Source of the DNA: Thermoproteota archaeon
GTDB taxonomy: Archaea > Thermoproteota > Thermoprotei > Gearchaeales > Gearchaeaceae
Direction: 5' to 3'
DNA: 64,000 nucleotides
Assembly (NCBI GenBank): GCA_032249235.1
Contig: JAVVGF010000001.1
Location: 160,001 to 224,000, forward strand
Positions 1 to 64,000 of this stretch are shown piece by piece (the first letter of the stretch is position 1; each line of letters begins with the position of its first letter). The notes under the pieces were generated by a model, which had not been told where the DNA came from, did not search any database, and saw only the letters and a list, made by a program, of their open reading frames with translations. The position numbers were made by a program, and so were the translations under genes.

Positions 1-326
1 CTCAAAGGTTCGCTAAGATTTCTTTTTATATCGTTATTCAAAGCCTTAAGAGGAGATATGTAAATACAGTAAACTTCATCTTTAAGTTCATTTTTAAGGG
101 CTAAATCGAATAGCTTTGATATTATGACTAAGAAAGCTGATAAAGTCTTTCCTGAACCTGTTGGAGCAGTTATTAACAAGCTTTTCTCTTCACTCAATAG
201 CTTAAAAGAGTAATATTGTGGGGGTGTCAAATCTAGGAATTTTCTTTCAAACCATTCCCTAACATAGCGATTTAAACAGCTGAGATTTTCTTCCTTTGAG
301 AATTTCCTTAGAGGATAATGAAACAT
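1..326 (-). CDS. lhr: ATP-dependent helicase Lhr, N-terminal part (runs off the window start)
   Basis: Manual translation from ATG at 326: MFHYPLRKF...VREWFERKFLDLTPPQ...LLITAPTGSGKTLSAFL...YISPLKALNNDI. Q-motif, Walker A and motif Ia typical of Lhr. Not in the ORF track because truncated. Confidence 0.9.
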   Translation of the reverse strand, partial: MFHYPLRKFSKEENLSCLNRYVREWFERKFLDLTPPQYYSFKLLSEEKSLLITAPTGSGKTLSAFLVIISKLFDLALKNELKDEVYCIYISPLKALNNDIKRNLSEPL

Positions 327-462
327 TACAGATTTTTATTTTCTCATAAGAAACTTAAATAAATTGCAGAAGAAATACCGTTATTTCCTAAGTATTACGC
401 AAATTACAATCTTATCTTCTAGTTTGGACAGTTTTAAAATTCTATATCAGATTCATATAGCT

Positions 463-2964
463 TTATTTTGCTGGTATTACTTTCTTGTATATCTCACTAT
501 AAGTCTTTTTCTCACCATCTACGGTTAAAAGGAACTCCAATGTTATATTGAATAATTTCTCATTGTTTTTTAAATAGGGTAATATTAAATCCCAATCTTC
601 TTTACTTAGCTTAACATATTTGCCACCATGTAGTTGGTTTTCTTCAAGCTTATTATAAGGATCCCTTATGTATATTGCTCCTCCTGAAGCCAATGAGAAT
701 AAATTCCCACCAGGATATGGATCTTCAAGATTGTAATATTCTCCTTCATCACTTATTCCTATACTATTTAATATTACAAAACCTCCTCCTTTTAATGGGT
801 CTCCAGCCATGAATGATTCTGCTAAATAATCTAAACATGTTCCGTTAATTATAACTCTAGGCTTTCCTACAGAGTTTATCAAAGGTCTACCGGCTGCACT
901 ACCTAAGACATAAACTTCTCCTCCTTTCGAGCTATACATAAACGTTTGTCCAACATCACCATATATTACAAGTTTACCTCTTTTCATTATTTGCGCTACT
1001 TGATCTTGAGCAGATCCATGAACATATATTTCTGCACCATCTAATCCTGAACCTAAATAATCTCCAGAATCACCATATACATCAATTCTTAAAGAATCTG
1101 AATTAGGACCGAGGCCACAACCTAGAAATCTTTGTCCTCTCATATTATAAACGATGATTTTTCTCCAACCCATTTTGTATGCTTCGACAACAAATCTAGA
1201 TAATGAATCTTCTCCTTCTGAAGGGAAATATTTGGAATCAATTACTAATGTTTGAATTGAATTTTCAGCCTCATGTAATTTATCTTTTTCATAAAAATCT
1301 ATTAATTTATATTCTTGATCTAAATATTTATCAAAAATTTCATATAAAGCTTTTAATAATACGGTCTTTATTGAACTTCTTCTTTTCATTCCGGTATTAT
1401 AAGGAAGATCATATAGACGTGTAAGCAATTCTATTGCTTCTCTTGGTTTTCTTTTCTTTATGCTTTCTATATAGGATAATAATTCTTCCCATCCAATATC
1501 CTTTATTCTTTTTATAAATGTATCTATATCAAAATTTTTATCATCTTTAATATTAAAAATTTTTTGATTATTAGATAACTTGGGATAATAATGTTCTTGA
1601 TATTCTGGAATCGTTATCTTAATTCCAAATTTATTAAAACATTCGAATTTATTTTTTTCATAGTTGTAAACATAAATGAATGCTCCTCCATCTGTATGAC
1701 TTCCTCCTCTCGCAACCCAATATTTATCAGCATATAGTGAGGGTATGCGTGCATCTTCATATAAATCTCTAAGTATAGCATTAATAGCTTGTCTTTCAGA
1801 AGCGACGATACCTAATTTCATGTTCGCATCGAGATAAGAGAAAACTTGAGGCCTGAGCATAGAAGTATCTGTTATACCGATTAACTGAAATTGCTTTAAA
1901 CGAGGATCATGGCCTGCAATTATGAAAAACCAAGGTCCGTCAGGAGAGGATGTCATGTGCAAAGCTTGGATCTCTCTATATATTTTTCTCTTTTCTAAAG
2001 GTAATTTGTAGAAATCTCTTTCAAGTGTAGGAGCGAGAGCTTCTATCAAATATTCTAAAGGATATTCATATACTCTATATAATAAATCGAAAACGAGCAT
2101 AGCTACCTCTGTATCAGTTAAGAAAAGCGGTTCATAGTTTCTTTCTTTTAAGTATTCAACGATAGGATGATAATTTGAGAAATCTCCATTATGAACCAAC
2201 GCATGATTTACTCCTACGAAAGGATGAGCTCCTCCAGGATGCCAAACTTTTCCTTTTGTTGGATATCTATGATGTCCTATCCATACATGTGCTTTGAAAT
2301 CATCTAATTTATAATATTTAATAACTTCATCACCATAACCTACAAGCTTGAGTACTATCATATTTTTACCTGAAGACATCACCATTGCTCTTTTTTCGCC
2401 TAAAGAAGAATAATATTTCTTGTTAAGCATGAACGAAATTTGCCATATCATTTCTTCTTCTACTTTATCTTCAGGAAGATCTTCAAGCTCATTCTCTCTA
2501 ATAAATTTCTTGAGCTTATCTTCTCTTACTTTTATAAAATATCTATAAATTTCTGGCGGCCTTACTTCTAAACCTAGTTTTTGATGATCTAGATGTTCTA
2601 GCTTATAACTATCATATACTTCAAAGAATTCAGAAATGTATCCTTTTTCAATTTCATCCTTATAACTTTCATTCAAAATCGCTAATTGGAATATATAGCA
2701 GTTATTGAGCATTTCTTTGCTTACTCCTAGTTGAATATTTGAAAGTCCTACAGCTGCAATTCCTCCTCCTTTCCTGTTTCCTCTGTTTTTCATTTGATAA
2801 AGTGCTTGATACAGGTATCTTCCTTCAAGTTGTTCAGAGGAAGCTAATCCTATTACTCCACATCCACCTTCCGCTTCAATCTTATTTTTAACTTTAAAAT
2901 CCTTCTCAATTATTCTCAATCTGCTTTTCAATAACTTGTTATTCATATTCCTCTTTACCTTCAA
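463..2964 (-). CDS. Glutamate-synthase-like protein: class II (Ntn) glutamine amidotransferase domain fused to C-terminal GXGXG domain (GltB domains 1+3)
   Basis: EGGCGVIG Ntn nucleophile after a short propeptide, GHHRYPT, AHPF, HNGD, TDTEV; C-terminal GDSGDYLGSGLDG / GDVGQTFMY glycine repeats. Real start may be ATG at 2946. Confidence 0.85.
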   Translation of the reverse strand: MKVKRNMNNKLLKSRLRIIEKDFKVKNKIEAEGGCGVIGLASSEQLEGRYLYQALYQMKNRGNRKGGGIAAVGLSNIQLGVSKEMLNNCYIFQLAILNESYKDEIEKGYISEFFEVYDSYKLEHLDHQKLGLEVRPPEIYRYFIKVREDKLKKFIRENELEDLPEDKVEEEMIWQISFMLNKKYYSSLGEKRAMVMSSGKNMIVLKLVGYGDEVIKYYKLDDFKAHVWIGHHRYPTKGKVWHPGGAHPFVGVNHALVHNGDFSNYHPIVEYLKERNYEPLFLTDTEVAMLVFDLLYRVYEYPLEYLIEALAPTLERDFYKLPLEKRKIYREIQALHMTSSPDGPWFFIIAGHDPRLKQFQLIGITDTSMLRPQVFSYLDANMKLGIVASERQAINAILRDLYEDARIPSLYADKYWVARGGSHTDGGAFIYVYNYEKNKFECFNKFGIKITIPEYQEHYYPKLSNNQKIFNIKDDKNFDIDTFIKRIKDIGWEELLSYIESIKKRKPREAIELLTRLYDLPYNTGMKRRSSIKTVLLKALYEIFDKYLDQEYKLIDFYEKDKLHEAENSIQTLVIDSKYFPSEGEDSLSRFVVEAYKMGWRKIIVYNMRGQRFLGCGLGPNSDSLRIDVYGDSGDYLGSGLDGAEIYVHGSAQDQVAQIMKRGKLVIYGDVGQTFMYSSKGGEVYVLGSAAGRPLINSVGKPRVIINGTCLDYLAESFMAGDPLKGGGFVILNSIGISDEGEYYNLEDPYPGGNLFSLASGGAIYIRDPYNKLEENQLHGGKYVKLSKEDWDLILPYLKNNEKLFNITLEFLLTVDGEKKTYSEIYKKVIPAK

Positions 2965-4288
2965 AACTAGGTCCTTTATCTAATAACAAATCCTTTCTTC
3001 CTTTTAATTCCCTTATGCTATCTAGATCTAGCATGTATAAGATTTTTTTCAATTCATAACACCACGCCTTATACATGTTGATAATTCTTTTCGAGCCCCA
3101 TGCGGGGTCTTGCAAACTCGATAAAACTTTATTCGTTGTTGCTATACCTATTTGACAACCTCTTCCTCTTCCTCCTTTCTCGCAATTACCGCATTGTGTG
3201 CATCCTAAAGCTATTAGCTCTGCAGTTCCTATTATGCAACCATCAGCTCCTAAAGCTATTGCTTTAGCAACATCATGAGGAGTTCTTATTCCGCCACTTG
3301 CCATTAAAATAATGTTTTCTCTCACACCTTCAGCTAAAAGATAGTTATGAACCTTAGGTATAGCAAATTCAATAGGCATAGCTATATTTTTCTTTGCAAA
3401 TTCAGGCGAAGCTCCTGTACCCCCATAACCCCCATCGAGATGAATAATGTGAGCACCTGCATAATAGATTCCAATTGCTACCATATCTACATCTATAGGC
3501 GTTGAAACTTTAACTGAAACCAAAGCATTTGGATTTACAGCACGAATCCAATCAACATGCTTCTTATGATCTTCTACTGAATATACACTATGAAAAGGGA
3601 AGGGTTGATAAATATTAACGAATGGTACGACTTCTCTCATTTCTGCTACCTCAGGAGTTACCTTTGGCGCTAGAAGATGTCCACCTAAGCCTGGTTTGGC
3701 TCCTTGAGCATATTTGAATTCTATAATCCGCGATACGAGTATTGTTTCTTCTCTTACTCCAAAATATCCAGTTGAGATTTGTGTAATTACGTTTTCCTTA
3801 AATTTCATCAATTCTTTAGGATATCCTCCTTCCCCTGTAGATGTGAAAGTTCCTAAAGCTTTTGCACTCATTGCTCTAGCGATCATAACGTTTAAGCTAA
3901 TCGAACCGAAGGACATACCTGCTCCGTAAAAAGGAACAGGGATTGTAATTTTTTCACCATAGTTTCTTTTATTAAGATCAATTGAAAGGTCTATTTCTTC
4001 GAACTTTTTTAAGAAATCTTTTTCATCGAATGATTGTTTGTATTTGAAATCTAATGAATCAAAACCGTCTCCTCTATTTCCTATTCTATATTCAAGATGT
4101 TCAGGTATTTTACCTGTTGAAGCTTCGTAATATGTAGCTAATATCAAATCTTTTGTCCAGCCATAATTTCCTATTGCTATTTCTTCGAAGTTTAAATAAG
4201 GTAAAATCTCGAGATTTCTGTAGATATTTTCTCTATGTTTCTCTATCGCTCTTGGATTTGAGATATTTAGAAGTTTTAATGAAGGCAT
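2939..4288 (-). CDS. FMN-binding glutamate synthase domain protein (GltB domain 2)
   Basis: GMSFGSIS, TGEGG, EFKYAQGAKPGLGGHL, DGGYGGTGA, SGGIRT, KAIALGAD and Cys cluster GCTQCGNC...GC. Confidence 0.9.
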   Translation of the reverse strand: MPSLKLLNISNPRAIEKHRENIYRNLEILPYLNFEEIAIGNYGWTKDLILATYYEASTGKIPEHLEYRIGNRGDGFDSLDFKYKQSFDEKDFLKKFEEIDLSIDLNKRNYGEKITIPVPFYGAGMSFGSISLNVMIARAMSAKALGTFTSTGEGGYPKELMKFKENVITQISTGYFGVREETILVSRIIEFKYAQGAKPGLGGHLLAPKVTPEVAEMREVVPFVNIYQPFPFHSVYSVEDHKKHVDWIRAVNPNALVSVKVSTPIDVDMVAIGIYYAGAHIIHLDGGYGGTGASPEFAKKNIAMPIEFAIPKVHNYLLAEGVRENIILMASGGIRTPHDVAKAIALGADGCIIGTAELIALGCTQCGNCEKGGRGRGCQIGIATTNKVLSSLQDPAWGSKRIINMYKAWCYELKKILYMLDLDSIRELKGRKDLLLDKGPSFEGKEEYE

Positions 4289-5817
4289 TCTATATCTCCA
4301 AAAGCCTCTTTTCTGATCTCTTCATAAAAAATAGCCCTTCCTACATCTCCTCTTAGTCTTCGCACATCTCTTTTACCCATTGCACTTAGTGCTTCAATTA
4401 TCTGTTCATGCCATGCAGAAATCAAATTAATTAATCTTTGAGAGCCCCATTCAACATCTATTTTTCTAGGGACAATTTTTGCTTTTCCTCTCACTAATTT
4501 AAATTCTGATTGAAGAGCAACATGAATAGCTACATCAATTCCAACAGCATCTAGTCCGCAAATCATTGCTTTAACAACGTGTTCAGCCATTGTAGCACAT
4601 CTACTTCCTAATATGGATATCTCATTTCTCATTCCTTTTTTTAGCAATTCTTCATGTATTTCTCTTATAATTCGCTTTGGATTTTCTCTTGCATCCCAAT
4701 TAAACACGATATGAATTGAATCAAAACCATTTTCTATTGCTTTTAACAATTTTCTATATAAATTGTCTTTTGAATTTATCCTAGCTATAAGAATTTTATC
4801 TTCTTTATCTTTTAGACTTTTTAATAAATCATCAGCATATTCTTCATACTCTATTTCAATTATTTTAGTCTTTTTTAAAATTTTATCATAATTTTCATTA
4901 AAATATTCTTCTTTTTTTATTAAAGGAATTAAGTTTGAGCTTATATTAATTAATTTCTCAAAATTCTTTAAAGATACTATTGCAAAAGTTGAACATTTTT
5001 CTGCAGCTATAGCAATTGCTTTTTGATGTGAATAATTAGTGAATTCTTCTTCTTGATAATCGAAAAATACTGGAATCTCTATCCTGAATGTTTTGCTTGA
5101 TTTTAATTGAGGATAAAATCTATCTTTCCTGCTTCCTATATCTACTGCTGTAGAGATATATTCTCTCCCTTCTTTACCATCTCTAGTAGGTCTAACTATT
5201 TCTGACATATCTAACCATATTCCATCCCATGAAGGGCCTGCAAATTGTCCTTTATAGCCCATTCCTTTTACTAGTTCATCGCCTGTTTCGGCTTCATGCA
5301 ATATTGTATAGAAGTCATTCAAATTAATTGAGAAAAATGCTAAACTCTTTTTCATATCCAAAAATTTCTTGTTTATTTCTATTCTAGCAACATTTGGATA
5401 TTCTTGCCAACATCTTAAACAGCCTGTGCATCTATCTTTTTTAGGTAAATATCCGCCTAAAATTCCATCAAATACGCCATATTCACAAGGTCTGTCAAAC
5501 AAGGCATCATATCTCAATTTCAATTCTGTATAAAACTTAAGAATTTCTTCCTTTAAGTTAATACGTTTCTCTAATACTTCTTCTATTCTTTTCCTTGAAA
5601 AATAAGATAAAATTGTTTTGATGATGAATTTTATAATTAGCTCATTTGCTTCTTTAATTATGAGTTTCGTTAATCCGATTTTGCTTATTTTAGGTTCAAA
5701 TTTGTGAGGAACTTTATATTTGGATGGGCAATATTCTTTTCTTAATTTGTAACGTATGTGTTGGGAGTCTTCAATATGAATAAGTTTCGATTGTAAAACT
5801 GTTTCGTAAATTTCCAT
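4276..5817 (-). CDS. Degenerate second GltB2-like (FMN barrel) protein with N-terminal ferredoxin-like motif
   Basis: PCEYGV...CTGCLRCWQEYP; DMSEIVRPTRDG; KAMICGLDAVGID; ALSAMGKRDVRRLRG. Start moved to ATG 5817 (TATA-like element about 25-30 bp upstream); track ORF begins at 5952. Confidence 0.7.
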   Translation of the reverse strand: MEIYETVLQSKLIHIEDSQHIRYKLRKEYCPSKYKVPHKFEPKISKIGLTKLIIKEANELIIKFIIKTILSYFSRKRIEEVLEKRINLKEEILKFYTELKLRYDALFDRPCEYGVFDGILGGYLPKKDRCTGCLRCWQEYPNVARIEINKKFLDMKKSLAFFSINLNDFYTILHEAETGDELVKGMGYKGQFAGPSWDGIWLDMSEIVRPTRDGKEGREYISTAVDIGSRKDRFYPQLKSSKTFRIEIPVFFDYQEEEFTNYSHQKAIAIAAEKCSTFAIVSLKNFEKLINISSNLIPLIKKEEYFNENYDKILKKTKIIEIEYEEYADDLLKSLKDKEDKILIARINSKDNLYRKLLKAIENGFDSIHIVFNWDARENPKRIIREIHEELLKKGMRNEISILGSRCATMAEHVVKAMICGLDAVGIDVAIHVALQSEFKLVRGKAKIVPRKIDVEWGSQRLINLISAWHEQIIEALSAMGKRDVRRLRGDVGRAIFYEEIRKEAFGDIECLH

Positions 5818-5983
5818 AAAGATTGATCTATATAATCCATATTTAAAATTGAATATGAACATTTTTTTATTAATTGAGGTAGAATTTGAATAAATTTTTA
5901 TAAAATTTGAAAATAAACAATAGTCCAATTCCGAGCATTTCAAGGCGTCCATCCTTAAATTTTTGTTTTACGATTAATCATTC

Positions 5984-7414
5984 ATGAAGGTGTTATCATT
6001 TATTTTGATCTTCTTTATTCTTTCACAACCTTTATCATATAGCGCTTTAGTGGGTAGTAGTCTTCAAGAATTCGACGTTAATAAAAATGCTGAAAGTAGT
6101 ACGCTGTCTAAACTTATTATTTATCAGGCAAGTTCTGTAAACGCTTGTGCATTTATTCAAAAAACCATCGATGTTAAAGATTACGGATTTTCTTCAAATC
6201 GTCTTTTCAGATTTCTTTCTGATGCTTCGCTTAATTTGAATTCAACAATTATAAATAACCTAGGTAATATTGCTGAAAAAGCTTATTCAATTCTTGTATC
6301 TTTTTTTAATGCTACTCCCTATGATCAATCAAAAGAAGGCTTTATAAATGTAGCAATTGCGAATTTAAACGAAGCTTATAATCGAAGTCAAGTATTCGTT
6401 GCAGGTTATACAATACCTAAAGAAGATCCTAATAATAAGAGCATAATATACCTTGATTCATACCATGTACTAACTTCAAGCTATAATGACACCTATGTGT
6501 TATTCGCGCATGAGCTCTTTCATCTCATACAAGCCTCTGTGATAAACATATCTTCACATGAAGACTGGGTCATTGAAGGTACAGCTGTATTTGCAAGCGA
6601 TTTGGCTATCAAAGGTTACTCTCCACTTTATAATTCAATATATTTAGCTTATAACAAGTTCAACGTTTCTTTAAGAACTCCTGCGCAATGCTTAAGCTTA
6701 GATGCTTATATAGCAGATTATTTGATAGCCCCAACTTTTTTCGAGTTTTTAGCTGAAAAATATGGTAATAGCGCAATTAGTAAGCTATTATGGAAATTAA
6801 AAGGGAATAGCGATATAAGAGCATTAGAAATTGTTTCGAATACAACATTCGATAGATTATTCTCTGAATTCGCTGTGTGGAATTATTTAGGTCTTTACCA
6901 TGGTACGGAGTATACTTTTGAAAAAGTCAAAATTTATGCTTTTCCTCTAACTTCTTTAGTCTTAAATTCTACTTATGCGAATAGCATTGCTCCTCTATCA
7001 ATCCATTACATAAGAATTTTAGCACAAAGAGATGCGATTTTAGATATAAATTATCAAGGAAATCTTAATTTCATAATAATTAAAATTAAAGGAAATAGAT
7101 TAAGTAATAATTTCACTTATGAAGTTTCATATATTAAAAATGAAAAATATATCTTTATATCAAATGTAAAGGAATATAATGAAATAGTATTAGGAATTGT
7201 AAATACCGAATCAAATAACATAAACTATTCGATTATTTTATTGCCTTCTAACTTAACGCTTTATACAATAACGTTTACTAAAACAGAAATAAAAGAAATC
7301 CCCAATGCGAATCTTTTGGCAATCTTAATCTTTGCAACTATTATTACATTTTTAGCTTTGTTTTTGATTTTATTTAGAAGAAGGCTTAGCAAAGTCTTCT
7401 CTCAAGAAACATGA
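5984..7414 (+). CDS. Membrane-anchored extracellular zinc metallopeptidase (HEXXH...E)
   Basis: N-terminal signal peptide, FAHELFHLIQ followed by WVIEGTA, C-terminal TM helix plus RRR tail. Confidence 0.75.
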   Translation: MKVLSFILIFFILSQPLSYSALVGSSLQEFDVNKNAESSTLSKLIIYQASSVNACAFIQKTIDVKDYGFSSNRLFRFLSDASLNLNSTIINNLGNIAEKAYSILVSFFNATPYDQSKEGFINVAIANLNEAYNRSQVFVAGYTIPKEDPNNKSIIYLDSYHVLTSSYNDTYVLFAHELFHLIQASVINISSHEDWVIEGTAVFASDLAIKGYSPLYNSIYLAYNKFNVSLRTPAQCLSLDAYIADYLIAPTFFEFLAEKYGNSAISKLLWKLKGNSDIRALEIVSNTTFDRLFSEFAVWNYLGLYHGTEYTFEKVKIYAFPLTSLVLNSTYANSIAPLSIHYIRILAQRDAILDINYQGNLNFIIIKIKGNRLSNNFTYEVSYIKNEKYIFISNVKEYNEIVLGIVNTESNNINYSIILLPSNLTLYTITFTKTEIKEIPNANLLAILIFATIITFLALFLILFRRRLSKVFSQET

Positions 7415-8201
7415 ACTTTGAAGATAGCTTCTCTACTTCATTCTCGCTAAATCCCAATTTTCTCAGACTTTCCTCGATGCTTGCATCTATATTTTTATAA
7501 TATTCATTAATTTCCTCAATATCCAATTTTCTTCCTATAAGTTCGAAAAAGCTATTTTTAATATGATCTTCAGAGAGTTTAAAAGAAGATATTAGAAGTT
7601 CAGACCCAATCACAGCATCTAAGATTTGTACAACACTTATCTTTTCCTTAGCTATAAACTCTTCAAAGACCTTATTCGCAATTATCTTATTTTTCTCGTT
7701 GTAATCAAAAAGTTCAAATAATTTTTTATAAGTATAGTTATTACTCTTTTCAATTAAATAATCTAGATTAGATCTATAAATTGTTTCCAAAAATATATTT
7801 AAAAGAAGATATTGACGCAAAGGATTAAATGTCTTTACTACGCTTAATCCAAGTTCTAGTGCTGTAGAACCTTCTGCTTCAATACCTTTTAACAAAGCAA
7901 ATTTATTAATTACGCTTAAAAATTCAAGATCCTCTGCAAGTTTGCTACCTTCTATTGCTTTTATTTTAACGTTGAGATTTGAATTTAGGATGTTTTCTCT
8001 GATTTTCGCTAAAGCTTTTCTCATTTGATATGAATAGGCAAGAAATGAATTGAAGGCAGATTCGCTTATAGGTTTAAAATTTTTTAGAGTAACAAACAAT
8101 ACCGAATTGCTTAATAGTTCTTCTGATAAATTGAATATTTCTACGTCGTTTTCCCTAGCAATAAGCTCTAGTTCAAGTTTAATCCATTTCGATCTTTCCA
8201 T
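7386..8201 (-). CDS. Hypothetical protein, predicted mostly alpha-helical
   Basis: 271-aa ORF co-oriented with cupin and citG; no motif recognised. Confidence 0.6.
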   Translation of the reverse strand: MERSKWIKLELELIARENDVEIFNLSEELLSNSVLFVTLKNFKPISESAFNSFLAYSYQMRKALAKIRENILNSNLNVKIKAIEGSKLAEDLEFLSVINKFALLKGIEAEGSTALELGLSVVKTFNPLRQYLLLNIFLETIYRSNLDYLIEKSNNYTYKKLFELFDYNEKNKIIANKVFEEFIAKEKISVVQILDAVIGSELLISSFKLSEDHIKNSFFELIGRKLDIEEINEYYKNIDASIEESLRKLGFSENEVEKLSSKFMFLERRLC

Positions 8202-8241
8202 ATGTTAGAAAGGTTAAGCTATCAATTAAACGTTAAGAATT

Positions 8242-8649
8242 TCAAGATTGTTTTTTGAAAGACTGCAATATATGACTTTCTATTTCGACAGTATAAAGTG
8301 CTTCGTTTCCTCTAAAACAATGGAACTCAAGAATTTCATTACCTGTATTTATTATTTGATGTGGCTCATTTGCTCTTATGAACACAATATCATTAGCTTT
8401 AATTTCTTTCATAACAGGTTTTCCATCTTCGATAGTTAAAATTGCACCTTTCCCTTTTGTTATGATAAGTATATGCTCATAGTTATGAATATCATAAGGT
8501 GTCATTCCTCCTGGTTCAATTTTATAATATCTTAAATAAAACCTAAAGGAACCAAATCTATCGTCGATGACTTTCCTTCTCAATACTTTTGTTGCACCTC
8601 TTTCTTTAAACTCTTCAAATTCTATTTTATCCAATTCTCTTATTATCAT
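8242..8649 (-). CDS. Cupin domain protein
   Basis: IEPGGMTPYDIHNYEH...GKG and IRANEPHQIINTG cupin motifs. Confidence 0.9.
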   Translation of the reverse strand: MIIRELDKIEFEEFKERGATKVLRRKVIDDRFGSFRFYLRYYKIEPGGMTPYDIHNYEHILIITKGKGAILTIEDGKPVMKEIKANDIVFIRANEPHQIINTGNEILEFHCFRGNEALYTVEIESHILQSFKKQS

Positions 8650-8668
8650 TAGGAAGAATTATATTTCA

Positions 8669-9583
8669 TCAAATATATCTTCTTGAGTCTTCTGTAAGAA
8701 ATAATAAGAAAAGAGATGCTACAATTAGATCCGCAGTTGTCCCTGCATTAATTTTCAGACTTGAAAATTCTTCATCTATTTCGTTTGCAATTATTTCAAT
8801 GTCTTTTTTTGTTTTCATTTTTTCATCGACGAATTTTCTAATTCTTTCAGCTATTTCGTAGCCGAATTTTCTATATACATGCGAATCAATTCTTTTGCTT
8901 AGTAATGTTAAGAATGTGCGTAAGCATGCTCTATTTAGACTTTCCTCATTTGAATATTTTAATAATAGAGGAAAGCTTTCTTCAAACGTTATCTTATAAT
9001 ACGTATAGTATTCATGAGCGATCCAATCGTATTGAGTAGCACTTCTCATTATTTCTCTCGGCTTTGCCTTCTTTTCCAAAATCTCCCTTTCCCAATCCTT
9101 CTTTGTTATATCAAATTCTTCCTGCTTTAAAAGCCACTTTGGTTTAGTTAAAAGTATTGCTTTGCATATCATTATTGAATCTTCTGGTTCGCTTGAATCT
9201 AGCACAATTTTTAAGCAATCCCTCAATCTTTCTATACTAATTTCTTTGGATTCTTTAAAGCAAAGCGCTGATGATGTTATCAAAGGAATTAAGAGCATTA
9301 AAGAACCGAGACTAGTATTTCCTTGAGACTGATATTTAAGCATGAGTTCAGTCGCTTCATAAATTCTTTTACCTATCCTGAATCTTTTAACATATCCATC
9401 TCTAAAAGCTGAATAAAATGTTAAAGCATTATAAGCAGTTGTTGCTAGGAAATTCTCGAATTTTAGATTACCTATCGATTTAATCTTCGTTACGTTTAAA
9501 GGCTTTGGATGAACACTAACTTCATATAACAACGCAAGAATTGCTGAACCTACAATTTTGTTTGTTAAATCATTTTTTTTCAT
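8669..9583 (-). CDS. citG: Archaeal CitG-family triphosphoribosyl-dephospho-CoA synthase homolog
   Basis: ALLYEVSVHPKP, NTSLG, DSHVYRKFG, INAGTTADL motifs of the CitG family. Confidence 0.85.
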   Translation of the reverse strand: MKKNDLTNKIVGSAILALLYEVSVHPKPLNVTKIKSIGNLKFENFLATTAYNALTFYSAFRDGYVKRFRIGKRIYEATELMLKYQSQGNTSLGSLMLLIPLITSSALCFKESKEISIERLRDCLKIVLDSSEPEDSIMICKAILLTKPKWLLKQEEFDITKKDWEREILEKKAKPREIMRSATQYDWIAHEYYTYYKITFEESFPLLLKYSNEESLNRACLRTFLTLLSKRIDSHVYRKFGYEIAERIRKFVDEKMKTKKDIEIIANEIDEEFSSLKINAGTTADLIVASLFLLFLTEDSRRYI

Positions 9584-9645
9584 ACATTTAAATATTCAAG
9601 TCTTGTTCAATAAATTGATTGTATATAATTTTCAATTTAGAAAAT

Positions 9646-9653
9646 TTTATAAA
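9646..9653 (+). promoter_or_regulatory. TATA box upstream of nrdJ
   Basis: TTTATAAA preceded by purine-rich GAAAA, about 27 bp before ATG 9680. Confidence 0.55.
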
Positions 9654-9679
9654 TTTGGTTATAGATTAAAACATGCGAT

Positions 9680-12211
9680 ATGGTTAAGCCACTTAGTATT
9701 GCTTTATCTAAAGAACTAGAAGAGTTATCAAACAAAATGAATAAGATGTTCGAAAATCCTGAAGGAAAGATTGTAGATATATTAGGAAAAGAAAGGATTG
9801 AACGCTTTAGGAAAGTATATTTTGCTATGCTTGATTTGATGAAGAATGGTTCATTACCTATACATCCTGATTATATTTCTGGAAACGAATTAGCTCAAAA
9901 AATTTATGAGAAAAAATATTTCTTGAAGGATCTTGAAGGGAATTTAATAGAGAAGAGACCTGAACATTTGTTCTTAAGGGTCGCTTCTTTTGTAGCAAGT
10001 GCTGAAGATGATTTCGAAAAGGCTCTGAAATTCGCAAAGGTATTCTATTTATTAATGTATGAAGGATACTTCATGCCTGCAGGAAGAGTTTTGGCAGGTG
10101 CAGGAGACTTATATCGTACAAAAACATTAGCTAACTGCTTCGTTTCTATGATAGCAGATGATAGCATTGAAGCCATTTATCAAGCTGCTTATGAAGCTGC
10201 AAGGACTTATTCATATGGAGGCGGTATAGGAATAGATATATCATGTTTGAGGCCTAAAGGTTCGAGAATACATAACGCTGCAATTACTTCTACTGGTAGC
10301 GTGAGCTTTATGGAGTTATATTCGTTAACTACAGGTTTAATTGGGCAAGAGGGTAGAAGAGGAGCTTTGATGCTAACAATAGATGTCAAGCATCCAGATG
10401 TATTTGATTTCATAATGTGCAAACAAGTACCTAATTGGGTTACTTCACAAATTGTCGAACAATTGAAAATGACTGGTATGTTTAATGAAAATCAACTAAA
10501 AGAAATAGAAAGACAAGTTAGAGAAAATACGCAAGTCAGATTCGCTAACATAAGCATAAAAGCAAGCAACGAATTCATGCGAGCAGTTGAAGAACAAATG
10601 ACTTATGGTCCTAATAAAATATTAGTATATAAGAAAAAGGCCAAAGGAGTTATAAAAAGAGTAGATAACATAAAAGATGTTCACTATTCATATGGAATTC
10701 CTTCCAAAGACATAAACAATTATGTACTAATAAAAGTTTTTGATAAGATAGAAGAATTAAATGAATTTTTAGGTATTGAATATAATATTCAAATTAATGA
10801 ATCTGATCTAAAAGATCCTTATAAAAGAGATGTATTTGGTGATTATGTCATTGAATTAAATAATAAAGATTTTGATCTTGCAATTCGTTATGCAGGAGAT
10901 TTCCTACTTTATTTCTCTTCTGATAAAACAGGCGAGATAAGGAAATTAATTAAGGCTAGAGAAATTTGGAATTTGTTCATTGAATCGAATTACAAAACAG
11001 CAGAACCTGGAATAATGTTCTGGGATAGGATGAAATATTATTCACCTTCAAATTATGTAGGTTTTCCAATAGTTACTACGAATCCTTGTGCCGAAGTACC
11101 TCTAGAAGATGGAGGAGCATGTAATTTAGGCTCAATAAATCTCTCAAGATTCGTAGACGATCCTTTCACAAGCTTCGCTAAAATAAATTTGAAAAAACTG
11201 AAAAGAGTTGTTAAATTCGCTGTTCGTTTCATGGATAATGTCATTGAATGGAATATATTATTGCATCCTTTACCTAAGCAAAGAGAAGCGAGCAAGAATA
11301 CAAGAAGAATTGGCTTAGGTGTCATGGGTGTAGCAGATATGTTTTATCAATTAGGCATTGATTATGATAGTCCTGAAGCATTAAGAATCCTTGATCGCGT
11401 AATGTTTACAATAGCAAACTCTGCATATCTTACATCTGCTCTTTTGGCAAAAGAAAAAGGTAAGCTCAACATAGACTATGAGAAATATTTAAACAACGCT
11501 TTCATTAAAGAAGCAATAAGCGAAAAAGTAAGAGAGAAGATAAAAGCTTATGGAATAAGAAACATAGCTTTATTATCTATAGCACCAACAGGTACAATAT
11601 CTAATATCGTGAAGTCTTTCGAGTATGAAGGAAAGAATTACATTGGTGTAAGCGGCGGTATTGAACCCGTTTTTGACATGTATTATTTAAGGAGAACCGA
11701 ATCTTTTAGCAGAAATGTATTGTTTAAAGTTTTCCATAGCACAATTCAAGCATATATCGATATTAAAAAATTGAATACAGCAGTGCAAGATGCAAAGGAT
11801 CTAGCGGAATTAAAGAAGTTATTGCCTTCTTTCTTCTTTAGAACAGCCCATGTAATTGATGTATATAAAAGAATAGAAGTTCAAGCTGTAGCTCAGCGTT
11901 ATGTAGATCATAGCATATCTTCAACGATTAATTTACCTGAAGATATCCATCCTGAAGTATTGTCAAAAATTTACTTTTATGCATGGAAAGCTGGTTTGAA
12001 AAGCGTAACTATATACAGAGAGGGTAGCAGATTTCCTATATTAAGTAGATTGAAGGAAAAAAGCAAGTTTGATGAATATAAAGATAAATTATTTGAAATA
12101 AAGATCGGAGATAAAACAATTATTGCAAAAGGAGATGAAATTATTGAATTACCTGATGGAACTTTATCTACACCTTATCATATATTATTAAGTAGGGGTA
12201 TGATTTCATGA
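9680..12211 (+). CDS. nrdJ: Adenosylcobalamin-dependent (class II) ribonucleotide reductase, large subunit
   Basis: TLANCFV, GGGIG, RRGALM, EPGIMFWD, TNPCAEVPL..GACNLGSINL, RRIGLGVMG, SIAPTGTIS, SGGIEP, SSTINLP, GLKSVTIYREGSR. Confidence 0.95.
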   Translation: MVKPLSIALSKELEELSNKMNKMFENPEGKIVDILGKERIERFRKVYFAMLDLMKNGSLPIHPDYISGNELAQKIYEKKYFLKDLEGNLIEKRPEHLFLRVASFVASAEDDFEKALKFAKVFYLLMYEGYFMPAGRVLAGAGDLYRTKTLANCFVSMIADDSIEAIYQAAYEAARTYSYGGGIGIDISCLRPKGSRIHNAAITSTGSVSFMELYSLTTGLIGQEGRRGALMLTIDVKHPDVFDFIMCKQVPNWVTSQIVEQLKMTGMFNENQLKEIERQVRENTQVRFANISIKASNEFMRAVEEQMTYGPNKILVYKKKAKGVIKRVDNIKDVHYSYGIPSKDINNYVLIKVFDKIEELNEFLGIEYNIQINESDLKDPYKRDVFGDYVIELNNKDFDLAIRYAGDFLLYFSSDKTGEIRKLIKAREIWNLFIESNYKTAEPGIMFWDRMKYYSPSNYVGFPIVTTNPCAEVPLEDGGACNLGSINLSRFVDDPFTSFAKINLKKLKRVVKFAVRFMDNVIEWNILLHPLPKQREASKNTRRIGLGVMGVADMFYQLGIDYDSPEALRILDRVMFTIANSAYLTSALLAKEKGKLNIDYEKYLNNAFIKEAISEKVREKIKAYGIRNIALLSIAPTGTISNIVKSFEYEGKNYIGVSGGIEPVFDMYYLRRTESFSRNVLFKVFHSTIQAYIDIKKLNTAVQDAKDLAELKKLLPSFFFRTAHVIDVYKRIEVQAVAQRYVDHSISSTINLPEDIHPEVLSKIYFYAWKAGLKSVTIYREGSRFPILSRLKEKSKFDEYKDKLFEIKIGDKTIIAKGDEIIELPDGTLSTPYHILLSRGMIS

Positions 12212-12900
12212 TAAAGCTGGAATCATTTGATTTTGAAATAAAAGAAGCTAAGAAAAAGCCAGAGCAGGAAATAGCTATACAAAAAGAAAAGGTATCTTTG
12301 ACACCTTTAGAAAGACCTTATTGCATAGATGGAAAAATATATAAGTTGAAAAGTAGATTTGTTGCGCATTCGATTTTCATTACAATAGGATACATTAAAG
12401 AAGGGAACAAAGTTAGACCTTTCGAGATCTTCATCAATAGCAAAGATCTTTCAAGAGCTGCGGAATTTACGATGCTAACAAGACTACTGTCTGCAATATT
12501 CAGAAGATTTGAAGATCCTGTATTCATTCTTGAAGAATTGAGAAGTGTTTATGATCCTAATAGGATTGGATATTGGATAACTTTGGATGAAAAAGGAGAG
12601 AAAAGAAGATATATACATTCATTATATGGAGAAATAGCTGAAGTAATTGAGCAATTCTTCAGAGAAATGGGCATAATTAAAGATTCTGAAAATACCCAAA
12701 TTGTTCCGTTAAACCAAGAAATTCAAATCAAACCAAAAATTCAAGAACCGTTTGCAAGTGAAAAACAAGTAACTGATATAGGTGTTGAAGAGTTGAATCT
12801 TTTCCAAATATGTCCAGTATGCAATTTAAGGACTTTGAAAATTGAAGGCGGTTGTTACACATGCATAAATCCTGAGTGTGGCTATACGCGTTGTGGATGA
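12208..12900 (+). CDS. NrdJb/TSCPD-type C-terminal subunit of class II RNR with Zn-ribbon
   Basis: RP..I.G..YK, RPFEIFINS, TRLLSAIFR; ends CPVC...EGGCYTCINPECGYTRCG; ATGA overlap with nrdJ. Confidence 0.85.
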   Translation: MIKLESFDFEIKEAKKKPEQEIAIQKEKVSLTPLERPYCIDGKIYKLKSRFVAHSIFITIGYIKEGNKVRPFEIFINSKDLSRAAEFTMLTRLLSAIFRRFEDPVFILEELRSVYDPNRIGYWITLDEKGEKRRYIHSLYGEIAEVIEQFFREMGIIKDSENTQIVPLNQEIQIKPKIQEPFASEKQVTDIGVEELNLFQICPVCNLRTLKIEGGCYTCINPECGYTRCG

Positions 12901-12933
12901 TCTAAATATTTTCAAATTTTAATATTAATATGA

Positions 12934-14073
12934 ATGCCTGTAAATTTACCGAAGGAAGCAAGGGTAAAGTATCAAAAGGTACTTGAAGCCAGGACTAAAG
13001 AAGAAAAACTTCGTGCTCTTCAAGAATATTTATCATCAATTCCAAAGCATAAAGGAACAGAAAATCTAATAGCACAAGTAAGGCATCAAATAGCTACTCT
13101 TAGAAAAGAAATAGAAAAAGAAAAGGAGTTAAAAAGAAGAATAACAACAGGACCAGCCTTTAATGTAAAAAAAGAAGGAGATCTTCAATATATTTTAGTA
13201 GGGTTTACTAAATCAGGCAAAAGTATTTTATTGAACAAACTTACAGGAGCAAAATCGGAATATGGTGAAAGACCATTCATAACTACCATGCCTATAGCTG
13301 GCACTTTAAACTATAAAGGTGTTCTAATACAGCTTGTTGATACTCCTTCTTTAATGGAAGGAAATGAAGACTGGAATAACATAGTCTTTTCTTTAGCAAG
13401 ATCTGCAGATGGTCTTATTCTTGTATTAGATGGATCAAAAAATGTTAATGAGCAATATTCAAAGCTTAAGGAAATGCTTAGAGAAAACGGAATTATTATA
13501 GGAACCAGGAAGTTCCACATAAAGGTTTACAAATCTCCTTTAAAGAAACTCAAAGTTATATTGAATGGAGAAATAATAGGTGCAACTGAAAATGATATTT
13601 ACAAGATATTAAACGATTATAAATTCAGAGATATAGTTGTTGAATTTTATGGGAAAGCTACATTAGAGGAATTCGAAACTGCTTTAATTAGCAATGTAAT
13701 TACTAAGCCTGCTATAATTTTGATAAATAATGCCAATGTAAAAGAAGGAAGTTATGATTTTGATGGATTAGAATACGTTAATATTTACTCTTCGGACTCC
13801 ATTGATAAGGAAGAAGTAGGTAGAAAAATCTTCGAAAGCTCAGGTATGATAAGAGTTTATACAAAAGAACCAAATGAAGATCATCCTTCAAACAAACCTT
13901 TAGTTGTTAAGAAAGGAACCACTGCAATAGAAGTTGCTGAAATAATTCATAAAGATCTTGCTAGACTTTTCAAATATGCAAGAGTTTGGGGTAAAAGTGT
14001 AAACTATCCTGGAGAGAAAGTAGGACCGAAACATGTTCTAGAAGATGGAGACATAATAGAAATTAGAGCGTGA
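12934..14073 (+). CDS. OBG-family DRG/Rbg1-like GTPase with TGS domain (G3/G4 motifs divergent)
   Basis: MPVNLP..A, PKHKGTE, G1 GFTKSGKS, IQLVDTP, RVYTKEP, FKYARVWGKS, HVLEDGDIIEI. Confidence 0.9.
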   Translation: MPVNLPKEARVKYQKVLEARTKEEKLRALQEYLSSIPKHKGTENLIAQVRHQIATLRKEIEKEKELKRRITTGPAFNVKKEGDLQYILVGFTKSGKSILLNKLTGAKSEYGERPFITTMPIAGTLNYKGVLIQLVDTPSLMEGNEDWNNIVFSLARSADGLILVLDGSKNVNEQYSKLKEMLRENGIIIGTRKFHIKVYKSPLKKLKVILNGEIIGATENDIYKILNDYKFRDIVVEFYGKATLEEFETALISNVITKPAIILINNANVKEGSYDFDGLEYVNIYSSDSIDKEEVGRKIFESSGMIRVYTKEPNEDHPSNKPLVVKKGTTAIEVAEIIHKDLARLFKYARVWGKSVNYPGEKVGPKHVLEDGDIIEIRA

Positions 14074-14909
14074 GAAAATTCATATCTCCATCTTCAATTT
14101 TAGTATTGCCTAGGTTAGAATTCGATGATGAAGGTAATATAAGAGGACTAGCTACAGTCTCTTATAATGTTGATTGCAAAGTCATTGCAGAATCAGAACT
14201 TAGCGATAAGTTTGAAATAATAGGAGGTGAAGAGTTCAAGTTAATTATTGAACGTGTAATAAGAAAATTAAATTTGAAGAATGCATCAATAAGAATTTCA
14301 TTCGAAAAAAGATTTTCTTCTTTAAATCAAGAACTCTCAGCTTTACTTTCTTCTTTTGCAAGTTATCTAAGCTTATTTGATTTTGATTTAAATGATAATA
14401 TTAAAAATTTAGAAGAAGAAGTGTTAAATGAAAAAATTTGTTTTTTATCTCCATTGACGCTATTATATAAAGGTTGTGTATTTTTCAAAAAGGATAATTT
14501 TTCTAGTATGTGTTATGAATTGAATTTCGATTTGCTAAATTATTCTATAATATTGATTGAGCTTGGAAGCCTAGATTTCAACTATTTCTTGAAAGACAAA
14601 AATTATCGAAAAGTTTTAGCGATTCATTCTTCATCCTCTTTCGATCTTTTCTCTTATTCGATGGATTTACCTTCACTTTATGAGGCAAATAATAGGTTAG
14701 CTTTTCAAGCTGGAATAATTGAACCTGAAATTGAAGAAATGATGAATGAAGCGAGGAAGTTGAATTGCGATTTTGTAGGTTATAATTATTTCTCTAGAGC
14801 TTTTCATTGTCTTGTTAAAAAAGAATTAAGAAATACAGTTTATGAGAATTTAATAGGAATCCTATCTAAGAATGATAAAATAACTATCTTAGAATTTTTT
14901 AATTCCTAA
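14070..14909 (+). CDS. Hypothetical protein, possibly degenerate GHMP-kinase (pantoate kinase-like) fold
   Basis: Length and layout resemble archaeal pantoate kinase but the glycine-rich motifs are absent; GTGA overlap with the GTPase gene. Confidence 0.4.
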   Translation: MRKFISPSSILVLPRLEFDDEGNIRGLATVSYNVDCKVIAESELSDKFEIIGGEEFKLIIERVIRKLNLKNASIRISFEKRFSSLNQELSALLSSFASYLSLFDFDLNDNIKNLEEEVLNEKICFLSPLTLLYKGCVFFKKDNFSSMCYELNFDLLNYSIILIELGSLDFNYFLKDKNYRKVLAIHSSSSFDLFSYSMDLPSLYEANNRLAFQAGIIEPEIEEMMNEARKLNCDFVGYNYFSRAFHCLVKKELRNTVYENLIGILSKNDKITILEFFNS

Positions 14910-14916
14910 AATAAAA

Positions 14917-14924
14917 TTTATATA
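14917..14924 (+). promoter_or_regulatory. TATA box upstream of peroxiredoxin
   Basis: TTTATATA about 23 bp upstream of ATG 14947. Confidence 0.5.
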
Positions 14925-14946
14925 TAGGAAACAAGAGAGATAATCT

Positions 14947-15414
14947 ATGCCTGAAGTAGGAGATAAATTTATAGACTTCGAACTACCTGACCAAAATCTA
15001 AACAAAGTAAGACTTTCAGATTATGTAGGGAAGAAGAACATAGTTCTAGCGTTCTATTTCCTAGATTTCACTTCTGTATGCACAAACGAGATGTGCACCT
15101 TTGATAGGTTTTTGAGCGAATTGGAAAAGTTGGATGCAACTGTTTTGGGTATAAGCGTCGATAGTCCATTTTCTCATAAAGCATTCGCAGAAAAATACAA
15201 CATAAAATATCCATTATTAAGTGATTTCAATAGAGAAGTGATTGAAAAGTATGGTGTAGTTCATGATGAAATGTTTGGTTTCAAAAGAGTAGGCAAAAGA
15301 GCTGTATTCATTATTGACAAGCAAGGAATAATAAGATACAAATGGGTTACAGATAATCCTAGGAATGAACCTAATTACGAGGAAATAAAACAAGTCCTTG
15401 CAAAGCTCAAGTGA
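14947..15414 (+). CDS. Peroxiredoxin (AhpE/BCP-like)
   Basis: VLAFYFLDFTSVCTNEMC, GISVDSPFSHKAF, LLSDFN, RAVFIID. Confidence 0.92.
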   Translation: MPEVGDKFIDFELPDQNLNKVRLSDYVGKKNIVLAFYFLDFTSVCTNEMCTFDRFLSELEKLDATVLGISVDSPFSHKAFAEKYNIKYPLLSDFNREVIEKYGVVHDEMFGFKRVGKRAVFIIDKQGIIRYKWVTDNPRNEPNYEEIKQVLAKLK

Positions 15415-15706
15415 ATTTCTGGAAGATTTTATAAATAAAAACAATTTAAAAGAGGATATAATTTTTTTAATTTCAAAATTCAAAGAATATTTAGAATTTT
15501 ATAAAATAAATTATGATATAAGTTTAGATATATTTAGAGATTATTTTAATAAAAATTGGTCAATTTTAAGGCTAAATATTAAATTAAAGGATGTTCAAGA
15601 TTATGTTGAGTTCTATCTATTCAATCATTTAAGAGAAGTCTCAAAAACTATACTTAGCGAAGATAAAAGGAAGAAAGTTATAATTTATATGAGCAAAGAT
15701 GGATGA
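15398..15706 (+). CDS. Hypothetical protein upstream of HEPN-like gene (possible antitoxin-like partner)
   Basis: 102 aa, overlaps both neighbours; occupies the typical partner position in archaeal HEPN pairs; start codon uncertain. Confidence 0.45.
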   Translation: MQSSSEFLEDFINKNNLKEDIIFLISKFKEYLEFYKINYDISLDIFRDYFNKNWSILRLNIKLKDVQDYVEFYLFNHLREVSKTILSEDKRKKVIIYMSKDG

Positions 15707-16109
15707 TCACAAGCCTTCTGATTTCCTGCTAATTGCAGAGGATATTTACTTATCTCTTAAAGAAGGAGGAAAAGCAGTAGCGACAACTCCTCATGAAGCG
15801 GCATGGCTTAGATTAGCCATATCTTTGAGTTTCTTTTCTGTATTCAATGCAATGCTGAATGTCTTAAAAAATTATGAAGATCTTAATAAGGAATATCAGG
15901 AAAAATTGGAGAAAAATGAAATTAATTTATTCAGGTTTGTCATTGAGAAAGCCCTTGAAAAATTCAAACTGGATGAAATTATCACGCTATATGAGCTTTG
16001 GATCAAAGCATTTTTCATATTACCGCCTAATTACGAGGTTAATTTTGATGATGTAGAAAAAGCTGTGAAGATTGCAGGCAATGCTCTTCGAGTTCTAGGT
16101 CTTATTTGA
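15699..16109 (+). CDS. HEPN-like domain protein with degenerate catalytic motif
   Basis: DFLLIAE...LRLAISLSFFSVFNAM (cf. R.AISRAYYA.F), LYELWIKAFF in place of L...R..ADY, terminal DVEKAVKIA. Confidence 0.55.
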   Translation: MDDHKPSDFLLIAEDIYLSLKEGGKAVATTPHEAAWLRLAISLSFFSVFNAMLNVLKNYEDLNKEYQEKLEKNEINLFRFVIEKALEKFKLDEIITLYELWIKAFFILPPNYEVNFDDVEKAVKIAGNALRVLGLI

Positions 16110-16431
16110 TGTTTTCTTCGATGAATTTAACTAATTTATTCTTTGGAGCAGCACCAATTAATCTATTTATTTCTTTGCCGTTTTTGAAAATTATCAAAGT
16201 AGGTATAGCCATAATACCATATTTCTCCGCTATATCTGGATTTTCATCAACGTTTAATCTACCAAATCTCACCCTTCCTTCATATTCTCTTGCTAATTCT
16301 TCATAAATAGGTTCTAAAATTTTACATGGAACGCACCATTCAGCCCAGAAATCTACTATGTATGGTTTATCGCTATTCAAAACTTCATCCCAATTCTCCT
16401 TTGTAAGCGTTATTAAATTCTTGTTAGTCAT
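16102..16431 (-). CDS. trxA: Thioredoxin
   Basis: VDFWAEWCVPCK, LNVDENP, YGIMAIPTL. Confidence 0.95.
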   Translation of the reverse strand: MTNKNLITLTKENWDEVLNSDKPYIVDFWAEWCVPCKILEPIYEELAREYEGRVRFGRLNVDENPDIAEKYGIMAIPTLIIFKNGKEINRLIGAAPKNKLVKFIEENIK

Positions 16432-16448
16432 AGAACTTATAGTTCTAT
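16430..16448. promoter_or_regulatory. Perfect inverted repeat ATAGAACT-TAT-AGTTCTAT at divergent trxA/membrane-protein promoter
   Basis: 8-bp arms, 3-nt spacer, read directly; function inferred. Confidence 0.45.
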
Positions 16449-16464
16449 AACTTATATTTAAATT

Positions 16465-16851
16465 ATGAAACTTAGGAGGTCTTTGCCTGCTGCGATTGGT
16501 ATGATAGGAGGTTTCGCGAACATTATCTGGACAGGATTGATCGTTTTGGTCATGATAATTTATCTTGACTTCACAGGAGGAAGATCAGATTTAGGAGCGC
16601 TTTCAGCAATCATTTTCGCAATTTTATCAGCTCTTGTTTTAAGAAGTTCTGCAAATTACGACAGAAATAAAAGCAATTCGAAAAAAACGCTGATTTACAC
16701 TCTTCTCTTCATTTTAAATTCAATAATATTTGGTTTCTTAACGGCTAGAGATATTTTTGAATTAATGTTATTTAGTTTGATATTATTCGGTCCAGGTACT
16801 TTTCTTCTAATTCCTGCTTCTTATCTTCAATTAAAAGGATTAAAGGAGTAA
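16465..16851 (+). CDS. Small integral membrane protein (about 4 TM)
   Basis: Four hydrophobic stretches in 128 aa. Confidence 0.7.
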   Translation: MKLRRSLPAAIGMIGGFANIIWTGLIVLVMIIYLDFTGGRSDLGALSAIIFAILSALVLRSSANYDRNKSNSKKTLIYTLLFILNSIIFGFLTARDIFELMLFSLILFGPGTFLLIPASYLQLKGLKE

Positions 16852-17097
16852 ATCCTCGAAGATTTTCTCAGCTTCTTCTCTACTATTCACTTCTTTTACA
16901 GTAATTCTACCGTTTTTGTATATGCTTATTAATTTTTCTTTATAGTATCCTCTTACGATCAATCTTGTGTTCAATACAATTTTCTCCAGCTTCTTTTTAG
17001 CAATTTCAATACTTTCATCAGCAAGTTTAGGATTTAGAATAGCAACGTATCCTTTTTCATCGCCACACATTTCTGTTATCGCTCTTATCCTTCTCAA
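16840..17097 (-). CDS. Small hypothetical protein with TBP-like helix-grip signature
   Basis: MCGD near N-terminus and ISIYKNGRITVKEVNSREEAEKIFEDL, reminiscent of ThiF/MoeB C-terminal-type modules; TTG start. Confidence 0.55.
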   Translation of the reverse strand: MRRIRAITEMCGDEKGYVAILNPKLADESIEIAKKKLEKIVLNTRLIVRGYYKEKLISIYKNGRITVKEVNSREEAEKIFEDLLL

Positions 17098-17130
17098 TTC
17101 AAAAATGAATTGAATGAACTTCGTTAAATC

Positions 17131-17153
17131 TTTTTACAAACCTTTTGTAAAAA
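17131..17153. promoter_or_regulatory. Perfect inverted repeat TTTTTACAAA-CCT-TTTGTAAAAA in divergent intergenic region upstream of taw3
   Basis: 10-bp arms, 3-nt spacer, read directly; function inferred. Confidence 0.5.
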
Positions 17154-17160
17154 TTTTCTA

Positions 17161-17769
17161 GTGAACAAGTCTATAATTCAGTTATGGATTGAAAGAAAGG
17201 AATATTTTATAAAAAGACTCATGAAAGAGGATTCTGAAGGTAGGACAGATAAAGATATAATGGATTTGTTGAATTTGATAAATTCTTCGCAAAACTTTTA
17301 TACCTTAAGCTCTTGTAGTGGTAGAATACAGATCATAGAAGGCAGAAATTACTCGAAAAGGAAAGAGCTTAGAAGCATTGCTAAATTTCATTATGGAATA
17401 ACTAAAGAAGATTTGATGAACTCATTTCAAAATATTAAAGGCGATTATGCTTGGATTTCATTACAACCTCCTATCATCCATATTGCCGCTAAATCTTTTG
17501 ATGACGCTATTAAGTTATTGAAAATTGCAAGGACTTCAGGTTTTAAACATAGCGGAATACAAGCGAAGAATCCTGATAGATATGTAATAGAGCTTAACTC
17601 AAGCTTTAGACTTGATATTCCTTTAAGATATAAAGGCGTGAATTTAATAAAACAAGAAGAATTAGACTTGCTAGTAGAATTATTGAATGAAAATCTTAAG
17701 CTTGCAAAAGAATGCATCATTAAATTTAAGGAAAATTTCTCTAAAATTTTAAATGGAAATAAGAATTAG
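17161..17769 (+). CDS. taw3: tRNA wyosine-derivative methyltransferase Taw3/TYW3
   Basis: D.DI..LL..IN, YTLSSCSGRI, QPPIIHI, GFKHSGI. Confidence 0.92.
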   Translation: MNKSIIQLWIERKEYFIKRLMKEDSEGRTDKDIMDLLNLINSSQNFYTLSSCSGRIQIIEGRNYSKRKELRSIAKFHYGITKEDLMNSFQNIKGDYAWISLQPPIIHIAAKSFDDAIKLLKIARTSGFKHSGIQAKNPDRYVIELNSSFRLDIPLRYKGVNLIKQEELDLLVELLNENLKLAKECIIKFKENFSKILNGNKN

Positions 17770-18580
17770 AGAAGCAAAATTAGAAGATAAAGAGAAAATC
17801 ATTGAATTTTTGAAAGAAACAAATCCAAATGATTACATCTTCAATGTATTAGATTTTTGGTTAAAAGATGAAAATGGAAAGGTACTTATAGCCGAGCATG
17901 AAGGAAAAATTGTTGCAATGAATCATTTTTATCAACAAAGCAAAGAAAATGGTTGGCTTGAGGGTGCGCGTGTTCATAAAGATTATCGAGGTAAAGGAAT
18001 AGCTACGATGCTTGCATTGCGTTCATTAGAGCTACTAAAAGAAAGGGGAGTTAAAAAAGCTAGATTGGTTACTGCTGCAACTAACATTGCAGCCCAAAGA
18101 CATTTGATGCGAACTCCTTTCAAGCTTCATTCGAAGTGGTTAAGTGTAAATTTCCAAAATCCCAAGTTTGTTAGCATTAAACCTTATGATAATTTCTCAG
18201 AAGTCTATGACTTTCTAAACAGATCTAAGATTTTCAATGAATTTGGAAGAATATGTCATGATTATTTTTCATGGTTAGACTTCGATGAAGAATGGTTAAG
18301 AAATAGAATATTAAATAAAGAAGTATACTTCGATGGAGAGAATCTCGTAATAATAACTCAGTCAAGTAGGAGAGGTGGTAAATATTCGGTGAGTTATCTT
18401 GAATGTAATGCCAACAATTTAATACATATGCTAAATATTGCGTTTTCTTTAGTTAGTTTGAAAGATAAAGATTCAGGCATTTTATTTGTAATACCTTCTT
18501 TAAGTGAATACAAGCAGATTTTAGATAAAGAAAAAATTGAATATTATGAGCAGCTAGTTTATGAAGCTTTGATTTTATAG
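17753..18580 (+). CDS. GNAT family N-acetyltransferase
   Basis: IREAKLED, WLEGARVHKDYRGKGIA, N.AA motifs. Confidence 0.88.
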   Translation: MEIRIREAKLEDKEKIIEFLKETNPNDYIFNVLDFWLKDENGKVLIAEHEGKIVAMNHFYQQSKENGWLEGARVHKDYRGKGIATMLALRSLELLKERGVKKARLVTAATNIAAQRHLMRTPFKLHSKWLSVNFQNPKFVSIKPYDNFSEVYDFLNRSKIFNEFGRICHDYFSWLDFDEEWLRNRILNKEVYFDGENLVIITQSSRRGGKYSVSYLECNANNLIHMLNIAFSLVSLKDKDSGILFVIPSLSEYKQILDKEKIEYYEQLVYEALIL

Positions 18581-18581
18581 T

Positions 18582-19988
18582 TCAGAATATCCCTCCTTCT
18601 GTCATTCTTTTCAGATCTAGTACTTTATCTACTTCTTCTTCGCTCAAAATTCCCTCTTCTATCAATATTTCCCTTATTGTTTTACCAGTAGCCATTGCTT
18701 TCTTTGCTATCATAGCAGCCGTATCATAACCTACTCTAGGAGCAATTGCTGTTACAACCATTAAGCTACTTTCAGCATATCTTTTGCATCTCTCAACATT
18801 CGCCTTTATTCCTTTTATACACTTTTCAGCAAATTCTCTACATGCATTAGAAGCTAACTTGATTTCTTCTATGATAGTGAAACCTATAAGAGGCATCATC
18901 ATATGCAATTCTAAAAAGCTGTATTGAGCAGCATTCGCTATCGTTGCATCATCTCCTATAATTTTAACTGCAGCCATAGTTACTGCTTCAGGTATTACTG
19001 GATTTACTTTAGCAGGCATAATGCTAGAGCCAGGTTGTAGAGCAGGTAATTCTATTTCAGCAAAGCCTGTATTAGGACCTGAATTTAAAAGTCTTAGATC
19101 ATTTCCTATTTTTAATATCGATGTAGCTAAAGATCTTAGTGCAGAACTCAAGGTTAAAACAGCATTCATGCTTTGAAGTGCCTCAAATTTATTTCGAGCT
19201 GGAATAAAATCTAAACCTGTGAAAGCATTGATTTCAGCAATAGCTAGCTTTGCGAATTCAGGATGAGCATTCAATCCTGTTCCTGCAGCTGTACCACCTA
19301 GCGCAAGTTCTCTTAATCTTTCAGATGCTTTTATAATTTCTTGCAAATCATGTTCTATCATACTTGCATATGCACTAAAGTTTTGACCCAAGGTTACTGG
19401 AACAGCATCTTGTAAATGAGTTCTAGCAGCTCTTATTACGTCTTTGAATTCTATTGTTTTTTCTTCAAGTGCTCGCTTTAATTTTTCAATTGAAGGAATT
19501 AAGTTATTTCTAACCAATTCAAGACTCGCTATATGTATCGTTGTGGGTATTACATCGTTTGTAGATTGACATTTATTAACATGATCATTCGGATGTACAG
19601 GCTTCTTATCTCCTCTTTTTCCTCCTAACAATTCATTAGCTCTACTTGCAATTACTTCGTTTGCATTCATGTTTGTTGAAGTTCCTGAACCTGTTTGAAA
19701 TACATCTACGATGAACTGATCATCGAGCTTTCCTTCAATTACTTCTAAAGCTGCTTTTTCAATTGCCTCAGCTAACTTTGCATCCAGTAAACCTAATTTC
19801 TTATTTGCTCTTGCTGCTGCAAGCTTAACTATTCCGAGCGCTCTTATAAATTCTCTTTGAAATCTGTAGTTAGAGAATTTGAAGTTTTCATGTGCACGCA
19901 TTGTATGTATTCCATAATATGCATCGCTAGGTATCTTCACTTCTCCAAGAAAATCCTTCTCAATCCTATAACTTTCCATATTATTCAA
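18582..19988 (-). CDS. fumC: Class II fumarate hydratase (fumarase/aspartase family)
   Basis: RIEKDFLG, FQTGSGTSTNMNANEVI, HPNDHVN, RTHLQDAVP, GSSIMPAKVNP. Confidence 0.9.
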   Translation of the reverse strand: MNNMESYRIEKDFLGEVKIPSDAYYGIHTMRAHENFKFSNYRFQREFIRALGIVKLAAARANKKLGLLDAKLAEAIEKAALEVIEGKLDDQFIVDVFQTGSGTSTNMNANEVIASRANELLGGKRGDKKPVHPNDHVNKCQSTNDVIPTTIHIASLELVRNNLIPSIEKLKRALEEKTIEFKDVIRAARTHLQDAVPVTLGQNFSAYASMIEHDLQEIIKASERLRELALGGTAAGTGLNAHPEFAKLAIAEINAFTGLDFIPARNKFEALQSMNAVLTLSSALRSLATSILKIGNDLRLLNSGPNTGFAEIELPALQPGSSIMPAKVNPVIPEAVTMAAVKIIGDDATIANAAQYSFLELHMMMPLIGFTIIEEIKLASNACREFAEKCIKGIKANVERCKRYAESSLMVVTAIAPRVGYDTAAMIAKKAMATGKTIREILIEEGILSEEEVDKVLDLKRMTEGGIF

Positions 19989-20047
19989 ATCCTATATTTA
20001 TATAAAGAAGTTATCAGTAGTTTAAGGAAGAAATATCGCTGAAACTC

Positions 20048-22837
20048 TTATTCTTGTGCCCTTATTCTTACATAATAATATGCGAATAATGCAATGAAAA
20101 GTATTAGGATGATACCTACTATGATGTTAACATTTAGCGCTCCATTTCCTAATACGAGTATCGGTAGTGAAATAGTTATCTCGCTACTCGTTGTCTCATC
20201 TACATTAATTGGTATTTTATATTCATAATTCCCTATTTTTATCACCAAATTATAGATTCCCTTTGGTATGTCATGGAAATAGAAGTAATTGTTTGCCAAT
20301 TCAGAACTTGAGGTTAAATTACCTATAAGCATAACATTTGCGCTATCAATCGTGTTTCCAAATAAATCAGTGATTTTAACTTTTAAATCGAATACATATG
20401 TTCTGAAAATGAAAGTATTATTGAAGGAAGTCACTATGAAGTCTTGCATAAGCACATTAACTTTTTTATAATAGATCATCGCTGTGAAATTACCTATATA
20501 TCCATCCCAAGATGCTTTCCCTGAAGATATTGTAACGTTAGCTAGCATATTCCCTTTCTTGTCATATATGATAAGATAACCTTCGTTCAAATTATCCTTG
20601 TTCCAATTCAATATGGAGAATTGGACTGGCGAGTATATCTTGATCTCAAATCTAGTAAGATTGTATTCAAACTCTAAGCCGTTTAAAGTAAAATTAGCTA
20701 TTATTTGGCCCATGTTAGGGGATATTGGCGAAATTGCTCGAACTTTATAAACTAACGAAATTGTATTATCTGGACTTAACACATCCACTACAAGTTTATT
20801 GTTTCCTTGAGTAATATTCCAACCTTTAGCTAAAATATCTTGAATTGTTAAGTTATATATGGCGCTTTCTCCTTTATTCGTGATTTCTATTTTAACTTCT
20901 ACGTCTTGATTTGGTTTGACAATCGTCGAGTTAATACTTTTATTTATGATTAGTGCGGATGTAAAAACTAAAGGATCCATTATTATTTTTTTGGTTAAAG
21001 GTAGTGTCTTTTGATATAATGGAATTACGAAAGAATTATAGGAAGTTATGTTAATTCTCAAAAATACATCGCTACTATATCCCCTTGTAACGGTATATAC
21101 CGTTGTGACCGAATCTCCTTGAAGAGAGAAACTATCAGCTCCTGCGTATGTTAGATTTTGAGTCTTCAGGATATCAATTGGAATATAGAGGGCTGAGGAT
21201 CTGGATAAACCTAAAGCAGTCATTGTCCATTTTAAGCCAGTTATGCCTAAATTAAAATTATTCGAAAATATATTAGCTTTAATAGTTAGATAATTAACGA
21301 ATGAGAATAAACTTCCTATCGTTGCTAAAGAAGAGCTAGGAATATTAACATTGAAAGTTTTCGTCCCGTTATCGTAGCTTAGGGTTGTATTATAGAAAAC
21401 ATCAGCTCCAATGGGAATTTTGCTATATTGGGAAGGCTGTATTGTAATAGGGAAAGTTAAGTTTCCTTTTACTGCTAAGTCTGGTATCTTAGCATCGAGA
21501 TAATCAAATTTTAAATGAACATTTGTAGCATTGGAATTTCCTGTATTTAGGATTACAACGTATATATCAGTACCAGTTGAAAGCAAATCCGGCCATTGAC
21601 TAGAGGATGGTTTGAGATAAAAACTCAGCGCTGCAAATTTTTTCACATTAACACCTATTAAGAATGTATTACCAATTGTCGTAAAGTTGGTTGAACCATA
21701 GTTGTATGTAGCAATAGGTGCGCTTATTTCATATGTTCCCGGATCGACAGAGCCTACTATTTTTACATCTACTGATTTCTCTTGAATTGATGTGCTAACA
21801 TTTTTAAAAATCAGCGTATCGTTTGGAGCATTAAGCCATTGAGGAAGCTTAAAATTAACTTTTACTTCTGTAACATTAAAGCTTCCTAAATTGAATACAG
21901 AAATCAATAGTTTAGAAGTGGAATTGAAGACTGCTGGATCAAATCTTTGCGCTATTATTATGAAAGGATCAAGCTTGCTAGCTGTGATGGTTACTTTACC
22001 CAACTTATTATTGTTTGATATAATGAACTTAGCTTGAGAAATCCAATGCGTATTATAACCAACATTCCATTTCAGATCTAAGGTTGAGTTTATCGCATTT
22101 ATACCAAATAGGTAAAAGTTAATTTCAGAATAAGAACTGAAATCGGATCTAGTTAAGTTTTCTAGATATCTTGTGTAATCAATTTTGAAGGTTTTGCTTG
22201 TTTTAATTTCGGGAGATGTTGTTAAAGAAGATGTGAACAGCAAATATAGTTTTCTTAATCCAGACTTATCAAATTGGTAAACTAAACCATTTGGTTGCAT
22301 TAGTTGAGTTAAATTATATAGGCCCCCAGCGCTGTAATGAATAGCGCTTAAAATCCTTTTAATATAATAAGTATAATTACCTCCTCCAATAAGCGATATA
22401 TAATTTGAAGTTTTATTCAATAATATTAATCTAGCTCTTAGTAAATCTTGAGATTTATTAATTAAAAGTGTTAAATTTATATTTGAGATTTTATCTGAAT
22501 AGAATTTTAATAGGATACCTTTTTCGATTAATGAATCAGAATTATATAATGGATTATATTGGCTTAAAAACCATCTTAATGTCCTTTCAGTTTGATTTAT
22601 ATTAAAAATAATTATTGTGTAATTATTAATATAATTTAAAATATCATTTAATTTTAGAATATCTGTGTTATTGTAATAAGTTATGTTGAGGAGAAAAACA
22701 GTCTCATTATATAGATGGTAAATATTTAATGATTCTTTTAAGTTTGTTTCTGTAGCCATAACAGTTTTCAGACCAGTACTTTGCATATTAAACGCAGCTA
22801 AGACTAAAAGCGTCAAGAGAGCAATACCTTTGAGCAT
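20048..22837 (-). CDS. Large membrane-anchored surface glycoprotein with Ig-like/DUF11-type domains
   Basis: Signal peptide; V.N.G..AT.V and INKSIN...VEVKIEITNKG...IQDILAKGW modules; many N-x-S/T sequons; C-terminal TM. Confidence 0.75.
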   Translation of the reverse strand: MLKGIALLTLLVLAAFNMQSTGLKTVMATETNLKESLNIYHLYNETVFLLNITYYNNTDILKLNDILNYINNYTIIIFNINQTERTLRWFLSQYNPLYNSDSLIEKGILLKFYSDKISNINLTLLINKSQDLLRARLILLNKTSNYISLIGGGNYTYYIKRILSAIHYSAGGLYNLTQLMQPNGLVYQFDKSGLRKLYLLFTSSLTTSPEIKTSKTFKIDYTRYLENLTRSDFSSYSEINFYLFGINAINSTLDLKWNVGYNTHWISQAKFIISNNNKLGKVTITASKLDPFIIIAQRFDPAVFNSTSKLLISVFNLGSFNVTEVKVNFKLPQWLNAPNDTLIFKNVSTSIQEKSVDVKIVGSVDPGTYEISAPIATYNYGSTNFTTIGNTFLIGVNVKKFAALSFYLKPSSSQWPDLLSTGTDIYVVILNTGNSNATNVHLKFDYLDAKIPDLAVKGNLTFPITIQPSQYSKIPIGADVFYNTTLSYDNGTKTFNVNIPSSSLATIGSLFSFVNYLTIKANIFSNNFNLGITGLKWTMTALGLSRSSALYIPIDILKTQNLTYAGADSFSLQGDSVTTVYTVTRGYSSDVFLRINITSYNSFVIPLYQKTLPLTKKIIMDPLVFTSALIINKSINSTIVKPNQDVEVKIEITNKGESAIYNLTIQDILAKGWNITQGNNKLVVDVLSPDNTISLVYKVRAISPISPNMGQIIANFTLNGLEFEYNLTRFEIKIYSPVQFSILNWNKDNLNEGYLIIYDKKGNMLANVTISSGKASWDGYIGNFTAMIYYKKVNVLMQDFIVTSFNNTFIFRTYVFDLKVKITDLFGNTIDSANVMLIGNLTSSSELANNYFYFHDIPKGIYNLVIKIGNYEYKIPINVDETTSSEITISLPILVLGNGALNVNIIVGIILILFIALFAYYYVRIRAQE

Positions 22838-22899
22838 TAATGAATACTCTCAGCCTTAATATTTAAGCTTAAAGGCAATATCTTTGAAGCAAAAAAGAA

Positions 22900-25800
22900 T
22901 TATCTCTTTCTTCTAAATATAAACAATATTGATATAATTATTATCAACGTTGCAACTAATATTAATAATATTATATTCAGATAATTAATTCCTGAATTCG
23001 CCTTTAAGACTATGGGTTTTTCTAGCTGGAGCTTTAACGGATTGTCACTCACATTAATGCTTCCAGCCCATCTTTTGAATTCATAAATGAACAAGCTAGG
23101 TTTTGCATTTAGCTCTAATTTCGTACCTTTAGGCAAGTATAACGTGACGCTGCTTCCTTGATCTATTGAGCCCGTCTTTGAATCATATTTATATTCTATA
23201 ATCAGGTTTTCAGAATTATTTATAGTTACAGATAAATAGAAAACTGCAATTTGAGTTATGCTACCGTTGACGGTTATCGATATTGAAGAAGAATTTCCAT
23301 TATAAGCACCACTCCAATACATGAATTTCCATCCTTCATTAGCAACAGCTTGCAAGTTTATAGTCGAGCTTGCATTATACCAACCGCTGTTTAAATTAAC
23401 ACTTCCTCCTTCTTGTGGTTCAGCTTTTATCGTAACATAGTATTGATGATAATACCTAATAGTCTTAGAAATAGAACTATTCACAATTAAACTTTGAACA
23501 TCGAAAGTAATCCATCTTTCTTTATCGCCAGAATAAACAATATTATCATATCTCAAAGTAGAGTTGAAATCAGCCCAATCTTGTAATGGTAAGGTTGAAT
23601 TTGTTAAAATGCCGAATTTTGAATAAGCGACCTTAGGGGATATGCCTTCTCCTCCAATCGTATCAAGCTTTATATTTATCAAGAATTGCCTCCAATAAGC
23701 TATATTCAGTACTTTACTGCTATCAACGATAATGCTTGTTTGATTATTAGTAGCCCATCTTTCAACATTACTTATGCTCAATTCTTTAGTTATATTTAAA
23801 TAGCTATTTGCATCTATGAAGCCAATGAAGGGTAATTTCGCTTCAGTTTTGTTACCAAGATATAGGTATTGCAAGGTTATATCAAGAGATTGAGTTGAAT
23901 CATTCATTACCTTATAATTAATACTAATACGGTATTGCAAATAGTATACAAAATTCAAAGTCATTGAGGAATTGATGGTAAAGCTAGTTTTAGGTGTTAT
24001 CCATCTTTGATTTTCATCCGATCCTTTTAGTAATAAAGGTATTTTCAGAACGGTATTTGCATCAATCCATTCGCTACTTGGCATTGTTTTATTCGTTAGT
24101 GCGCCGAAGCTGTAATATGTCATGTTAGGCAAATTACTATTTTGCCCCCCTACTATGTGTAGGTTAAAGTTGATGAGAAATTGGTGATAATAGTTAATTT
24201 TTATCGTAATACTCTCACTTACTGTTCCTTTTGTTTGATCATTACTTATCCATCTTTCCTTATTGTTTGAATTAGGCAAAGGATTAATCACCTCCCATTG
24301 AGTATTAGCATCGAGCCAATCACCGAAAGGCATCGTCTTTGAAACCTTACTACCAAATTGATAGAAGCTTGCATTAGGACTTACGAAATTACCTCCTCCA
24401 ATTACATTGAATGAAAAAGTCAAGTAGAATTGATGGAAATAGAAGAATTGGTAATTGAAAGAGCTATTTACTATTCCTTGGGTATCATCCTTGGTTATCC
24501 ATCTTTCCTTATTGTTTGAATTAGGCAAAGGATTTAAGACCTTCCATATCGTGTTAGCATCAGCCCATATAGTAGTAGGTAGTTGTGCTGAAATACTTTG
24601 TCCAAACGCGATATAATCTACCATTGGCGGAGACGGGTTCGAATTGTCTGAAATTCTATAGTCAAAGCTTATTTTATATTGCTGGTAATAAACGTATCTT
24701 ATTGTAATCGGCTCATTAGCAATTCCTTTGGTTTGATTATTAGTAATCCATCTCATGTTTTGCGTTGAACCGCCTAAGATTTCGGTAACGCTCCATTGTG
24801 AACCTTTATCAACCAAGTACGTTGTTGGAGTTGTAGTTAAGGTTGCTTGATTCTGTATACCATTAAAGTAATAGCTGAATATTGGGGGTTGATATCCTGA
24901 GCCAGATTTTACTGTATAGCTTAAGGTCATCGAAACATATGGTGTTGGTTGAGAGGATATTGAGAGTTTGCCTATATATGTGCTCCAATGATTGACACCA
25001 TCCATGTATTCTCCTGCGACCCAAACTTTAGTCCTGTCAGCAGGATCTACTGAAGCTCCAAAATAATCTCCATATCTATTTCTTGTCTCATAAGATTCGC
25101 CTGCTTTGATTTGAATCGGACTTAGCCAGCTATTAGTTTGACTGGTTAAAACAGCTGTCGCATTAAGGCTGGCATAATCATTGCTTGATGAATAACCATA
25201 AACAATTACTATATTGTTATTTGAATCTAAACTTAAAGCAGGGTAGAATAAATACTTTTGAGCTATAGCTATCGTATTATCGCTTGCAACGCTACTAGTA
25301 GTGGTAGCAATGGATATTAACCTAATGCAATCTCTTTGAGTACTATCGTTTTGAGGAATACATCTTTCATGAGTTGTAAACCATAATTTATTTTGATACC
25401 AAGTTGCATCTAAGACTCTTGCATCATCAGTGTTGATAGTTGCTAAAGTTCCTCTTTGCGGTGCATTCAAAGGGCTTGCAATATATCTTACGCTGAGATA
25501 ATATATGGATATTTGAACGTTGTTACTGCTAGGATTTCCGTCAACAACGAAATAAACAACCGTGCTAGTATCTCCTGAACCTGTGCTGACCATATAAAGA
25601 GTAGATGTGCCTCCTAAACTCTTAGCTGGATATATAGAGAAATAATTGCTATAAGTGGTAGTATATATGCTTAATGACGAATAGCCATTAATTAGCTGAT
25701 TTTTATCTAATATCCAAAGCCTTACCCAAAGATAAGAGGGATTGGAAATGGAGCAATTATCGAAAATATTTGAAGTAATCGCAACCTTATCACTACTTAA

Positions 25801-26394
25801 ACCTAAGATTGGATAATCTGTGCATCTCCCTTGTTCATCATTTAATGAATAAATATACCAATCTCCTGTAGGGTCGCTTGTCTTTGAAACGGCTATTTTA
25901 ACGATTCCTGCATTGAAGTCGCTTGAAATAGCGAAGAATCTTTGACTTTCAATATCGAAGAATATTCTCGGGTCTCCTACATTATCTGATGTGGGGAAAT
26001 TAAAGAACTGATAAAGAGTTTTTTGTTGTAATAAATTACCATTCTTATCGAATATCGTAATTTTCCTATTGACCATTTCAACTACGTGATTAGGACCTAC
26101 TGCTATTTGCACATCAGGAGGATAACCGTTGGATTCGCTATCTCCCTTGAAGCTGAAATCAAGATTTAATTGGCCGGCTTGTTGCGTACTCTCAGTGTTA
26201 TACTGTGCAATCTGTTTAGCGTTTTCAAATTGCTTTGAATTTACAAAAGAAAAGCTGGGAATTAAAGACAGTGCGTTGAATTTTAAGTCTTGTTTAGTTG
26301 AAGTCGTAGCAGTTGTATTCGTAATATCTGAAAATGATGCAGATATGGGAATGAGTAAAACCGCGATTATTAAAACAAGCAATAGATATTTCAT
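22900..26394 (-). CDS. Surface protein: N-terminal propeller-like domain, about six ~83-aa beta repeats, InlB-B-like repeats, C-terminal TM
   Basis: Signal peptide; YPPDVQIAVGPNHVVEMVN...DPRIFFD...RYGDY; recurring W.D.N....ERW.....YY.QY/F units; GWKFMYWSG; TM plus RRKR. Confidence 0.8.
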   Translation of the reverse strand: MKYLLLVLIIAVLLIPISASFSDITNTTATTSTKQDLKFNALSLIPSFSFVNSKQFENAKQIAQYNTESTQQAGQLNLDFSFKGDSESNGYPPDVQIAVGPNHVVEMVNRKITIFDKNGNLLQQKTLYQFFNFPTSDNVGDPRIFFDIESQRFFAISSDFNAGIVKIAVSKTSDPTGDWYIYSLNDEQGRCTDYPILGLSSDKVAITSNIFDNCSISNPSYLWVRLWILDKNQLINGYSSLSIYTTTYSNYFSIYPAKSLGGTSTLYMVSTGSGDTSTVVYFVVDGNPSSNNVQISIYYLSVRYIASPLNAPQRGTLATINTDDARVLDATWYQNKLWFTTHERCIPQNDSTQRDCIRLISIATTTSSVASDNTIAIAQKYLFYPALSLDSNNNIVIVYGYSSSNDYASLNATAVLTSQTNSWLSPIQIKAGESYETRNRYGDYFGASVDPADRTKVWVAGEYMDGVNHWSTYIGKLSISSQPTPYVSMTLSYTVKSGSGYQPPIFSYYFNGIQNQATLTTTPTTYLVDKGSQWSVTEILGGSTQNMRWITNNQTKGIANEPITIRYVYYQQYKISFDYRISDNSNPSPPMVDYIAFGQSISAQLPTTIWADANTIWKVLNPLPNSNNKERWITKDDTQGIVNSSFNYQFFYFHQFYLTFSFNVIGGGNFVSPNASFYQFGSKVSKTMPFGDWLDANTQWEVINPLPNSNNKERWISNDQTKGTVSESITIKINYYHQFLINFNLHIVGGQNSNLPNMTYYSFGALTNKTMPSSEWIDANTVLKIPLLLKGSDENQRWITPKTSFTINSSMTLNFVYYLQYRISINYKVMNDSTQSLDITLQYLYLGNKTEAKLPFIGFIDANSYLNITKELSISNVERWATNNQTSIIVDSSKVLNIAYWRQFLINIKLDTIGGEGISPKVAYSKFGILTNSTLPLQDWADFNSTLRYDNIVYSGDKERWITFDVQSLIVNSSISKTIRYYHQYYVTIKAEPQEGGSVNLNSGWYNASSTINLQAVANEGWKFMYWSGAYNGNSSSISITVNGSITQIAVFYLSVTINNSENLIIEYKYDSKTGSIDQGSSVTLYLPKGTKLELNAKPSLFIYEFKRWAGSINVSDNPLKLQLEKPIVLKANSGINYLNIILLILVATLIIIISILFIFRRKR
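24246..24534. repeat. Exact 40-bp direct repeat (24246-24285 and 24495-24534), period 249 bp
   Basis: TTATCCATCTTTCCTTATTGTTTGAATTAGGCAAAGGATT occurs twice; encodes NPLPNSNNKERWI. Confidence 0.9.
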
Positions 26395-26540
26395 GGGTAA
26401 AATAAAAAATTTCGCATTAAAAGCTTTAATTATTATGTTTCAAGGATATGAATATTTTAGATTGTAGAACTATGATCACGATTAAGATATATTTTTGAAC
26501 CCATAATGTGTCATACAATTGTAATAATGGCTCTCTGTCT

Positions 26541-26865
26541 ACAAAGAAATGAAAGCCTGCCCTTTTGGGCGCGGTTGAATAGATCTAAATATTTTGAAAA
26601 AGAAAATTTTATAAGCATGGCAATAAAGTTTCTCCCCAGCTCGAAAGAGGGCCAATGGGATTGAGGGAGAAGCATTCAGCATACTTGTATTTTGTTTTGC
26701 AATGAGGGGGCCCCTTTAAAATTTCGGGACCCTAGAAAAATAAATGGGTTTCTCTGCACCACCTTCTGTCCACCAAATGAGAAATGTAGCTACGAATCGA
26801 TGGTGGGAACAATGAAGCGCTTTGGAAAGAAAACACTAGACCTTTTCAAAGCTGAAGTAGGTCAG
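26541..26865 (+). mobile_element. Degenerate, internally deleted IS200/IS605-family relic (no tnpA/tnpB ORF)
   Basis: Left-end-like hairpin AAAGCCTGCCCTTTTGGGCGCGG (26552-26574); distal CAAATGAGAAATGTAGCTACGAATCGATGGTGGGAAC...AGGTCAG resembles archaeal tnpB 3' end/omegaRNA terminating in TCAG; more GC-rich than the flanks. Confidence 0.65.
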
Positions 26866-26872
26866 TAAGACA

Positions 26873-27000
26873 ATGATTAATACAACAACAATAACAAGTT
26901 TTTCCATGCAGTATGCTATTAGCTTAGGATATATCGCAGTTATAGAGTCTTATTAGCAATTGTAATTTTCTTGCTATTCTTTAGAAGTAGGGAAGTCCAT
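26873..27000 (+). pseudogene. Possible frameshifted remnant of a surface-protein C-terminus (Thr linker, TM, basic tail)
   Basis: MINTTTITSFSMQYAISLGYIAVI, then in a shifted frame VLLAIVIFLLFFRSRE. Confidence 0.35.
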
Positions 27001-27008
27001 AATTCGAT

Positions 27009-30000
27009 TTATCTTTTTATTTTTGAAGGCCACCAATTCCATTTCTTCGCTATTAGCATTATTGAAGGAACAAAGAATTGAACTATTATGAAAGAATCGA
27101 ACAATACTGATAAACCTATTGCGAAGCCTATTTCGTTTAACAAAGGAAAGTTAGGTATTAATAACAACAAGAAAGTTATACCTAGAAGCAATCCTAAAAT
27201 CATAATAGTTGTTCCTGTCTTCTCTAGGGCTATCTTTATTGCATCTTCATCATTTTTCCCTTTGACTACTTCTTCTCTAACCCTTGTTAAAAGAAATATG
27301 TCATAATCTACGCCAACACCTAGCATTGTAACAACTAGAAACAGTGGTACAGCATTTATTATTGGTAAGTTAAATAACAAATGGTATACTATGTATAGCA
27401 GAGCTAATGACCATGCTACACTTGATAAAACTGTCAATATTAACCTAATGGGTATCAACACCGAAATTAGTTGCATGAATAACAAAAATCCTATGACTGT
27501 AATTAAACTTAGAAGTACGATTGGAGTAACTTGATCTGTGACAGCCTTAGAATCGAAGGACATTTGAGTTACGCCATCTACATAAACTTTAAATTCTTCA
27601 TTCGCAGGTATTACTGCTCTGATTTCTTTTAGCACTTCGATAGCGTCTAAGCTAAAAGGTTGTTTATCTATAATGACCTCTATTAAAACACCATTATTCG
27701 AAGTGCCTATAAATCTTTCTATTGAAGGTAAAAATATTTCCTTAGTGGTTTCGTTTAAAAATACTTTATTTAAATCAATTTTATCTCCAAAAGGTCTATC
27801 GATCGTGTATACATATTTAACTTCTTTTATCTTTGAAATATTATCAGCTATTGAAGAAACATAATTTAAATAAGTAGAATTTAAATTTTCATTAATTAGA
27901 ACTTTACCTTTTCCTTCTACGTATATGTATATAGGGCTTATTGAAGAACCTATGGTTGAGTAAAACAACAATGTGCCTTTTTGAACTTCACTAGGAGGCA
28001 TGAGAGGAGGAACATCGAGAACAGTTGTTATATTTGATACGAATAGTAATGAAATAAGAGTTATTGCAGTAAGTAAAAGCACTATCTCATTCTTGTGCTT
28101 CAAGTTAAACTCATACACTTTTGAAAGCTTTATTTCATAACCTTTCGTTCTTTTCGGCCAAAACACTTTATCGCCTAGCGCATATAACAAAGAAGGAAAG
28201 AATAGCAAGCTAGTTATCATTGTAGACGCTACAGCAATTGCATTAGCTATTGCAGTCTCACCAAATAAAGGTACATTCATTAAAGACAATATGACATATG
28301 AAGAGAAAACAGCTAGCGAACTTGTTATTACTCCTCTTGAGCTCCAATAAGTCACAGCCATTAAAGCTTCATTTTTATCCTTTCCTTCACTTCTCTCAAG
28401 TTGATATCTTCTAAGAAGATAAGCTGAATAATCGCTACATAACCCAAGCGTAAGAACTAATACTATTGAAGGTGAAACGAAGCTTATGTTTCTATTAAGC
28501 CAAATTCCAAGAATTATATAATTCAAAGCAAATGCGATTATAATAGCAATTGCGAAGAGCGATAAAACTATTCCGCCTGCAACAAAAGATCTAAAATAGA
28601 GCGAAACTATTAAGAAAATTATCACCAAACCTAAAGGTATAATCGTATACAAAGCATTCTCCGCTCCTATTTTTATTTCATGAGATAATAATGAAATTCC
28701 AGTAATGTAGATTTCTACATTATTAGTTTTAACATCCTTCTTAATTTTATCGAAAATATCGAGATCTTTCGCTATTTCTTGGTCGTTAGGATAGTGATTT
28801 GAAAAGACTATTATAAGAAAAATTCCATGAGTTTCATCAATGAAGATTGATTTTATATTATCTTTAAGAATAATTGGGAAATCCTTTACATCGCTGTTAA
28901 TTATTATTTCTTTAATAGTATCATTTAAATTATTATTATTATCTATGATTTTATTTAAAAATTTTATGAATGTATAATTATTAACATAAAAATATGGATT
29001 GTAATTTATATTGTTAAGGATATTTTTTAAAACAAAAGTAGCAGTTATATTTTTAGCTATTGATTCATTAAATGTTTTTTGCTCGATTATTTCATCTACT
29101 AATTGAACTACTGAATTTTGGTTACTTATTTCTTTAGTTATAATATCTTCTGTTATTTTGTTTATATCTGTCTTATTGACTATTAGTTCTCGAATTTTAT
29201 CAATTAAAAATTCTTTATCTATATTTGTTTGTAATTTACTTTTGAATATCTCTAGCGAGATATTCAGCAAAACGCTCTTACCGTTCCAAGTATTTAGGTT
29301 GGTGTTACCTAAAATTATCGCGATAATTTCCTTTGTCAAATTGAAGTAATTTTCAAGAAAATAAGGTGAAATTTTATCAATTATTTCTTGGGCATTTTGG
29401 TAATAATTGCCTATATTATTATATTTTATCCATTCTTGATAGAATGTATTAAAGTAGTTCAATGCTATTCCGCTTAGGTTTAATGTTAGAATGGTCAAAT
29501 TCTTTGCTTCTTCTGATCTTTTAATTGAATCGTTAATATTTAAAAATTGATAATACTTTAAAAATACTGAAGGTGGGCCGTAAATAAAATTTAATATATT
29601 ACTTATGTCATTTTCTATTTTAGTAATATTATTGACTGCTTGATCGAGAAATTTCTTAATTAAGATTGTCTGATTATATATCTTAAAGGATTCGTTATAC
29701 AACTGATTTATTTTATCCGTATAATTAGCAACGATTTGGTATAAAAGTATTTCTGTTAATTTATAATAACTAAGAGAAAATTTGTTCATTTCTTTGTCTA
29801 TTTTTTCCCTTATACTATAATCAAATAATTTAATATCATTCGAATATGGATTGTTCGATTTGATTATTATGTAATAGTTATATGAAGCTATCACGCTAAG
29901 ATATTTGGCTGTATAATTTTTATGCGAAAATTCTGCGTTGATTTTATTCACTGCATTTTGGAAGTCGCTATTTGGCAAATTCACCTCAACATCATAGTTT

Positions 30001-30110
30001 ATTATCTTATTTATCATTGGAGCGAATGGTGCAAGAGATAAAGCGATTAAAATCCAGATGACAATTATTTTCTTGTATTTTTGTCTTACGAAGGATGAAT
30101 ATCTTTCCAT
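27009..30110 (-). CDS. MMPL/RND family transporter with large extracytoplasmic insertion
   Basis: Two TM bundles with GLCSDYSAYLLRRY and GVGVDYDIFLLTRVREE, IGLSVLFDSF, C-terminal WNWWP; start set at ATG 30110 (track 30158). Confidence 0.9.
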   Translation of the reverse strand: MERYSSFVRQKYKKIIVIWILIALSLAPFAPMINKIINYDVEVNLPNSDFQNAVNKINAEFSHKNYTAKYLSVIASYNYYIIIKSNNPYSNDIKLFDYSIREKIDKEMNKFSLSYYKLTEILLYQIVANYTDKINQLYNESFKIYNQTILIKKFLDQAVNNITKIENDISNILNFIYGPPSVFLKYYQFLNINDSIKRSEEAKNLTILTLNLSGIALNYFNTFYQEWIKYNNIGNYYQNAQEIIDKISPYFLENYFNLTKEIIAIILGNTNLNTWNGKSVLLNISLEIFKSKLQTNIDKEFLIDKIRELIVNKTDINKITEDIITKEISNQNSVVQLVDEIIEQKTFNESIAKNITATFVLKNILNNINYNPYFYVNNYTFIKFLNKIIDNNNNLNDTIKEIIINSDVKDFPIILKDNIKSIFIDETHGIFLIIVFSNHYPNDQEIAKDLDIFDKIKKDVKTNNVEIYITGISLLSHEIKIGAENALYTIIPLGLVIIFLIVSLYFRSFVAGGIVLSLFAIAIIIAFALNYIILGIWLNRNISFVSPSIVLVLTLGLCSDYSAYLLRRYQLERSEGKDKNEALMAVTYWSSRGVITSSLAVFSSYVILSLMNVPLFGETAIANAIAVASTMITSLLFFPSLLYALGDKVFWPKRTKGYEIKLSKVYEFNLKHKNEIVLLLTAITLISLLFVSNITTVLDVPPLMPPSEVQKGTLLFYSTIGSSISPIYIYVEGKGKVLINENLNSTYLNYVSSIADNISKIKEVKYVYTIDRPFGDKIDLNKVFLNETTKEIFLPSIERFIGTSNNGVLIEVIIDKQPFSLDAIEVLKEIRAVIPANEEFKVYVDGVTQMSFDSKAVTDQVTPIVLLSLITVIGFLLFMQLISVLIPIRLILTVLSSVAWSLALLYIVYHLLFNLPIINAVPLFLVVTMLGVGVDYDIFLLTRVREEVVKGKNDEDAIKIALEKTGTTIMILGLLLGITFLLLLIPNFPLLNEIGFAIGLSVLFDSFIIVQFFVPSIMLIAKKWNWWPSKIKR

Positions 30111-30196
30111 TAAAGCTATATTTTTTTCCTCAATAATATATGCTTTCAAAGGTAACAAATGGATATATCAGACTTAGGAGATTAAAACTCAATTGA

Positions 30197-30709
30197 ATGG
30201 TAAAAAGCTCTTTATTTAAAACCACAAGGATCAGTAAGGCAAAATACATTCTAATTATAGGCATTACTTTAGTTTTTCTATCTATTTTAATCTCCGCTTT
30301 TGCTTTGGAGGAATATTCGGTAACCAAGAAGTTATCGGGTAGTTTGAAATTAAACGAAGGAGATTCTTTTTCGATAGATGTAATTCCTTCAAGCTTTACT
30401 AGTTATGCTTATGTATATAATGGTTCTCTTTATCTGAATTCTACAGGTCCATTGATAATAACAGGAGAAGGGGTTCAAACAATTTTCTATAACCAAACAA
30501 AAGTTGACTTACGAGGCTTGGCATCGAATTTAGTAATTAGGGCATTGAAAAACGATACTACTGTGAGCTATAATGGTTTCTTGGAAATTAAAGTTAAACC
30601 GTATTATTTTCTTTCGATCCCTTCGATATTCATTTTAATTGTTGGTATGGTATTTTCATTCATGGGCGTATATCAATTCATAATTGAGAAAAAAATGCAA
30701 CATTATTGA
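30197..30709 (+). CDS. Hypothetical membrane protein (2 TM flanking a beta-rich ectodomain), divergent from MMPL
   Basis: Hydrophobic N- and C-terminal helices. Confidence 0.7.
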   Translation: MVKSSLFKTTRISKAKYILIIGITLVFLSILISAFALEEYSVTKKLSGSLKLNEGDSFSIDVIPSSFTSYAYVYNGSLYLNSTGPLIITGEGVQTIFYNQTKVDLRGLASNLVIRALKNDTTVSYNGFLEIKVKPYYFLSIPSIFILIVGMVFSFMGVYQFIIEKKMQHY

Positions 30710-30832
30710 TGGTAAATATAAAATTTTTTTTTATCAAATTATATATAAGATTTTCTCTTTTTTTCGAGTGGTAAGACAAAAAAGGCTATTTTGAGCAATA
30801 CATTTTTAAATTTGAAATTAATGCATAACTTA

Positions 30833-33511
30833 ATGGCGACTAAAAAATTGTTTGCTATACTAGCGTTGCTGGTACTAGTGGGAGGAATTTTCGCCTTCCA
30901 AACAAACGTAAAAAACGTTGAAGCACAACAAAAAGGTCCTGCTTCTGATACAATAATCTTAAAACAAATAACTAATGACCAGCAAGCAATGGCTCAAGTT
31001 GATTTAGGAGGAGATCAAGGAGGAACAGATATTCATTTCTTCAGAGCGCCTCCTGCTCAAATTACAGAATTGCTCACAGATCCAAATATAGTAGTAGTTT
31101 TCAATAAGAGAGGAGGTTATCTTTCATTGATATTGAATCCTGTTCCAATGAGTGAAACTGGAAAATTCAATCCTTTTGAATATAGAGAATTTAGAGAAGG
31201 ACTTCAATACATTGTAGAAAGGCAAAAAATTGTTACAGATATTAACAAAGGATATTCAATACCATGGTTAGTTCCAATATCTTGGTTTGATTACGATTGG
31301 CTCTATGTAGCTGATAATGTAGAAAAATTAGGAATTAAAGATGACGTAAACTATGGTTATCAATTAATGGCTGATGCATTAACTAAGGCAGGGGCAGTAA
31401 AAGTAGGAGGTAAATGGACTTATAACGGTGTACCTATCTCTATAACAATATTTATAAGAAGCGATGATCCAGTGAGATTACTAATCGGAGAAGATTTAGC
31501 AACTAAATTATCTAACTTCGGTTTGACGGTAAATAAGATATATGGCGATCTTTTAAAAGCATTCGACGTAGTATATGGCTCTGATCCAAGGGCTTTAGGA
31601 TGGCATATATATACAGAAGGTTGGGGACAAACAGCTTTGACCAAATATCAAGATAGTGCTACTTATCAATTTTATGCATCTCCATTAGGATTTATGCCAG
31701 GATGGGCTGAACCTACGTTCTGGAATTATGCAAATAAGACAATAGATGATTTAACAACTAGATTAGTAACAGGTAACTTTACTTCTCTAGATGAAAGAAA
31801 TAATATATTAAATCAAGCTATATTGCTAGGATATAAGGAATCTGTAAGGATTTTCCTTGCTGAATTATATGATGCTTATATTTACAACAAGAGGAGAGTA
31901 TCTGGTGCTGATCTAGTGAATGAGTATGCTTCAGGGTTAGCAAATAGATTTACACTCTACAATATTAAGGCTATAGTTAATACAAATATTCCTATAACAG
32001 GAGGAGTTAAGTATTTATCAAGGGGAGCCTTCAATCCAATCGGAGGCCTTCAAGATGTATATTCAGTATTCATTTATTATGCAATTTCAGATCCTGGAAT
32101 ATGGAGAGATCCTCATAGCGGTGATGTAATACCATGGAGAGAGAATTTCAATGTTATTGCTGCATCTACTACACCTTCAATTGATGTTCCAGCAGATGCA
32201 ATAAAGTGGGATCCAATTAATCACAAATGGGTAACTGTAGGTTCAGGTCTAAAAGCTAAATCTGTAGTACAATACAACTTTACATTCGGAAACTGGCATG
32301 ATGGCTCTCCTAATAATATCTATGACATATTATATGGATTCTACTTCCTATGGGAATGGTCAAATCAGGCTAATGCTACTGATCAAAGATATAGCTCAAC
32401 ATATGCAAGTTCTGTTGGTCCAACTTTACAATCATTGATTGCAATTAAGCCTAGCGCTGATGGTAATAGCATAACTATCTATCTTAATTATTGGCATTTC
32501 GATAAAGGAGAAATAGCTGCATTTCTCGATCCTTGGGTTACAACTCCTTGGCAATTATTGTATGCAATGGAACAAATGTACATAAAGAAGCAAGGTTCAT
32601 GGTATCAATCAGAAGCTAATGCTAGAGGTACAGTATGGTTGGACCCGATAGCTGCTTCACAAGCTGCAGTAATAAGAAGCTGGTTGGCTCAATTTAACAG
32701 TACAAATAGCATTCCAGATGCTTTGACTTCAGGTTGGTCAGTAACAGGACTTCCACAGATAACTCTTGATGAAGCTAAGACAAGGTATACAGCTTCGATC
32801 AAATTCATCGATACCTATGGTCATGCTCTTATATCCAACGGCTTATTCATTTTAACTCAATACATACCTAATAATCAAGCAGTGCTTCAAGCTAATAGGG
32901 CCGATCCTCTAGATCCTGCTAAGTGGAAAGCATTCACTGTAGAAAAGCTTGCAAGCATTGATAACATATCTTATACTGCACCTCCTAATGTTATACCTAA
33001 AGGTCAAGATTTCGTAGCAAATGTTCAAATATCGATCTCAAATGTAGGACCTGCTACATCTGATCAAATCAGGAATAGATATTGGGTATATGATACAAGC
33101 GGAAACTTACTCTTCAGTGGTAATTTAACTTATACAGGTACACCTGGATCATTTAAGATTCAATTCCCAACGAATAATTTAGAAACAGGTGTGCACAGCC
33201 TAAAGATATATGTAGGTTCAATCTACGCCTTAATACCTGATATTAAGCAAGTATCCTTTATTGTAGGTCCTTCAATAACTACACAAACAACAACTACAAC
33301 AACTACAACTACAACTACACCTGGAGGAGGTACTTCAATAACTCTTCCTTTCGTTAATACAACTACCACAACGACTACTACTTCACCACCTCAATCACCT
33401 ACACCAGCGCCACCGATAGACATTTTAACCATTACTATAATAGTACTTGCTATATTAGTTGTTGCAACTCTTGCAGTAATCTTCTTAAGAAGACCAGCAG
33501 CAAGAACTTAA
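30833..33511 (+). CDS. Archaeal family-5 (peptide/oligosaccharide) ABC substrate-binding protein with Thr-rich linker and C-terminal TM
   Basis: LILNP..FNPF..REFR, IRSDDPVR, YTEGWG, WHDG, SNGLF.L; poly-Thr linker; TATA-like TTTTAAA at 30804-30810 supports ATG 30833. Confidence 0.88.
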   Translation: MATKKLFAILALLVLVGGIFAFQTNVKNVEAQQKGPASDTIILKQITNDQQAMAQVDLGGDQGGTDIHFFRAPPAQITELLTDPNIVVVFNKRGGYLSLILNPVPMSETGKFNPFEYREFREGLQYIVERQKIVTDINKGYSIPWLVPISWFDYDWLYVADNVEKLGIKDDVNYGYQLMADALTKAGAVKVGGKWTYNGVPISITIFIRSDDPVRLLIGEDLATKLSNFGLTVNKIYGDLLKAFDVVYGSDPRALGWHIYTEGWGQTALTKYQDSATYQFYASPLGFMPGWAEPTFWNYANKTIDDLTTRLVTGNFTSLDERNNILNQAILLGYKESVRIFLAELYDAYIYNKRRVSGADLVNEYASGLANRFTLYNIKAIVNTNIPITGGVKYLSRGAFNPIGGLQDVYSVFIYYAISDPGIWRDPHSGDVIPWRENFNVIAASTTPSIDVPADAIKWDPINHKWVTVGSGLKAKSVVQYNFTFGNWHDGSPNNIYDILYGFYFLWEWSNQANATDQRYSSTYASSVGPTLQSLIAIKPSADGNSITIYLNYWHFDKGEIAAFLDPWVTTPWQLLYAMEQMYIKKQGSWYQSEANARGTVWLDPIAASQAAVIRSWLAQFNSTNSIPDALTSGWSVTGLPQITLDEAKTRYTASIKFIDTYGHALISNGLFILTQYIPNNQAVLQANRADPLDPAKWKAFTVEKLASIDNISYTAPPNVIPKGQDFVANVQISISNVGPATSDQIRNRYWVYDTSGNLLFSGNLTYTGTPGSFKIQFPTNNLETGVHSLKIYVGSIYALIPDIKQVSFIVGPSITTQTTTTTTTTTTTPGGGTSITLPFVNTTTTTTTTSPPQSPTPAPPIDILTITIIVLAILVVATLAVIFLRRPAART
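33278..33381 (+). repeat. Low-complexity ACN (Thr) codon tracts encoding the SBP linker
   Basis: ACAACAACTACAACAACTACAACTACAACTACA and a second tract near 33358. Confidence 0.8.
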
Positions 33512-33551
33512 CTTAAATAAATATTTATATTTTTTTTATTATCTTTTCTTT

Positions 33552-34601
33552 ATGGGTTTATATTCGTATCTAGCTATAAGGACAATCAATGTATTCTTAG
33601 TTCTGGTAATAACTCTGGCATTGACTATAGGCTTGTTTTTCAATGCTTTCTATGATATAAGAGTTCAGTCAATAAGATATGAAGTAAATTCTATAATTTC
33701 AGATCTTTATAGGAGGGGTGTATGCCAAAGTAGTGATGTATGTGAAAAACTTAGACAAGATCTTATTGCTCAGAGAATGCATGCTGAAGGTCTTGATAAA
33801 CCATGGTATGAACAAATATGGGTTATGATGAGAGATATCTTGTCTTTTGATTTCGGACGAGCTCTTCATTTGAAAGCTGAAAATGGTGATAATCTTGTTT
33901 CCGTTATTATAGCTGAGAGAATACCTAGAACTGTGATGCTTTTGGGCACTGCAGTTTTAATAACTACTATATTAGGCTTAATATTAGGTCTTTATTCTGC
34001 GAATCGTCCACAAAGTATATTAGACAAAACCGTTATCGTTGCAGGATTGACCAGCAATGCTTTTGCTGCATGGTGGATAGGCTTATTACTTCAATTCATT
34101 TTTGCCTATAACTTAAAACTATTACCTGCACTAGGTATAGTAGATAATTATGCTACAACGAACCCCTTTGACAGATTCATCGACGTTTTAAGGCATTTAA
34201 TTCTTCCTTTAACATCTTTAGTTGTTGTATCCTTTGGAGGATGGGCTTTAGTAGTTAGAAATCTTTTAATAAGTACACTGGCTGAGGATTACATAACTGC
34301 AGCAAGAGCTAAGGGTGTTCCTGAAAGAAGACTTTTATTTGGACATGCACTTAAAAGTGCAGCTCCTCCAATAATAACAATAATCGCTCTTAGCGTTGCA
34401 GGAGTCTTCGGAGGTGCGATCATAACTGAAACTGTCTTTCAATGGAATGGGCTGGGAGTATTGATATTTGAAGCTATATCTCAATTAGATATGCCGATAA
34501 TACTTGCATTCTTCTACATTTCAACGATCTTAATTGTGCTCGCTAACTATGTTGCAGACTTGTTATATGGCATATTTGATCCTAGAGTAAAAGCTGGCTA
34601 A
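33552..34601 (+). CDS. dppB: Peptide ABC transporter permease (DppB/OppB type)
   Basis: GLDKP, FDFGR, ERIPRT, HLILP, EDYITAARAKG, ITETVFQWNGLG, DPRV. Confidence 0.92.
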   Translation: MGLYSYLAIRTINVFLVLVITLALTIGLFFNAFYDIRVQSIRYEVNSIISDLYRRGVCQSSDVCEKLRQDLIAQRMHAEGLDKPWYEQIWVMMRDILSFDFGRALHLKAENGDNLVSVIIAERIPRTVMLLGTAVLITTILGLILGLYSANRPQSILDKTVIVAGLTSNAFAAWWIGLLLQFIFAYNLKLLPALGIVDNYATTNPFDRFIDVLRHLILPLTSLVVVSFGGWALVVRNLLISTLAEDYITAARAKGVPERRLLFGHALKSAAPPIITIIALSVAGVFGGAIITETVFQWNGLGVLIFEAISQLDMPIILAFFYISTILIVLANYVADLLYGIFDPRVKAG

Positions 34602-36028
34602 TGTCTCGCTTTTTAAGTAAAAGAGCGCCTCTGATAAAAGAATTCTTCAGCAGATCTTTTGGAGTTATCGGTGTTGCTCTTTTATTATTCTTCATAATTA
34701 TGAGTATATCTGCACCTATAGTTGCTCCTAACGCTGCCTATAATTGGGCGAATTTGGATGCATGGAGGGATAATCCAAGAGCTGTTCCACCTGTATGGTA
34801 TTTACAATTGATAAATGCACCCCTATTTCCCACAATTACACTCTTAGCATCTAATTATAATGCATCTGCATTATCTTCGAACTTATATCTATCAACAGCT
34901 ACTATTAACTTCAAGAATGACAATACAGGATTACCTACAGGTTTTGTTTTTTATATAACTTATGAATATTCATCTAATCTTTATACACTGATGAATATAA
35001 CTAGGCCGGATGGTAAGAGTATAATTCTTAATTTAAATAATGCAATTACTTTTCCAACCCCAACCAATACAACGCTTTATCAAGCAAGAGTTACAAGCGA
35101 TTCTTCAAGTTTGAGGGATGATTTCTATAATTGGTTAAAAGATAATAAGATTGATCTTTCTAGCATTCCTTCACCTTCTAATCTCGTAATTTCTCATTTA
35201 ATTTTTTCTAAGTTAAATCAAGAAATAATAAATCCTAAAACTGCTGAGCCTTTAAAAGGCGAATATAGCTTCCAAGTTTATGCAATATCAGGCTCGCCCA
35301 TTAAAATAAAGGAGTTCAAATTAATAATTCAAGGGAATGCATATGGCGTGATGGGTACAGATGGTTTGAAAAGAGATGAGTGGGCTGGCCTACTTTGGGG
35401 TGCACCGATTGCTTTATTGCTCGGAATATCTACATCCTTGATTTCGGTTGTTTTAGGTTTAGTTTATGGAACTGTTTCAGGATATTATGGAAGGAGAATA
35501 GATGAAATAATGATGAGAATCGTAGATGTTTTGATATCTATACCTGTATTGCCTATCCTCATTCTATTCCTAGTTTATTTTGGGCGCACTGCATCTATTT
35601 GGATTTTAATTTTCTTAATTTCTATTTTTGGATGGATGGGCATAGCAAGAGTTGCTAGAAGCAATACCCTACAAATAAAAGAGTTACCTTTCATTGAGTC
35701 TACTAGAGTTATGGGTGCAAGCAATATATGGATAATGTTCAGACATATTCTTCCACAAATGTTACCTTATGCATATGCAAATTTAGCTTTGGGTGTTCCA
35801 GCAGCGATATTAACTGAAGCAGGATTGAGCTTTCTAGGATTAGGAGATCCTACTTTGCCAACATGGGGCCAGCTGCTAAATCATGCTCAAGATACAGCAG
35901 CTGTCCAATTTGGTTATTGGTGGCTTTGGATTCCACCAGGCTTATTGATTGCAGGAATATCGATCGCTTTCGTATTCATAGGTCATGCATTAGATGAAGT
36001 ATTAAATCCAAGAATAAGAAGATTGTAA
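34601..36028 (+). CDS. dppC: Peptide ABC transporter permease (DppC/OppC type) with large ectodomain
   Basis: MGTDGLKRD, MRIVD, FIESTRVMGAS, RHILP, EAGLSFLGLG, PPG, LNPR. Confidence 0.92.
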   Translation: MSRFLSKRAPLIKEFFSRSFGVIGVALLLFFIIMSISAPIVAPNAAYNWANLDAWRDNPRAVPPVWYLQLINAPLFPTITLLASNYNASALSSNLYLSTATINFKNDNTGLPTGFVFYITYEYSSNLYTLMNITRPDGKSIILNLNNAITFPTPTNTTLYQARVTSDSSSLRDDFYNWLKDNKIDLSSIPSPSNLVISHLIFSKLNQEIINPKTAEPLKGEYSFQVYAISGSPIKIKEFKLIIQGNAYGVMGTDGLKRDEWAGLLWGAPIALLLGISTSLISVVLGLVYGTVSGYYGRRIDEIMMRIVDVLISIPVLPILILFLVYFGRTASIWILIFLISIFGWMGIARVARSNTLQIKELPFIESTRVMGASNIWIMFRHILPQMLPYAYANLALGVPAAILTEAGLSFLGLGDPTLPTWGQLLNHAQDTAAVQFGYWWLWIPPGLLIAGISIAFVFIGHALDEVLNPRIRRL

Positions 36029-36031
36029 ATT

Positions 36032-36760
36032 TTAGGATATTAATTTTATGGATATTAATTCATATTTAATTTGTGTATTATCGGAATAAGTCAATATATA
36101 ATATACTAGAAAATCTTTTTCATTTATTTTAGTAACCCAAAACTCACTTTTATTTATATTATTTATTATATTTGTTGTACTATATTTATATATTGTTAAA
36201 TTGGTATAATAATACGATTTATTCTCTTTTCCATTAAAAGATATATTATTATTTAAATATTTTAATAAATCATCATTAAATCTTTCAAATGGAAAAATTA
36301 AAATTCGATCGATATAATTCCATAAATTTTGAGCATATTTACCTGTCACTTCTTGTTCGTCTCCTTTTTTTGCTTTTAATATTTGATATGAAGCTATATT
36401 AATCCAGAAAACATATATGTTTATCTCATTTGTAGAGTTCAAAAATATCTTTATTGTGTAAGCTAAAGTTCCATTTAAATTTTCTTTGCCAATGTATTGA
36501 TATATTATGTTAAAAAATAATGAAGAAGAGATAAAATAGCGATAGTTTATTATTTCAAAATACTCTACAAACTTTATTGCGCTTTGAATATCCAAAAAGT
36601 TTAATCTAATTGTCGGGTTAGAAGAAGTAGTTAACGTTGGAGTTGTAATAGTAGAGTTAGTATTGGGGTTGGAAGGAAAATTTCTGAAGGACAAGGTAGT
36701 TACAGATATAATAACAAAAAGAATAATAAGAGTTATGATTATTTTTGTTTTTCTCTTCAC
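36032..36760 (-). CDS. N-terminally anchored extracellular protein with LolA/RseB-like beta-sheet signature
   Basis: Basic N-terminus plus TM, Thr/Ser/Pro linker, then IGKENLNGTLAYTIKI...FWINIASYQILK and a second half-repeat NGKENKSY...EFWV. Confidence 0.5.
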   Translation of the reverse strand: MKRKTKIIITLIILFVIISVTTLSFRNFPSNPNTNSTITTPTLTTSSNPTIRLNFLDIQSAIKFVEYFEIINYRYFISSSLFFNIIYQYIGKENLNGTLAYTIKIFLNSTNEINIYVFWINIASYQILKAKKGDEQEVTGKYAQNLWNYIDRILIFPFERFNDDLLKYLNNNISFNGKENKSYYYTNLTIYKYSTTNIINNINKSEFWVTKINEKDFLVYYILTYSDNTQIKYELISIKLIS

Positions 36761-36856
36761 ATGATTAACTCATTTTGTTTTTTAAAAATTTTTTCGTTGG
36801 TGTCTATAAAGAAATTACCGTAACATTTAATTCTATTGAGGATTAAAAATTCTATA

Positions 36857-37903
36857 ATGAAAATTGCTATAATAGGTGCAGGACCTGCAGGAGCTAATTG
36901 CGCTTATTGGGCTTCAAAAGAGGGTCATGAGGTAGTATTGTACGAGAAAAACACAGATTTTGCATTGAAGCCTTGCGGAGAAGGAGTATTTAAAGAAGCT
37001 TTTGAATATGTTCCAATAAAACCTGAAGAATCGAAGTGGTCTTTAAGCTATATTCATAGGGCTGAAGTTTATTATAAGAACAAATTATTACTCGAAACAG
37101 ATACCTCACCTTTTGATGGATATATTATTAACAAAAGGGCTTTCCTTAGAGAACTTGTAGAATATGCGATTGATGAAGGTGCTCGATTTCAAAAAGGGAG
37201 TTACTTTGTAGAAAAGGATGACTTTGATTTGATAATCGATGCAGGAGGCTACGTTTCAACTTTTGCAAGAAGAAAAGGTATTGTATATAATAATTATAAG
37301 CTAGCACCTGCTATACGCGGTTATGGGAAGTCATCTAAAATACGTGAAGATACCTTATACTTTGAAGTATATAATTTTGGTTATTCATGGATATTTCCTT
37401 ATGGCAAAGGATACTGCAACTTCGGAATAGGAGGACATACGAACAATAAATCGCTCATGCTCAATAATTTATATTCCTTTTTGAAATTATTCGATGTAGA
37501 AATAGTTTCTAAGATTGAAGGCGCTGCATTTCCATCAAATGGTCCTCTTAAGAAACTAACTTTAGGCAAAATTAGAGTTGCAGGTGACACAGCGGGTATG
37601 GTCATGCCTATAAGCGGTGAGGGAATAAGATTCGCCTTATATGCTGGTAAGATATGTTATAAAGAAAATTATGAAGAATTATTCAAACAAAAATACGGTA
37701 AAAAATTAGAAAACGGCAAAAAAATCTTAGACTTTTGGCTAAGTTTAAATGAAGAAGAACTTAAAATTTTAATAAAAGAAATGGATCCTTTGAAACTTAT
37801 CATGGCTTTTCTTGAAGGAGAAAAACCAAGTGTAATTGAAGGATTTAAGTTTTTGAAGAAACCTAACGTTATATTAAAAGCATTACAAAAAGTTTATATT
37901 TAA
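36857..37903 (+). CDS. Geranylgeranyl reductase-family FAD oxidoreductase (paralog 1)
   Basis: IIGAGPAG, KPCGEG, GYSWIFP, AGDTAGMVMPISGEGI; start set at ATG 36857. Confidence 0.85.
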   Translation: MKIAIIGAGPAGANCAYWASKEGHEVVLYEKNTDFALKPCGEGVFKEAFEYVPIKPEESKWSLSYIHRAEVYYKNKLLLETDTSPFDGYIINKRAFLRELVEYAIDEGARFQKGSYFVEKDDFDLIIDAGGYVSTFARRKGIVYNNYKLAPAIRGYGKSSKIREDTLYFEVYNFGYSWIFPYGKGYCNFGIGGHTNNKSLMLNNLYSFLKLFDVEIVSKIEGAAFPSNGPLKKLTLGKIRVAGDTAGMVMPISGEGIRFALYAGKICYKENYEELFKQKYGKKLENGKKILDFWLSLNEEELKILIKEMDPLKLIMAFLEGEKPSVIEGFKFLKKPNVILKALQKVYI

Positions 37904-37911
37904 TATAAAAA

Positions 37912-38112
37912 TCAGCCTTCTTTAAACGGTTTTATTTTTGCGTCTCCTTCAAATCTCAGTGTTCCCAATTTTGCTTCGCCTAGATAAAGCGATACGGCAA
38001 GATTCAAATTAGCAGACCATCCTGTTCCTAACGCCATTTTTGCTACTTCTAATAAGAATGCAAATAGTGGGTTCAAAGTTAACTCGGCCAATGTTTGCTT
38101 TTCTTCACTCAT
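37912..38112 (-). CDS. Small hypothetical protein (66 aa), apparent paralog of 38148-38321
   Basis: ATG start with TATA-like element upstream; helix plus beta-hairpin pattern. Confidence 0.65.
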   Translation of the reverse strand: MSEEKQTLAELTLNPLFAFLLEVAKMALGTGWSANLNLAVSLYLGEAKLGTLRFEGDAKIKPFKEG

Positions 38113-38147
38113 TGACTAATAAGTCTTATATTTATTTAAAAGCTTTA

Positions 38148-38321
38148 CTATCCTTTCTTTGGAATGTATTCAATATTACCATTTATGACTACGGTGATCA
38201 ACTTTGTCTTGCCATAGTTTAAATCAATTTTAACATCTTTCATGCTTATTTCGAAATGTCTGTTCATTATTAGCATTATCAATTGCCTTATTACTTCCGC
38301 ATTGAATAGAATTTTCTCCAT
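38148..38321 (-). CDS. Small hypothetical protein (57 aa) not in the ORF track
   Basis: Manual translation MEKILFNAEVIRQLIMLIMNRHFEISMKDVKIDLNYGKTKLITVVINGNIEYIPKKG*; aligns by eye with the 66-aa neighbour. Confidence 0.65.
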   Translation of the reverse strand: MEKILFNAEVIRQLIMLIMNRHFEISMKDVKIDLNYGKTKLITVVINGNIEYIPKKG

Positions 38322-38482
38322 AAGCAAAAATCTTTGTCATGTTTAAAGCTTTATCTATCTTTTTTCGTTTAATGTTTTATCATTTGTTTCCATACATGAT
38401 TCTTTGCTTAATCTTCAACTCAAGCTTTTTTTCTAACGTAATTACGGATAAGATTAATTTGTCTAAATTCATTTATTTGAAC

Positions 38483-39616
38483 GTGAATAAATGCATCATA
38501 ATAGGAGCTGGACCAGCAGGCTTAACCTTTGCATGGCATGCAGCAAGGAAAGGTTTGAATGTAACTGTATATGAGGGAAGAAAAGTTTTCGCAACGAAAC
38601 CTTGTGGCGAAGCGTTAGCTGGTGATTCATTAAGCGTACTTCCTTTTAAAATCGGTTATATGTACAAATGGATTTTATCGCCTATGCGTTTTGTCGAGCT
38701 CTATTACAACGGTAGGTATTATAGAACAATAAAATCTCCCTTCGGAGAAAACGGCTATATAATAAACAAAAGATTATTCCTTCAAGAGTTGGCGGACATT
38801 GTTGAAAAAGAAGGTGCTAAAATCGAAATGGGCAAGTTTTTTAAACCATCGCTAGATGACGCAGATTTGATAGTTGATGCGTCTGGCTATTTGACAGCTT
38901 CTCGTAATTATTTAAATTTAAGAGAATTATACAATAAAGAATACAGGAATATACCTGTTTTAAGAGATTATGCTGAATCAAATGGAATACTTAAGGAAGG
39001 TTATTTGCTCATCGATCTTTTAGATAGAGGATATTTCTGGATATTTCCTTATGGCAAAGATACTTATAATATTGGAATTGGAGGTCTATATAGCGGTGAA
39101 GAACTAAGAAAAATTTATGAAAAGAAAATTAATCAATTCGAACTTAAGTTAATAAAGAATACTAGACAGGGTGCAAGTGTATCTATAGGTGGAATTATAT
39201 CTAATCAAAGAATAGGTAAATATTATATTATTGGAGAAGCTGCGGGCTTCGTCATGCCAACAACAGGTGAAGGAATACGTTTTTCAATACTATCTGCATA
39301 TGAATATTTCAATAACAATAGCTTACTAAAGAACATTAGAAAAAGAATACAGTTCAATGCTAAACTTTTGAGACTGGCGATCGAATTGGATGATAAGCTA
39401 AAAAGCAAGCTAATTAGCCAAGCTCCTGAAGATTTGATCATGGTATTTTTAGGGGAAAAAAGTGTTTCTACTAATGATATTATAAAGTTCTTATCAGTCT
39501 TTTCAAGAAATCTTAGCACAAGTCTTCAAAGATCACTTTACTCTATTGTTCAATTTTTAATATCTAACAAAGTTGATACAAAAAAATATGTATTGAATTC
39601 TAATGTAAAACATTAA
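38483..39616 (+). CDS. Geranylgeranyl reductase-family FAD oxidoreductase (paralog 2)
   Basis: IIGAGPAG, KPCGEA, GYFWIFP, IGEAAGFVMPTTGEGI; likely start GTG 38483 (track 38339). Confidence 0.85.
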   Translation: MNKCIIIGAGPAGLTFAWHAARKGLNVTVYEGRKVFATKPCGEALAGDSLSVLPFKIGYMYKWILSPMRFVELYYNGRYYRTIKSPFGENGYIINKRLFLQELADIVEKEGAKIEMGKFFKPSLDDADLIVDASGYLTASRNYLNLRELYNKEYRNIPVLRDYAESNGILKEGYLLIDLLDRGYFWIFPYGKDTYNIGIGGLYSGEELRKIYEKKINQFELKLIKNTRQGASVSIGGIISNQRIGKYYIIGEAAGFVMPTTGEGIRFSILSAYEYFNNNSLLKNIRKRIQFNAKLLRLAIELDDKLKSKLISQAPEDLIMVFLGEKSVSTNDIIKFLSVFSRNLSTSLQRSLYSIVQFLISNKVDTKKYVLNSNVKH

Positions 39617-39646
39617 TATTTTTATGTAGAGATTTCCTTAAGTTTT

Positions 39647-42600
39647 ATGATGAAATTTTTGTCGAAGAAAGTTATAGTAGTCGCTTTGCTAATTATCCTT
39701 ATCTTAGGAATTCTGCTTTATTTTCTGCCAGACATCGGCTATATGATATTCTTTAAGAATCCTTCAATAGCTTTAGTAGGCGTTGAAGGTAAAGGAGTAC
39801 AAGGAGATTTCGTATTGATGAGCGCATTGCTTAACGTTACAAACAATGCAGGGGTATCTGTAGTTTTAAAAGAAGCGAATGGCGAAGTATATTATAAGGG
39901 AGATAAATTTGGAACTTTCAATTATAAAGGTTCTCTTTTCATACCTTCTAACGGTCAAGTCTCTATTAATGTTACAGTATTATTAGATTCTAAATCTCCT
40001 ACTTTGAAACAGCTTATTCAAGATATTCTAAAGAATAATTCCTCTGATATATCTTACAAAGCAAGCTTATTAGTTACATCTTCATTCTTCTTCTTAAGCT
40101 TTAGTAAAGAAGTAGAAATAGCTGGCAAGTATATACTTTACTTGAAAGACTTTGTAAAAGTAATAGGATGGGAAATAAACGTCAAAAAGATAAATTTAAT
40201 CTCCTCAAATAATAATCCCTTATTAAATGTAACAGTTAATGCAAAGAATTTATCTAGTTTAGATATTCTTATTAAACAAGCTAATATAACTATTTTTTAT
40301 AAAAAAGAAGCTTTAGGACATTCGAAATTGAATAATCAAATAGCCATAAAAGCTAATGAAAGTAAGGAATTGAGTCTTATCTTAAATTTAACTAATATTA
40401 ACTTATTAAGAGATGCGATTAGGGATTTAATAAATAGCTATTCTATAAGTTTTGATTATATTGCAGATTTAAAGGTTTATTCTTATTATTATTATTTAGA
40501 AACAAATTATACAATTAAGGGAAAGCAAGAATATAAACTATCAGAAGTAGCAAATGATTTGAGACTTAACAAAATAATTATAAACCAAAATAGTATTTTA
40601 GCAGATATCTCCTATTTTAATAATTTAGGTGTTCAATTCTTTGTCAAGGATGTAAATGCAAATATCTACTTTAATAATTCACTGGTAGGCAAAATTAATG
40701 CAACTATAAATAAAGAGATCATACCTGCTACGGAAAATCGATTTCTTATTTCAGCTATTCCAATTGATTTATCTAGTTTAATAGGCTTTATTTTGGATAA
40801 TAAGACGGTTAGACTATCAGTACAGGCTGACATAAGAGTATCAATTTTTAACGAGACTTATTTAGCTCATCTGAGTCTTGAAAAATCTATAAGCTTAGAT
40901 TATACCTTAAAAGCTAGTATAAACAACGTTAGATATGTTGCAGCCAATATTTTGGAAGTCGATGCAAATTTAATTGCTACTACGAATCTTATAACAGGTA
41001 ACTTCACATTGAATAGTGCAAGTTTCAATGCATATTTGAATCAAACTTTTGTAGGAGATGGGATATTACAGAACCCTACAAAAATTTATCTGAATAAACC
41101 TTCTCAAATAAAAATAAGAGTTTATCTACATAAAGATATCATTCCAATATTAATAATAAAATTGTTAACAAATTCTTCTTTTGATTTAGTTCTTAAGAAT
41201 GCCATATTTCAAGTTAATTTTGCAAATAACACATATCCCGTCAAGCCTAGCAAAGATATAATTGTTTCTGCTCAACCTTTTACTTTAGATATCAACATTT
41301 ATAATCCATCTTTCATTGCCTTATCTACTACAACAGATAATAAAATAGGAATTAAGGCAAGTGTAGCGATAAACATTCCGAATGTTTATAACTTACCTAT
41401 TATTATAAAGTCAGCAAATGTCACTCTTGTTGAAGATGAATTTGGACAAATAGGATATCTCTACATAACGAACGATCAACTTATATATCCACAGTATAAT
41501 CTTGTTGGCGATTTCATAGCAAATATAGATAAATCTAAGCTTCAGTTATTGATCCAAAAAGCTATAAATAACAACGGCCTTAATGTTACCTTTAAAGATA
41601 TCGTTATAACAGTATCTATACTTGACAAGACAACTACAATAAAGTTGAGTAAAACATTTGCATTAAAAGTACCTACACCTTTAGTTCTCGAATCTAATCT
41701 AGGAATTAAAAAAGTATCAATAGGGCCTTCGCCTAAATCTTTCTTGATAGACACAGATTTCACTATAAATCTAAAAAGTATGTCTGTTTCCAATGTATAT
41801 ATTAGCGACGCTCGGGCTCAAATATACTTTAAGGATAAACAGATTGGCTACGCGTACATAACAATTAACAGAGTTGTTATCAACTTACCTTTCACTTATA
41901 GTGGTAAGGCTTTAATTAACATTACAGACGAAGGTGCAAGCATGTTAGCTATTGAAATTTTAAAGCAAAATCCTATTACAGTAAGCATTAAAAATATTCA
42001 AGTTAATCTCAAAATCACAGATATACCAATTTCTATAGCTTTACCATCAAACATTGTATTTCAATCAACAATCAAGCCAGATATTAATATACATGTAAGC
42101 GATTTTACTATTCGTTCACCTGGTAACGTTATAGATGCGTTTGCCCAACTTAATTCAACTCTTATTAAATTAAACGTTGACAGAATAGATTCTCTTTCTG
42201 CAAATATTATCGATGAAAATGGGAAGATTTTAGGTTATATTTTAGGTGTTTCCGTAGTTAACAATCCAAATTATATATTTCAAGGAATGATTGAATTGCA
42301 ACTAACGCAGCAAGGACTTGATTCATTAGCACCTAAGCTAATGAATAACAATACTTTAATTATTTTCGCTAAAAATATTGTTATAAATGCTTATATTAAT
42401 AATGTTAAAATTTATATAAATGATCCTAATATATATATTATAAAAATCTCAACAGATTTTCAATATAATTATACTTTTAATATTATTGATTTAAATGCTT
42501 ATCCTCCTGGTACTTTGTTTAAATTGAATATAACAATCGATTATCAAATAAAGAATGGTGTTAATACACCTTTTAGTGTTATTAAAGCAACAATGAAAAT

Positions 42601-43291
42601 ATATAATTTAACAGATTTCTATTTAGGGGATGCTATAGTAGATAAGCCTGTATATGTTAGCTCTTTGTCTGGAAGAATTAATTTCAATGCTTCCTTCTAT
42701 TTACGACCTGAAGGAGCTCCTTGGTTTGCATCAAACCTCGTTAATAACGGTACTGTTAGGATTAAGATTAGCGAAATCTACGCTACTGTGAAATTTTTCG
42801 ATTATAACGTAACTGTACCTATAAAAGGTTTAACATATACATACAAAACCAATCCTGTAACTATAAAAATTGAAAAAATAACGATAAAGAGTGTTAATCC
42901 CTTCGCAAACAGCGCAGTGGTAGAAGCAACTATTTTAGTGTATAATCCATTTAAGTTCCCAGTTACTATTACCTACATGTCTGGAAGCAATTATAGTATA
43001 ACTTTCCAAATTTTCGAATCTCAAAGAGAAGCTCATCCAGGTTATTATCTAGGATATGGCTGGTATTCTTCACAGACTTATGTTCCTGCTTTAAGTAATG
43101 TTACTTTATATCCTGTAACTGTTGTATTAACAGATGTTCTACATTTATTCCTTCCTCCTCACGGAACGCTAGTCCCTTTACATACAAGTATATATGTCGA
43201 TGCTCTGAATGGAAGAGCAGGAATAAAACTATATGATCTTTACTTTACTTTTAAGTTTGAAAAGAGAGAAATATACGTGACTTATCCTTAA
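39647..43291 (+). CDS. Giant N-anchored protein of about 9 tandem LEA_2/WHy-like repeats
   Basis: Single N-terminal TM; ~130-aa units such as LNVTNNAGVSVVLKEANGEVYYKGDKFG...IPSNGQVSINV and ILVYNPFKFPVTI, each followed by an amphipathic helix. Confidence 0.75.
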   Translation: MMKFLSKKVIVVALLIILILGILLYFLPDIGYMIFFKNPSIALVGVEGKGVQGDFVLMSALLNVTNNAGVSVVLKEANGEVYYKGDKFGTFNYKGSLFIPSNGQVSINVTVLLDSKSPTLKQLIQDILKNNSSDISYKASLLVTSSFFFLSFSKEVEIAGKYILYLKDFVKVIGWEINVKKINLISSNNNPLLNVTVNAKNLSSLDILIKQANITIFYKKEALGHSKLNNQIAIKANESKELSLILNLTNINLLRDAIRDLINSYSISFDYIADLKVYSYYYYLETNYTIKGKQEYKLSEVANDLRLNKIIINQNSILADISYFNNLGVQFFVKDVNANIYFNNSLVGKINATINKEIIPATENRFLISAIPIDLSSLIGFILDNKTVRLSVQADIRVSIFNETYLAHLSLEKSISLDYTLKASINNVRYVAANILEVDANLIATTNLITGNFTLNSASFNAYLNQTFVGDGILQNPTKIYLNKPSQIKIRVYLHKDIIPILIIKLLTNSSFDLVLKNAIFQVNFANNTYPVKPSKDIIVSAQPFTLDINIYNPSFIALSTTTDNKIGIKASVAINIPNVYNLPIIIKSANVTLVEDEFGQIGYLYITNDQLIYPQYNLVGDFIANIDKSKLQLLIQKAINNNGLNVTFKDIVITVSILDKTTTIKLSKTFALKVPTPLVLESNLGIKKVSIGPSPKSFLIDTDFTINLKSMSVSNVYISDARAQIYFKDKQIGYAYITINRVVINLPFTYSGKALINITDEGASMLAIEILKQNPITVSIKNIQVNLKITDIPISIALPSNIVFQSTIKPDINIHVSDFTIRSPGNVIDAFAQLNSTLIKLNVDRIDSLSANIIDENGKILGYILGVSVVNNPNYIFQGMIELQLTQQGLDSLAPKLMNNNTLIIFAKNIVINAYINNVKIYINDPNIYIIKISTDFQYNYTFNIIDLNAYPPGTLFKLNITIDYQIKNGVNTPFSVIKATMKIYNLTDFYLGDAIVDKPVYVSSLSGRINFNASFYLRPEGAPWFASNLVNNGTVRIKISEIYATVKFFDYNVTVPIKGLTYTYKTNPVTIKIEKITIKSVNPFANSAVVEATILVYNPFKFPVTITYMSGSNYSITFQIFESQREAHPGYYLGYGWYSSQTYVPALSNVTLYPVTVVLTDVLHLFLPPHGTLVPLHTSIYVDALNGRAGIKLYDLYFTFKFEKREIYVTYP

Positions 43292-45192
43292 GATATTGAT
43301 TGTTTTTTGTTTTTTGAGCGTGTAATTATTAATCCTATTAAGAACATGATAATCGCTATCAATCCTAAAGCTGGAATCCATTCATAGATTAGAAATAACT
43401 CTTTATAGCTCGTTTTTGAAGGAACTTTTACTGGTATTATGTTTGAGAAATTGCTCTCGCCATACTCGTTGAAAGCTGTTATAGCATAGTAATATTGAAC
43501 ATCTTTGGAAGCTGAAGTGTCGATATAGGAATAAATGTTGCCTTCAGTTGTTGCGATTTTTTTCAATGAGTTTGGACTTTCTCCTCTATAAATATTATAT
43601 CCTAAAACAGGAATGTAGAATGGGTTATTATCTATCCAACTCAGTGAGGGATAGCCTGAAACGCTAGCAATTAAGCTAGGAGCTTGAGGAGGTTGTGGAT
43701 TTATTCCAGTATTTATCTTTATAGTTAAAGAAGAAACCAAGTTGAAATTATTCGAAGCTGAAACTTCTAAGCTTATATTATACAGACCGTTAGGGAGGTT
43801 ATTCAAATAGAAAGTGGCTATCAGGCCATTTCTATTTTCAAAACCGATCAATGCAGTATAAGCTTTTGGATATTTAGTTACAGGTGCAATTGTAATTTTG
43901 AAAAATTTCAAATATGTTGAATTGTTCGCTGCTATAACTGCTACTGTACCATACAAATCAAAAGCAGTAACGTTTGATTTAGAAGTATATTGAATTTTAT
44001 CTATTGAGGAAAAGTATGCGCTTGCATTATTGAATACAATAATATTGTTTAAATCTGAAATCGAGGAATCAACTGCGATAATTTTTGCATTATTTCTAAG
44101 TATTACTTTATCTACAATTGAACTCTTATTTAACATTAATTTCGAATTGCCTTTTGCATAAATTAATCCAATCAACCTTACATTGTATGCTTTTAATCCA
44201 ACATTATCATCAATATATATATCTATATTAGAAGAGTTTGCTAAATACACATCTTTAATTTTACTAAAATAAAGTCTCCATTTTTTAATCTCCGTATTTA
44301 TTAAATTAATGAATGTTTCATTTGATAATATAAAATTTTTCTTTAAAAAATATCCTGTACTTAAATTTGTAATTTTACTATTAATATCAAATATAGATAT
44401 AATGAGATTTACAGAATCATAAATAGTATAATTTCCTTTATTTAATAGTAATATTTCAGAATTTAATTCAGGAGGATTTATATAACTGTTGAATACTTCT
44501 ATTCTATTATTCTGGAAATATTGTGGTTTTAAGAGAGTAGAATTCCAATATTTAAAATAACCATGAGGGATTTGGATAGATACGGAATTTCCAAAATTAA
44601 TTGCCAAACTTATTGAGAACGTTGAAGAGTTTATGAACGCATTTATGCCTTGATCATAAAGAATCAAATCAAATCCTGAAGAACTTCTAATGGATAAGTT
44701 AGAGGAAGAAAGAGGAGTGATTCTAATTTTTCCATAGAATGCAACTAAAGAAGAGTTCAAAGAACTTTCATTTAAAACCATTTCAAAATTATTCGATGAA
44801 ATACTTGAATTTGTTAGTATGATTTCAGATTTGTTAAATGACTTAAATTGTATTCCATAATCTACATTTAATTTTGTATTATTTAAAATTAAAGAAGATT
44901 TATATAGTGTAATGTTATTTTTAAAGTTTATCTCAGAATTATTTATAACTATTTTTGAATTATTATTAGCTTGTACCATTCCACTTATAGTTATATTCGA
45001 GGAATTATTTATAATTAGTTGTGCATTGTTTTTTAAATATATATCACATATATAAAGACCATTTGTATTTATAGTATATTGCTGTGAATCAAGATTTATA
45101 TTTTCGCAAGAAGGTGCCTTGACGATTTGACTTGAATTGAAAATATTCAAAGCGAGCAAGATGAGTATTAAGTAAGCCTTTTTATCCTCCAT
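43288..45192 (-). CDS. Surface protein with beta-helix-like region, fibronectin type III domain and C-terminal TM
   Basis: Signal peptide; N/S/I-rich solenoid-like repeats; LSW...GYNIYRG...YIDT...YYYAITAFNEYGES FN3 signature. Confidence 0.8.
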   Translation of the reverse strand: MEDKKAYLILILLALNIFNSSQIVKAPSCENINLDSQQYTINTNGLYICDIYLKNNAQLIINNSSNITISGMVQANNNSKIVINNSEINFKNNITLYKSSLILNNTKLNVDYGIQFKSFNKSEIILTNSSISSNNFEMVLNESSLNSSLVAFYGKIRITPLSSSNLSIRSSSGFDLILYDQGINAFINSSTFSISLAINFGNSVSIQIPHGYFKYWNSTLLKPQYFQNNRIEVFNSYINPPELNSEILLLNKGNYTIYDSVNLIISIFDINSKITNLSTGYFLKKNFILSNETFINLINTEIKKWRLYFSKIKDVYLANSSNIDIYIDDNVGLKAYNVRLIGLIYAKGNSKLMLNKSSIVDKVILRNNAKIIAVDSSISDLNNIIVFNNASAYFSSIDKIQYTSKSNVTAFDLYGTVAVIAANNSTYLKFFKITIAPVTKYPKAYTALIGFENRNGLIATFYLNNLPNGLYNISLEVSASNNFNLVSSLTIKINTGINPQPPQAPSLIASVSGYPSLSWIDNNPFYIPVLGYNIYRGESPNSLKKIATTEGNIYSYIDTSASKDVQYYYAITAFNEYGESNFSNIIPVKVPSKTSYKELFLIYEWIPALGLIAIIMFLIGLIITRSKNKKQSIS

Positions 45193-45299
45193 CTAATCTT
45201 TAATGAGGATTTGTTATTTAAAGATATTTATTAAGATTCGATATCCTTTCATTCGTAATTACAATAAAGAATATAATCGAATGAAACATCTTAATATTA

Positions 45300-46571
45300 G
45301 TGAATTACGAAGTAATAGTAATTGGTGGAGGCCCTGCAGGGGCATATAGTGCAGCTCTTCTATCCAAATATGGTTATAATGTTTTGCTGATAGAAGCAGG
45401 GTCTTATAAAAGATACAAAGTATGTTCTGGTGGCACTCCTCTTCGCTCAGTTGAACTTCTTTCAAAATTGGGCGATCCTTCAAAAATTGTTGAGAGAGAG
45501 ATTAAAGGTGTGAATATATTTATAGAGAACAAAGAAGTTATTTCAACTTATAAAGAAAAACCGATTGGATATAGCTATTATAGAAGCGAACTAGATCAAT
45601 GGATAAGAGATAGAGCTTCAGATCTGGGTTCAGTTGTATATCATGAAACAATTGCTAAAAAGATTAAAATAGAAAGAGATTTCGTTTATGTTAAGTGTTA
45701 TCAAAAAGGGTTAGCTATTGATTTTAAAGGTAAACTTTTGATAGGTGCTTTTGGAATCAAGCCTGATTTATTGTTACAATTAGGCATAAAACCCACAGAA
45801 TATCTCATATCTGTTCAGAGCGAGTTTAAAGGTGATACTCAACATATGGAAGAAGAAATAAGATCCTCTTTTAATTTTCTTATCCATCCTGAATTCTCAA
45901 CATTTAGCTATGGTTGGATATTCCCAAAAAGCGAAGGTCTATCGATAGGTATAACGGATCGTATGGAAGGAAATATTGTATTAGAGAGATTTAAAAAAAT
46001 GTTATCTCAGCATCCTTTGGTTAAGGAGAAAATAAAAAACATGAAAATAATGCCAGTTAACGGTAAAGATGTTTTAGCTCACTTGAATCCAAATCGTCCT
46101 CTAAAAAGGACTTTTGGAAGAAGATTTGTTTTAGTAGGAGACGCAGCTGGCTTTGCAGATCCTATAACTTGGGAAGGGATATATTTTGCATTGAAGAGCG
46201 GTGAAATAGCTGCGAATGCTTTTTCAAAATTGCTTGAAAAAGGAAATATCAATGATAATTCTACTTCGCTCTACGAAAAGATGTGGAAAAGAGATTTCGG
46301 TAAAGTTTTTGAGATTGAATGGGCTGTTAAGCAACTCTTATGGGGAAAAGATCTAACCAATAAATGGCTCACTATAGCGAAATTTTTCAAGAGTAAAGAA
46401 GAAAGATATAACTTATTGAAAGAAGAACTTGCTCTGAGCATGTCGATAGCACCAGTTATAAAAAAGATGTCTACAATAGAGAAATTAAATATCGGCTTTA
46501 AATTAAAAGGTTATAAACTCTTAAGAAAACCCATTAATTTTGTTTATGTTTTCAAAACTTTGTTTTCGTAA
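45300..46571 (+). CDS. Geranylgeranyl reductase-family FAD oxidoreductase (paralog 3, full-length type)
   Basis: VIGGGPAG, KVCSGG, RSELDQW, YGWIFPK, LVGDAAGFADPITWEGI. Confidence 0.88.
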   Translation: MNYEVIVIGGGPAGAYSAALLSKYGYNVLLIEAGSYKRYKVCSGGTPLRSVELLSKLGDPSKIVEREIKGVNIFIENKEVISTYKEKPIGYSYYRSELDQWIRDRASDLGSVVYHETIAKKIKIERDFVYVKCYQKGLAIDFKGKLLIGAFGIKPDLLLQLGIKPTEYLISVQSEFKGDTQHMEEEIRSSFNFLIHPEFSTFSYGWIFPKSEGLSIGITDRMEGNIVLERFKKMLSQHPLVKEKIKNMKIMPVNGKDVLAHLNPNRPLKRTFGRRFVLVGDAAGFADPITWEGIYFALKSGEIAANAFSKLLEKGNINDNSTSLYEKMWKRDFGKVFEIEWAVKQLLWGKDLTNKWLTIAKFFKSKEERYNLLKEELALSMSIAPVIKKMSTIEKLNIGFKLKGYKLLRKPINFVYVFKTLFS

Positions 46572-46574
46572 AAG

Positions 46575-49500
46575 TTAAGATAGAATGGCGCATGTTTGTG
46601 GTACAGGTATCTTAGGTGTTACAAAATTTGTAAGAAAGGTTACATCATAAACTGTAGTAGTAGTAGAACCTTTGGCATAAACCATTAAGCCTGTAATGCA
46701 TGCCTTAACTTGTAATGGGAATAGACTTATAATTGAATAAGATAGATTCGAATAAAGAGGATTAACGTTTGTTATAGTAACAGTTACACCTTGTATAGTT
46801 ACAGATTGATTAGGCCCAAGTGTTATTGTTTGGGATATGATGGCTCTACCTAAAAAGGCTCCAGATGAATGGTATACGTCGACTTTAATGTTTGAAAGTG
46901 TCACAGTAAAGTTGTATGGATTTTTAAATGTAACATCTGCTTGAACAGTGACTGATCTAACCACTACAGAGGTACCAGATAATCCCCAATCAATATTTCG
47001 AACTACGATGTTAGATATAGAAACTGATAAATTGGGGCCAGTTATTGGAAGATCTACATCAACGAATGGAATGTCTCCTTCTATATCATAAATACTAACA
47101 TGCATTGTAATATTGCTCAATCTAACAATAACTAGTCCACTTGAAAGTAGATTTTGACCGAAATAGGCGAAACCTTCTTTATTCAGTGATACGGAAGCTT
47201 TAATATTTAAGGAAGCAAACTTTCCTGTAAATGTTCCTTGTGTTATAAGCTCACCTGAACCTATTGCTTTCCAGGAATTCATATAATTAGCCATAACGAT
47301 GAATTTTGCATTCTTGAAGTTTACGGGCGCATTTATACCTTGCTTAAGTGTTACATTAAGCAAGCCTTCTCCAATTATATTAATTCCTTGGCTTGATGGA
47401 TATACTGAAAAGCCTTTGAGTGTGGCGTTTGTTTCTATTTCTATCAAAGAACTTACTCTTAAGAATACGGTTCTAAATAAGAATATATTCACTTCTTTAC
47501 CTCCTAAATTAGCTACAACATTCACATCTGAACCATATAGCAAGGTATCTGCTCCTTTAATTAACGGTCCAATATAAGTTAAAGGATTTTGTGATACAAA
47601 GTTAATTAAAAACTTTCCGTTTAATAAGGAACCATTGACATTTGAATATACACTTAACAGTGATCCGTTTGCGAAATAAGTAAAGGTGTTGCCATCATTG
47701 AGTTTAAATTTTAACGATAATATGTTAACTGGAATTTGGTAGTTTGGCGAATATAATTGCGCCTCAACTTCTGCTTTTTTACCAGGATAGAAGTTGAATT
47801 GCGATATCTTAATTATTAATCTAGGAAAAAGTTCGGCTTTTATAGTATATGATGCTATGTAAAGTTTTAAAGGAAGACTAAATAACTTGAGATATACCGT
47901 TATATTCTTTACAGTTAAGTTTAGAAAGTCATTTTGTAAAGCCTGTTGAGCGATCCATCTCAATCCTTCTTCCGTTATTGTAACATTCGCATTTGCTACA
48001 AATGTTTTACTTCCGCTACCTACGAGTATAACAATAGGTATTACGTTTTCATATTGTCTAGGTTGAAGGGTTGCATTTTTGGCTATAAGCACTGAGCCAT
48101 CAGAAGAATAAACATCATATGTGACTTGATAAATGTATAGCTGAATAGGAAAATCAGATTTTAAATCTATAGTAACATTTAAAGTTATTTTGAAAATACC
48201 CAATGAAGGTGCTGTAATAAAGCCTGCATAAACTCTTACTCCAACCAATCCAAGCGGTGTAACTTCTATATCTTGAGATACTCTTAGATTGACAGGCAAA
48301 TACGTATTGCCAACTTTTAGCGTAGCGTTCATACTTTTTATATAAAATTTAACCTTTCCTTGAGTTGCAAATAGACTGAAGATCTTACTAGTAGATGGAT
48401 CATTGACATTAAGCAATATTGAGACGTTGCTATATGTCTCATCACTCAAAAGAAGACTGCTCGATTTGATCTTAAGAGTTGAATTTGTTTGAGGTTCGTA
48501 TATCACAAAGGATGGATTGAGCAAGGAAAGATTCAGCTTACTGACGTTAGGTGCTTTTACGAGGAATTTCAGAGTAACATTCAAGTTATTGTTGTCTGGG
48601 GATACTTGAATGTTTGTAACTTTTATTTCGAAATTAATGCCTAGACTTTGATAATCAACGGGTATACTTATCCTTCTATCTGAATGTATCATTATATCTT
48701 TATTGAAAATTTCAATTGTTCCATTAACATTGAGAATATCTAGCGTAATTGATTGTCCGCTGAAAAATAGGCTAATCAATGATGGAAGGCTTTCTTTATT
48801 TAGATCAAGAATGAGCGTAATGTTATTTAATTTTTCACCCATGACATCAATATTTGAAAGGTAACCAATGCCTAATCTTTCGTTACCTGAATATACTGTG
48901 AATAATAATTGCTTTATCTTGAAAAATAAATCAAAATTATCGGATAAAGAAAATGTAACATTCGAATTAATCAATAATTTCGTCTCTTCTAAAAATTTTA
49001 TGTTATTAACTTTAGCCTGCATGTCAAAATCAAAATTGATATTTTTATTGATTGTTGCGTTAAATGAGGCTTGTATATCACCGAAAAGCAAAGCTACTTC
49101 TCCCTTCCAAGTTAGAACAATTGTTTTATTGTTCACTAAATCATTTATAGCTCCGCTTATTCCATCAGTTTCTATATATGCATTGACAATGAGCCTATTA
49201 TAATCATGAGGCCTTAATTCTATTGGTCCAGAATAATTTAAGGAACCTATATTTTTATTATTGTAATAAATGTTTCCTTTCATTGAAGTTAACGTTATTC
49301 CAAGATTAGTAGGATTATTAAGAATAATTATTGCTTTTGCATCGTTGTTCTTAGGTATAATTATTTTATCAACAGATACAAAAGATTGGATACTTTCCAA
49401 TTCAAACTTAGCTTTTTCCTTAGGAATATGTAAATTGATAGTTAAGAAGCTAAATACTGGAACAGCTACTTTTATGTCTCCTTCATAATAGAAAGAACTG

Positions 49501-49871
49501 TTACCATTTGTTAGCAGCTCACTTAATAATCTATTGAACGCACTTCCTGTAATAACCTTTAGCGTTACATTTAATGGTGTAGGTTTGCCTGCAGGTATTT
49601 CTATTTCTCCTACCTTTATCTCACCTATTATTCCTTCTTCATTAAATATTATGATATCTCCTTCTTTTACATTAGCTGATATTGAGGCTTGGTTAATTAA
49701 TTTTACAGATATTTCTATACTATTAGGACCTGTCTGTTTGACAATGTATATTGAATCTATTTTTGGTGGAACATATAGGAAAATCGGCAATAAATATACC
49801 GTTAAGGAACCAAGAAGAATTAAGATTAATGACATAATTGCGAGCTTTTTATAAAGCGTTTTCATTATCAT
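46575..49871 (-). CDS. Giant N-anchored protein of about 8 tandem LEA_2/WHy-like repeats
   Basis: N-terminal TM; ILNNPTNLGITLTSMKGNIYYNNKNIG and FKNPYNFTVTLSNIKVDVY...FLG units. Confidence 0.75.
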   Translation of the reverse strand: MIMKTLYKKLAIMSLILILLGSLTVYLLPIFLYVPPKIDSIYIVKQTGPNSIEISVKLINQASISANVKEGDIIIFNEEGIIGEIKVGEIEIPAGKPTPLNVTLKVITGSAFNRLLSELLTNGNSSFYYEGDIKVAVPVFSFLTINLHIPKEKAKFELESIQSFVSVDKIIIPKNNDAKAIIILNNPTNLGITLTSMKGNIYYNNKNIGSLNYSGPIELRPHDYNRLIVNAYIETDGISGAINDLVNNKTIVLTWKGEVALLFGDIQASFNATINKNINFDFDMQAKVNNIKFLEETKLLINSNVTFSLSDNFDLFFKIKQLLFTVYSGNERLGIGYLSNIDVMGEKLNNITLILDLNKESLPSLISLFFSGQSITLDILNVNGTIEIFNKDIMIHSDRRISIPVDYQSLGINFEIKVTNIQVSPDNNNLNVTLKFLVKAPNVSKLNLSLLNPSFVIYEPQTNSTLKIKSSSLLLSDETYSNVSILLNVNDPSTSKIFSLFATQGKVKFYIKSMNATLKVGNTYLPVNLRVSQDIEVTPLGLVGVRVYAGFITAPSLGIFKITLNVTIDLKSDFPIQLYIYQVTYDVYSSDGSVLIAKNATLQPRQYENVIPIVILVGSGSKTFVANANVTITEEGLRWIAQQALQNDFLNLTVKNITVYLKLFSLPLKLYIASYTIKAELFPRLIIKISQFNFYPGKKAEVEAQLYSPNYQIPVNILSLKFKLNDGNTFTYFANGSLLSVYSNVNGSLLNGKFLINFVSQNPLTYIGPLIKGADTLLYGSDVNVVANLGGKEVNIFLFRTVFLRVSSLIEIETNATLKGFSVYPSSQGINIIGEGLLNVTLKQGINAPVNFKNAKFIVMANYMNSWKAIGSGELITQGTFTGKFASLNIKASVSLNKEGFAYFGQNLLSSGLVIVRLSNITMHVSIYDIEGDIPFVDVDLPITGPNLSVSISNIVVRNIDWGLSGTSVVVRSVTVQADVTFKNPYNFTVTLSNIKVDVYHSSGAFLGRAIISQTITLGPNQSVTIQGVTVTITNVNPLYSNLSYSIISLFPLQVKACITGLMVYAKGSTTTTVYDVTFLTNFVTPKIPVPQTCAILS

Positions 49872-49901
49872 TTAATTTAAAGACTATCTCTGTTTATAAA
49901 A

Positions 49902-52900
49902 CTAACGATACCGTACAGGTAAATTATTAACAGTATATTGAATTATAGTCTTTAAATTCCCCACCTTAATTGAAATCAATACTTGAATATCAACGTTCAT
50001 TTTTAGCGTGTCATTTTGAGAATTGTAATGTCTTAATACGTAAGAAACGGATACATCAGGTATGTTTATTTCTAAATCACTTATTATAGTTGATGAATTA
50101 GGTCCTAGTGTTATGTTGCTTAATTGCGTATTTCCTACAGGCTTACCATCCATTGAATCATATATATTTAAGATAGCCAAATCTAATTTGACGGTAAAAT
50201 TATAAGGATTTATTATTTTAATCGTAGATTTTGCTTTTATTTCGTTACCTGAAATATACATTACCTGAAATTCTAATATTTCAACTTGTACAGGCTTACT
50301 TTGGTAAGTAATCGTAAGATTTAATGGAAGGCTTGCTGTGTAATATTGATCCATCAAATTTACGATCACTATTATTTTATCGATGGTTACTTTTACTGTT
50401 TTGCCGTTTGCAATCAATGTAGCAATATAATCTAACCTAGGTCCGCTTAAAAGATTTAATTTTGCTGTTGCAATATAGGTATCCTTGCTTATTGGAATAA
50501 CTTCAGAAATGGTACCGTTTGCCACTTCAATTCTAAGCTCATCTTTAATAGTGAAACTAGCATTAACAAGCTTTGCATCTACAATGTTATTCGATATGGT
50601 GAGCCTAAATTTTACATATACAAAGTTATCGCTAATTGAAGGTGGAACATTTATATCTATTACGCTTACTTCAAAGCTCAAAGGCTTAATGTTTGGTATG
50701 ATTGTGATGAACACTGAACTTTCTGCAAATAAATCGTAATTTTCTCCTAATAGTGATATTGAGCCTTTAATGTTTTTACCAATAACAGTTGCGTTGTAAC
50801 CGAGAAGGATTTTAGCTAGATTAGTTTGGTTTTTATTCGTCAAAACTATCAAACCATTTCCTTTGAAAGAGGAATTAATATAAGATGCATTAGATAATTT
50901 AATATAACCTATTATGTTAGAAAATTCATCAGTTACATTTCCTTCAAAATTATTTACGCCAAACGGGACTTCAATTCCCTTTAGTTTCATATCAAATGAA
51001 AAACTTAATGTTTTGCCGTTTATTATATTAATATTGTTAAGATAAACCTGCAATAAAGGTAATAAAATTACATTTAAAGTTACATTTCTTATTAACAATA
51101 TAATACTAAATGTCCCAATTTTTACAGTTATATTTGCATCAAGTATAATTAAGTTTGTTTTTCCTTTTTCTAAAAAATCTTTGATCATCTTTCCAGTTAA
51201 ACTCTTTGATAATTTAACTACGCTAGTAGTGCTAAAGTTATATGATTGTTCATTAGATATGTATTGATTAATATCTTGTTTAAAATTTTCTAATACTTTA
51301 TCACCTTCGATTGTAAAAACATTCATGTAAACATTAACAAGGAAAAATTTTTCCACTTTTAATTTTGATTTTAGAGATATATTGAGATCAAGTTTGTATG
51401 AGCTATCAAAAGAACGTATGTTAATTAGATAAGCGTTTGCTTCAAGAATATCTAAAGGAGATATCTTTAGTAAAATATTCAAATTGGTTTGCTTTGAGAT
51501 CGTTTTGCCATATACATTTACTTTTAAATATCCTCCTTGGATTTGCAGTAAAAGCGAACCATTTTTTGCGAAATCTTGAATGAGAGGTTTAACATTAGGA
51601 TCGTTTACTCCCAAAGTTACTGTAGTAAAGAAATTAGATGAATTGGATAGATCAATCGGGCCATTTATTTTTTGATCGAACACCAGCTTCCCATTGTTGA
51701 AATTTAACTTAAACACTGCCTCGTCGATAGTCATTGGTATACCAGTAACGTTTAAAGAGAGAAAACTGAAATTGAAGCCAATAATGAGAGTATCTTTATT
51801 TTGATCATACATAATCGAATATGGTTTTACTCCTATAATGAAGCGGGCATAGCCCCAATCTAGATTTATTGAATACTTTCCTAATTTTAAATTAACTATA
51901 TCAGTTCCAAATGCTAATTTGGGCTGTTCAACAAAATTAAGAGATAGTTTAACAGTGGAATTTTTTAAAAATTCATCTACGAATAAATAAAAGTTATCTA
52001 TTATGGGTAATATTACTATTTTACTATATACAATACCATTTGATGCGCTCGAATCTGTTATTCTGAAGTCCGCTATATAAGTTTCATTCAAAATCACTTT
52101 ACCACTTCCACCTGCTAGGTTTATTCCATTTAATGGTAAAGATGCTATTTTGCTACTTAAATACCCTGTAATCTCTAATCTCTCTGGATATTTAAAATAC
52201 TTTATCGAATTTATAGTAAAATTAGAAAATGTTGGTATTTCAATATTTCTTGATAATGAAATATTTAATGGAATCAATATTGTTCCAAATTTAATTTTTG
52301 CATTTATAATTGAATTCATCAAAGGATTAGAAAAAATTATGTTACCTAAATTATTTATATAACTAGTAGAATTGTAAAATAAATTTATTATAAAATTTTG
52401 ATTAGCCTCAACTTCATAAGATTTATTAGAATAAAAGTGTATTATATCATTATTGTATATTTTTAAAACTCCACTTATATCTTGAATTATAAAGCTTGAG
52501 TTTAAGGGATTTTCGATAATTACATTGATTGTGTTTTTATCTATGCTCACTGATTTTATTGTATTATTTAACGAATATTGGTAAAGGAATGTCGAACCTT
52601 TTATTGTTGTTGGGATTTCAAAAAATAAAAATTTTGTATTTACATTACCTTCATAGCTGACTTCAATGTTTCCTTTAGAGAAAAGTCCATTCAAGACGCT
52701 ACTGAAATATTTGATATCTTCTTTATCTACGAAGGCACTTAACTTGATTGAGTTTTCACCTGAATTTATATCTAATGGGTTATTTATGGTAATTGTAGCA
52801 AATTTATTATTCTCATACAGTATGTTAATATGTCCTTTATTAATACTGATTGCTTGGAAATTATTTATGATAACTAATGACGCATCAATTACTAAATTGT

Positions 52901-53039
52901 CCCCCAATTGCTTTATTCCTAAAACTTTTACACTTTTTATTGAAGGCTGAAATATAAACATCGGAAATATTAGAAAGACGGAAACTATAATTACTGCAAT
53001 TAAAACTAGGGCAATTAATTTTCTCTTTCCTATACGCAT
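49902..53039 (-). CDS. Giant N-anchored protein of about 8 tandem LEA_2/WHy-like repeats
   Basis: Likely start ATG 53039 (MRIGKRK plus TM; track 53096); IENPLNSSFIIQDI and IINPYNFTVKLDLAILNIYD...VG units. Confidence 0.75.
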   Translation of the reverse strand: MRIGKRKLIALVLIAVIIVSVFLIFPMFIFQPSIKSVKVLGIKQLGDNLVIDASLVIINNFQAISINKGHINILYENNKFATITINNPLDINSGENSIKLSAFVDKEDIKYFSSVLNGLFSKGNIEVSYEGNVNTKFLFFEIPTTIKGSTFLYQYSLNNTIKSVSIDKNTINVIIENPLNSSFIIQDISGVLKIYNNDIIHFYSNKSYEVEANQNFIINLFYNSTSYINNLGNIIFSNPLMNSIINAKIKFGTILIPLNISLSRNIEIPTFSNFTINSIKYFKYPERLEITGYLSSKIASLPLNGINLAGGSGKVILNETYIADFRITDSSASNGIVYSKIVILPIIDNFYLFVDEFLKNSTVKLSLNFVEQPKLAFGTDIVNLKLGKYSINLDWGYARFIIGVKPYSIMYDQNKDTLIIGFNFSFLSLNVTGIPMTIDEAVFKLNFNNGKLVFDQKINGPIDLSNSSNFFTTVTLGVNDPNVKPLIQDFAKNGSLLLQIQGGYLKVNVYGKTISKQTNLNILLKISPLDILEANAYLINIRSFDSSYKLDLNISLKSKLKVEKFFLVNVYMNVFTIEGDKVLENFKQDINQYISNEQSYNFSTTSVVKLSKSLTGKMIKDFLEKGKTNLIILDANITVKIGTFSIILLIRNVTLNVILLPLLQVYLNNINIINGKTLSFSFDMKLKGIEVPFGVNNFEGNVTDEFSNIIGYIKLSNASYINSSFKGNGLIVLTNKNQTNLAKILLGYNATVIGKNIKGSISLLGENYDLFAESSVFITIIPNIKPLSFEVSVIDINVPPSISDNFVYVKFRLTISNNIVDAKLVNASFTIKDELRIEVANGTISEVIPISKDTYIATAKLNLLSGPRLDYIATLIANGKTVKVTIDKIIVIVNLMDQYYTASLPLNLTITYQSKPVQVEILEFQVMYISGNEIKAKSTIKIINPYNFTVKLDLAILNIYDSMDGKPVGNTQLSNITLGPNSSTIISDLEINIPDVSVSYVLRHYNSQNDTLKMNVDIQVLISIKVGNLKTIIQYTVNNLPVRYR

Positions 53040-53193
53040 CAATATTTTATTAGTTTCTTTCTTAAAAAGTATTGAGAATAAATTTTGAAATATCAAAGGG
53101 TGGTTATTTTTCTCGATTTGCCTTTCTTTAATACTATGGTAATACCCATAGTTTATGTATTAATTTTTTAAAGATGTCTGCGAAAGTGTTACT

Positions 53194-55911
53194 ATGAGAA
53201 GAATACTTCTTTCAATACTGATTTGTGGATTAATACTGGGGGGCTTATTCAATATTCAATCCTCTTACGCAAATGGCCAATATCAATCTTCAAGCTCAGG
53301 CGGTCAATGGGTTAGTCGCTATAATTCGCCTTATAATAATCCCTATTCTGAAAAACTCTATAGTTCCATTGCAGATAATTCATCTATCTCACTTTCGAAT
53401 CTAGGTGATCCTAATGGAGAAATCGCTTCTAAAGCATTAATATACAACAATATCGCGTACTTCGTAACCAAATCTGTAAGTATTTACTCTTTAGATCTTT
53501 CAAGCTATAACTATAAATCTATGAATCTGTCATTATCAAATAATATACTAAGCTCTACTCCTGCTCTTGTCGGTGAAAATTGTAATACTATCGCTGCAAT
53601 AGATGGATTGTCTTTTGTTAATTTTATAAGATTTGGGCCGGGCTTGAGTATTTCATTGCTAAGAAAATATGGACCTTTGAATATTTATTCAAATCCTGTA
53701 ACGCCTAGCAATTCTAATTTTTTCATAACGAGCAATTCTTCTCCTTCAGGTTATATCTATGTTTTTGGTTGTGATGGAACTATTAACAATATATATATGT
53801 TATCACCTTATGAGCAACCTGAAAAAGGAGTTGCGGTTAAATCTAATACAATATACGTACTCACAAATTTTGGCTCTGTAAAAGCTATTGGTAATGTGAA
53901 CTGGAACGCCCAACTCGGATTGAAGTTTACACAAGAACCAGTTATCTATAACGATCGGATTTTCGTAAGAGGTGTAATGTATGAAGATGGTTCCGAAATG
54001 ATAGTAGCGTTGAATTCAACTAACGGCTCAACTATATGGTCTTTAAGAATTCCAGCAACCATACTAAGTCCGATGGTAATATTTCAAGATAGAATTTATT
54101 TCATAACCGAAGGACCTTATATCTACAGCCTTAATGCTTCAAATGGTGCTGTTCTAAAAACAAAGAAGCTTCAATCTATTTCTTTTACTGGTATTTCGCC
54201 AGATATGATAGCGATTTCAAGCGAATTGGTCTTCACAGGTATTTACAATGGCAAATTTTCGCTCGTTTATTATGATGTTATTGATGATTTGATCAATTAT
54301 GATTATTTGAATGCTAACTTAGGTAAACCAATAGGGATTAGTTTAGGTAATGGTAAAATTATTGTTACTTTTCAAAAAGGAATTGAACAATTACCCATAA
54401 AAGCTAAAGCTTCACTAAAAATCTATGTTGAACCCGCTTCATATAACTATAGCGTAAATATTAATGGAACAAGCTATATTATACAACCAAACAATACATT
54501 CATACTTTACCTCTTCCTCAAAAGACCTTCTTCTCTTAATTTAGAAATTAAAAATAAGATTATAATAAACGATCAGAAATATCTCGGATTTTATAGATGG
54601 GAAAACGTTTCACAAAGCAATTTCAATAAATCAACAGTTTACATTAATCAATGGGATTCAATTGTAGTTAAAGCTTATTATAGATATTATCTTTTAACAA
54701 ACTTAAATTTGGATTATAAAATCATAAGTAGTCAGCAAATCAACGTAACGCCTAAAATAAATATAGTTGAATACAATTCGACGAAAGTCTCACTTTTCCT
54801 TCCACAAAATACGACATCTAACTTCACTATTTATGCACAACCCGTAGTTGTGATTAACAAGACTTCAAGTCTTGTGTTTCAAAAATGGAGTGATGGAGAT
54901 AAAAATTACATAAGAAAGATTTATGTGCAGGCAGGTTCGACTGTTTATTTCACAGCACTATACTCATTATCTAATAACTATACGCTAACTTTAATAGTGA
55001 ATCCATCAAATTATGCTTCTAAAATTTTACAAAGTTTATCAACAAATTTGAATAATGTTACTTCTATGGTTTGGATAGTCCCTCCAAATACAAATGTGAC
55101 TTTTGAAATCAAGCAAACTATAATATCTTTAAATAGTACAGCTAGATTAGCATTTGCCTATTGGTCAGGCGATATTTCTTCTAACGACACTAAAATTACA
55201 TTTTCAGTATCTCATACCAACTTTACTATAGTATTAAATTTCCAATTACAAAAATTATTCATAGTAAAGCTAATTAATATAACATATTATAATAATCAAA
55301 TAATTAATAATGGTACTTCAACAATCTTAAGTAAGTGGTATTCTAGTTCAAATTATAATTACACTTTGAAAATTAATAAAATAATTTATTTAAATAAATA
55401 TGAAAGATTATTAATTTCTAATTATACAATAAACACTATTAATTCAAAAACTAATGAGACATCTAATTATATTATTTCTACGATAACTTTGAGTAGTGGA
55501 ACTACACTTATCAAAGTGGTATATGTTTTGCAAAAATACACACAGCTTCTAATTATTTTCAATGATCCAGAAGTTAAATATATATTTATAAATGGAACTA
55601 AAGAAGATATAATAAAAAACAATAATACTTATCTAGTAAATAAAACTATGTGGACTTCGAATAGCATAAAATTCTATATTGAGGCAGTTGAAAAGGTAAA
55701 ATTAAGCGATTATGAGTATATTGTTTTTAAATCTTTTAATAATACATCCTCTTCTTCGATCTCTGTGAATTTAAATCCGGGTGATAAAGTTACTTTGTAT
55801 GCTCAGTATCAAAGAGAAAATGTACTAGCTCTTTCGAGTAGCATCTTGGTAATATTGATATTGGTCATAGGTATAATGGTTATTGCCATTCTAATAAGAT
55901 GGTTGATGTAA
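53194..55911 (+). CDS. Surface glycoprotein with PQQ-like beta-propeller, beta-sandwich repeats and C-terminal TM
   Basis: Signal peptide; ALNSTNGSTIW and SLNASNGAV propeller motifs; F.KWSDG / FAYWSGD repeats; TM tail. Confidence 0.8.
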   Translation: MRRILLSILICGLILGGLFNIQSSYANGQYQSSSSGGQWVSRYNSPYNNPYSEKLYSSIADNSSISLSNLGDPNGEIASKALIYNNIAYFVTKSVSIYSLDLSSYNYKSMNLSLSNNILSSTPALVGENCNTIAAIDGLSFVNFIRFGPGLSISLLRKYGPLNIYSNPVTPSNSNFFITSNSSPSGYIYVFGCDGTINNIYMLSPYEQPEKGVAVKSNTIYVLTNFGSVKAIGNVNWNAQLGLKFTQEPVIYNDRIFVRGVMYEDGSEMIVALNSTNGSTIWSLRIPATILSPMVIFQDRIYFITEGPYIYSLNASNGAVLKTKKLQSISFTGISPDMIAISSELVFTGIYNGKFSLVYYDVIDDLINYDYLNANLGKPIGISLGNGKIIVTFQKGIEQLPIKAKASLKIYVEPASYNYSVNINGTSYIIQPNNTFILYLFLKRPSSLNLEIKNKIIINDQKYLGFYRWENVSQSNFNKSTVYINQWDSIVVKAYYRYYLLTNLNLDYKIISSQQINVTPKINIVEYNSTKVSLFLPQNTTSNFTIYAQPVVVINKTSSLVFQKWSDGDKNYIRKIYVQAGSTVYFTALYSLSNNYTLTLIVNPSNYASKILQSLSTNLNNVTSMVWIVPPNTNVTFEIKQTIISLNSTARLAFAYWSGDISSNDTKITFSVSHTNFTIVLNFQLQKLFIVKLINITYYNNQIINNGTSTILSKWYSSSNYNYTLKINKIIYLNKYERLLISNYTINTINSKTNETSNYIISTITLSSGTTLIKVVYVLQKYTQLLIIFNDPEVKYIFINGTKEDIIKNNNTYLVNKTMWTSNSIKFYIEAVEKVKLSDYEYIVFKSFNNTSSSSISVNLNPGDKVTLYAQYQRENVLALSSSILVILILVIGIMVIAILIRWLM

Positions 55912-56001
55912 TTTATGAGAATTTGGTATTGAAAGCTATTTAATAAAGATTATTGTTAAGTTCTCCAAAAGATTTAAATCGATAAAATCAAATGAGGTCA
56001 T

Positions 56002-56715
56002 ATGAATAAAAAATTTTTAGCCATTTTACTAGCTTTAATAATCATTAGCTTACAGCCAAATTTCGTAAGTGCTGAGAAGCAACAGGGAAAGCTAACGGCT
56101 AATTTTATGGAAAGCCGCAGTTTTGCTATAGGAACGATATCTTTGGGTATTAACTATGAAATAAATTACAATGTTGATTATAAAGCAGAAGTAGCAAAAG
56201 GTGATACTAACGATATCAATTTATCTCTCTATGGAGGTGTAGCTAATTTAACTTTTGGTTTTCAAAATCAAACATTAAACTATAATAGAACAATGAAGCT
56301 AGGCGAACAGGTTGCATTCAACGTTGGTCCTTTAAGATTGAATATTCTTCTAAAGGCTGAAGCACCAATAAATATATTAGGTAGCGCTAGTAGTCAATCT
56401 TCAATGGTGACTTTTGAAAATGAAGGACAGCAAACAATTAAAGTTAAAGTTAGCGATTCTGCTAATGTTGGGGATCTCATTAAAATCAGCTTACCGTTTT
56501 CTCTCAGAATCTTCATGGCTATTACTGCTCCGATAAGCATTTCTTTCTTTGAGTTAGGTAAGGTAAATCTGTTTCCAGAATTATCATTACAATTCAAAGT
56601 TACAAGTAGTTGGTTTGAGAGCAACTTTTATCTTATATTAGCTCTTGTAATTGCAGTGATTATCATGGCAGCTTTAGCTATTTTATTTATCATGAGAAGA
56701 AGAAAGAAGACATGA
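56002..56715 (+). CDS. Secreted beta-rich protein with C-terminal TM anchor
   Basis: Signal peptide ending VSA, TM plus RRRKK; TTTAAAT box upstream. Confidence 0.75.
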   Translation: MNKKFLAILLALIIISLQPNFVSAEKQQGKLTANFMESRSFAIGTISLGINYEINYNVDYKAEVAKGDTNDINLSLYGGVANLTFGFQNQTLNYNRTMKLGEQVAFNVGPLRLNILLKAEAPINILGSASSQSSMVTFENEGQQTIKVKVSDSANVGDLIKISLPFSLRIFMAITAPISISFFELGKVNLFPELSLQFKVTSSWFESNFYLILALVIAVIIMAALAILFIMRRRKKT

Positions 56716-56966
56716 AAGCTATCTTATTTGGCATTTTGTTTTGTTTCGTGGGCTCTATAATGTTTGTCTATGCGGTTTACAATATCTTATTAACAATTTA
56801 CAATTACCATGTTATAATTCCTACATCTATTACAGAATTCATAAACTATTATTTTGGTGAAACTTTTGTAAGTATTAACGATATTTTATTTCTAGGTGTT
56901 TTTGGAGCAATAGGTGCCATACTATTTTACTTCGGTCTATTTATTGTCTATCTCTTTAAAAAATAA
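56712..56966 (+). CDS. Small 2-TM membrane protein
   Basis: ATGA overlap; two hydrophobic helices. Confidence 0.7.
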   Translation: MKAILFGILFCFVGSIMFVYAVYNILLTIYNYHVIIPTSITEFINYYFGETFVSINDILFLGVFGAIGAILFYFGLFIVYLFKK

Positions 56967-56983
56967 AAGAATGAAATTTTAGT

Positions 56984-57262
56984 ATGACTATGGAAGAGAT
57001 TAATAGAAGCAGAAAATTTGGATATGTATGTATTATTCTTGGTCTAGGCTTAATAATTCTTTCTGCAGGATTAGCCTTAAGAGAATACTTCTTTTATAGA
57101 GCAACCATAGGCGAGGTCTCGAGCGTCCCTTCCATATTAGGTTTCCTTGCTACCGAATTGCTTGTTTTAATAGTGAAAGTTGCATTTTTAGGTATTGTAA
57201 TTGCAGGTAGCTCTATATTACTAAGATATGGATTAGAGCTAATAAAGGAAGTTAAAAAATGA
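56984..57262 (+). CDS. Small 2-TM membrane protein
   Basis: Two hydrophobic helices; operonic spacing. Confidence 0.7.
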   Translation: MTMEEINRSRKFGYVCIILGLGLIILSAGLALREYFFYRATIGEVSSVPSILGFLATELLVLIVKVAFLGIVIAGSSILLRYGLELIKEVKK

Positions 57263-57645
57263 CGCTTAGACATGAAGTATTGATTTCCATTTTATCTGTT
57301 TTCATAATATTTTTATTATTCAGTCCTCTTACTCTTTTTTTACAAGACTTAGCGAAAGGGCACATATATTTTAAGTTTCAACATAAAGGTAATGAGATAT
57401 TATTAATCCTTGTTAATGAAGGTAACAGTTATCTTAGCGATATAACTTATAATGCAACTGCTCAAGATATATACAATAATTTATACACAAAGACTGGCAA
57501 AATTGATTCTTTCAAAAAAGGTGATAATATAACTATTAAAATACCTTTAAAAATACCAAATGCGATAATAATAAAAGTTGATTTGAAAATATCTGCAAAA
57601 ATTAATGGACTTTATAGATTTGATTTTGAAGTAAAAAGAGAATGA
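57259..57645 (+). CDS. N-anchored single Ig/LEA-like domain protein
   Basis: TM then LILVNEGNSYLSDITYNAT...GKIDSFKKGDNITIKIPL; ATGA overlaps on both sides. Confidence 0.65.
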   Translation: MTLRHEVLISILSVFIIFLLFSPLTLFLQDLAKGHIYFKFQHKGNEILLILVNEGNSYLSDITYNATAQDIYNNLYTKTGKIDSFKKGDNITIKIPLKIPNAIIIKVDLKISAKINGLYRFDFEVKRE

Positions 57646-58127
57646 GCAAGGCCACTGACATAATTAAGGCTTATCTTATTATAACCCTTATTGAAGGCAT
57701 ATTGAGAACTATAATGATATACATTGTTCTTATAATCTTACCTGCTGTTATTCTCGTACGGCCTGTAGTTATAACTAAAACTTTCATAGACATAATGATT
57801 ATTTGCATCGCAGCTTCAGCATTTAGAATTTACGTTATTTCTCCTATACTTATAACACTTGCTTATTTTTACAGTTTCTTAGTTTCTGCAAATACATTGG
57901 ATTTCGGATACTTAAGTTATAATTGGGAAGTATATACTTTTCAAATATCCTTCTTTCTAGACATGTCGCCTTTAGTTTTTGCTCTATTTGCCACGATAGT
58001 CATTCCTATGAGTATTTCTGCATTTTATTCTTATTATATTACACAAGCAACAGGAAGTATAAGAAGGCCTCCAGTACCTCTTACAGGGGCTACTATAAGG
58101 GATATAATTCTTGAAATATTACGTTAA
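57642..58127 (+). CDS. Multi-TM membrane protein
   Basis: 3-4 hydrophobic segments; ATGA overlap. Confidence 0.7.
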   Translation: MSKATDIIKAYLIITLIEGILRTIMIYIVLIILPAVILVRPVVITKTFIDIMIICIAASAFRIYVISPILITLAYFYSFLVSANTLDFGYLSYNWEVYTFQISFFLDMSPLVFALFATIVIPMSISAFYSYYITQATGSIRRPPVPLTGATIRDIILEILR

Positions 58128-58167
58128 ACACTTAAATATAAATTAAAGGTTTTACAATAAATTTTCA

Positions 58168-59754
58168 GTGAGCTGGGAGATTATTCTCTCAGCTGATCGC
58201 GGATCATTTACAGATTATAATGGCTCTAGCGTGCTGGGGTATGTTGCATGTATGCCTTCTCGCCTTGTACCTAGATTTTTTATGGATAAGTTCTTTACGC
58301 CTCCTATTAAAAGCGATGAAAGTGGAAGAGCTCTTTATGCTCCCTATGCTTTGAGGAAAATCGAAGCTACACTTGTCAATAAAGGTTTTAAAGAAGTAGC
58401 TGTCGTTTCTCCTGAAAGATTAAAAGATGTAGTAAGTAAAAAGACAAAAATTTTGGGATTGAGTGTTCATGATCCGTTAGGTATTGATCCTGTAAGCACG
58501 AAGTTATGCATGATATTTGGAGGAGGACCTAGCTGGACTGCAGTATTTTTTGAAGAAGTTGGTAACCTTGTTAATGAATTGAAAAAGAAATATAACTTCA
58601 AAGTTATAGTTGGAGGGCCTGCTGCTTGGGAATTAATAAAAGAAAGACCTAATTGGATTGATGTATTATTCATTGGAGAAGCTGAACACTCTTTGCCAGA
58701 AGTAGTCGAAAACCTATTAAATGGTAAAGAAGCACCTAAAATAGTATATGGGAAGGATGCTAAAATAGATGAAATACCTCCTATAATCAATCCTGCAAGG
58801 CTTGGAGAAGTACAAATAACAAGAGGTTGTCCTAGAGGATGTGCATTTTGTAGCATAACACCTGAAACTTTCAGATCAATTCCTTTAGAAATTATAAAAA
58901 AAGAAGTAGAAATTAATTTGAAGGGAGGTTGGAATAGAGTTGAATTCATAACAGACGATCTAATGCTCTATGGTTCTAACAAGCTTAGAGTTAACCACGA
59001 TGCAATAACAAAGCTGTATAGCGAAGTAATGAAAATGAAAGTCGATGGTATTTGGTTCCCACATATTTCAGCACCTCCTGTGAAAGAAAGTCCTAGAACT
59101 ATTAAAGCAATCTCTGAAACAGCTCATTATAGCTTCGATAGGGCAGATGCTCCAGTTGTAGGTCTTGAAACAGGAAGTGAAAGAATATTTGTTAAGTACA
59201 TGCGTGCTAAATCTTTTCCCTACGAGCCAAGAGAATGGAGAGATGTCATCATAGATGCTACTTCAATAATGAACGATAATTATATATTTCCTTGTTATAC
59301 GATGACAATAGGATATTTTGATGAAACAGAGGAAGATGTAGAGTATAGCATTAGATTAGTCCAAGACATTATAGATCATCAATTCATTGCTTGGATATTT
59401 CCCTTGCCTGTAATACCGATGGCAACGAGTAGAATAAATAAAAATCCATTTCCTACTTTAAAGAGAATGCCTAAAAATTATTGGGATCTTTTATATATTT
59501 CTTGGTCTTACAATTTAAAAATTACAAGGAAATTAATACCAACCTTAACAGGAGGTATTAGAAATAAGATCATAAATAAGATAACAAATTTAATGATAGA
59601 CAAGATCTTTAATAATATCGAATGGATATTTTATCAGTTAAAAGAGACTAAGGGTCTCAGTTCTCTTAATTATAGTAGCTTAAACCTTAATAACATAATA
59701 GGAATATTAAGGTCGATTACTTGGTTATTTAAGCTAAGTTTTAAACCGTTATGA
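58168..59754 (+). CDS. B12-binding-like radical SAM enzyme, likely GDGT ring synthase (Grs) family
   Basis: ITRGCPRGCAFC (CxxxCxxC); N-terminal ADRGSFTDY, APYALRKIEA, LSVHDPLG, IVGGPAAW, FIGEAE, GLETGS match my recollection of the Sulfolobus GrsA/GrsB family. Radical SAM call is firm, Grs call is moderate. Confidence 0.72.
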   Translation: MSWEIILSADRGSFTDYNGSSVLGYVACMPSRLVPRFFMDKFFTPPIKSDESGRALYAPYALRKIEATLVNKGFKEVAVVSPERLKDVVSKKTKILGLSVHDPLGIDPVSTKLCMIFGGGPSWTAVFFEEVGNLVNELKKKYNFKVIVGGPAAWELIKERPNWIDVLFIGEAEHSLPEVVENLLNGKEAPKIVYGKDAKIDEIPPIINPARLGEVQITRGCPRGCAFCSITPETFRSIPLEIIKKEVEINLKGGWNRVEFITDDLMLYGSNKLRVNHDAITKLYSEVMKMKVDGIWFPHISAPPVKESPRTIKAISETAHYSFDRADAPVVGLETGSERIFVKYMRAKSFPYEPREWRDVIIDATSIMNDNYIFPCYTMTIGYFDETEEDVEYSIRLVQDIIDHQFIAWIFPLPVIPMATSRINKNPFPTLKRMPKNYWDLLYISWSYNLKITRKLIPTLTGGIRNKIINKITNLMIDKIFNNIEWIFYQLKETKGLSSLNYSSLNLNNIIGILRSITWLFKLSFKPL

Positions 59755-59832
59755 TATAAATGAATTTATATTCCGATCATTTAATAATAAAATATTAGCA
59801 TAATGTTTTAGTAAAAATAATTCTAAAAAGAT

Positions 59833-60609
59833 CTAATTTAAAAAAGGAATTCTTTTTAGGTAATTTATAATTAATCCTTCCGTCTCTTCAATGTTTATCG
59901 GTTGATCAAACTTGATCTTCCAATCTAATACAAGATTAGAAAATAAATCTTTCTCGATTGTTAAACTTGCTTCGTTTCCCTCATCGATAAAAGAGATAAC
60001 GTTCCTAAGCAATTTTTGCAAAGCAGGGTTGAAATCAAAAATGCTGAGCTTCATTTTAATACAATTCAATTCAATATAACCGTTATTTAAAATACACTCA
60101 TCGAATATTTCATCATATCTGTCGAAAGAAAATAATATTGCTCTTATGTTCATTTCATAGATTTTGTTATCAGCATTTTTTCTTAAAATAACTTTGGCAA
60201 CATCTGAATTGTTCCCGGTGACAGATAAAAACACTTCTTTTTCTCCTACATTACTGACATTTATTTTTAAGTTTTCAATATCCTTAAGTCTTCTATAACT
60301 TTGAAGCGTTATTTCATCAATAACATTAATAAAATAGCTTACTTCTAAATGCTTCTTCAATATTGCTATTGAATTTTTTGATTCTGTTCCTTCAGTTAAA
60401 ATTTTTCCTTCATAAGCTTCGATTTTTTCTCTTATATAACTCCAATCAACATCCTCAAAAAAATCGCAAACAATTACACAATAATAACCTTTTCTATTTT
60501 TCTTGTGGATTATTTTAGAAAGCAATATAGCTTTGGGTTTTTCTTCATAATAGAATGAAAAAGCATTTTCTCTTTTAAGAAACTTTGCGATAACGAAATT
60601 ATAGACCAT
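59833..60609 (-). CDS. Hypothetical cytoplasmic protein
   Basis: 258-aa ORF with ATG start and upstream TATA-like element; no motif recognised. Confidence 0.6.
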   Translation of the reverse strand: MVYNFVIAKFLKRENAFSFYYEEKPKAILLSKIIHKKNRKGYYCVIVCDFFEDVDWSYIREKIEAYEGKILTEGTESKNSIAILKKHLEVSYFINVIDEITLQSYRRLKDIENLKINVSNVGEKEVFLSVTGNNSDVAKVILRKNADNKIYEMNIRAILFSFDRYDEIFDECILNNGYIELNCIKMKLSIFDFNPALQKLLRNVISFIDEGNEASLTIEKDLFSNLVLDWKIKFDQPINIEETEGLIINYLKRIPFLN

Positions 60610-60863
60610 GTATTTTTATAAGCTGACACAAATATAGGAGTAATGCAAATAGAGAAGCTATCGTAGAATAATTTAAGGATCGGTTGATTGAGAGAAAGTC
60701 TTATATATTAAGTGATTTTAAAAGGAGAGTTTATATCATAAATAATGTTAAATTTATTTAAATTAAGGAGATAGAAAAGTTATAAAAGGATACGCTAATG
60801 CTCTAATTTTATTTTTCATAATGTTTAAATATTAGTAAAATATCTTAGAAAATAGGTGAAATT

Positions 60864-62624
60864 ATGGTGGATTTTTTAAGCACACCTGCACCTTATATAG
60901 CATTAGGACTTGTAATATACCTAATAGCATATCTTGTATATTCTAAATATATAGATAAAGGAGTATGGAACACAGATCCTAATAGACCAACTCCTGCAAA
61001 ATTATATACAGACGGTGTTGAATATTTCCCAGTAAGCAAATATGTGCTCTATGGATACCAATTTAAGAGCGTCGCAGCATTAGGACCAATAGTAGGCCCG
61101 ATAGTCGCAGTATCCTTCTATGGCTGGCTACCAGCACTAATATGGTTGATAGTAGGTAACTTTTTCATAGGCTGGGTTCAAGATTATAGCGCAATGATGA
61201 TGTCGGTAAGAAATGATGGAAGATCGATGGGACCTATTACATACAACTTGATGGGTGAAAGAGTTCGAAAAATATTACTTGTGTACATTATGATTTACTT
61301 AATTATAATAACTGCAGTATTTGCTTGGGTTATCGTAGATATAATGAATAGGATCGTAGGAACATTTATACCTATCATATTCATTCTCTTCATGGGTGCA
61401 TTATTTGGACAATTAGTATTTAGAATGAAAATCGATATTCTAATAGCAACTATAATTGCTATAGCAGTAGTCTTTCTAGGAATAGTTCTCGTTGGCGTAT
61501 TTCCTCAAATACAAGTTCCACCTGTTAATTTCCTAGATCCTGGACTTGGCAAAACTACTACTTGGCCAGGTAGTTGGACTGTATTATTCTGGCTTTTCAT
61601 ACTAGCTATAATTTATTACATCGCTGCGATTACACCTATGCCAAGATTCCTTCTACCCACAATATTCGTAGGCTTCTTGCCAGCAATCATTGCTCTTATA
61701 TTGGTTATAATAGCTGCTTTATTTACTCCTTTAACTGGAATTACAATAAGCCAACCTGCTGTTAAGAATTTGTGGATTACTGATCCAAATCAATTCCAAA
61801 CAGGTCCTTTATGGCCAATTTTATTCGTAACAATTGCATGCGGTGCAATATCTGGCTGGCATAGTCTAGTATCAAGCGGCTTAACATCAAAGCAATTAGA
61901 ATTCGAGACTGATGCTAGACCTGTTGGTGGAGGAGCGATGATAACTGAAGGAATTGTAGGCTTATCTTCTGTTGCATCTGTAATAATTCTCGGTACTTTT
62001 GCTGCGACTGCAGTTACATATGCTCAAGGAGCAGGAAAGCTTACTAGTTCACTAACAGGTATTGGTTTATAAGGAATGACTTTATTCTATTCTGTTTTCG
62101 TAGTAGTGATGGGAATGATAACTTCAATGTTGTTTGTAAGAGTATGGAGGAATGTTTCGGCAGAATTATTTGAGAAAAGTATTCTAGGAAATAAGCATGT
62201 AGCTACAATTGTGATGTTGTTAATAATGATATTCCTAGCATTTACAGGAAGCTGGACTAACTTGTGGATATACTTTGGAGGCACTAATCAATTACTTGCA
62301 GGTTTAGCATTGCTCCTTGTTGCTGTATATCTAGCAAGCGTTAAAAGACCGACAATCTATGTTTTCATACCTGGCATCTTCATGGCTATAACAACTGTTG
62401 CAGCATTAATATGGGAAACTTATGTTTATTCCTATTTCTTGATAAATAATAAAGCGTTAGGACCACAAGCTAATGTTGCAAAAGTATTTGGCCAAGGGGT
62501 TGTTCAAGTTTCGAATGGTTTTTCAGCTATTTTAGGTGCCGTTCTTGCTGTATTAGGAGCAATAATGACATACTACTTAATAAGAGGATATATAAAATAC
62601 AGAAAAGAAGCAGTTAAAACATAA
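60864..62624 (+). pseudogene. cstA: Carbon starvation protein CstA-family transporter interrupted by one in-frame TAA (62070-62072)
   Basis: TPA....DGVEY.P, GPIVGP, GWLPALIW, LFVTIACGAISGWHSLVSSG.TSKQL, then after the stop and in the same frame LWIYFGGTNQLLAGLAL. Confidence 0.8.
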
Positions 62625-62675
62625 TATAAATTATATTTTTTTATAGTTTGGAATTTATTTTTTATGTGAGTTATC

Positions 62676-62945
62676 ATGCCAAAGGAGAAAAAAGATAGCC
62701 CTTTTAAAGCGTTGAAGGATACGCTTATGGGATTTATGATACATAGCCAAGTTACTTCCATGCTGAAAATGAAAACATATACGGAATATTTATTCATGAT
62801 AATGACGATGGGAGATATGCTTGGAATGCCATTGTTGCCTCCGTATTACTCATTAAGATTATTGCCTTACATGGTACCAAACATTAAGTCTTGGAAATTA
62901 AGAATGCTAAGAGATAGAGATGTTACAGATATAGTTGTAGGATGA
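62676..62945 (+). CDS. Small CstA/ArsA-associated protein (cory-CC-star-like)
   Basis: EYLFMIMTMGDMLGMPLLPPYYSLRLLPY motif and position between cstA and arsA. Confidence 0.7.
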   Translation: MPKEKKDSPFKALKDTLMGFMIHSQVTSMLKMKTYTEYLFMIMTMGDMLGMPLLPPYYSLRLLPYMVPNIKSWKLRMLRDRDVTDIVVG

Positions 62946-63961
62946 AAATAGGTATAAAATATCTTTTTGAAAAGAAACCTTCAATAAAAGTAGTTATATT
63001 TGCAGGAAAAGGAGGATTAGGTAAAACTACATGCAGTGCAGCTTTATCTTATCAAATCGCATTCAATTTGAAGAAAAAAGTTCTCTGCTTCTCAACCGAT
63101 CCTCAAGCTTCATTAAGTGATATTTTTGAAAGAGATTTGTTTGGTAAAGGAGAAATATCTTTGGCTGAAAATTTATTTGTTCTTGAAATAGATGCTGATA
63201 AAAGGATTAAGGATTACGTTGAAGAAACGAGAAAGAAAATAAAAGAAATGTACAAAATTGATGAAATACCTAAAGAAGTTGAGGATTATATTGAATCTGC
63301 AGCTGCAGAACCTGCGATGTATGAATCAGCAGTATATGATGCTATGCTAGAAGTTGTCACACAAGCTAAATATGATTATTACATATTTGATATGCCTCCT
63401 TTTGGTCATGGAATTAGGATGGTCGCGATGGCTGATCTATTGAGCAAATGGGTTGATAAGATAACAGAAGCTAGGAGACAAGCATTTGAATATGAGGCAG
63501 CGGCTGCAGCAATGAAAAGACAAAAAATTACAGAAAGAGAAGACATGATGTTAAAGGAGCTTGAAGACATAAGAAATAGAATTGTCAGTTTTAGAAATTT
63601 AGTTATTGATCCAAATGGGACAGCTTTCATTATGGTATTGATTCCAGAGAAAATGGCTATTCTTGATACAGAAAGAGCAATAAAAATGTTTGAGAATCTT
63701 GATCTGCGTGTTGGAGGTATAGTAGTTAATCAAGTCTATCCTCCTTGGATCATGGATGACCCTAAAGCTTCTGAATACTTGAAAAGAAAAGTAGCTTCCC
63801 AAAAGCCCTTGTTAAAAGAAATTGCTGACAAATTTGGAGATATGATAGTTGGCTTAATTCCAATGTATAATAAAGAACCAAAAGGTTTAGAAATGTTGAG
63901 CAAAGTAGCACAAGAACTTTGGGAATCAAGTTTTACGATTGAAAATCTAATAGGAAAATGA
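62942..63961 (+). CDS. ArsA/GET3(TRC40)-family ATPase
   Basis: GKGGLGKTT, STDPQASLSD, EIDAD, FDMPPFGH, PEKMAILDTER, VVNQV. Confidence 0.92.
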   Translation: MKIGIKYLFEKKPSIKVVIFAGKGGLGKTTCSAALSYQIAFNLKKKVLCFSTDPQASLSDIFERDLFGKGEISLAENLFVLEIDADKRIKDYVEETRKKIKEMYKIDEIPKEVEDYIESAAAEPAMYESAVYDAMLEVVTQAKYDYYIFDMPPFGHGIRMVAMADLLSKWVDKITEARRQAFEYEAAAAAMKRQKITEREDMMLKELEDIRNRIVSFRNLVIDPNGTAFIMVLIPEKMAILDTERAIKMFENLDLRVGGIVVNQVYPPWIMDDPKASEYLKRKVASQKPLLKEIADKFGDMIVGLIPMYNKEPKGLEMLSKVAQELWESSFTIENLIGK

Positions 63962-64000
63962 GCATAGAAGAGAAGCTAAAATCTAAGTATATATTTGTTG
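63958..64000 (+). CDS. Start of a probable second ArsA/GET3-family ATPase (truncated by window end)
   Basis: ATGA overlap; MSIEEKLKSKYIFV(G..) fits the strand preceding GGKGG; only 14 codons visible. Confidence 0.5.
   Translation, partial: MSIEEKLKSKYIFV

What the first reader, a model, noticed from the sequence alone, without database searches (positions are those of the whole stretch)
36032..59754. Candidate archaeal lipid modification and trafficking island: 3 GGRs, 3 giant LEA_2-repeat proteins, LolA-like protein and Grs-like radical SAM
Seen: within about 24 kb lie three geranylgeranyl-reductase paralogs, three >1000-aa N-anchored tandem-repeat proteins, a LolA-like anchored protein, a small-membrane-protein operon and a Grs-like radical SAM. 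GGR-2 and the 1214-aa repeat gene are co-oriented 30 bp apart, and GGR-3 abuts the other two. An MMPL/RND transporter lies 6 kb upstream. Known: GGRs saturate isoprenoid chains, GrsA/GrsB cyclise GDGTs, MMPLs export lipids to carrier proteins, and LEA_2-superfamily proteins (TMEM106B, Vac7, Tag1) have been proposed to be lipid-transfer proteins. Inference: this is a pathway that tailors isoprenoid/tetraether lipids and moves them across the pseudoperiplasm (export to an outer layer or vesicles, or scavenging from other cells). I know of no described archaeal system with this composition.
Basis: partly seen in the sequence, partly recalled or inferred. Interest (0 to 1): 0.88.

Follow-up and report, generated by a model that had tools for sequence, protein, structure and literature searches.

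The report
Gathered prenyl-reductase and giant envelope-protein cluster
In one hot-spring archaeon, three lipid-saturating enzymes and several huge cell-surface proteins that sit at separate places in its relatives have been brought together into one 20-kb block, which hints that they work together on envelope lipids but does not prove it.

Summary
All listed genes are at the stated coordinates. The radical SAM is an orthologue of GrsB (66% identity, full length, to S. acidocaldarius Q4JC22). The three giants are N-anchored arrays of 8-9 LEA_2 domains. The 242-aa protein models as a LolA/LprG-like fold.

In relatives G002, G005 and G007 the orthologues are dispersed among housekeeping genes. 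In the window's genome those native sites are empty or hold decayed remnants. So window 36032-55911 is a derived, gathered block. Five of 13 single-gene relocations between G002 and G000 land in this 1.4% of the genome (P about 6e-7). The block recurs in an independent metagenome contig, and contigs of other runs bridge each gene junction from 36028 to 55911. GGR-3 and the giants co-occur in 5 of 5 genomes and are missing together in 7 of 7.

GrsB with its small membrane genes, MMPL and Opp are flanking context, not part of the block. A lipid-handling envelope module is my best reading (about 0.4). A function-blind relocation sink is the main rival.

The parts
36032..36760 (-). 242-aa N-anchored protein with a LolA/LprG/LppX-like half-barrel fold. 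It forms the left edge of the gathered block.
   Evidence: ORF. No Pfam or NCBIfam hit. AF2 pLDDT 78.6. The VIA wide top-9 are all of the LolA superfamily, Z 9.0-6.8. Foldseek gives LprG at E 3.5e-4. Among 40 relatives it was found, besides two marginal hits at E about 3e-4 (G024, G030), only in G011, at 27% identity.
36836..37903 (+). GGR-1, a GGR-family flavoprotein (prenyl reductase paralogue).
   Evidence: TIGR02032 129.7 bits, below the cut-off. Motifs present. Orthologues lie at another conserved locus in G002 (67%) and G007 (60%). That locus in G000 holds a pseudogene at C1:114453-115376.
38339..39616 (+). GGR-2, a GGR-family flavoprotein. The first 33-50 residues of the ORF are probably not translated, because orthologues begin there.
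   Evidence: TIGR02032 121.5 bits. Motifs present. Orthologues: G002 73%, G007 65%, G001 and G003 62%, at another locus. The native site in G000 (C5, between the 116-aa and 159-aa genes, 42661|42712) is empty.
39647..43291 (+). 1214-aa giant: an N-terminal membrane helix followed by about 9 LEA_2-like domains. It lies 30 bp downstream of GGR-2.
   Evidence: Pfam LEA_2 34.3 bits. The repeat HMM finds about 9 units. Orthologues sit between a RadA paralogue/133-aa gene and PRPP synthase in G002, and at a locus with a matching upstream gene pattern, not itself scanned, in G005 and G007. That site is empty in G000 (C6:7880|7914).
43288..45192 (-). 634-aa secreted, C-terminally anchored glycoprotein of unknown fold, with 4.1 sequons per 100 aa.
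   Evidence: No Pfam hit. The family is in 7 of 8 family genomes. The native site in G000 (C2:64875-65590) holds a decayed remnant covering residues about 392-630, at 34-43% identity, in 3 pieces.
45300..46571 (+). GGR-3, a GGR-family prenyl reductase above the family cut-off. It is not the DGGGPL reductase equivalog.
   Evidence: TIGR02032 173.4 bits against a 158.8 cut-off; NF041080 97.9 bits against 580. Orthologues occur only in genomes that have giants. The native site in G000 (C2:30381|30391) is empty.
46575..49871 (-). 1098-aa giant: an N-terminal membrane helix followed by 8 LEA_2 domains.
   Evidence: Pfam LEA_2 58.1 bits. AF2 pLDDT 80.4, with 8 units each of about 7 strands and 1 helix. 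VIA wide top 3 of 48,161 chains: 1xo8 Z 11.5, TMEM106B 8b7d Z 10.5, 3but Z 10.1. Profile against PDB sequences: 1xo8, TMEM106B and 3but only.
49902..53096 (-). 1064-aa giant, a paralogue with the same architecture. It always lies in tandem with the 1098-aa type.
   Evidence: Collinear with the 1098-aa protein. The tandem pair is conserved in G005, G007, G002 and L079. The native site in G000 (C1:473644|473726) is empty.
53194..55911 (+). 905-aa secreted beta-propeller (PQQ_2/BamB-like) glycoprotein with a C-terminal anchor. It forms the right edge of the block.
   Evidence: PQQ_2 33.3 bits. Orthologues in G002, G005 and G007, not in G001 or G003. The native site in G000 (C1:315277|315280) is empty.
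56002..58127 (+). Five small membrane-protein genes (237, 84, 92, 128 and 161 aa). They are flanking context, not part of the gathered block.
   Evidence: No Pfam hit. Syntenic with grsB and CstA in G001 only.
58168..59754 (+). GrsB orthologue (GDGT ring synthase B, a B12-type radical SAM). Flanking context.
   Evidence: 66% identity over 100% coverage to Q4JC22, which PMC13023045 names GrsB. Radical_SAM 44.1 bits. A 34% paralogue lies elsewhere in the genome.
27009..30158 (-). MMPL/RND-type transporter. Flanking context.
   Evidence: MMPL 216.5 bits. In G001 it lies 8 kb from the Opp genes, with other genes in between.
30197..36028 (+). A displaced piece of an Opp/Dpp peptide ABC operon: a 170-aa gene, the binding protein and two permeases, without the ATPases.
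   Evidence: Pfam. The ATPases follow the permeases directly in G001, G002, G003 and G007, but lie at C2:90102-92153 in G000.

Best explanation
Window 36032-55911 is a lineage-specific, derived supercluster in a small-genome (1.43 Mb, about 30% GC) hot-spring archaeon of the class that contains the Sulfolobales. Nine genes are packed with 3-107 bp spacers, apart from one 435-bp gap:
- a membrane-anchored LolA/LprG-fold protein;
- three catalytically intact-looking GGR-family prenyl reductases;
- three giant type-II-anchored proteins built of 8-9 LEA_2 beta-sandwich domains;
- two further large anchored glycoproteins.

Shown: in sister genomes these genes lie at six or more separate conserved loci. 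Here those loci are empty or hold remnants, and the genes sit together. The block is kept in a second lineage.

Inferred: the genes were brought together, by transfer of a pre-assembled block or by stepwise relocation, and kept together because they act on one process at the cell envelope. My preferred mechanism has three parts. The cytoplasmic-face GGR paralogues saturate a polyprenyl lipid other than bulk archaeol. The LEA_2 arrays are rooted in the membrane by their N-terminal helix and reach tens of nanometres into the space under the S-layer. Together with the LolA-like protein they bind, hold or pass on that lipid through the hydrophobic grooves proposed for LEA_2 domains.

GrsB with its small membrane genes, the MMPL and the Opp fragment are neighbours by ancestry or rearrangement, not members.
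For: Derived gathering:
- Orthologues are dispersed in G002, G005 and G007, and the same native sites are shared by two genera.
- In G000 the native sites of the 1214-aa gene, the 1098/1064 pair, GGR-2, GGR-3 and the 905-aa gene are empty: 2-82 bp between flanking genes.
- The GGR-1 site holds a pseudogene and the 634 site a remnant.
- Gene order is otherwise conserved: 577 of 645 adjacent pairs stay adjacent. Yet 5 of 13 single-gene relocations among 632 tested triplets land in 1.39% of the genome (binomial P 6e-7).

The block is real:
- L079, 79-90% identical, has the same order from the 1214-aa gene to the 905-aa gene.
- Contigs of runs X5 and X6 bridge each gene junction from 36028 to 55911 and run past both ends of the stretch laid (35990-55989).

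Phyletic link:
- Giants are in G000, G002, G005, G007 and G011.
- GGR-3 orthologues of 42% identity or more are in exactly those five genomes. They are not in G001, G003, G004, G006, G008, G009 or G010.
- The GGR-3 and 1214 sites of G001 are cleanly empty.

Lipid-binding folds:
- LEA_2.
- LolA/LprG-like.

GGR motifs are intact in all three paralogues (motifs named in passages of PMC10821996).
Against: - No biochemical or expression evidence. RNA-library contigs cover only parts of the block and may include DNA.
- Adjacency of GGRs and giants is absent in every other genome searched, apart from L079.
- The same locus also received a non-lipid fragment, Opp without its ATPases. A sixth relocated gene, a 929-aa surface protein, landed 13 kb upstream. 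This fits a function-blind sink.
- GGR-1 and GGR-2 are core genes, present in genomes without giants.
- No shared promoter motif: 3 of 5 regions share a word, and 22 of 60 random sets reach the same.
- Several low-identity 'relocations' among the 13 may be paralogue mis-calls. With 8 counted the enrichment still holds.
- Kin are not independent, so 12 of 12 overstates the co-occurrence.
Confidence: 0.4

Rival explanations
1. Function-blind relocation sink. This stretch of the chromosome is a hot spot where gene-sized segments from elsewhere, or from relatives, accumulate. Fast-evolving surface-protein genes and multi-copy GGR paralogues are simply the most movable genes. No common pathway exists.
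For: - The same neighbourhood also took in a truncated Opp operon piece separated from its ATPases.
- It also took in a 929-aa DUF11-type surface protein, 13 kb upstream.
- The genes form at least six separate transcription units in both orientations.
- There is no shared promoter motif.
- Five of the nine block genes are large glycoproteins, a class known from general knowledge to be variable. The giants are only 32-42% identical between relatives whose median identity to G000 is 53-67%.
Against: - It does not explain why all three relocated enzymes are GGR paralogues.
- Two of them are core genes whose native copies were then lost or pseudogenised.
- It does not explain why GGR-3 tracks the giants in 12 of 12 genomes while sitting at unlinked loci.
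- No integrase, transposase, tRNA or flanking repeat marks a hot spot.
Confidence: 0.3
2. Surface-glycoprotein module. The block encodes heavily N-glycosylated envelope proteins together with GGR paralogues that saturate the dolichol-phosphate carrier (or quinone side chains) needed to glycosylate them. The LEA_2 arrays are structural or adhesive, not lipid carriers.
For: - Sequon density is 2.5-4.1 per 100 aa in the five large proteins, against about 0.2-0.7 in most cytoplasmic proteins of the window.
- Passages of PMC10821996 report that archaeal GGR paralogues are proposed to saturate dolichol phosphates and quinones. They also report that a Haloferax GGR deletion loses saturated dolichol phosphate, and that S. 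acidocaldarius has five uncharacterised paralogues.
- In G011 the GGR-3 orthologue is followed, 24 bp away, by an 844-aa FG-GAP/Ig surface protein.
Against: - The block holds no oligosaccharyltransferase or glycosyltransferase.
- Glycosylation is needed in all relatives, but GGR-3 and the giants are in only 5 of 12.
- It does not explain the LolA-like protein.
Confidence: 0.15
3. GGRs, GrsB, MMPL, the LolA-like protein and the LEA_2 giants form one pathway that tailors tetraether lipids and exports them across the pseudoperiplasm.
For: - All components are present within 33 kb.
- The radical SAM is a true GrsB orthologue.
- Pairing of an RND pump with a LolA-like carrier is known in mycobacteria (general knowledge; the LprG and LppX fold hits are).
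Against: - GrsB and the small membrane genes are syntenic with G001, which has no giants.
- GrsB orthologues of 58% identity or more were found in G001, G004, G006 and G008, but not in the giant-bearing G002, G005 and G007.
- MMPL is separated from the block by an unrelated Opp piece, lies on the other strand, and its position is derived.
Confidence: 0.08
4. Assembly or binning artefact: the block is a chimeric join of contigs from several organisms.
For: The genome is a metagenome-type assembly of 18 contigs at 91% completeness. The Opp operon appears broken exactly at the left edge of the block.
Against: - Logan contigs of runs X5 and X6 come from studies other than the possible source samples. 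They bridge the left edge, each internal junction and the 905-aa gene's end, with 0-13 differing letters per piece. X4 gives shorter, matching pieces.
- The independent contig L079 has the same order.
- The native sites are empty in the same assembly.
Confidence: 0.02

Closest known systems
Archaeal tandem LEA-2 proteins (A. fulgidus AF_0446, PDB 3BUT; the T. litoralis 311-aa protein described in preprint 10.1101/2021.03.12.435176, passages read)
   Same: An N-terminal hydrophobic anchor is followed by extracellular LEA_2 beta-sandwiches of seven strands and one helix. 3but is among the top three fold matches (Z 10.1) and among the four sequence-profile matches.
   Different: - 8-9 domains and 1064-1214 aa, against the 'typical' two domains and about 311 aa.
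- The family has only 15 representatives among 1.84 billion clusters.
- In this order LEA_2 occurs only in the giant form; small forms with open frames of 193-423 aa occur in another family of the class.
TMEM106B / Vac7 / Tag1 (eukaryotic lysosomal LEA-2 proteins, predicted lipid-transfer proteins)
   Same: A single-pass anchor followed by LEA-2 domain(s). The TMEM106B luminal domain 8b7d matches at Z 10.5. The profile aligns the TM helix plus first domain to TMEM106B residues 102-207 (E 0.006).
   Different: They are eukaryotic, with 1-3 domains, and their lipid transfer is itself only predicted. They have no link to prenyl reductases.
Bridge-type lipid conduits of bacteria and eukaryotes (Lpt bridge, AsmA/TamB/YhdP, VPS13). 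Recalled from general knowledge, not tested.
   Same: A working analogy only: a membrane-rooted chain of beta-rich modules, long enough to span an envelope gap, that could carry hydrophobic cargo.
   Different: The fold is unrelated. A continuous groove along the LEA_2 array was not examined, inter-domain geometry is uncertain (pTM 0.47), and no partner in an outer layer is known.
Mycobacterial LprG/LppX lipid carriers working with RND/MmpL pumps
   Same: The 242-aa protein models as the same half-barrel fold (LprG Foldseek E 3.5e-4; LprF, LppX and LprG at Z 8.4-7.7). An MMPL-family pump lies 5.9 kb away.
   Different: There is no sequence-family hit. The anchor is a TM helix rather than a lipobox. 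The MMPL is not part of the gathered block, and its position is a by-product of rearrangement.
Archaeal GGR paralogues (arCOG00570; S. acidocaldarius GGR and its five uncharacterised paralogues; review PMC10821996, passages read)
   Same: FAD Rossmann GxGxxG, the catalytic cysteine context and YxWxFP are present. Multiplicity is normal: the genome has 7 intact GGR-family genes and one pseudogene scoring 96.7 bits or more.
   Different: None of the three reaches a DGGGPL-reductase equivalog score. The best GGR of the genome lies elsewhere, at C1:54239, with 223 bits. Three paralogues gathered beside giant envelope proteins is not described in the passages I read.
GrsB of Sulfolobus acidocaldarius (saci_0240, Q4JC22)
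   Same: 66% identity over the full length and the same 528-aa size. It adds rings at C3 of GDGTs according to the review PMC13459092 (passages).
   Different: It is an ordinary orthologue. It is not linked to the block in evolution.

Membership tests
LEA_2 (PF03168) superfamily | Sequence match to the family model above its curated cut-off | tested here: met
   The 1098-aa protein scores 58.1 bits and the 1214-aa protein 34.3 bits, against a 25.4 cut-off. The 1064-aa protein has no hit but is collinear with the 1098-aa protein. The family profile hits only LEA_2 entries in the PDB: 1xo8, TMEM106B (two sequences) and 3but.
LEA_2 (PF03168) superfamily | [quoted passage not shown] | tested here: met
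   The AF2 model (pLDDT 80.4) shows 8 units of strands, one helix and two strands. The top three of 48,161 chains are 1xo8 (Z 11.5), 8b7d (Z 10.5) and 3but (Z 10.1), above generic Ig-like hits at Z 9.0 or less.
LEA_2 (PF03168) superfamily | [quoted passage not shown] | not testable with these tools
No ligand prediction was run.
Geranylgeranyl reductase family (TIGR02032) | Score above the curated cut-off of 158.8 bits | tested here: inconclusive
   GGR-3 scores 173.4 bits (met). GGR-1 scores 129.7 and GGR-2 121.5 (below), though this family is their best hit.
Geranylgeranyl reductase family (TIGR02032) | GxGxxG, the catalytic Cys and the YxWxFP catalytic-cavity motif | tested here: met
   All three carry GAGPAG or GGGPAG, KPC or KVC, and YSWIFP, YFWIFP or YGWIFP. 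The motifs are named in PMC10821996.
Digeranylgeranylglycerophospholipid reductase (NF041080 / NF041160 equivalogs) | Equivalog score of 580 or 780 bits or more | tested here: not met
   The best scores are 77-98 bits. The best GGR-family match of the genome lies outside the window, at C1:54239-55105 (223 bits on TIGR02032).
GDGT ring synthase GrsB | Close full-length similarity to the characterised S. acidocaldarius enzyme, and distinct from the GrsA-type paralogue | tested here: met
   66% identity over 100% coverage to Q4JC22, named GrsB in PMC13023045. The second paralogue in the genome is only 34% identical. No comparison with GrsA itself was made.
GDGT ring synthase GrsB | Radical SAM CX3CX2C cluster motif and an N-terminal B12-type Rossmann domain | tested here: met
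   Radical_SAM scores 44.1 bits. The CPRGCAFC stretch is read in the translation. The best NCBIfam hits are B12-binding radical SAM families, below their cut-offs.
LolA/LolB/LppX/LprG/RseB half-barrel superfamily | Unclosed antiparallel beta-barrel with an internal helix, forming a hydrophobic cavity | tested here: inconclusive
   The fold matches are consistent but middling: Z 9.0-6.8 with rmsd 4.7-6.3 A, and Foldseek E 3.5e-4 with TM about 0.3. The model rests on 3 sequences. There is no Pfam or NCBIfam hit. The atlas lead to DUF3108 scores 0.88.
MMPL/RND transporter | Pfam MMPL match | tested here: met
   216.5 bits in 2 stretches, plus a weak sterol-sensing domain hit.
Integrative mobile element or genomic island with an integrase | Integrase or transposase, a tRNA target and flanking direct repeats | tested here: not met
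   No such Pfam hit among the 34 window ORFs scanned; 13 smaller ORFs between 7.4 and 17.1 kb and the 89-aa ORF at 62676 were not scanned. No tRNA, no Rfam hit and no flanking repeat.

The most novel reading that the evidence does not exclude
The 8-9-domain LEA_2 arrays are an archaeal counterpart of bridge-type lipid conduits. They are rooted in the cytoplasmic membrane and span the space under the S-layer. With the LolA-like shuttle they move or store a specially saturated polyprenyl lipid made by dedicated GGR paralogues. Selection for this joint function drove the gathering of at least six dispersed loci into one transferable block, a rarely documented case of a supercluster caught in the act of forming.
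Probability: 0.2. Interest if true: 0.85.

Novelty: new variant of a known kind. Interest (0 to 1): 0.66.

Why it matters
How archaea move lipids or lipid-linked molecules beyond the cytoplasmic membrane is essentially unknown, and LEA_2 domains have no experimentally established function in any domain of life. This block offers three things.

- It shows an extreme architecture of the LEA_2 family: 8-9 domains, found only in one small archaeal order.
- It gives independent evolutionary signals that tie the giants to prenyl reductases, namely derived gathering and phyletic co-occurrence. That turns a structural speculation into a testable pairing of enzyme and putative carrier.
- It documents gene clustering arising from dispersed ancestors. 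Fossils remain at the old sites, which bears on how operon-like clusters form.

If the sink reading is right instead, the locus is still a useful example of a relocation hot spot without recognisable mobile-element genes.

Tried and rejected
- The word-indexed search with the 1098-aa protein returned only 3 proteins and with the 242-aa protein only 2. The exhaustive search replaced the first.
- Foldseek on the whole 1098-residue model gave only generic multi-sandwich proteins at TM 0.1-0.16. It was uninformative, and the VIA wide search superseded it.
- The atlas search for the 634-aa protein scored 0.78 or less, with fn3 as a lead only. I leave its fold open.
- hhalign of the G011 844-aa neighbour of GGR-3 against the giant profile found no similarity (probability 0.2). 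It is not a LEA_2 protein.
- Shared promoter motif among five intergenic regions of the block: 3 of 5 share a 10-mer, but 22 of 60 random intergenic sets do as well. Rejected.
- tRNA, Rfam and flanking-repeat scans found nothing.
- I first read the 91%-identical GrsB in G008 as transfer between genera. I dropped this because the other genes on that 10.9-kb contig are also 78-93% identical to G000, so the contig is probably from a G000-like organism. For the same reason the near-complementary distribution of GrsB and the giants is not used as evidence of anything beyond non-linkage.
- Origin of the block: the identities of the GGR-1 pseudogene (62% to the block copy, 60% to G002, 55% to G001) and the near-equal distances of G001 and G002 to G000 (medians 68.5% and 66.9%) do not decide between transfer of a pre-assembled block and stepwise relocation.
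- RNA: contigs of one metatranscriptome run lie on parts of GGR-1, the 1214-aa gene, GGR-3 and the 1098-aa gene. The tool warns that DNA can be present and that contigs cannot show transcripts. I do not claim expression. Parts without RNA cover are not interpreted.
- No complex-prediction job was sent. The cytoplasmic tails of the giants are about 10 residues, so direct GGR-giant binding is not claimed, and pairing of the 1098-aa and 1064-aa proteins is not central.
- I could not open the supplements of any paper. Figure 6 and the supplements of PMC10821996 might show neighbourhoods of GGR paralogues that bear on novelty.
- That no multi-LEA_2/GGR system is in print rests on two searches only.
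- Rows dropped: the relocation count used only 743,597 of about 1.2 million bases of G002 (contigs C1-C7, with 60,000 of 63,859 bases of C7, plus the first 20 kb of C9). It used ORFs of 80 aa or more, reciprocal best hits with 50% coverage or more, and triplets whose flanks are close in G002. GGR-2 (on G002:C12) and the 1098/1064 pair (at a contig end) were therefore not among the 13.

Full report
**What is there.** The window is G000:C1:160001-224000 of a 1.43-Mb, 18-contig, 91%-complete genome with about 30% GC. Best hits of its conserved proteins are to Sulfolobales and to uncultured relatives of the same class. Every sequencing run that holds more than a tenth of the sampled words of the stretch is labelled hot-springs metagenome.

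- The three flavoproteins have the geranylgeranyl-reductase family as best hit. Only GGR-3 exceeds the curated cut-off, and none approaches the equivalog scores for the membrane-lipid DGGGPL reductase.
- All three keep GxGxxG, the cysteine context, YxWxFP and GD/ExAG. Passages of PMC10821996 list these as GGR hallmarks.
- The genome has 7 intact GGR-family genes and one pseudogene scoring 96.7 bits or more. The best-scoring one lies 106 kb away.

**The giants.** The 1214-aa and 1098-aa proteins hit Pfam LEA_2. The 1064-aa protein does not, but it aligns collinearly with the 1098-aa protein.
- An AlphaFold2 model of the 1098-aa protein, from a 21-sequence family alignment, has mean pLDDT 80.4. 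It shows an N-terminal helix and eight consecutive units of about 125-135 residues, each a strand-rich sandwich with one helix.
- A search of 48,161 representative chains that does not depend on Foldseek puts the three solved LEA_2-type structures first: plant LEA14 1xo8 (Z 11.5), the TMEM106B luminal domain (Z 10.5) and A. fulgidus AF_0446 3but (Z 10.1). Generic Ig-like domains follow at Z 9.0 or less.
- The family profile matched only these same proteins among PDB sequences.
- A repeat HMM finds about nine units in the 1214-aa protein.
- Sequon density marks the giants, and the 634-aa and 905-aa proteins, as extracellular glycoproteins.
- The family is tiny. It has 15 representatives with E of 0.001 or less among 1.84 billion cluster representatives and is found in 5 of 41 related genomes.
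- Within this order, LEA_2 hits occur only in such giants. Small forms with open frames of 193-423 aa occur in another family of the class.
- Passages of the preprint 10.1101/2021.03.12.435176 call a two-domain protein of about 311 aa the typical archaeal form. They also describe a hydrophobic groove with an unmodelled, probably lipid, ligand in 3BUT.

**The other components.**
- The 242-aa protein has no family hit. It models (pLDDT 78.6, only three sequences) as a TM helix plus a half-barrel whose nine best structural matches all belong to the LolA/LprG/LppX/RseB/ependymin group.
- The radical SAM is 66% identical over its whole length to S. acidocaldarius Q4JC22. PMC13023045 names that protein GrsB, and the review PMC13459092 describes its role. 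A 34% paralogue elsewhere in the genome is presumably the GrsA type, which I did not test.

**Neighbourhoods in relatives.** I fetched the loci of giant homologues in G002 (same genus) and in G005 and G007 (another genus), and compared every ORF with the window's proteins.
- None of the seven loci has a GGR or any other window gene beside it. Only the 1098/1064 tandem is conserved.
- The neighbours scanned (at G002:C5, G005:C9 and one gene at G007:C22) are a RadA paralogue, PRPP synthase, GT2, TBP, signal peptidase, ADH, an aminotransferase, CBS, SfsA and a metallophosphoesterase.
- Likewise, the orthologues of GGR-1, GGR-2 and GGR-3 in G001, G002, G003 and G007 sit in three other conserved contexts, without giants.

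**The block is derived.** A search of the window's own genome for those foreign neighbours showed that every native context is present and collinear, but the gene itself is gone.

| Gene | Native site in G000 | State |
|---|---|---|
| 1214 aa | C6:7880\|7914 | empty |
| 1098/1064 pair | C1:473644\|473726 | empty |
| GGR-2 | C5:42661\|42712 | empty |
| GGR-3 | C2:30381\|30391 | empty |
| 905 aa | C1:315277\|315280 | empty |
| GGR-1 | C1:114453-115376 | pseudogene with stops and frameshifts |
| 634 aa | C2:64875-65590 | C-terminal remnant in three frames |

The pseudogene evidence is, and the remnant. The native sites are shared between two genera for the 1214-aa gene, GGR-1, GGR-3 and the 634-aa gene, and, as far as G002's contig end shows, for the pair. 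The dispersed state is therefore ancestral and the block is derived.

**Quantifying the gathering.** I compared 743,597 bases of G002 (770 ORFs, 659 reciprocal best hits) with G000.
- 577 of 645 adjacent pairs remain adjacent.
- Of 632 testable triplets, 13 show a single gene moved away from intact flanks.
- Five of these 13 (GGR-1, GGR-3, and the 1214-, 634- and 905-aa genes) land in the 19,880-bp block, which is 1.39% of the genome (binomial P 6e-7).
- A sixth, a 929-aa DUF11-type surface protein, lands 13 kb upstream.
- Several of the other seven are low-identity and may be paralogue mis-calls, which would only sharpen the enrichment.

**Is the block real?**
- A 15-kb metagenome contig (L079) from a close relative (79-90% protein identity) has the same order: 1214 | 634 | GGR-3 | 1098 | 1064 | 905.
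- Contigs assembled separately from runs of other studies bridge the left edge, each internal junction and the 905-aa gene's end.
- An artefact is therefore very unlikely.

**What does not belong.**
- The five small membrane genes, grsB and CstA are collinear with G001, which has no giants.
- GrsB orthologues and giants do not travel together.
- The MMPL lies next to a displaced piece of an Opp operon. In G001, G003 and G007 the order is a block of unrelated genes, a 171-aa gene, the binding protein, two permeases and two ATPases. G002 shows the same order from the binding protein on, up to a contig end. In G001 the MMPL lies 8 kb upstream of this set. In G000 the unrelated block and the ATPases are on contig C2.
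- This locus has therefore also taken in a non-lipid fragment, which is the main argument for a function-blind sink.

**Co-occurrence.** Giants occur in G000, G002, G005, G007 and G011. GGR-3 orthologues (42-71% identity) occur in exactly these five genomes. They were not found in G001, G003, G004, G006, G008, G009 or G010, where the best hits are 26-27% paralogues or nothing.
- In G001 both the GGR-3 site and the 1214 site are assembled and cleanly empty. In G003 the 1214 site is empty.
- The pattern is patchy within genera, so it reflects several gains or losses. The genomes are kin, however, and 12 of 12 should not be read as twelve independent trials.
- The 905-aa protein follows the same pattern in the five genomes tested.
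- The 634-aa family does not follow it: it is in 7 of 8 family genomes.
- GGR-1 and GGR-2 are core genes.

**Reading.** Shown:
- the components and their folds;
- the derived gathering;
- the persistence of the block in two lineages;
- the co-occurrence of GGR-3 with the giants.

Inferred: these genes serve one envelope process. I favour a lipid-handling module at about 0.4 for three reasons. Two unrelated putative lipid-binding folds (LEA_2 and LolA-like) sit with three prenyl reductases. The reductases are not the bulk-lipid enzyme. The only accessory reductase tracks the giants.

The rivals are:
- a function-blind relocation sink (0.3);
- a glycoprotein module in which the GGRs make saturated dolichol carriers (0.15, drawing on passages of PMC10821996);
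- an artefact (0.02).

How the gathering happened is open. There is no integrase, tRNA or flanking repeat, and the identities do not discriminate between transfer of a ready-made block with loss of native copies and stepwise relocation.

**Novelty.** The domains and enzymes are known kinds. Three things are new:
- the 8-9-domain LEA_2 architecture, confined to one small order;
- its evolutionary tie to GGR paralogues;
- the documented formation of the cluster from dispersed ancestors, with fossils left behind.

Two literature searches found no description of such a system. I could not open supplements.

Noticed in passing
G000:C1:114453-115376 (outside the window): A GGR-1-type pseudogene with stops and frameshifts sits at the conserved native GGR-1 locus. 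It is 62% identical to the block's GGR-1, 60% to G002's and 55% to G001's.
   Followed up: yes
G000:C2:64875-65590 (outside the window): A decayed C-terminal remnant of a 634-aa-type surface protein, in three pieces at 34-43% identity, sits at the native locus shared with G002 and G007.
   Followed up: yes
window 30197-36028 and G000:C2:90102-99710: The Opp/Dpp operon is split. The binding protein and permeases are in the window, while the two ATPases and the genes that flank the operon in G001, G003 and G007 lie on another contig.
   Followed up: yes
window 60864-62624: CstA is split into 402-aa and 182-aa ORFs by one in-frame TAA at 62070-62072. G001 has a single 564-aa gene (84-86% identical). 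This could be a pseudogene, a split gene or a sequencing error.
   Followed up: partly
window 59833-60609: This 258-aa ORF has no family hit. G001 has a 259-aa ORF at the same position between grsB and CstA, with no detectable similarity (E > 1e-4).
   Followed up: no
window 46575-49871, residues 1-159 of the protein: The N-terminal helix plus first sandwich aligns to archaeal type IV pilins (S. acidocaldarius AAP 8q30 Z 7.3, Pyrobaculum 8fk7 Z 6.9, S. solfataricus 8fjs Z 6.6). The N-termini do not show an obvious class III signal cleavage motif. This is a lead only.
   Followed up: no
window 20048-26394: Two more large anchored glycoproteins lie here: 929 aa with DUF11/TRAP_beta and 1164 aa with an InlB B-repeat. 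The 929-aa gene is also relocated relative to G002 (its flanks there map to G000:C2:137-140 kb).
   Followed up: partly
window 38339-38490: The GGR-2 ORF starts 33-50 codons before the point where all orthologues begin. The true start is probably downstream, which would enlarge the 435-bp gap after GGR-1. Nothing was found in that gap.
   Followed up: partly
L074 (G008:C27): This 10.9-kb contig, binned in another genus, carries genes 78-93% identical to G000, including GrsB at 91%, but in a completely different order. It is probably a mis-binned contig of a G000-like organism.
   Followed up: partly
L133 (G011:C108), locus 8019-11983: In a different family the GGR-3 orthologue (42%) is followed, 24 bp away on the same strand, by an 844-aa FG-GAP beta-propeller/Big_7/CARDB surface protein. 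This is a second case of this reductase beside a large envelope protein.
   Followed up: partly
L022 (G007:C33), locus 10410-14050: The G007 orthologue of the 1214-aa giant is split into 307-aa and 844-aa ORFs by stop codons.
   Followed up: no

Follow-up and report, generated by a model that had tools for sequence, protein, structure and literature searches.

Three paralogous, N-terminally anchored arrays of eight to nine LEA_2/WHy units in a Thermoproteota archaeon: candidate cell-envelope rods

Results

The window, by which we mean the whole stretch of 64,000 nucleotides analyzed from this Thermoproteota archaeon, contains three long genes that we refer to as A, B and C. Gene A (positions 39647-43291, + strand) encodes a protein of 1214 aa, gene B (46575-49871, - strand) one of 1098 aa, and gene C (49902-53039, - strand) one of 1045 aa when read from its ATG. 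C precedes B on their common strand, 30 bp separating the two. Two unrelated genes are present within this span, encoding a 634-aa protein (43288-45192, - strand) and a geranylgeranyl-reductase family protein (45300-46571, + strand), and the array genes have three geranylgeranyl-reductase family genes around them, with an MMPL transporter encoded nearby.

A TATA-like element, read from the sequence and weak as evidence in each case, precedes all three array genes: TATTTTTAT for A (39617-39625, + strand; 22-30 nt upstream of the ATG), TTTATAAA for B (49893-49900, - strand; 22-29 nt upstream of the ATG and inside the 30-bp C-B spacer), and TTTTTAA for C (53062-53068, - strand; 23-29 nt upstream of the ATG), the last being weak in a genome with 30% G+C. 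A TTG-extended frame of C runs to 53096, but its representative in the database, P0008, begins with the ATG. The position of the TATA-like element favors this start, at 53039, and a leaderless mRNA. Parts of A and B are represented, at ≥95% identity, among the contigs of a metatranscriptome library, which is weak evidence of expression because such libraries can contain DNA.

The initial annotation described three paralogs between positions 39647 and 53039, and our comparison of the three proteins confirmed both the coordinates and the relationship, with collinear BLASTP alignments at 20-25% identity (A-B, 22.6% over 1086 aa, E 5e-30; B-C, 20.5% over 1071 aa, E 7e-8; A-C, 25% over 277 aa, E 1e-7). 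It also counted about 9, 8 and 8 repeated units in A, B and C, and these counts are reproduced here with units of ~125 aa. An iterated unit HMM, seeded with two units only and finding 9 further units at E < 0.05, detected 9, 8 and 7 units, respectively, the 7 of C all at E ≤ 0.001, and a laxer scan (domain E 0.1) brought C to 8. The units of A occupy residues 45-178, 179-308, 309-428, 429-552, 553-686, 687-818, 819-946, 947-1078 and 1079-1214, and those of B residues 40-168, 169-291, 292-416, 417-548, 549-688, 689-826, 827-958 and 959-1098, in both cases with no gaps; those of C are at residues 38-165, 166-290, 291-408, 409-538, 539-668, 669-792, 793-924 and 925-1045, with units 2 and 3 weak and very divergent. 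The best unit-to-unit score of C3, for example, is 43, a value that lies inside the range obtained with shuffled sequences (null mean 33, sd 6.2, maximum 57).

Unit-to-unit scores demonstrated that the units are positionally orthologous between paralogs, with five pairs (A3-B2, 133; A6-B5, 103; B8-C8, 97; A2-B1, 89; A8-B7, 87) above the null maximum of 57. By these scores the arrays are older than the duplications that gave rise to A, B and C, and the three are old, much-diverged paralogs; since the best match of A1 is A2 (score 100), the extra unit of A is attributed to an internal duplication. The proposal that the last unit is the best conserved stands for one pair, in that B8-C8 is the top B-C pair, but not in general, as the highest score overall is that of A3-B2 and A9-C8 (40) falls within the null. 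The sequence motifs reported earlier were all found in the translations. WHy domains have a conserved N-P(-N) motif close to their start; of the 25 aligned units here, 19 have an N at the corresponding column, 5 have NP, and 16 have the G.

Several lines of evidence agree with the assignment of these units to LEA_2/WHy made in the initial annotation: the Pfam profile, a match to 3but_A and the topology of the model of B. Against a PF03168 (LEA_2) gathering cut-off of 25.4 bits, A scores 34.3 bits and B 58.1 bits in three stretches, whereas whole-protein C has no Pfam match at E ≤ 1 and is placed in LEA_2 because of its collinear homology to B. A per-repeat profile search matched 7 of the 25 single units to PF03168 at E ≤ 1 (best 9.9e-8). 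The unit profile matches 3but_A (E 0.003), and in the ESM Atlas the clusters that lie nearest (score 0.91) consist of archaeal LEA_2/WHy proteins with two domains.

Full-length modeling with AlphaFold2 covered B, one of the three paralogs, and gave a pLDDT of 81.5 and a pTM of only 0.48, with all eight units predicted to have the LEA_2 topology of five strands, a helix, and then two or more strands. A di-unit model (pLDDT 85.6, pTM 0.70) has this topology in both units, and its pTM suggests that the junction between units is defined. Foldseek returned 3but as the top single-domain match (TM-score 0.55 on target), with generic tandem beta-sandwich proteins ranked higher, and so structure search alone cannot separate LEA_2 from Ig-like folds.

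A single N-terminal transmembrane segment and the absence of a C-terminal anchor, as described previously, are found in all three proteins by hydropathy scan. The predicted anchor of A is encoded at 39671-39727 (+ strand; residues ~9-27, following a lysine-rich N-terminus), that of B at 49788-49844 (- strand; residues ~10-28, with an AlphaFold2 helix at residues 3-32), and that of C at 52965-53018 (- strand; residues ~8-25). A second hydrophobic stretch in C, near residue 641, aligns with the last strands of a unit, and for this reason we read it as strands and not as a membrane helix. A contains no cysteine and thus no lipobox, and B contains only two, both in its last unit and both kept in the ortholog consensus. 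Two-domain archaeal LEA_2 proteins are predicted in 10.1101/2021.03.12.435176 to be anchored as lipoproteins; this mode is ruled out for A and C, as no cysteine follows the hydrophobic segment.

N-glycosylation sequons occur in A, B and C at 2.55-2.68 per 100 aa, which is 1.7-2x the shuffled expectation; within the window, other predicted surface proteins have 3.5-4.1 per 100 aa and cytoplasmic proteins 0.2-0.7. This enrichment, similar to that of other predicted surface proteins, indicates that A, B and C are probably at the outside of the cell.

A surface location raises the question of the crenarchaeal S-layer stalk (SlaB-like), which has an N-terminal signal peptide, a coiled coil and a C-terminal membrane anchor. 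We rejected this identity, as the anchor of A, B and C is N-terminal, they have no C-terminal hydrophobic helix, and the helices outside the anchor in the model of B are all short (6-14 residues). The difference in anchor placement, N-terminal here and C-terminal in these stalks, also counts against the envelope-rod reading proposed below.

Matches to the array genes were present in 5 of 41 relatives, and a unit-profile search of 5 further members of the family, including a 95%-complete congener, found nothing. Identity between orthologs is 39-42% in the genus and 32-41% in the family, compared with 84-86% and 76-77% for fumarase and 47% and 40% for another surface protein. By these comparisons the array genes are patchy and fast-evolving in the manner of surface proteins, and they are probably accessory.

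Three genomes of two genera (including G005 and G007) keep C followed by B on one strand, with spacers of 30-48 bp, and this is the only conserved gene pair, A being located elsewhere in relatives. There are three array paralogs here and four in each of G005 and G007; in G045, at least five contigs carry arrays. Neighbors of the orthologs in G002, G005 and G007 are CBS-domain, SfsA, alcohol dehydrogenase, aminotransferase, RadA-like and PRPP synthetase genes, and the reductase genes of congeners are on contigs other than those of the array genes.

This gene order bears on the idea that B and C, possibly with A, lie side by side in one multi-chain rod or fiber, their similar lengths resulting from co-assembly. 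The conserved tandem, the positionally matched eight units of B and C, and the recurrence of several paralogs per genome (here and in G005, G007 and G045) speak for such a hetero-oligomer; A, however, is not beside C-B in relatives, and A, B and C each have a TATA-like box of their own. On balance we regard co-assembly as rather unlikely.

The statement that prokaryotic LEA_2 proteins usually carry one or two domains holds in part: two units is the mode (64 of the 147 relatives listed; median length 296 aa), but 30 of the 147 have at least five units and 12 at least seven. Long arrays are therefore uncommon by these unit counts, yet other relatives have them too.

Discussion

The closest known systems include the archaeal two-domain LEA_2/WHy proteins, such as a 311-aa protein of Thermococcus litoralis and Archaeoglobus Af_0446 (PDB 3BUT), which belong to the same domain family by Pfam and profile and which resemble A, B and C in having a hydrophobic segment at the N-terminus and then, outside the cytoplasm, tandem LEA_2 units. 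They differ in having two units rather than 8-9, and the sequences of A, B and C are far from theirs, as seen in the Pfam matches of only 7 of 25 units at E ≤ 1.

One rival reading is the classical role of this family in stress protection, in which the proteins would form a hydrated, membrane-tethered layer against water, heat and acid stress with no specific partner. WHy/LEA14 proteins, whose molecular function is not known, are described in 10.1101/2021.03.12.435176 as aiding desiccation-type stress responses. The name and history of the family and the hot-spring habitat label fit such a role, but most LEA_2 proteins linked to stress have one or two domains, and the need for 8-9 positionally conserved units is left without explanation, so that we consider it very unlikely.

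In layout, A, B and C are similar to the fungal DUF3712/Tag1-type arrays, which are type-II membrane proteins with gapless LEA_2-superfamily units; Levine (10.1101/2021.03.12.435176) gives two LEA_2 domains as typical of archaea and long arrays as present in fungi only, with three units in yeast Tag1 and 15 gapless LEA-2 domains in a Ustilago maydis protein. Our unit profile retrieves U. maydis P0058 (UMAG_02810). The fungal proteins differ in having a long cytoplasmic N-terminal tail and a location in the vacuole lumen, whereas A, B and C have no such tail and are assigned to the archaeal cell surface. None of the three proteins matched DUF3712 (PF12505) in a profile search at E ≤ 1, Tag1_C (PF22786) and Vac7 each matched 1 of 25 units (at 0.046 and 0.036, respectively), and BLASTP of A, B and C against eukaryote-like arrays gave no collinear alignment. 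The suggestion that these three arrays bear on the origin of eukaryotic ones was thus not borne out, since none matches DUF3712. Three other 7-unit arrays, P0021, P0022 and P0029, do have DUF3712 matches (1e-26 to 1e-34) and are closer candidates for this link. For example, P0021 ([quoted passage not shown]; DUF3712 1.6e-34), a DUF3712 plus LEA_2 array from metagenomic archaea, shares with A, B and C an N-terminal anchor followed by gapless units, but it has a strong DUF3712 signature that they lack, and it aligns only weakly with B over the first three units (E 6e-4).

We propose that A, B and C are accessory, fast-evolving, glycosylated cell-envelope rods on N-terminal membrane anchors, a reading to which we give about an even chance of being correct. 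Each would be a type-II protein whose N-terminus, short and basic, lies in the cytoplasm and whose single transmembrane helix stays uncleaved, with no cysteine-lipobox anchoring, and its ectodomain, probably N-glycosylated, would consist wholly of 8-9 LEA_2/WHy beta-sandwich units. With the termini of each seven-stranded sandwich at opposite poles and linkers of 2-3 residues, the units should follow one another end to end and so give a rod that is fairly stiff, and a rod shape is a fair reading of the N-terminal anchor and the gapless predicted units. At an estimated 4 nm or so per unit, based on secondary structure and pTM, the rod would be about 30-40 nm in total, and would stand on the membrane, cross the quasi-periplasmic space and reach to or past the surface layer. 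Its most likely role would be in spacing, tethering or sticking the surface to the S-layer, a neighboring cell or a mineral, with C and B probably made together, given the conserved gene pair. The patchy distribution is at odds with an essential S-layer spacer, and our analysis identified no S-layer gene or partner for the rods, which, like the low pTM of full-length B, counts against an envelope-rod role.

The units may also bind ligands, by analogy with the hydrophobic groove of 3BUT, and this leads to an alternative in which such grooves align into a conduit or multi-site carrier. Its cargo would be isoprenoid lipids, lipid-linked glycans or other hydrophobic molecules, moved between the membrane and a partner cell, vesicles or the S-layer, making A, B and C a functional analogue of the AsmA-like and RBG bridges. 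The bacterial AsmA-like proteins TamB and YhdP have an N-terminal anchor and, outside the cytoplasm, a rod of ~1000 aa rich in beta structure, and it is this overall layout alone that A, B and C have in common with bridge-like lipid transfer proteins (TamB and YhdP; the RBG proteins VPS13 and ATG2). Bridge proteins form one continuous beta-groove, whereas the units here are, by predicted secondary structure, discrete sandwiches each with a helix, and neither AsmA, Chorein nor any other bridge family was matched in Pfam at E ≤ 1 or found among the Foldseek matches listed.

LEA_2 membership and the groove of 3BUT, which is described in 10.1101/2021.03.12.435176 as measuring 27 x 6 x 7 Å and running between strands 1 and 7, favor lipid carriage, as do the reductase and MMPL genes near the arrays in this genome; that lipid-gene neighborhood, however, is not conserved in relatives. 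[quoted passage not shown] No acceptor membrane is known in what we assume to be a single-membrane envelope, and fast divergence and patchiness are unlike what is expected of a core lipid-homeostasis machine. We therefore consider lipid or hydrophobic-ligand transfer unlikely, and a dedicated lipid conduit less likely than an envelope-rod role. A broader version, in which gapless LEA_2 arrays are a third independent bridge-like (glyco)lipid conduit beside AsmA-like and RBG proteins, and the DUF3712-type arrays of Hodarchaeales are the prokaryotic source of eukaryotic Tag1/DUF3712, is highly improbable; here the arrays would take up isoprenoid lipids or lipid-linked glycans at the membrane and convey them through the quasi-periplasm.

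N-anchored arrays of 8-9 LEA_2 units have been described in fungi but apparently not before in archaea: our full-text literature searches found no description of long archaeal LEA_2 arrays, and Levine's supplementary tables may list archaeal examples. LEA_2/WHy is a very widespread domain for which we know of no established molecular function, and TMEM106B, a human member, matters in neurodegeneration and virus entry. Long archaeal arrays with positionally conserved units would offer a compact, thermostable system in which to address the LEA_2 ligand, the existence of a groove and the joining of units. They also widen the poorly known set of archaeal quasi-periplasmic proteins by a new class of architecture, and the DUF3712-type arrays seen in the Hodarchaeales-labeled protein bear on a possible Asgard-archaeal ancestry of fungal Tag1/DUF3712.

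Three collinear array genes with a single N-terminal anchor

Gene A (39647-43291, plus strand) encodes 1214 aa, gene B (46575-49871, minus strand) 1098 aa and gene C (49902-53039, minus strand) 1045 aa counted from the ATG, with two unrelated genes between A and B, one for a 634-aa protein without a family match and one for a protein of the geranylgeranyl-reductase (GGR) family. Pairwise alignments are collinear for A and B (22.6% identity over 1086 aa, E 5e-30) and for B and C (20.5% over 1071 aa, E 7e-8), and A also aligns with C (25% over 277 aa, E 1e-7); judged by these alignments, A, B and C are collinear, strongly diverged paralogs. The N-terminus of each is a short basic stretch followed by one hydrophobic helix, and no C-terminal anchor was found in A, B or C. 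The collinear alignments and the helix thus bear out the initial annotation, which had described three paralogous ladders, each with one N-terminal transmembrane segment and no C-terminal anchor.

Ordinary archaeal LEA-2 proteins are predicted, in passages of Levine's preprint, to be anchored as lipoproteins (10.1101/2021.03.12.435176). This type of anchoring is inapplicable to A, B and C, since A and C have no cysteine and the two cysteines of B both lie within its last unit; both are present in the consensus of the B ortholog alignment. A type-IV-pilin-like signal, in which a basic residue and then G, A or S precede the hydrophobic stretch, was rejected by eye, as no such succession of residues stands ahead of the hydrophobic stretch in A, B or C.

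Metatranscriptome contigs at 95% identity or more cover parts of A and B and weakly suggest that both are expressed; they come from one library, and uncovered parts, e.g., much of C, carry no meaning. RNA-library contigs with joints that go back on themselves occur inside A (41175-42027, 853 nt) and inside C (52657-52984, 328 nt), in X9 only, and these joints probably reflect chimeric assembly of similar units.

The repeat units belong to the LEA_2/WHy family

An HMM built from two units recovered 9 more at E < 0.05, and its iteration gave 9, 8 and 7 units in A, B and C, which agrees with the earlier count of about 9, 8 and 8 once a laxer scan raises C to 8; units 2 and 3 of C are hardly recognisable as units. 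Local alignment of unit to unit gave a mean score of 43.9, against 33.0 +/- 6.2 and a maximum of 57 for shuffled partners, and many positionally equivalent pairs scored far higher, e.g., 133 (A3-B2), 103 (A6-B5), 97 (B8-C8), 89 (A2-B1) and 87 (A8-B7). Because these pairs lie so far over the null, we take the eight-unit array to be older than the gene duplications, and the ninth unit of A to be an internal duplication, since A1 best matches A2 (score 100). The earlier impression that conservation among the three peaks in the last unit holds for B and C, but not otherwise.

The LEA_2/WHy profile PF03168 matches A (34.3 bits) and B (58.1 bits, in three stretches) over its cut-off, so that the family proposed from the sequence was recovered by profile for A and B, but not for the whole protein C, which missed the cut-off. 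Among single units, 7 of 25 match PF03168 at E <= 1, and there are isolated weak single-unit matches to the Vac7, Tag1_C and TMEM106 families, which are related to LEA_2. The ESM Atlas neighbours of B are archaeal two-domain LEA_2/WHy clusters (score 0.91). In an AlphaFold2 model of B made from a 22-sequence alignment (mean pLDDT 81.5, pTM 0.48), all 8 units show five strands, one helix and then at least two strands, which is the topology described for LEA-2 in Levine's preprint (10.1101/2021.03.12.435176). A two-unit model (pLDDT 85.6, pTM 0.70) searched with Foldseek returned generic tandem sandwiches at the top and the solved archaeal LEA_2 domain 3but (Archaeoglobus Af_0446) at rank 21 (E 6e-4, TM 0.55 on target), so that the structure search by itself fails to discriminate, and the full 1098-aa model was uninformative, matching only generic multi-Ig proteins (TM 0.09-0.16). 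The array units are LEA_2/WHy.

Patchy distribution and genome-specific context

In the 1.43-Mb, 91%-complete assembly of this genome, the unit profile matches A, B and C only; the locus occurs in 8 DNA runs, labelled hot springs metagenomes. With B as the query, 5 of 41 relatives gave matches; excluding the window's genome, these were seen in 3 of 8 members of the family and 1 of 3 of the sister family, and none was found in the remaining families of the class among the 41 relatives searched. The unit profile found no match in 5 further family members, including the congener G001, which is 95% complete. A contig-end artefact was excluded for the arrays missing from this congener, where an unrelated convergent ORF follows the reductase ortholog. 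Across a phylum sample of 151 genomes, 8 contain unit-profile matches, and these are arrays in the window's genome and one other, whereas in the rest isolated units stand in reading frames 155-342 aa long; a related-locus search with a narrower alignment returned 2 loci only. Array orthologs share 39-42% identity inside the genus and 32-41% across the family, compared with 84-86% and 76-77% for fumarase and 47% and 40% for another large surface protein. These patchy matches, and the low identity relative to fumarase, indicate that the arrays are accessory and fast-evolving, like exposed surface proteins.

In two genomes of the sister genus (G005 and G007), C followed by B is kept as a tandem, and A is located elsewhere. 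In both, an additional array paralog, the fourth, encodes 1199 aa with 9 units (G005, L014 4504-8103, minus strand; G007, L015 6965-10564, minus strand), which has no counterpart in the window's genome. Co-assembly of the B and C products, a narrower form of the hetero-oligomer proposed in the initial annotation, would be compatible with either an envelope rod or a lipid rod, and we consider it unlikely. In these genomes a 129-aa ORF immediately precedes the C ortholog (L009 14982-15371, minus strand, in G005; L010 12413-12802, minus strand, in G007), with two CBS domains by a domain scan of the G007 ORF and a 4-nt overlap with the start of C there; no equivalent is present upstream of C in the window.

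Three GGR paralogs flank the arrays within 10 kb, at 36836-37903, at 38339-39616 (with an N-terminal extension containing a hydrophobic stretch) and at 45300-46571, all on the plus strand; of these, the third alone exceeds the cut-off of TIGR02032 (173 bits vs 158.8). Array orthologs in relatives adjoin housekeeping genes, not GGR genes, and the GGR counterparts in the congeners G001 and G002 are on different contigs. Since the two are apart in relatives, the lipid-gene context is genome-specific and without weight, and a connection of the arrays to the GGR genes was rejected.

Predicted location outside the cell and possible function

N-x-S/T sequons occur in A, B and C at 2.55-2.68 per 100 aa, 1.7-2x the shuffled expectation; the other predicted surface proteins in the window show the same enrichment, and cytoplasmic proteins are at or below expectation. 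Together with the positive-inside N-terminus, this puts the arrays outside the cell. The termini of a seven-stranded sandwich are at opposite poles and the joints between units are 2-3 residues long, so that an end-to-end rod is the natural geometry, with an estimated length of ~30-40 nm.

Further sequon-rich genes lie nearby. The 634-aa protein (43288-45192, minus strand), without a Pfam or NCBIfam match, exceeds all others of the window in sequon density (4.1 per 100 aa) and carries a hydrophobic helix at its C-terminus; these two features make it a probable glycosylated surface protein. Its gene is convergent with A, their 3′ ends overlapping by 4 nt. Divergent from C, a 905-aa protein (53194-55911, plus strand; 3.5 sequons per 100 aa) has a PQQ_2/BamB-like beta-propeller match and N- and C-terminal hydrophobic helices. 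Two sequon-rich proteins with C-terminal anchors could be S-layer candidates, one of 929 aa (20048-22837, minus strand) with DUF11/CARDB/TRAP_beta matches, the other of 1164 aa (22900-26394, minus strand) with an InlB B-repeat-like domain and just 47% identity in a congener. The wider neighbourhood includes an MMPL/RND-family transporter (1049 aa, 27009-30158, minus strand) and a radical SAM protein (528 aa, 58168-59754, plus strand) whose matches to B12-binding radical SAM families fall short of the cut-offs.

The outside location, the sequons, the rigid repeated sandwiches, the fast divergence, the patchy presence and the several paralogs per genome lead us to favor, at roughly even confidence, accessory envelope rods that would act as spacers, tethers or adhesins of the cell surface. 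A SlaB-type S-layer stalk was rejected, since the arrays are anchored at the opposite end and lack a coiled coil. A rod that carries lipid or another ligand, for which a groove described in 3BUT speaks (10.1101/2021.03.12.435176), appears quite improbable: the conduit builds on a proposal described in the literature as unverified, plant LEA_2 structures have no groove by Levine's account (10.1101/2021.03.12.435176), and none was seen in the TMEM106B crystal structure by its authors (PMC10409496). Neither a Pfam profile nor a listed Foldseek match links the arrays to known bridge-like lipid transporters, there is no known acceptor membrane, and the GGR context is not conserved. A generic stress-protectant layer seems slightly less probable still. 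The initial observation of three long LEA_2/WHy arrays stands, but its interpretation does so only in part.

Relation to fungal and Asgard arrays

The unit profile retrieved 265 proteins at E <= 0.001 from 1.84 billion representatives. After removal of the window genome's own proteins, 147 of the best 150 remain. Two units occur in 64 of them (median 296 aa), in line with the two-domain form described as typical of archaeal LEA-2 proteins in Levine's preprint (10.1101/2021.03.12.435176), at least five in 30 and at least seven in 12, and all 12 of the latter have an N-terminal helix. Full-length collinearity of B with the representatives P0013 (E 1e-70) and P0016 (E 1.5e-25) shows that the eight-unit design reaches beyond the window's family. 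Three seven-unit proteins with an N-terminal anchor (P0021, P0022 and P0029) match DUF3712 at 1e-26 to 1e-34, as does, likewise strongly, the 1900-aa P0017; P0021 carries a Candidatus Hodarchaeales label, and P0058, from the same search, is UMAG_02810 of Ustilago maydis. The window's own clade matches LEA_2 only and not DUF3712, the other profile considered at the outset.

In Levine's account, gapless arrays, which reach 15 units, are almost wholly fungal (10.1101/2021.03.12.435176), and the type-II-anchored ones share the architecture of A, B and C. The window's arrays differ, by BLASTP and Pfam, from the Asgard and fungal arrays. They are a Thermoproteota variant of the type-II-anchored gapless LEA_2 array known from fungi, with 8-9 positionally conserved units and three to four paralogs. 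Because DUF3712 had been described as almost wholly fungal (10.1101/2021.03.12.435176), the seven-unit DUF3712 arrays, of which P0021 has the Hodarchaeales label, may be relevant to whether the Tag1/DUF3712 proteins arose in Asgard archaea.
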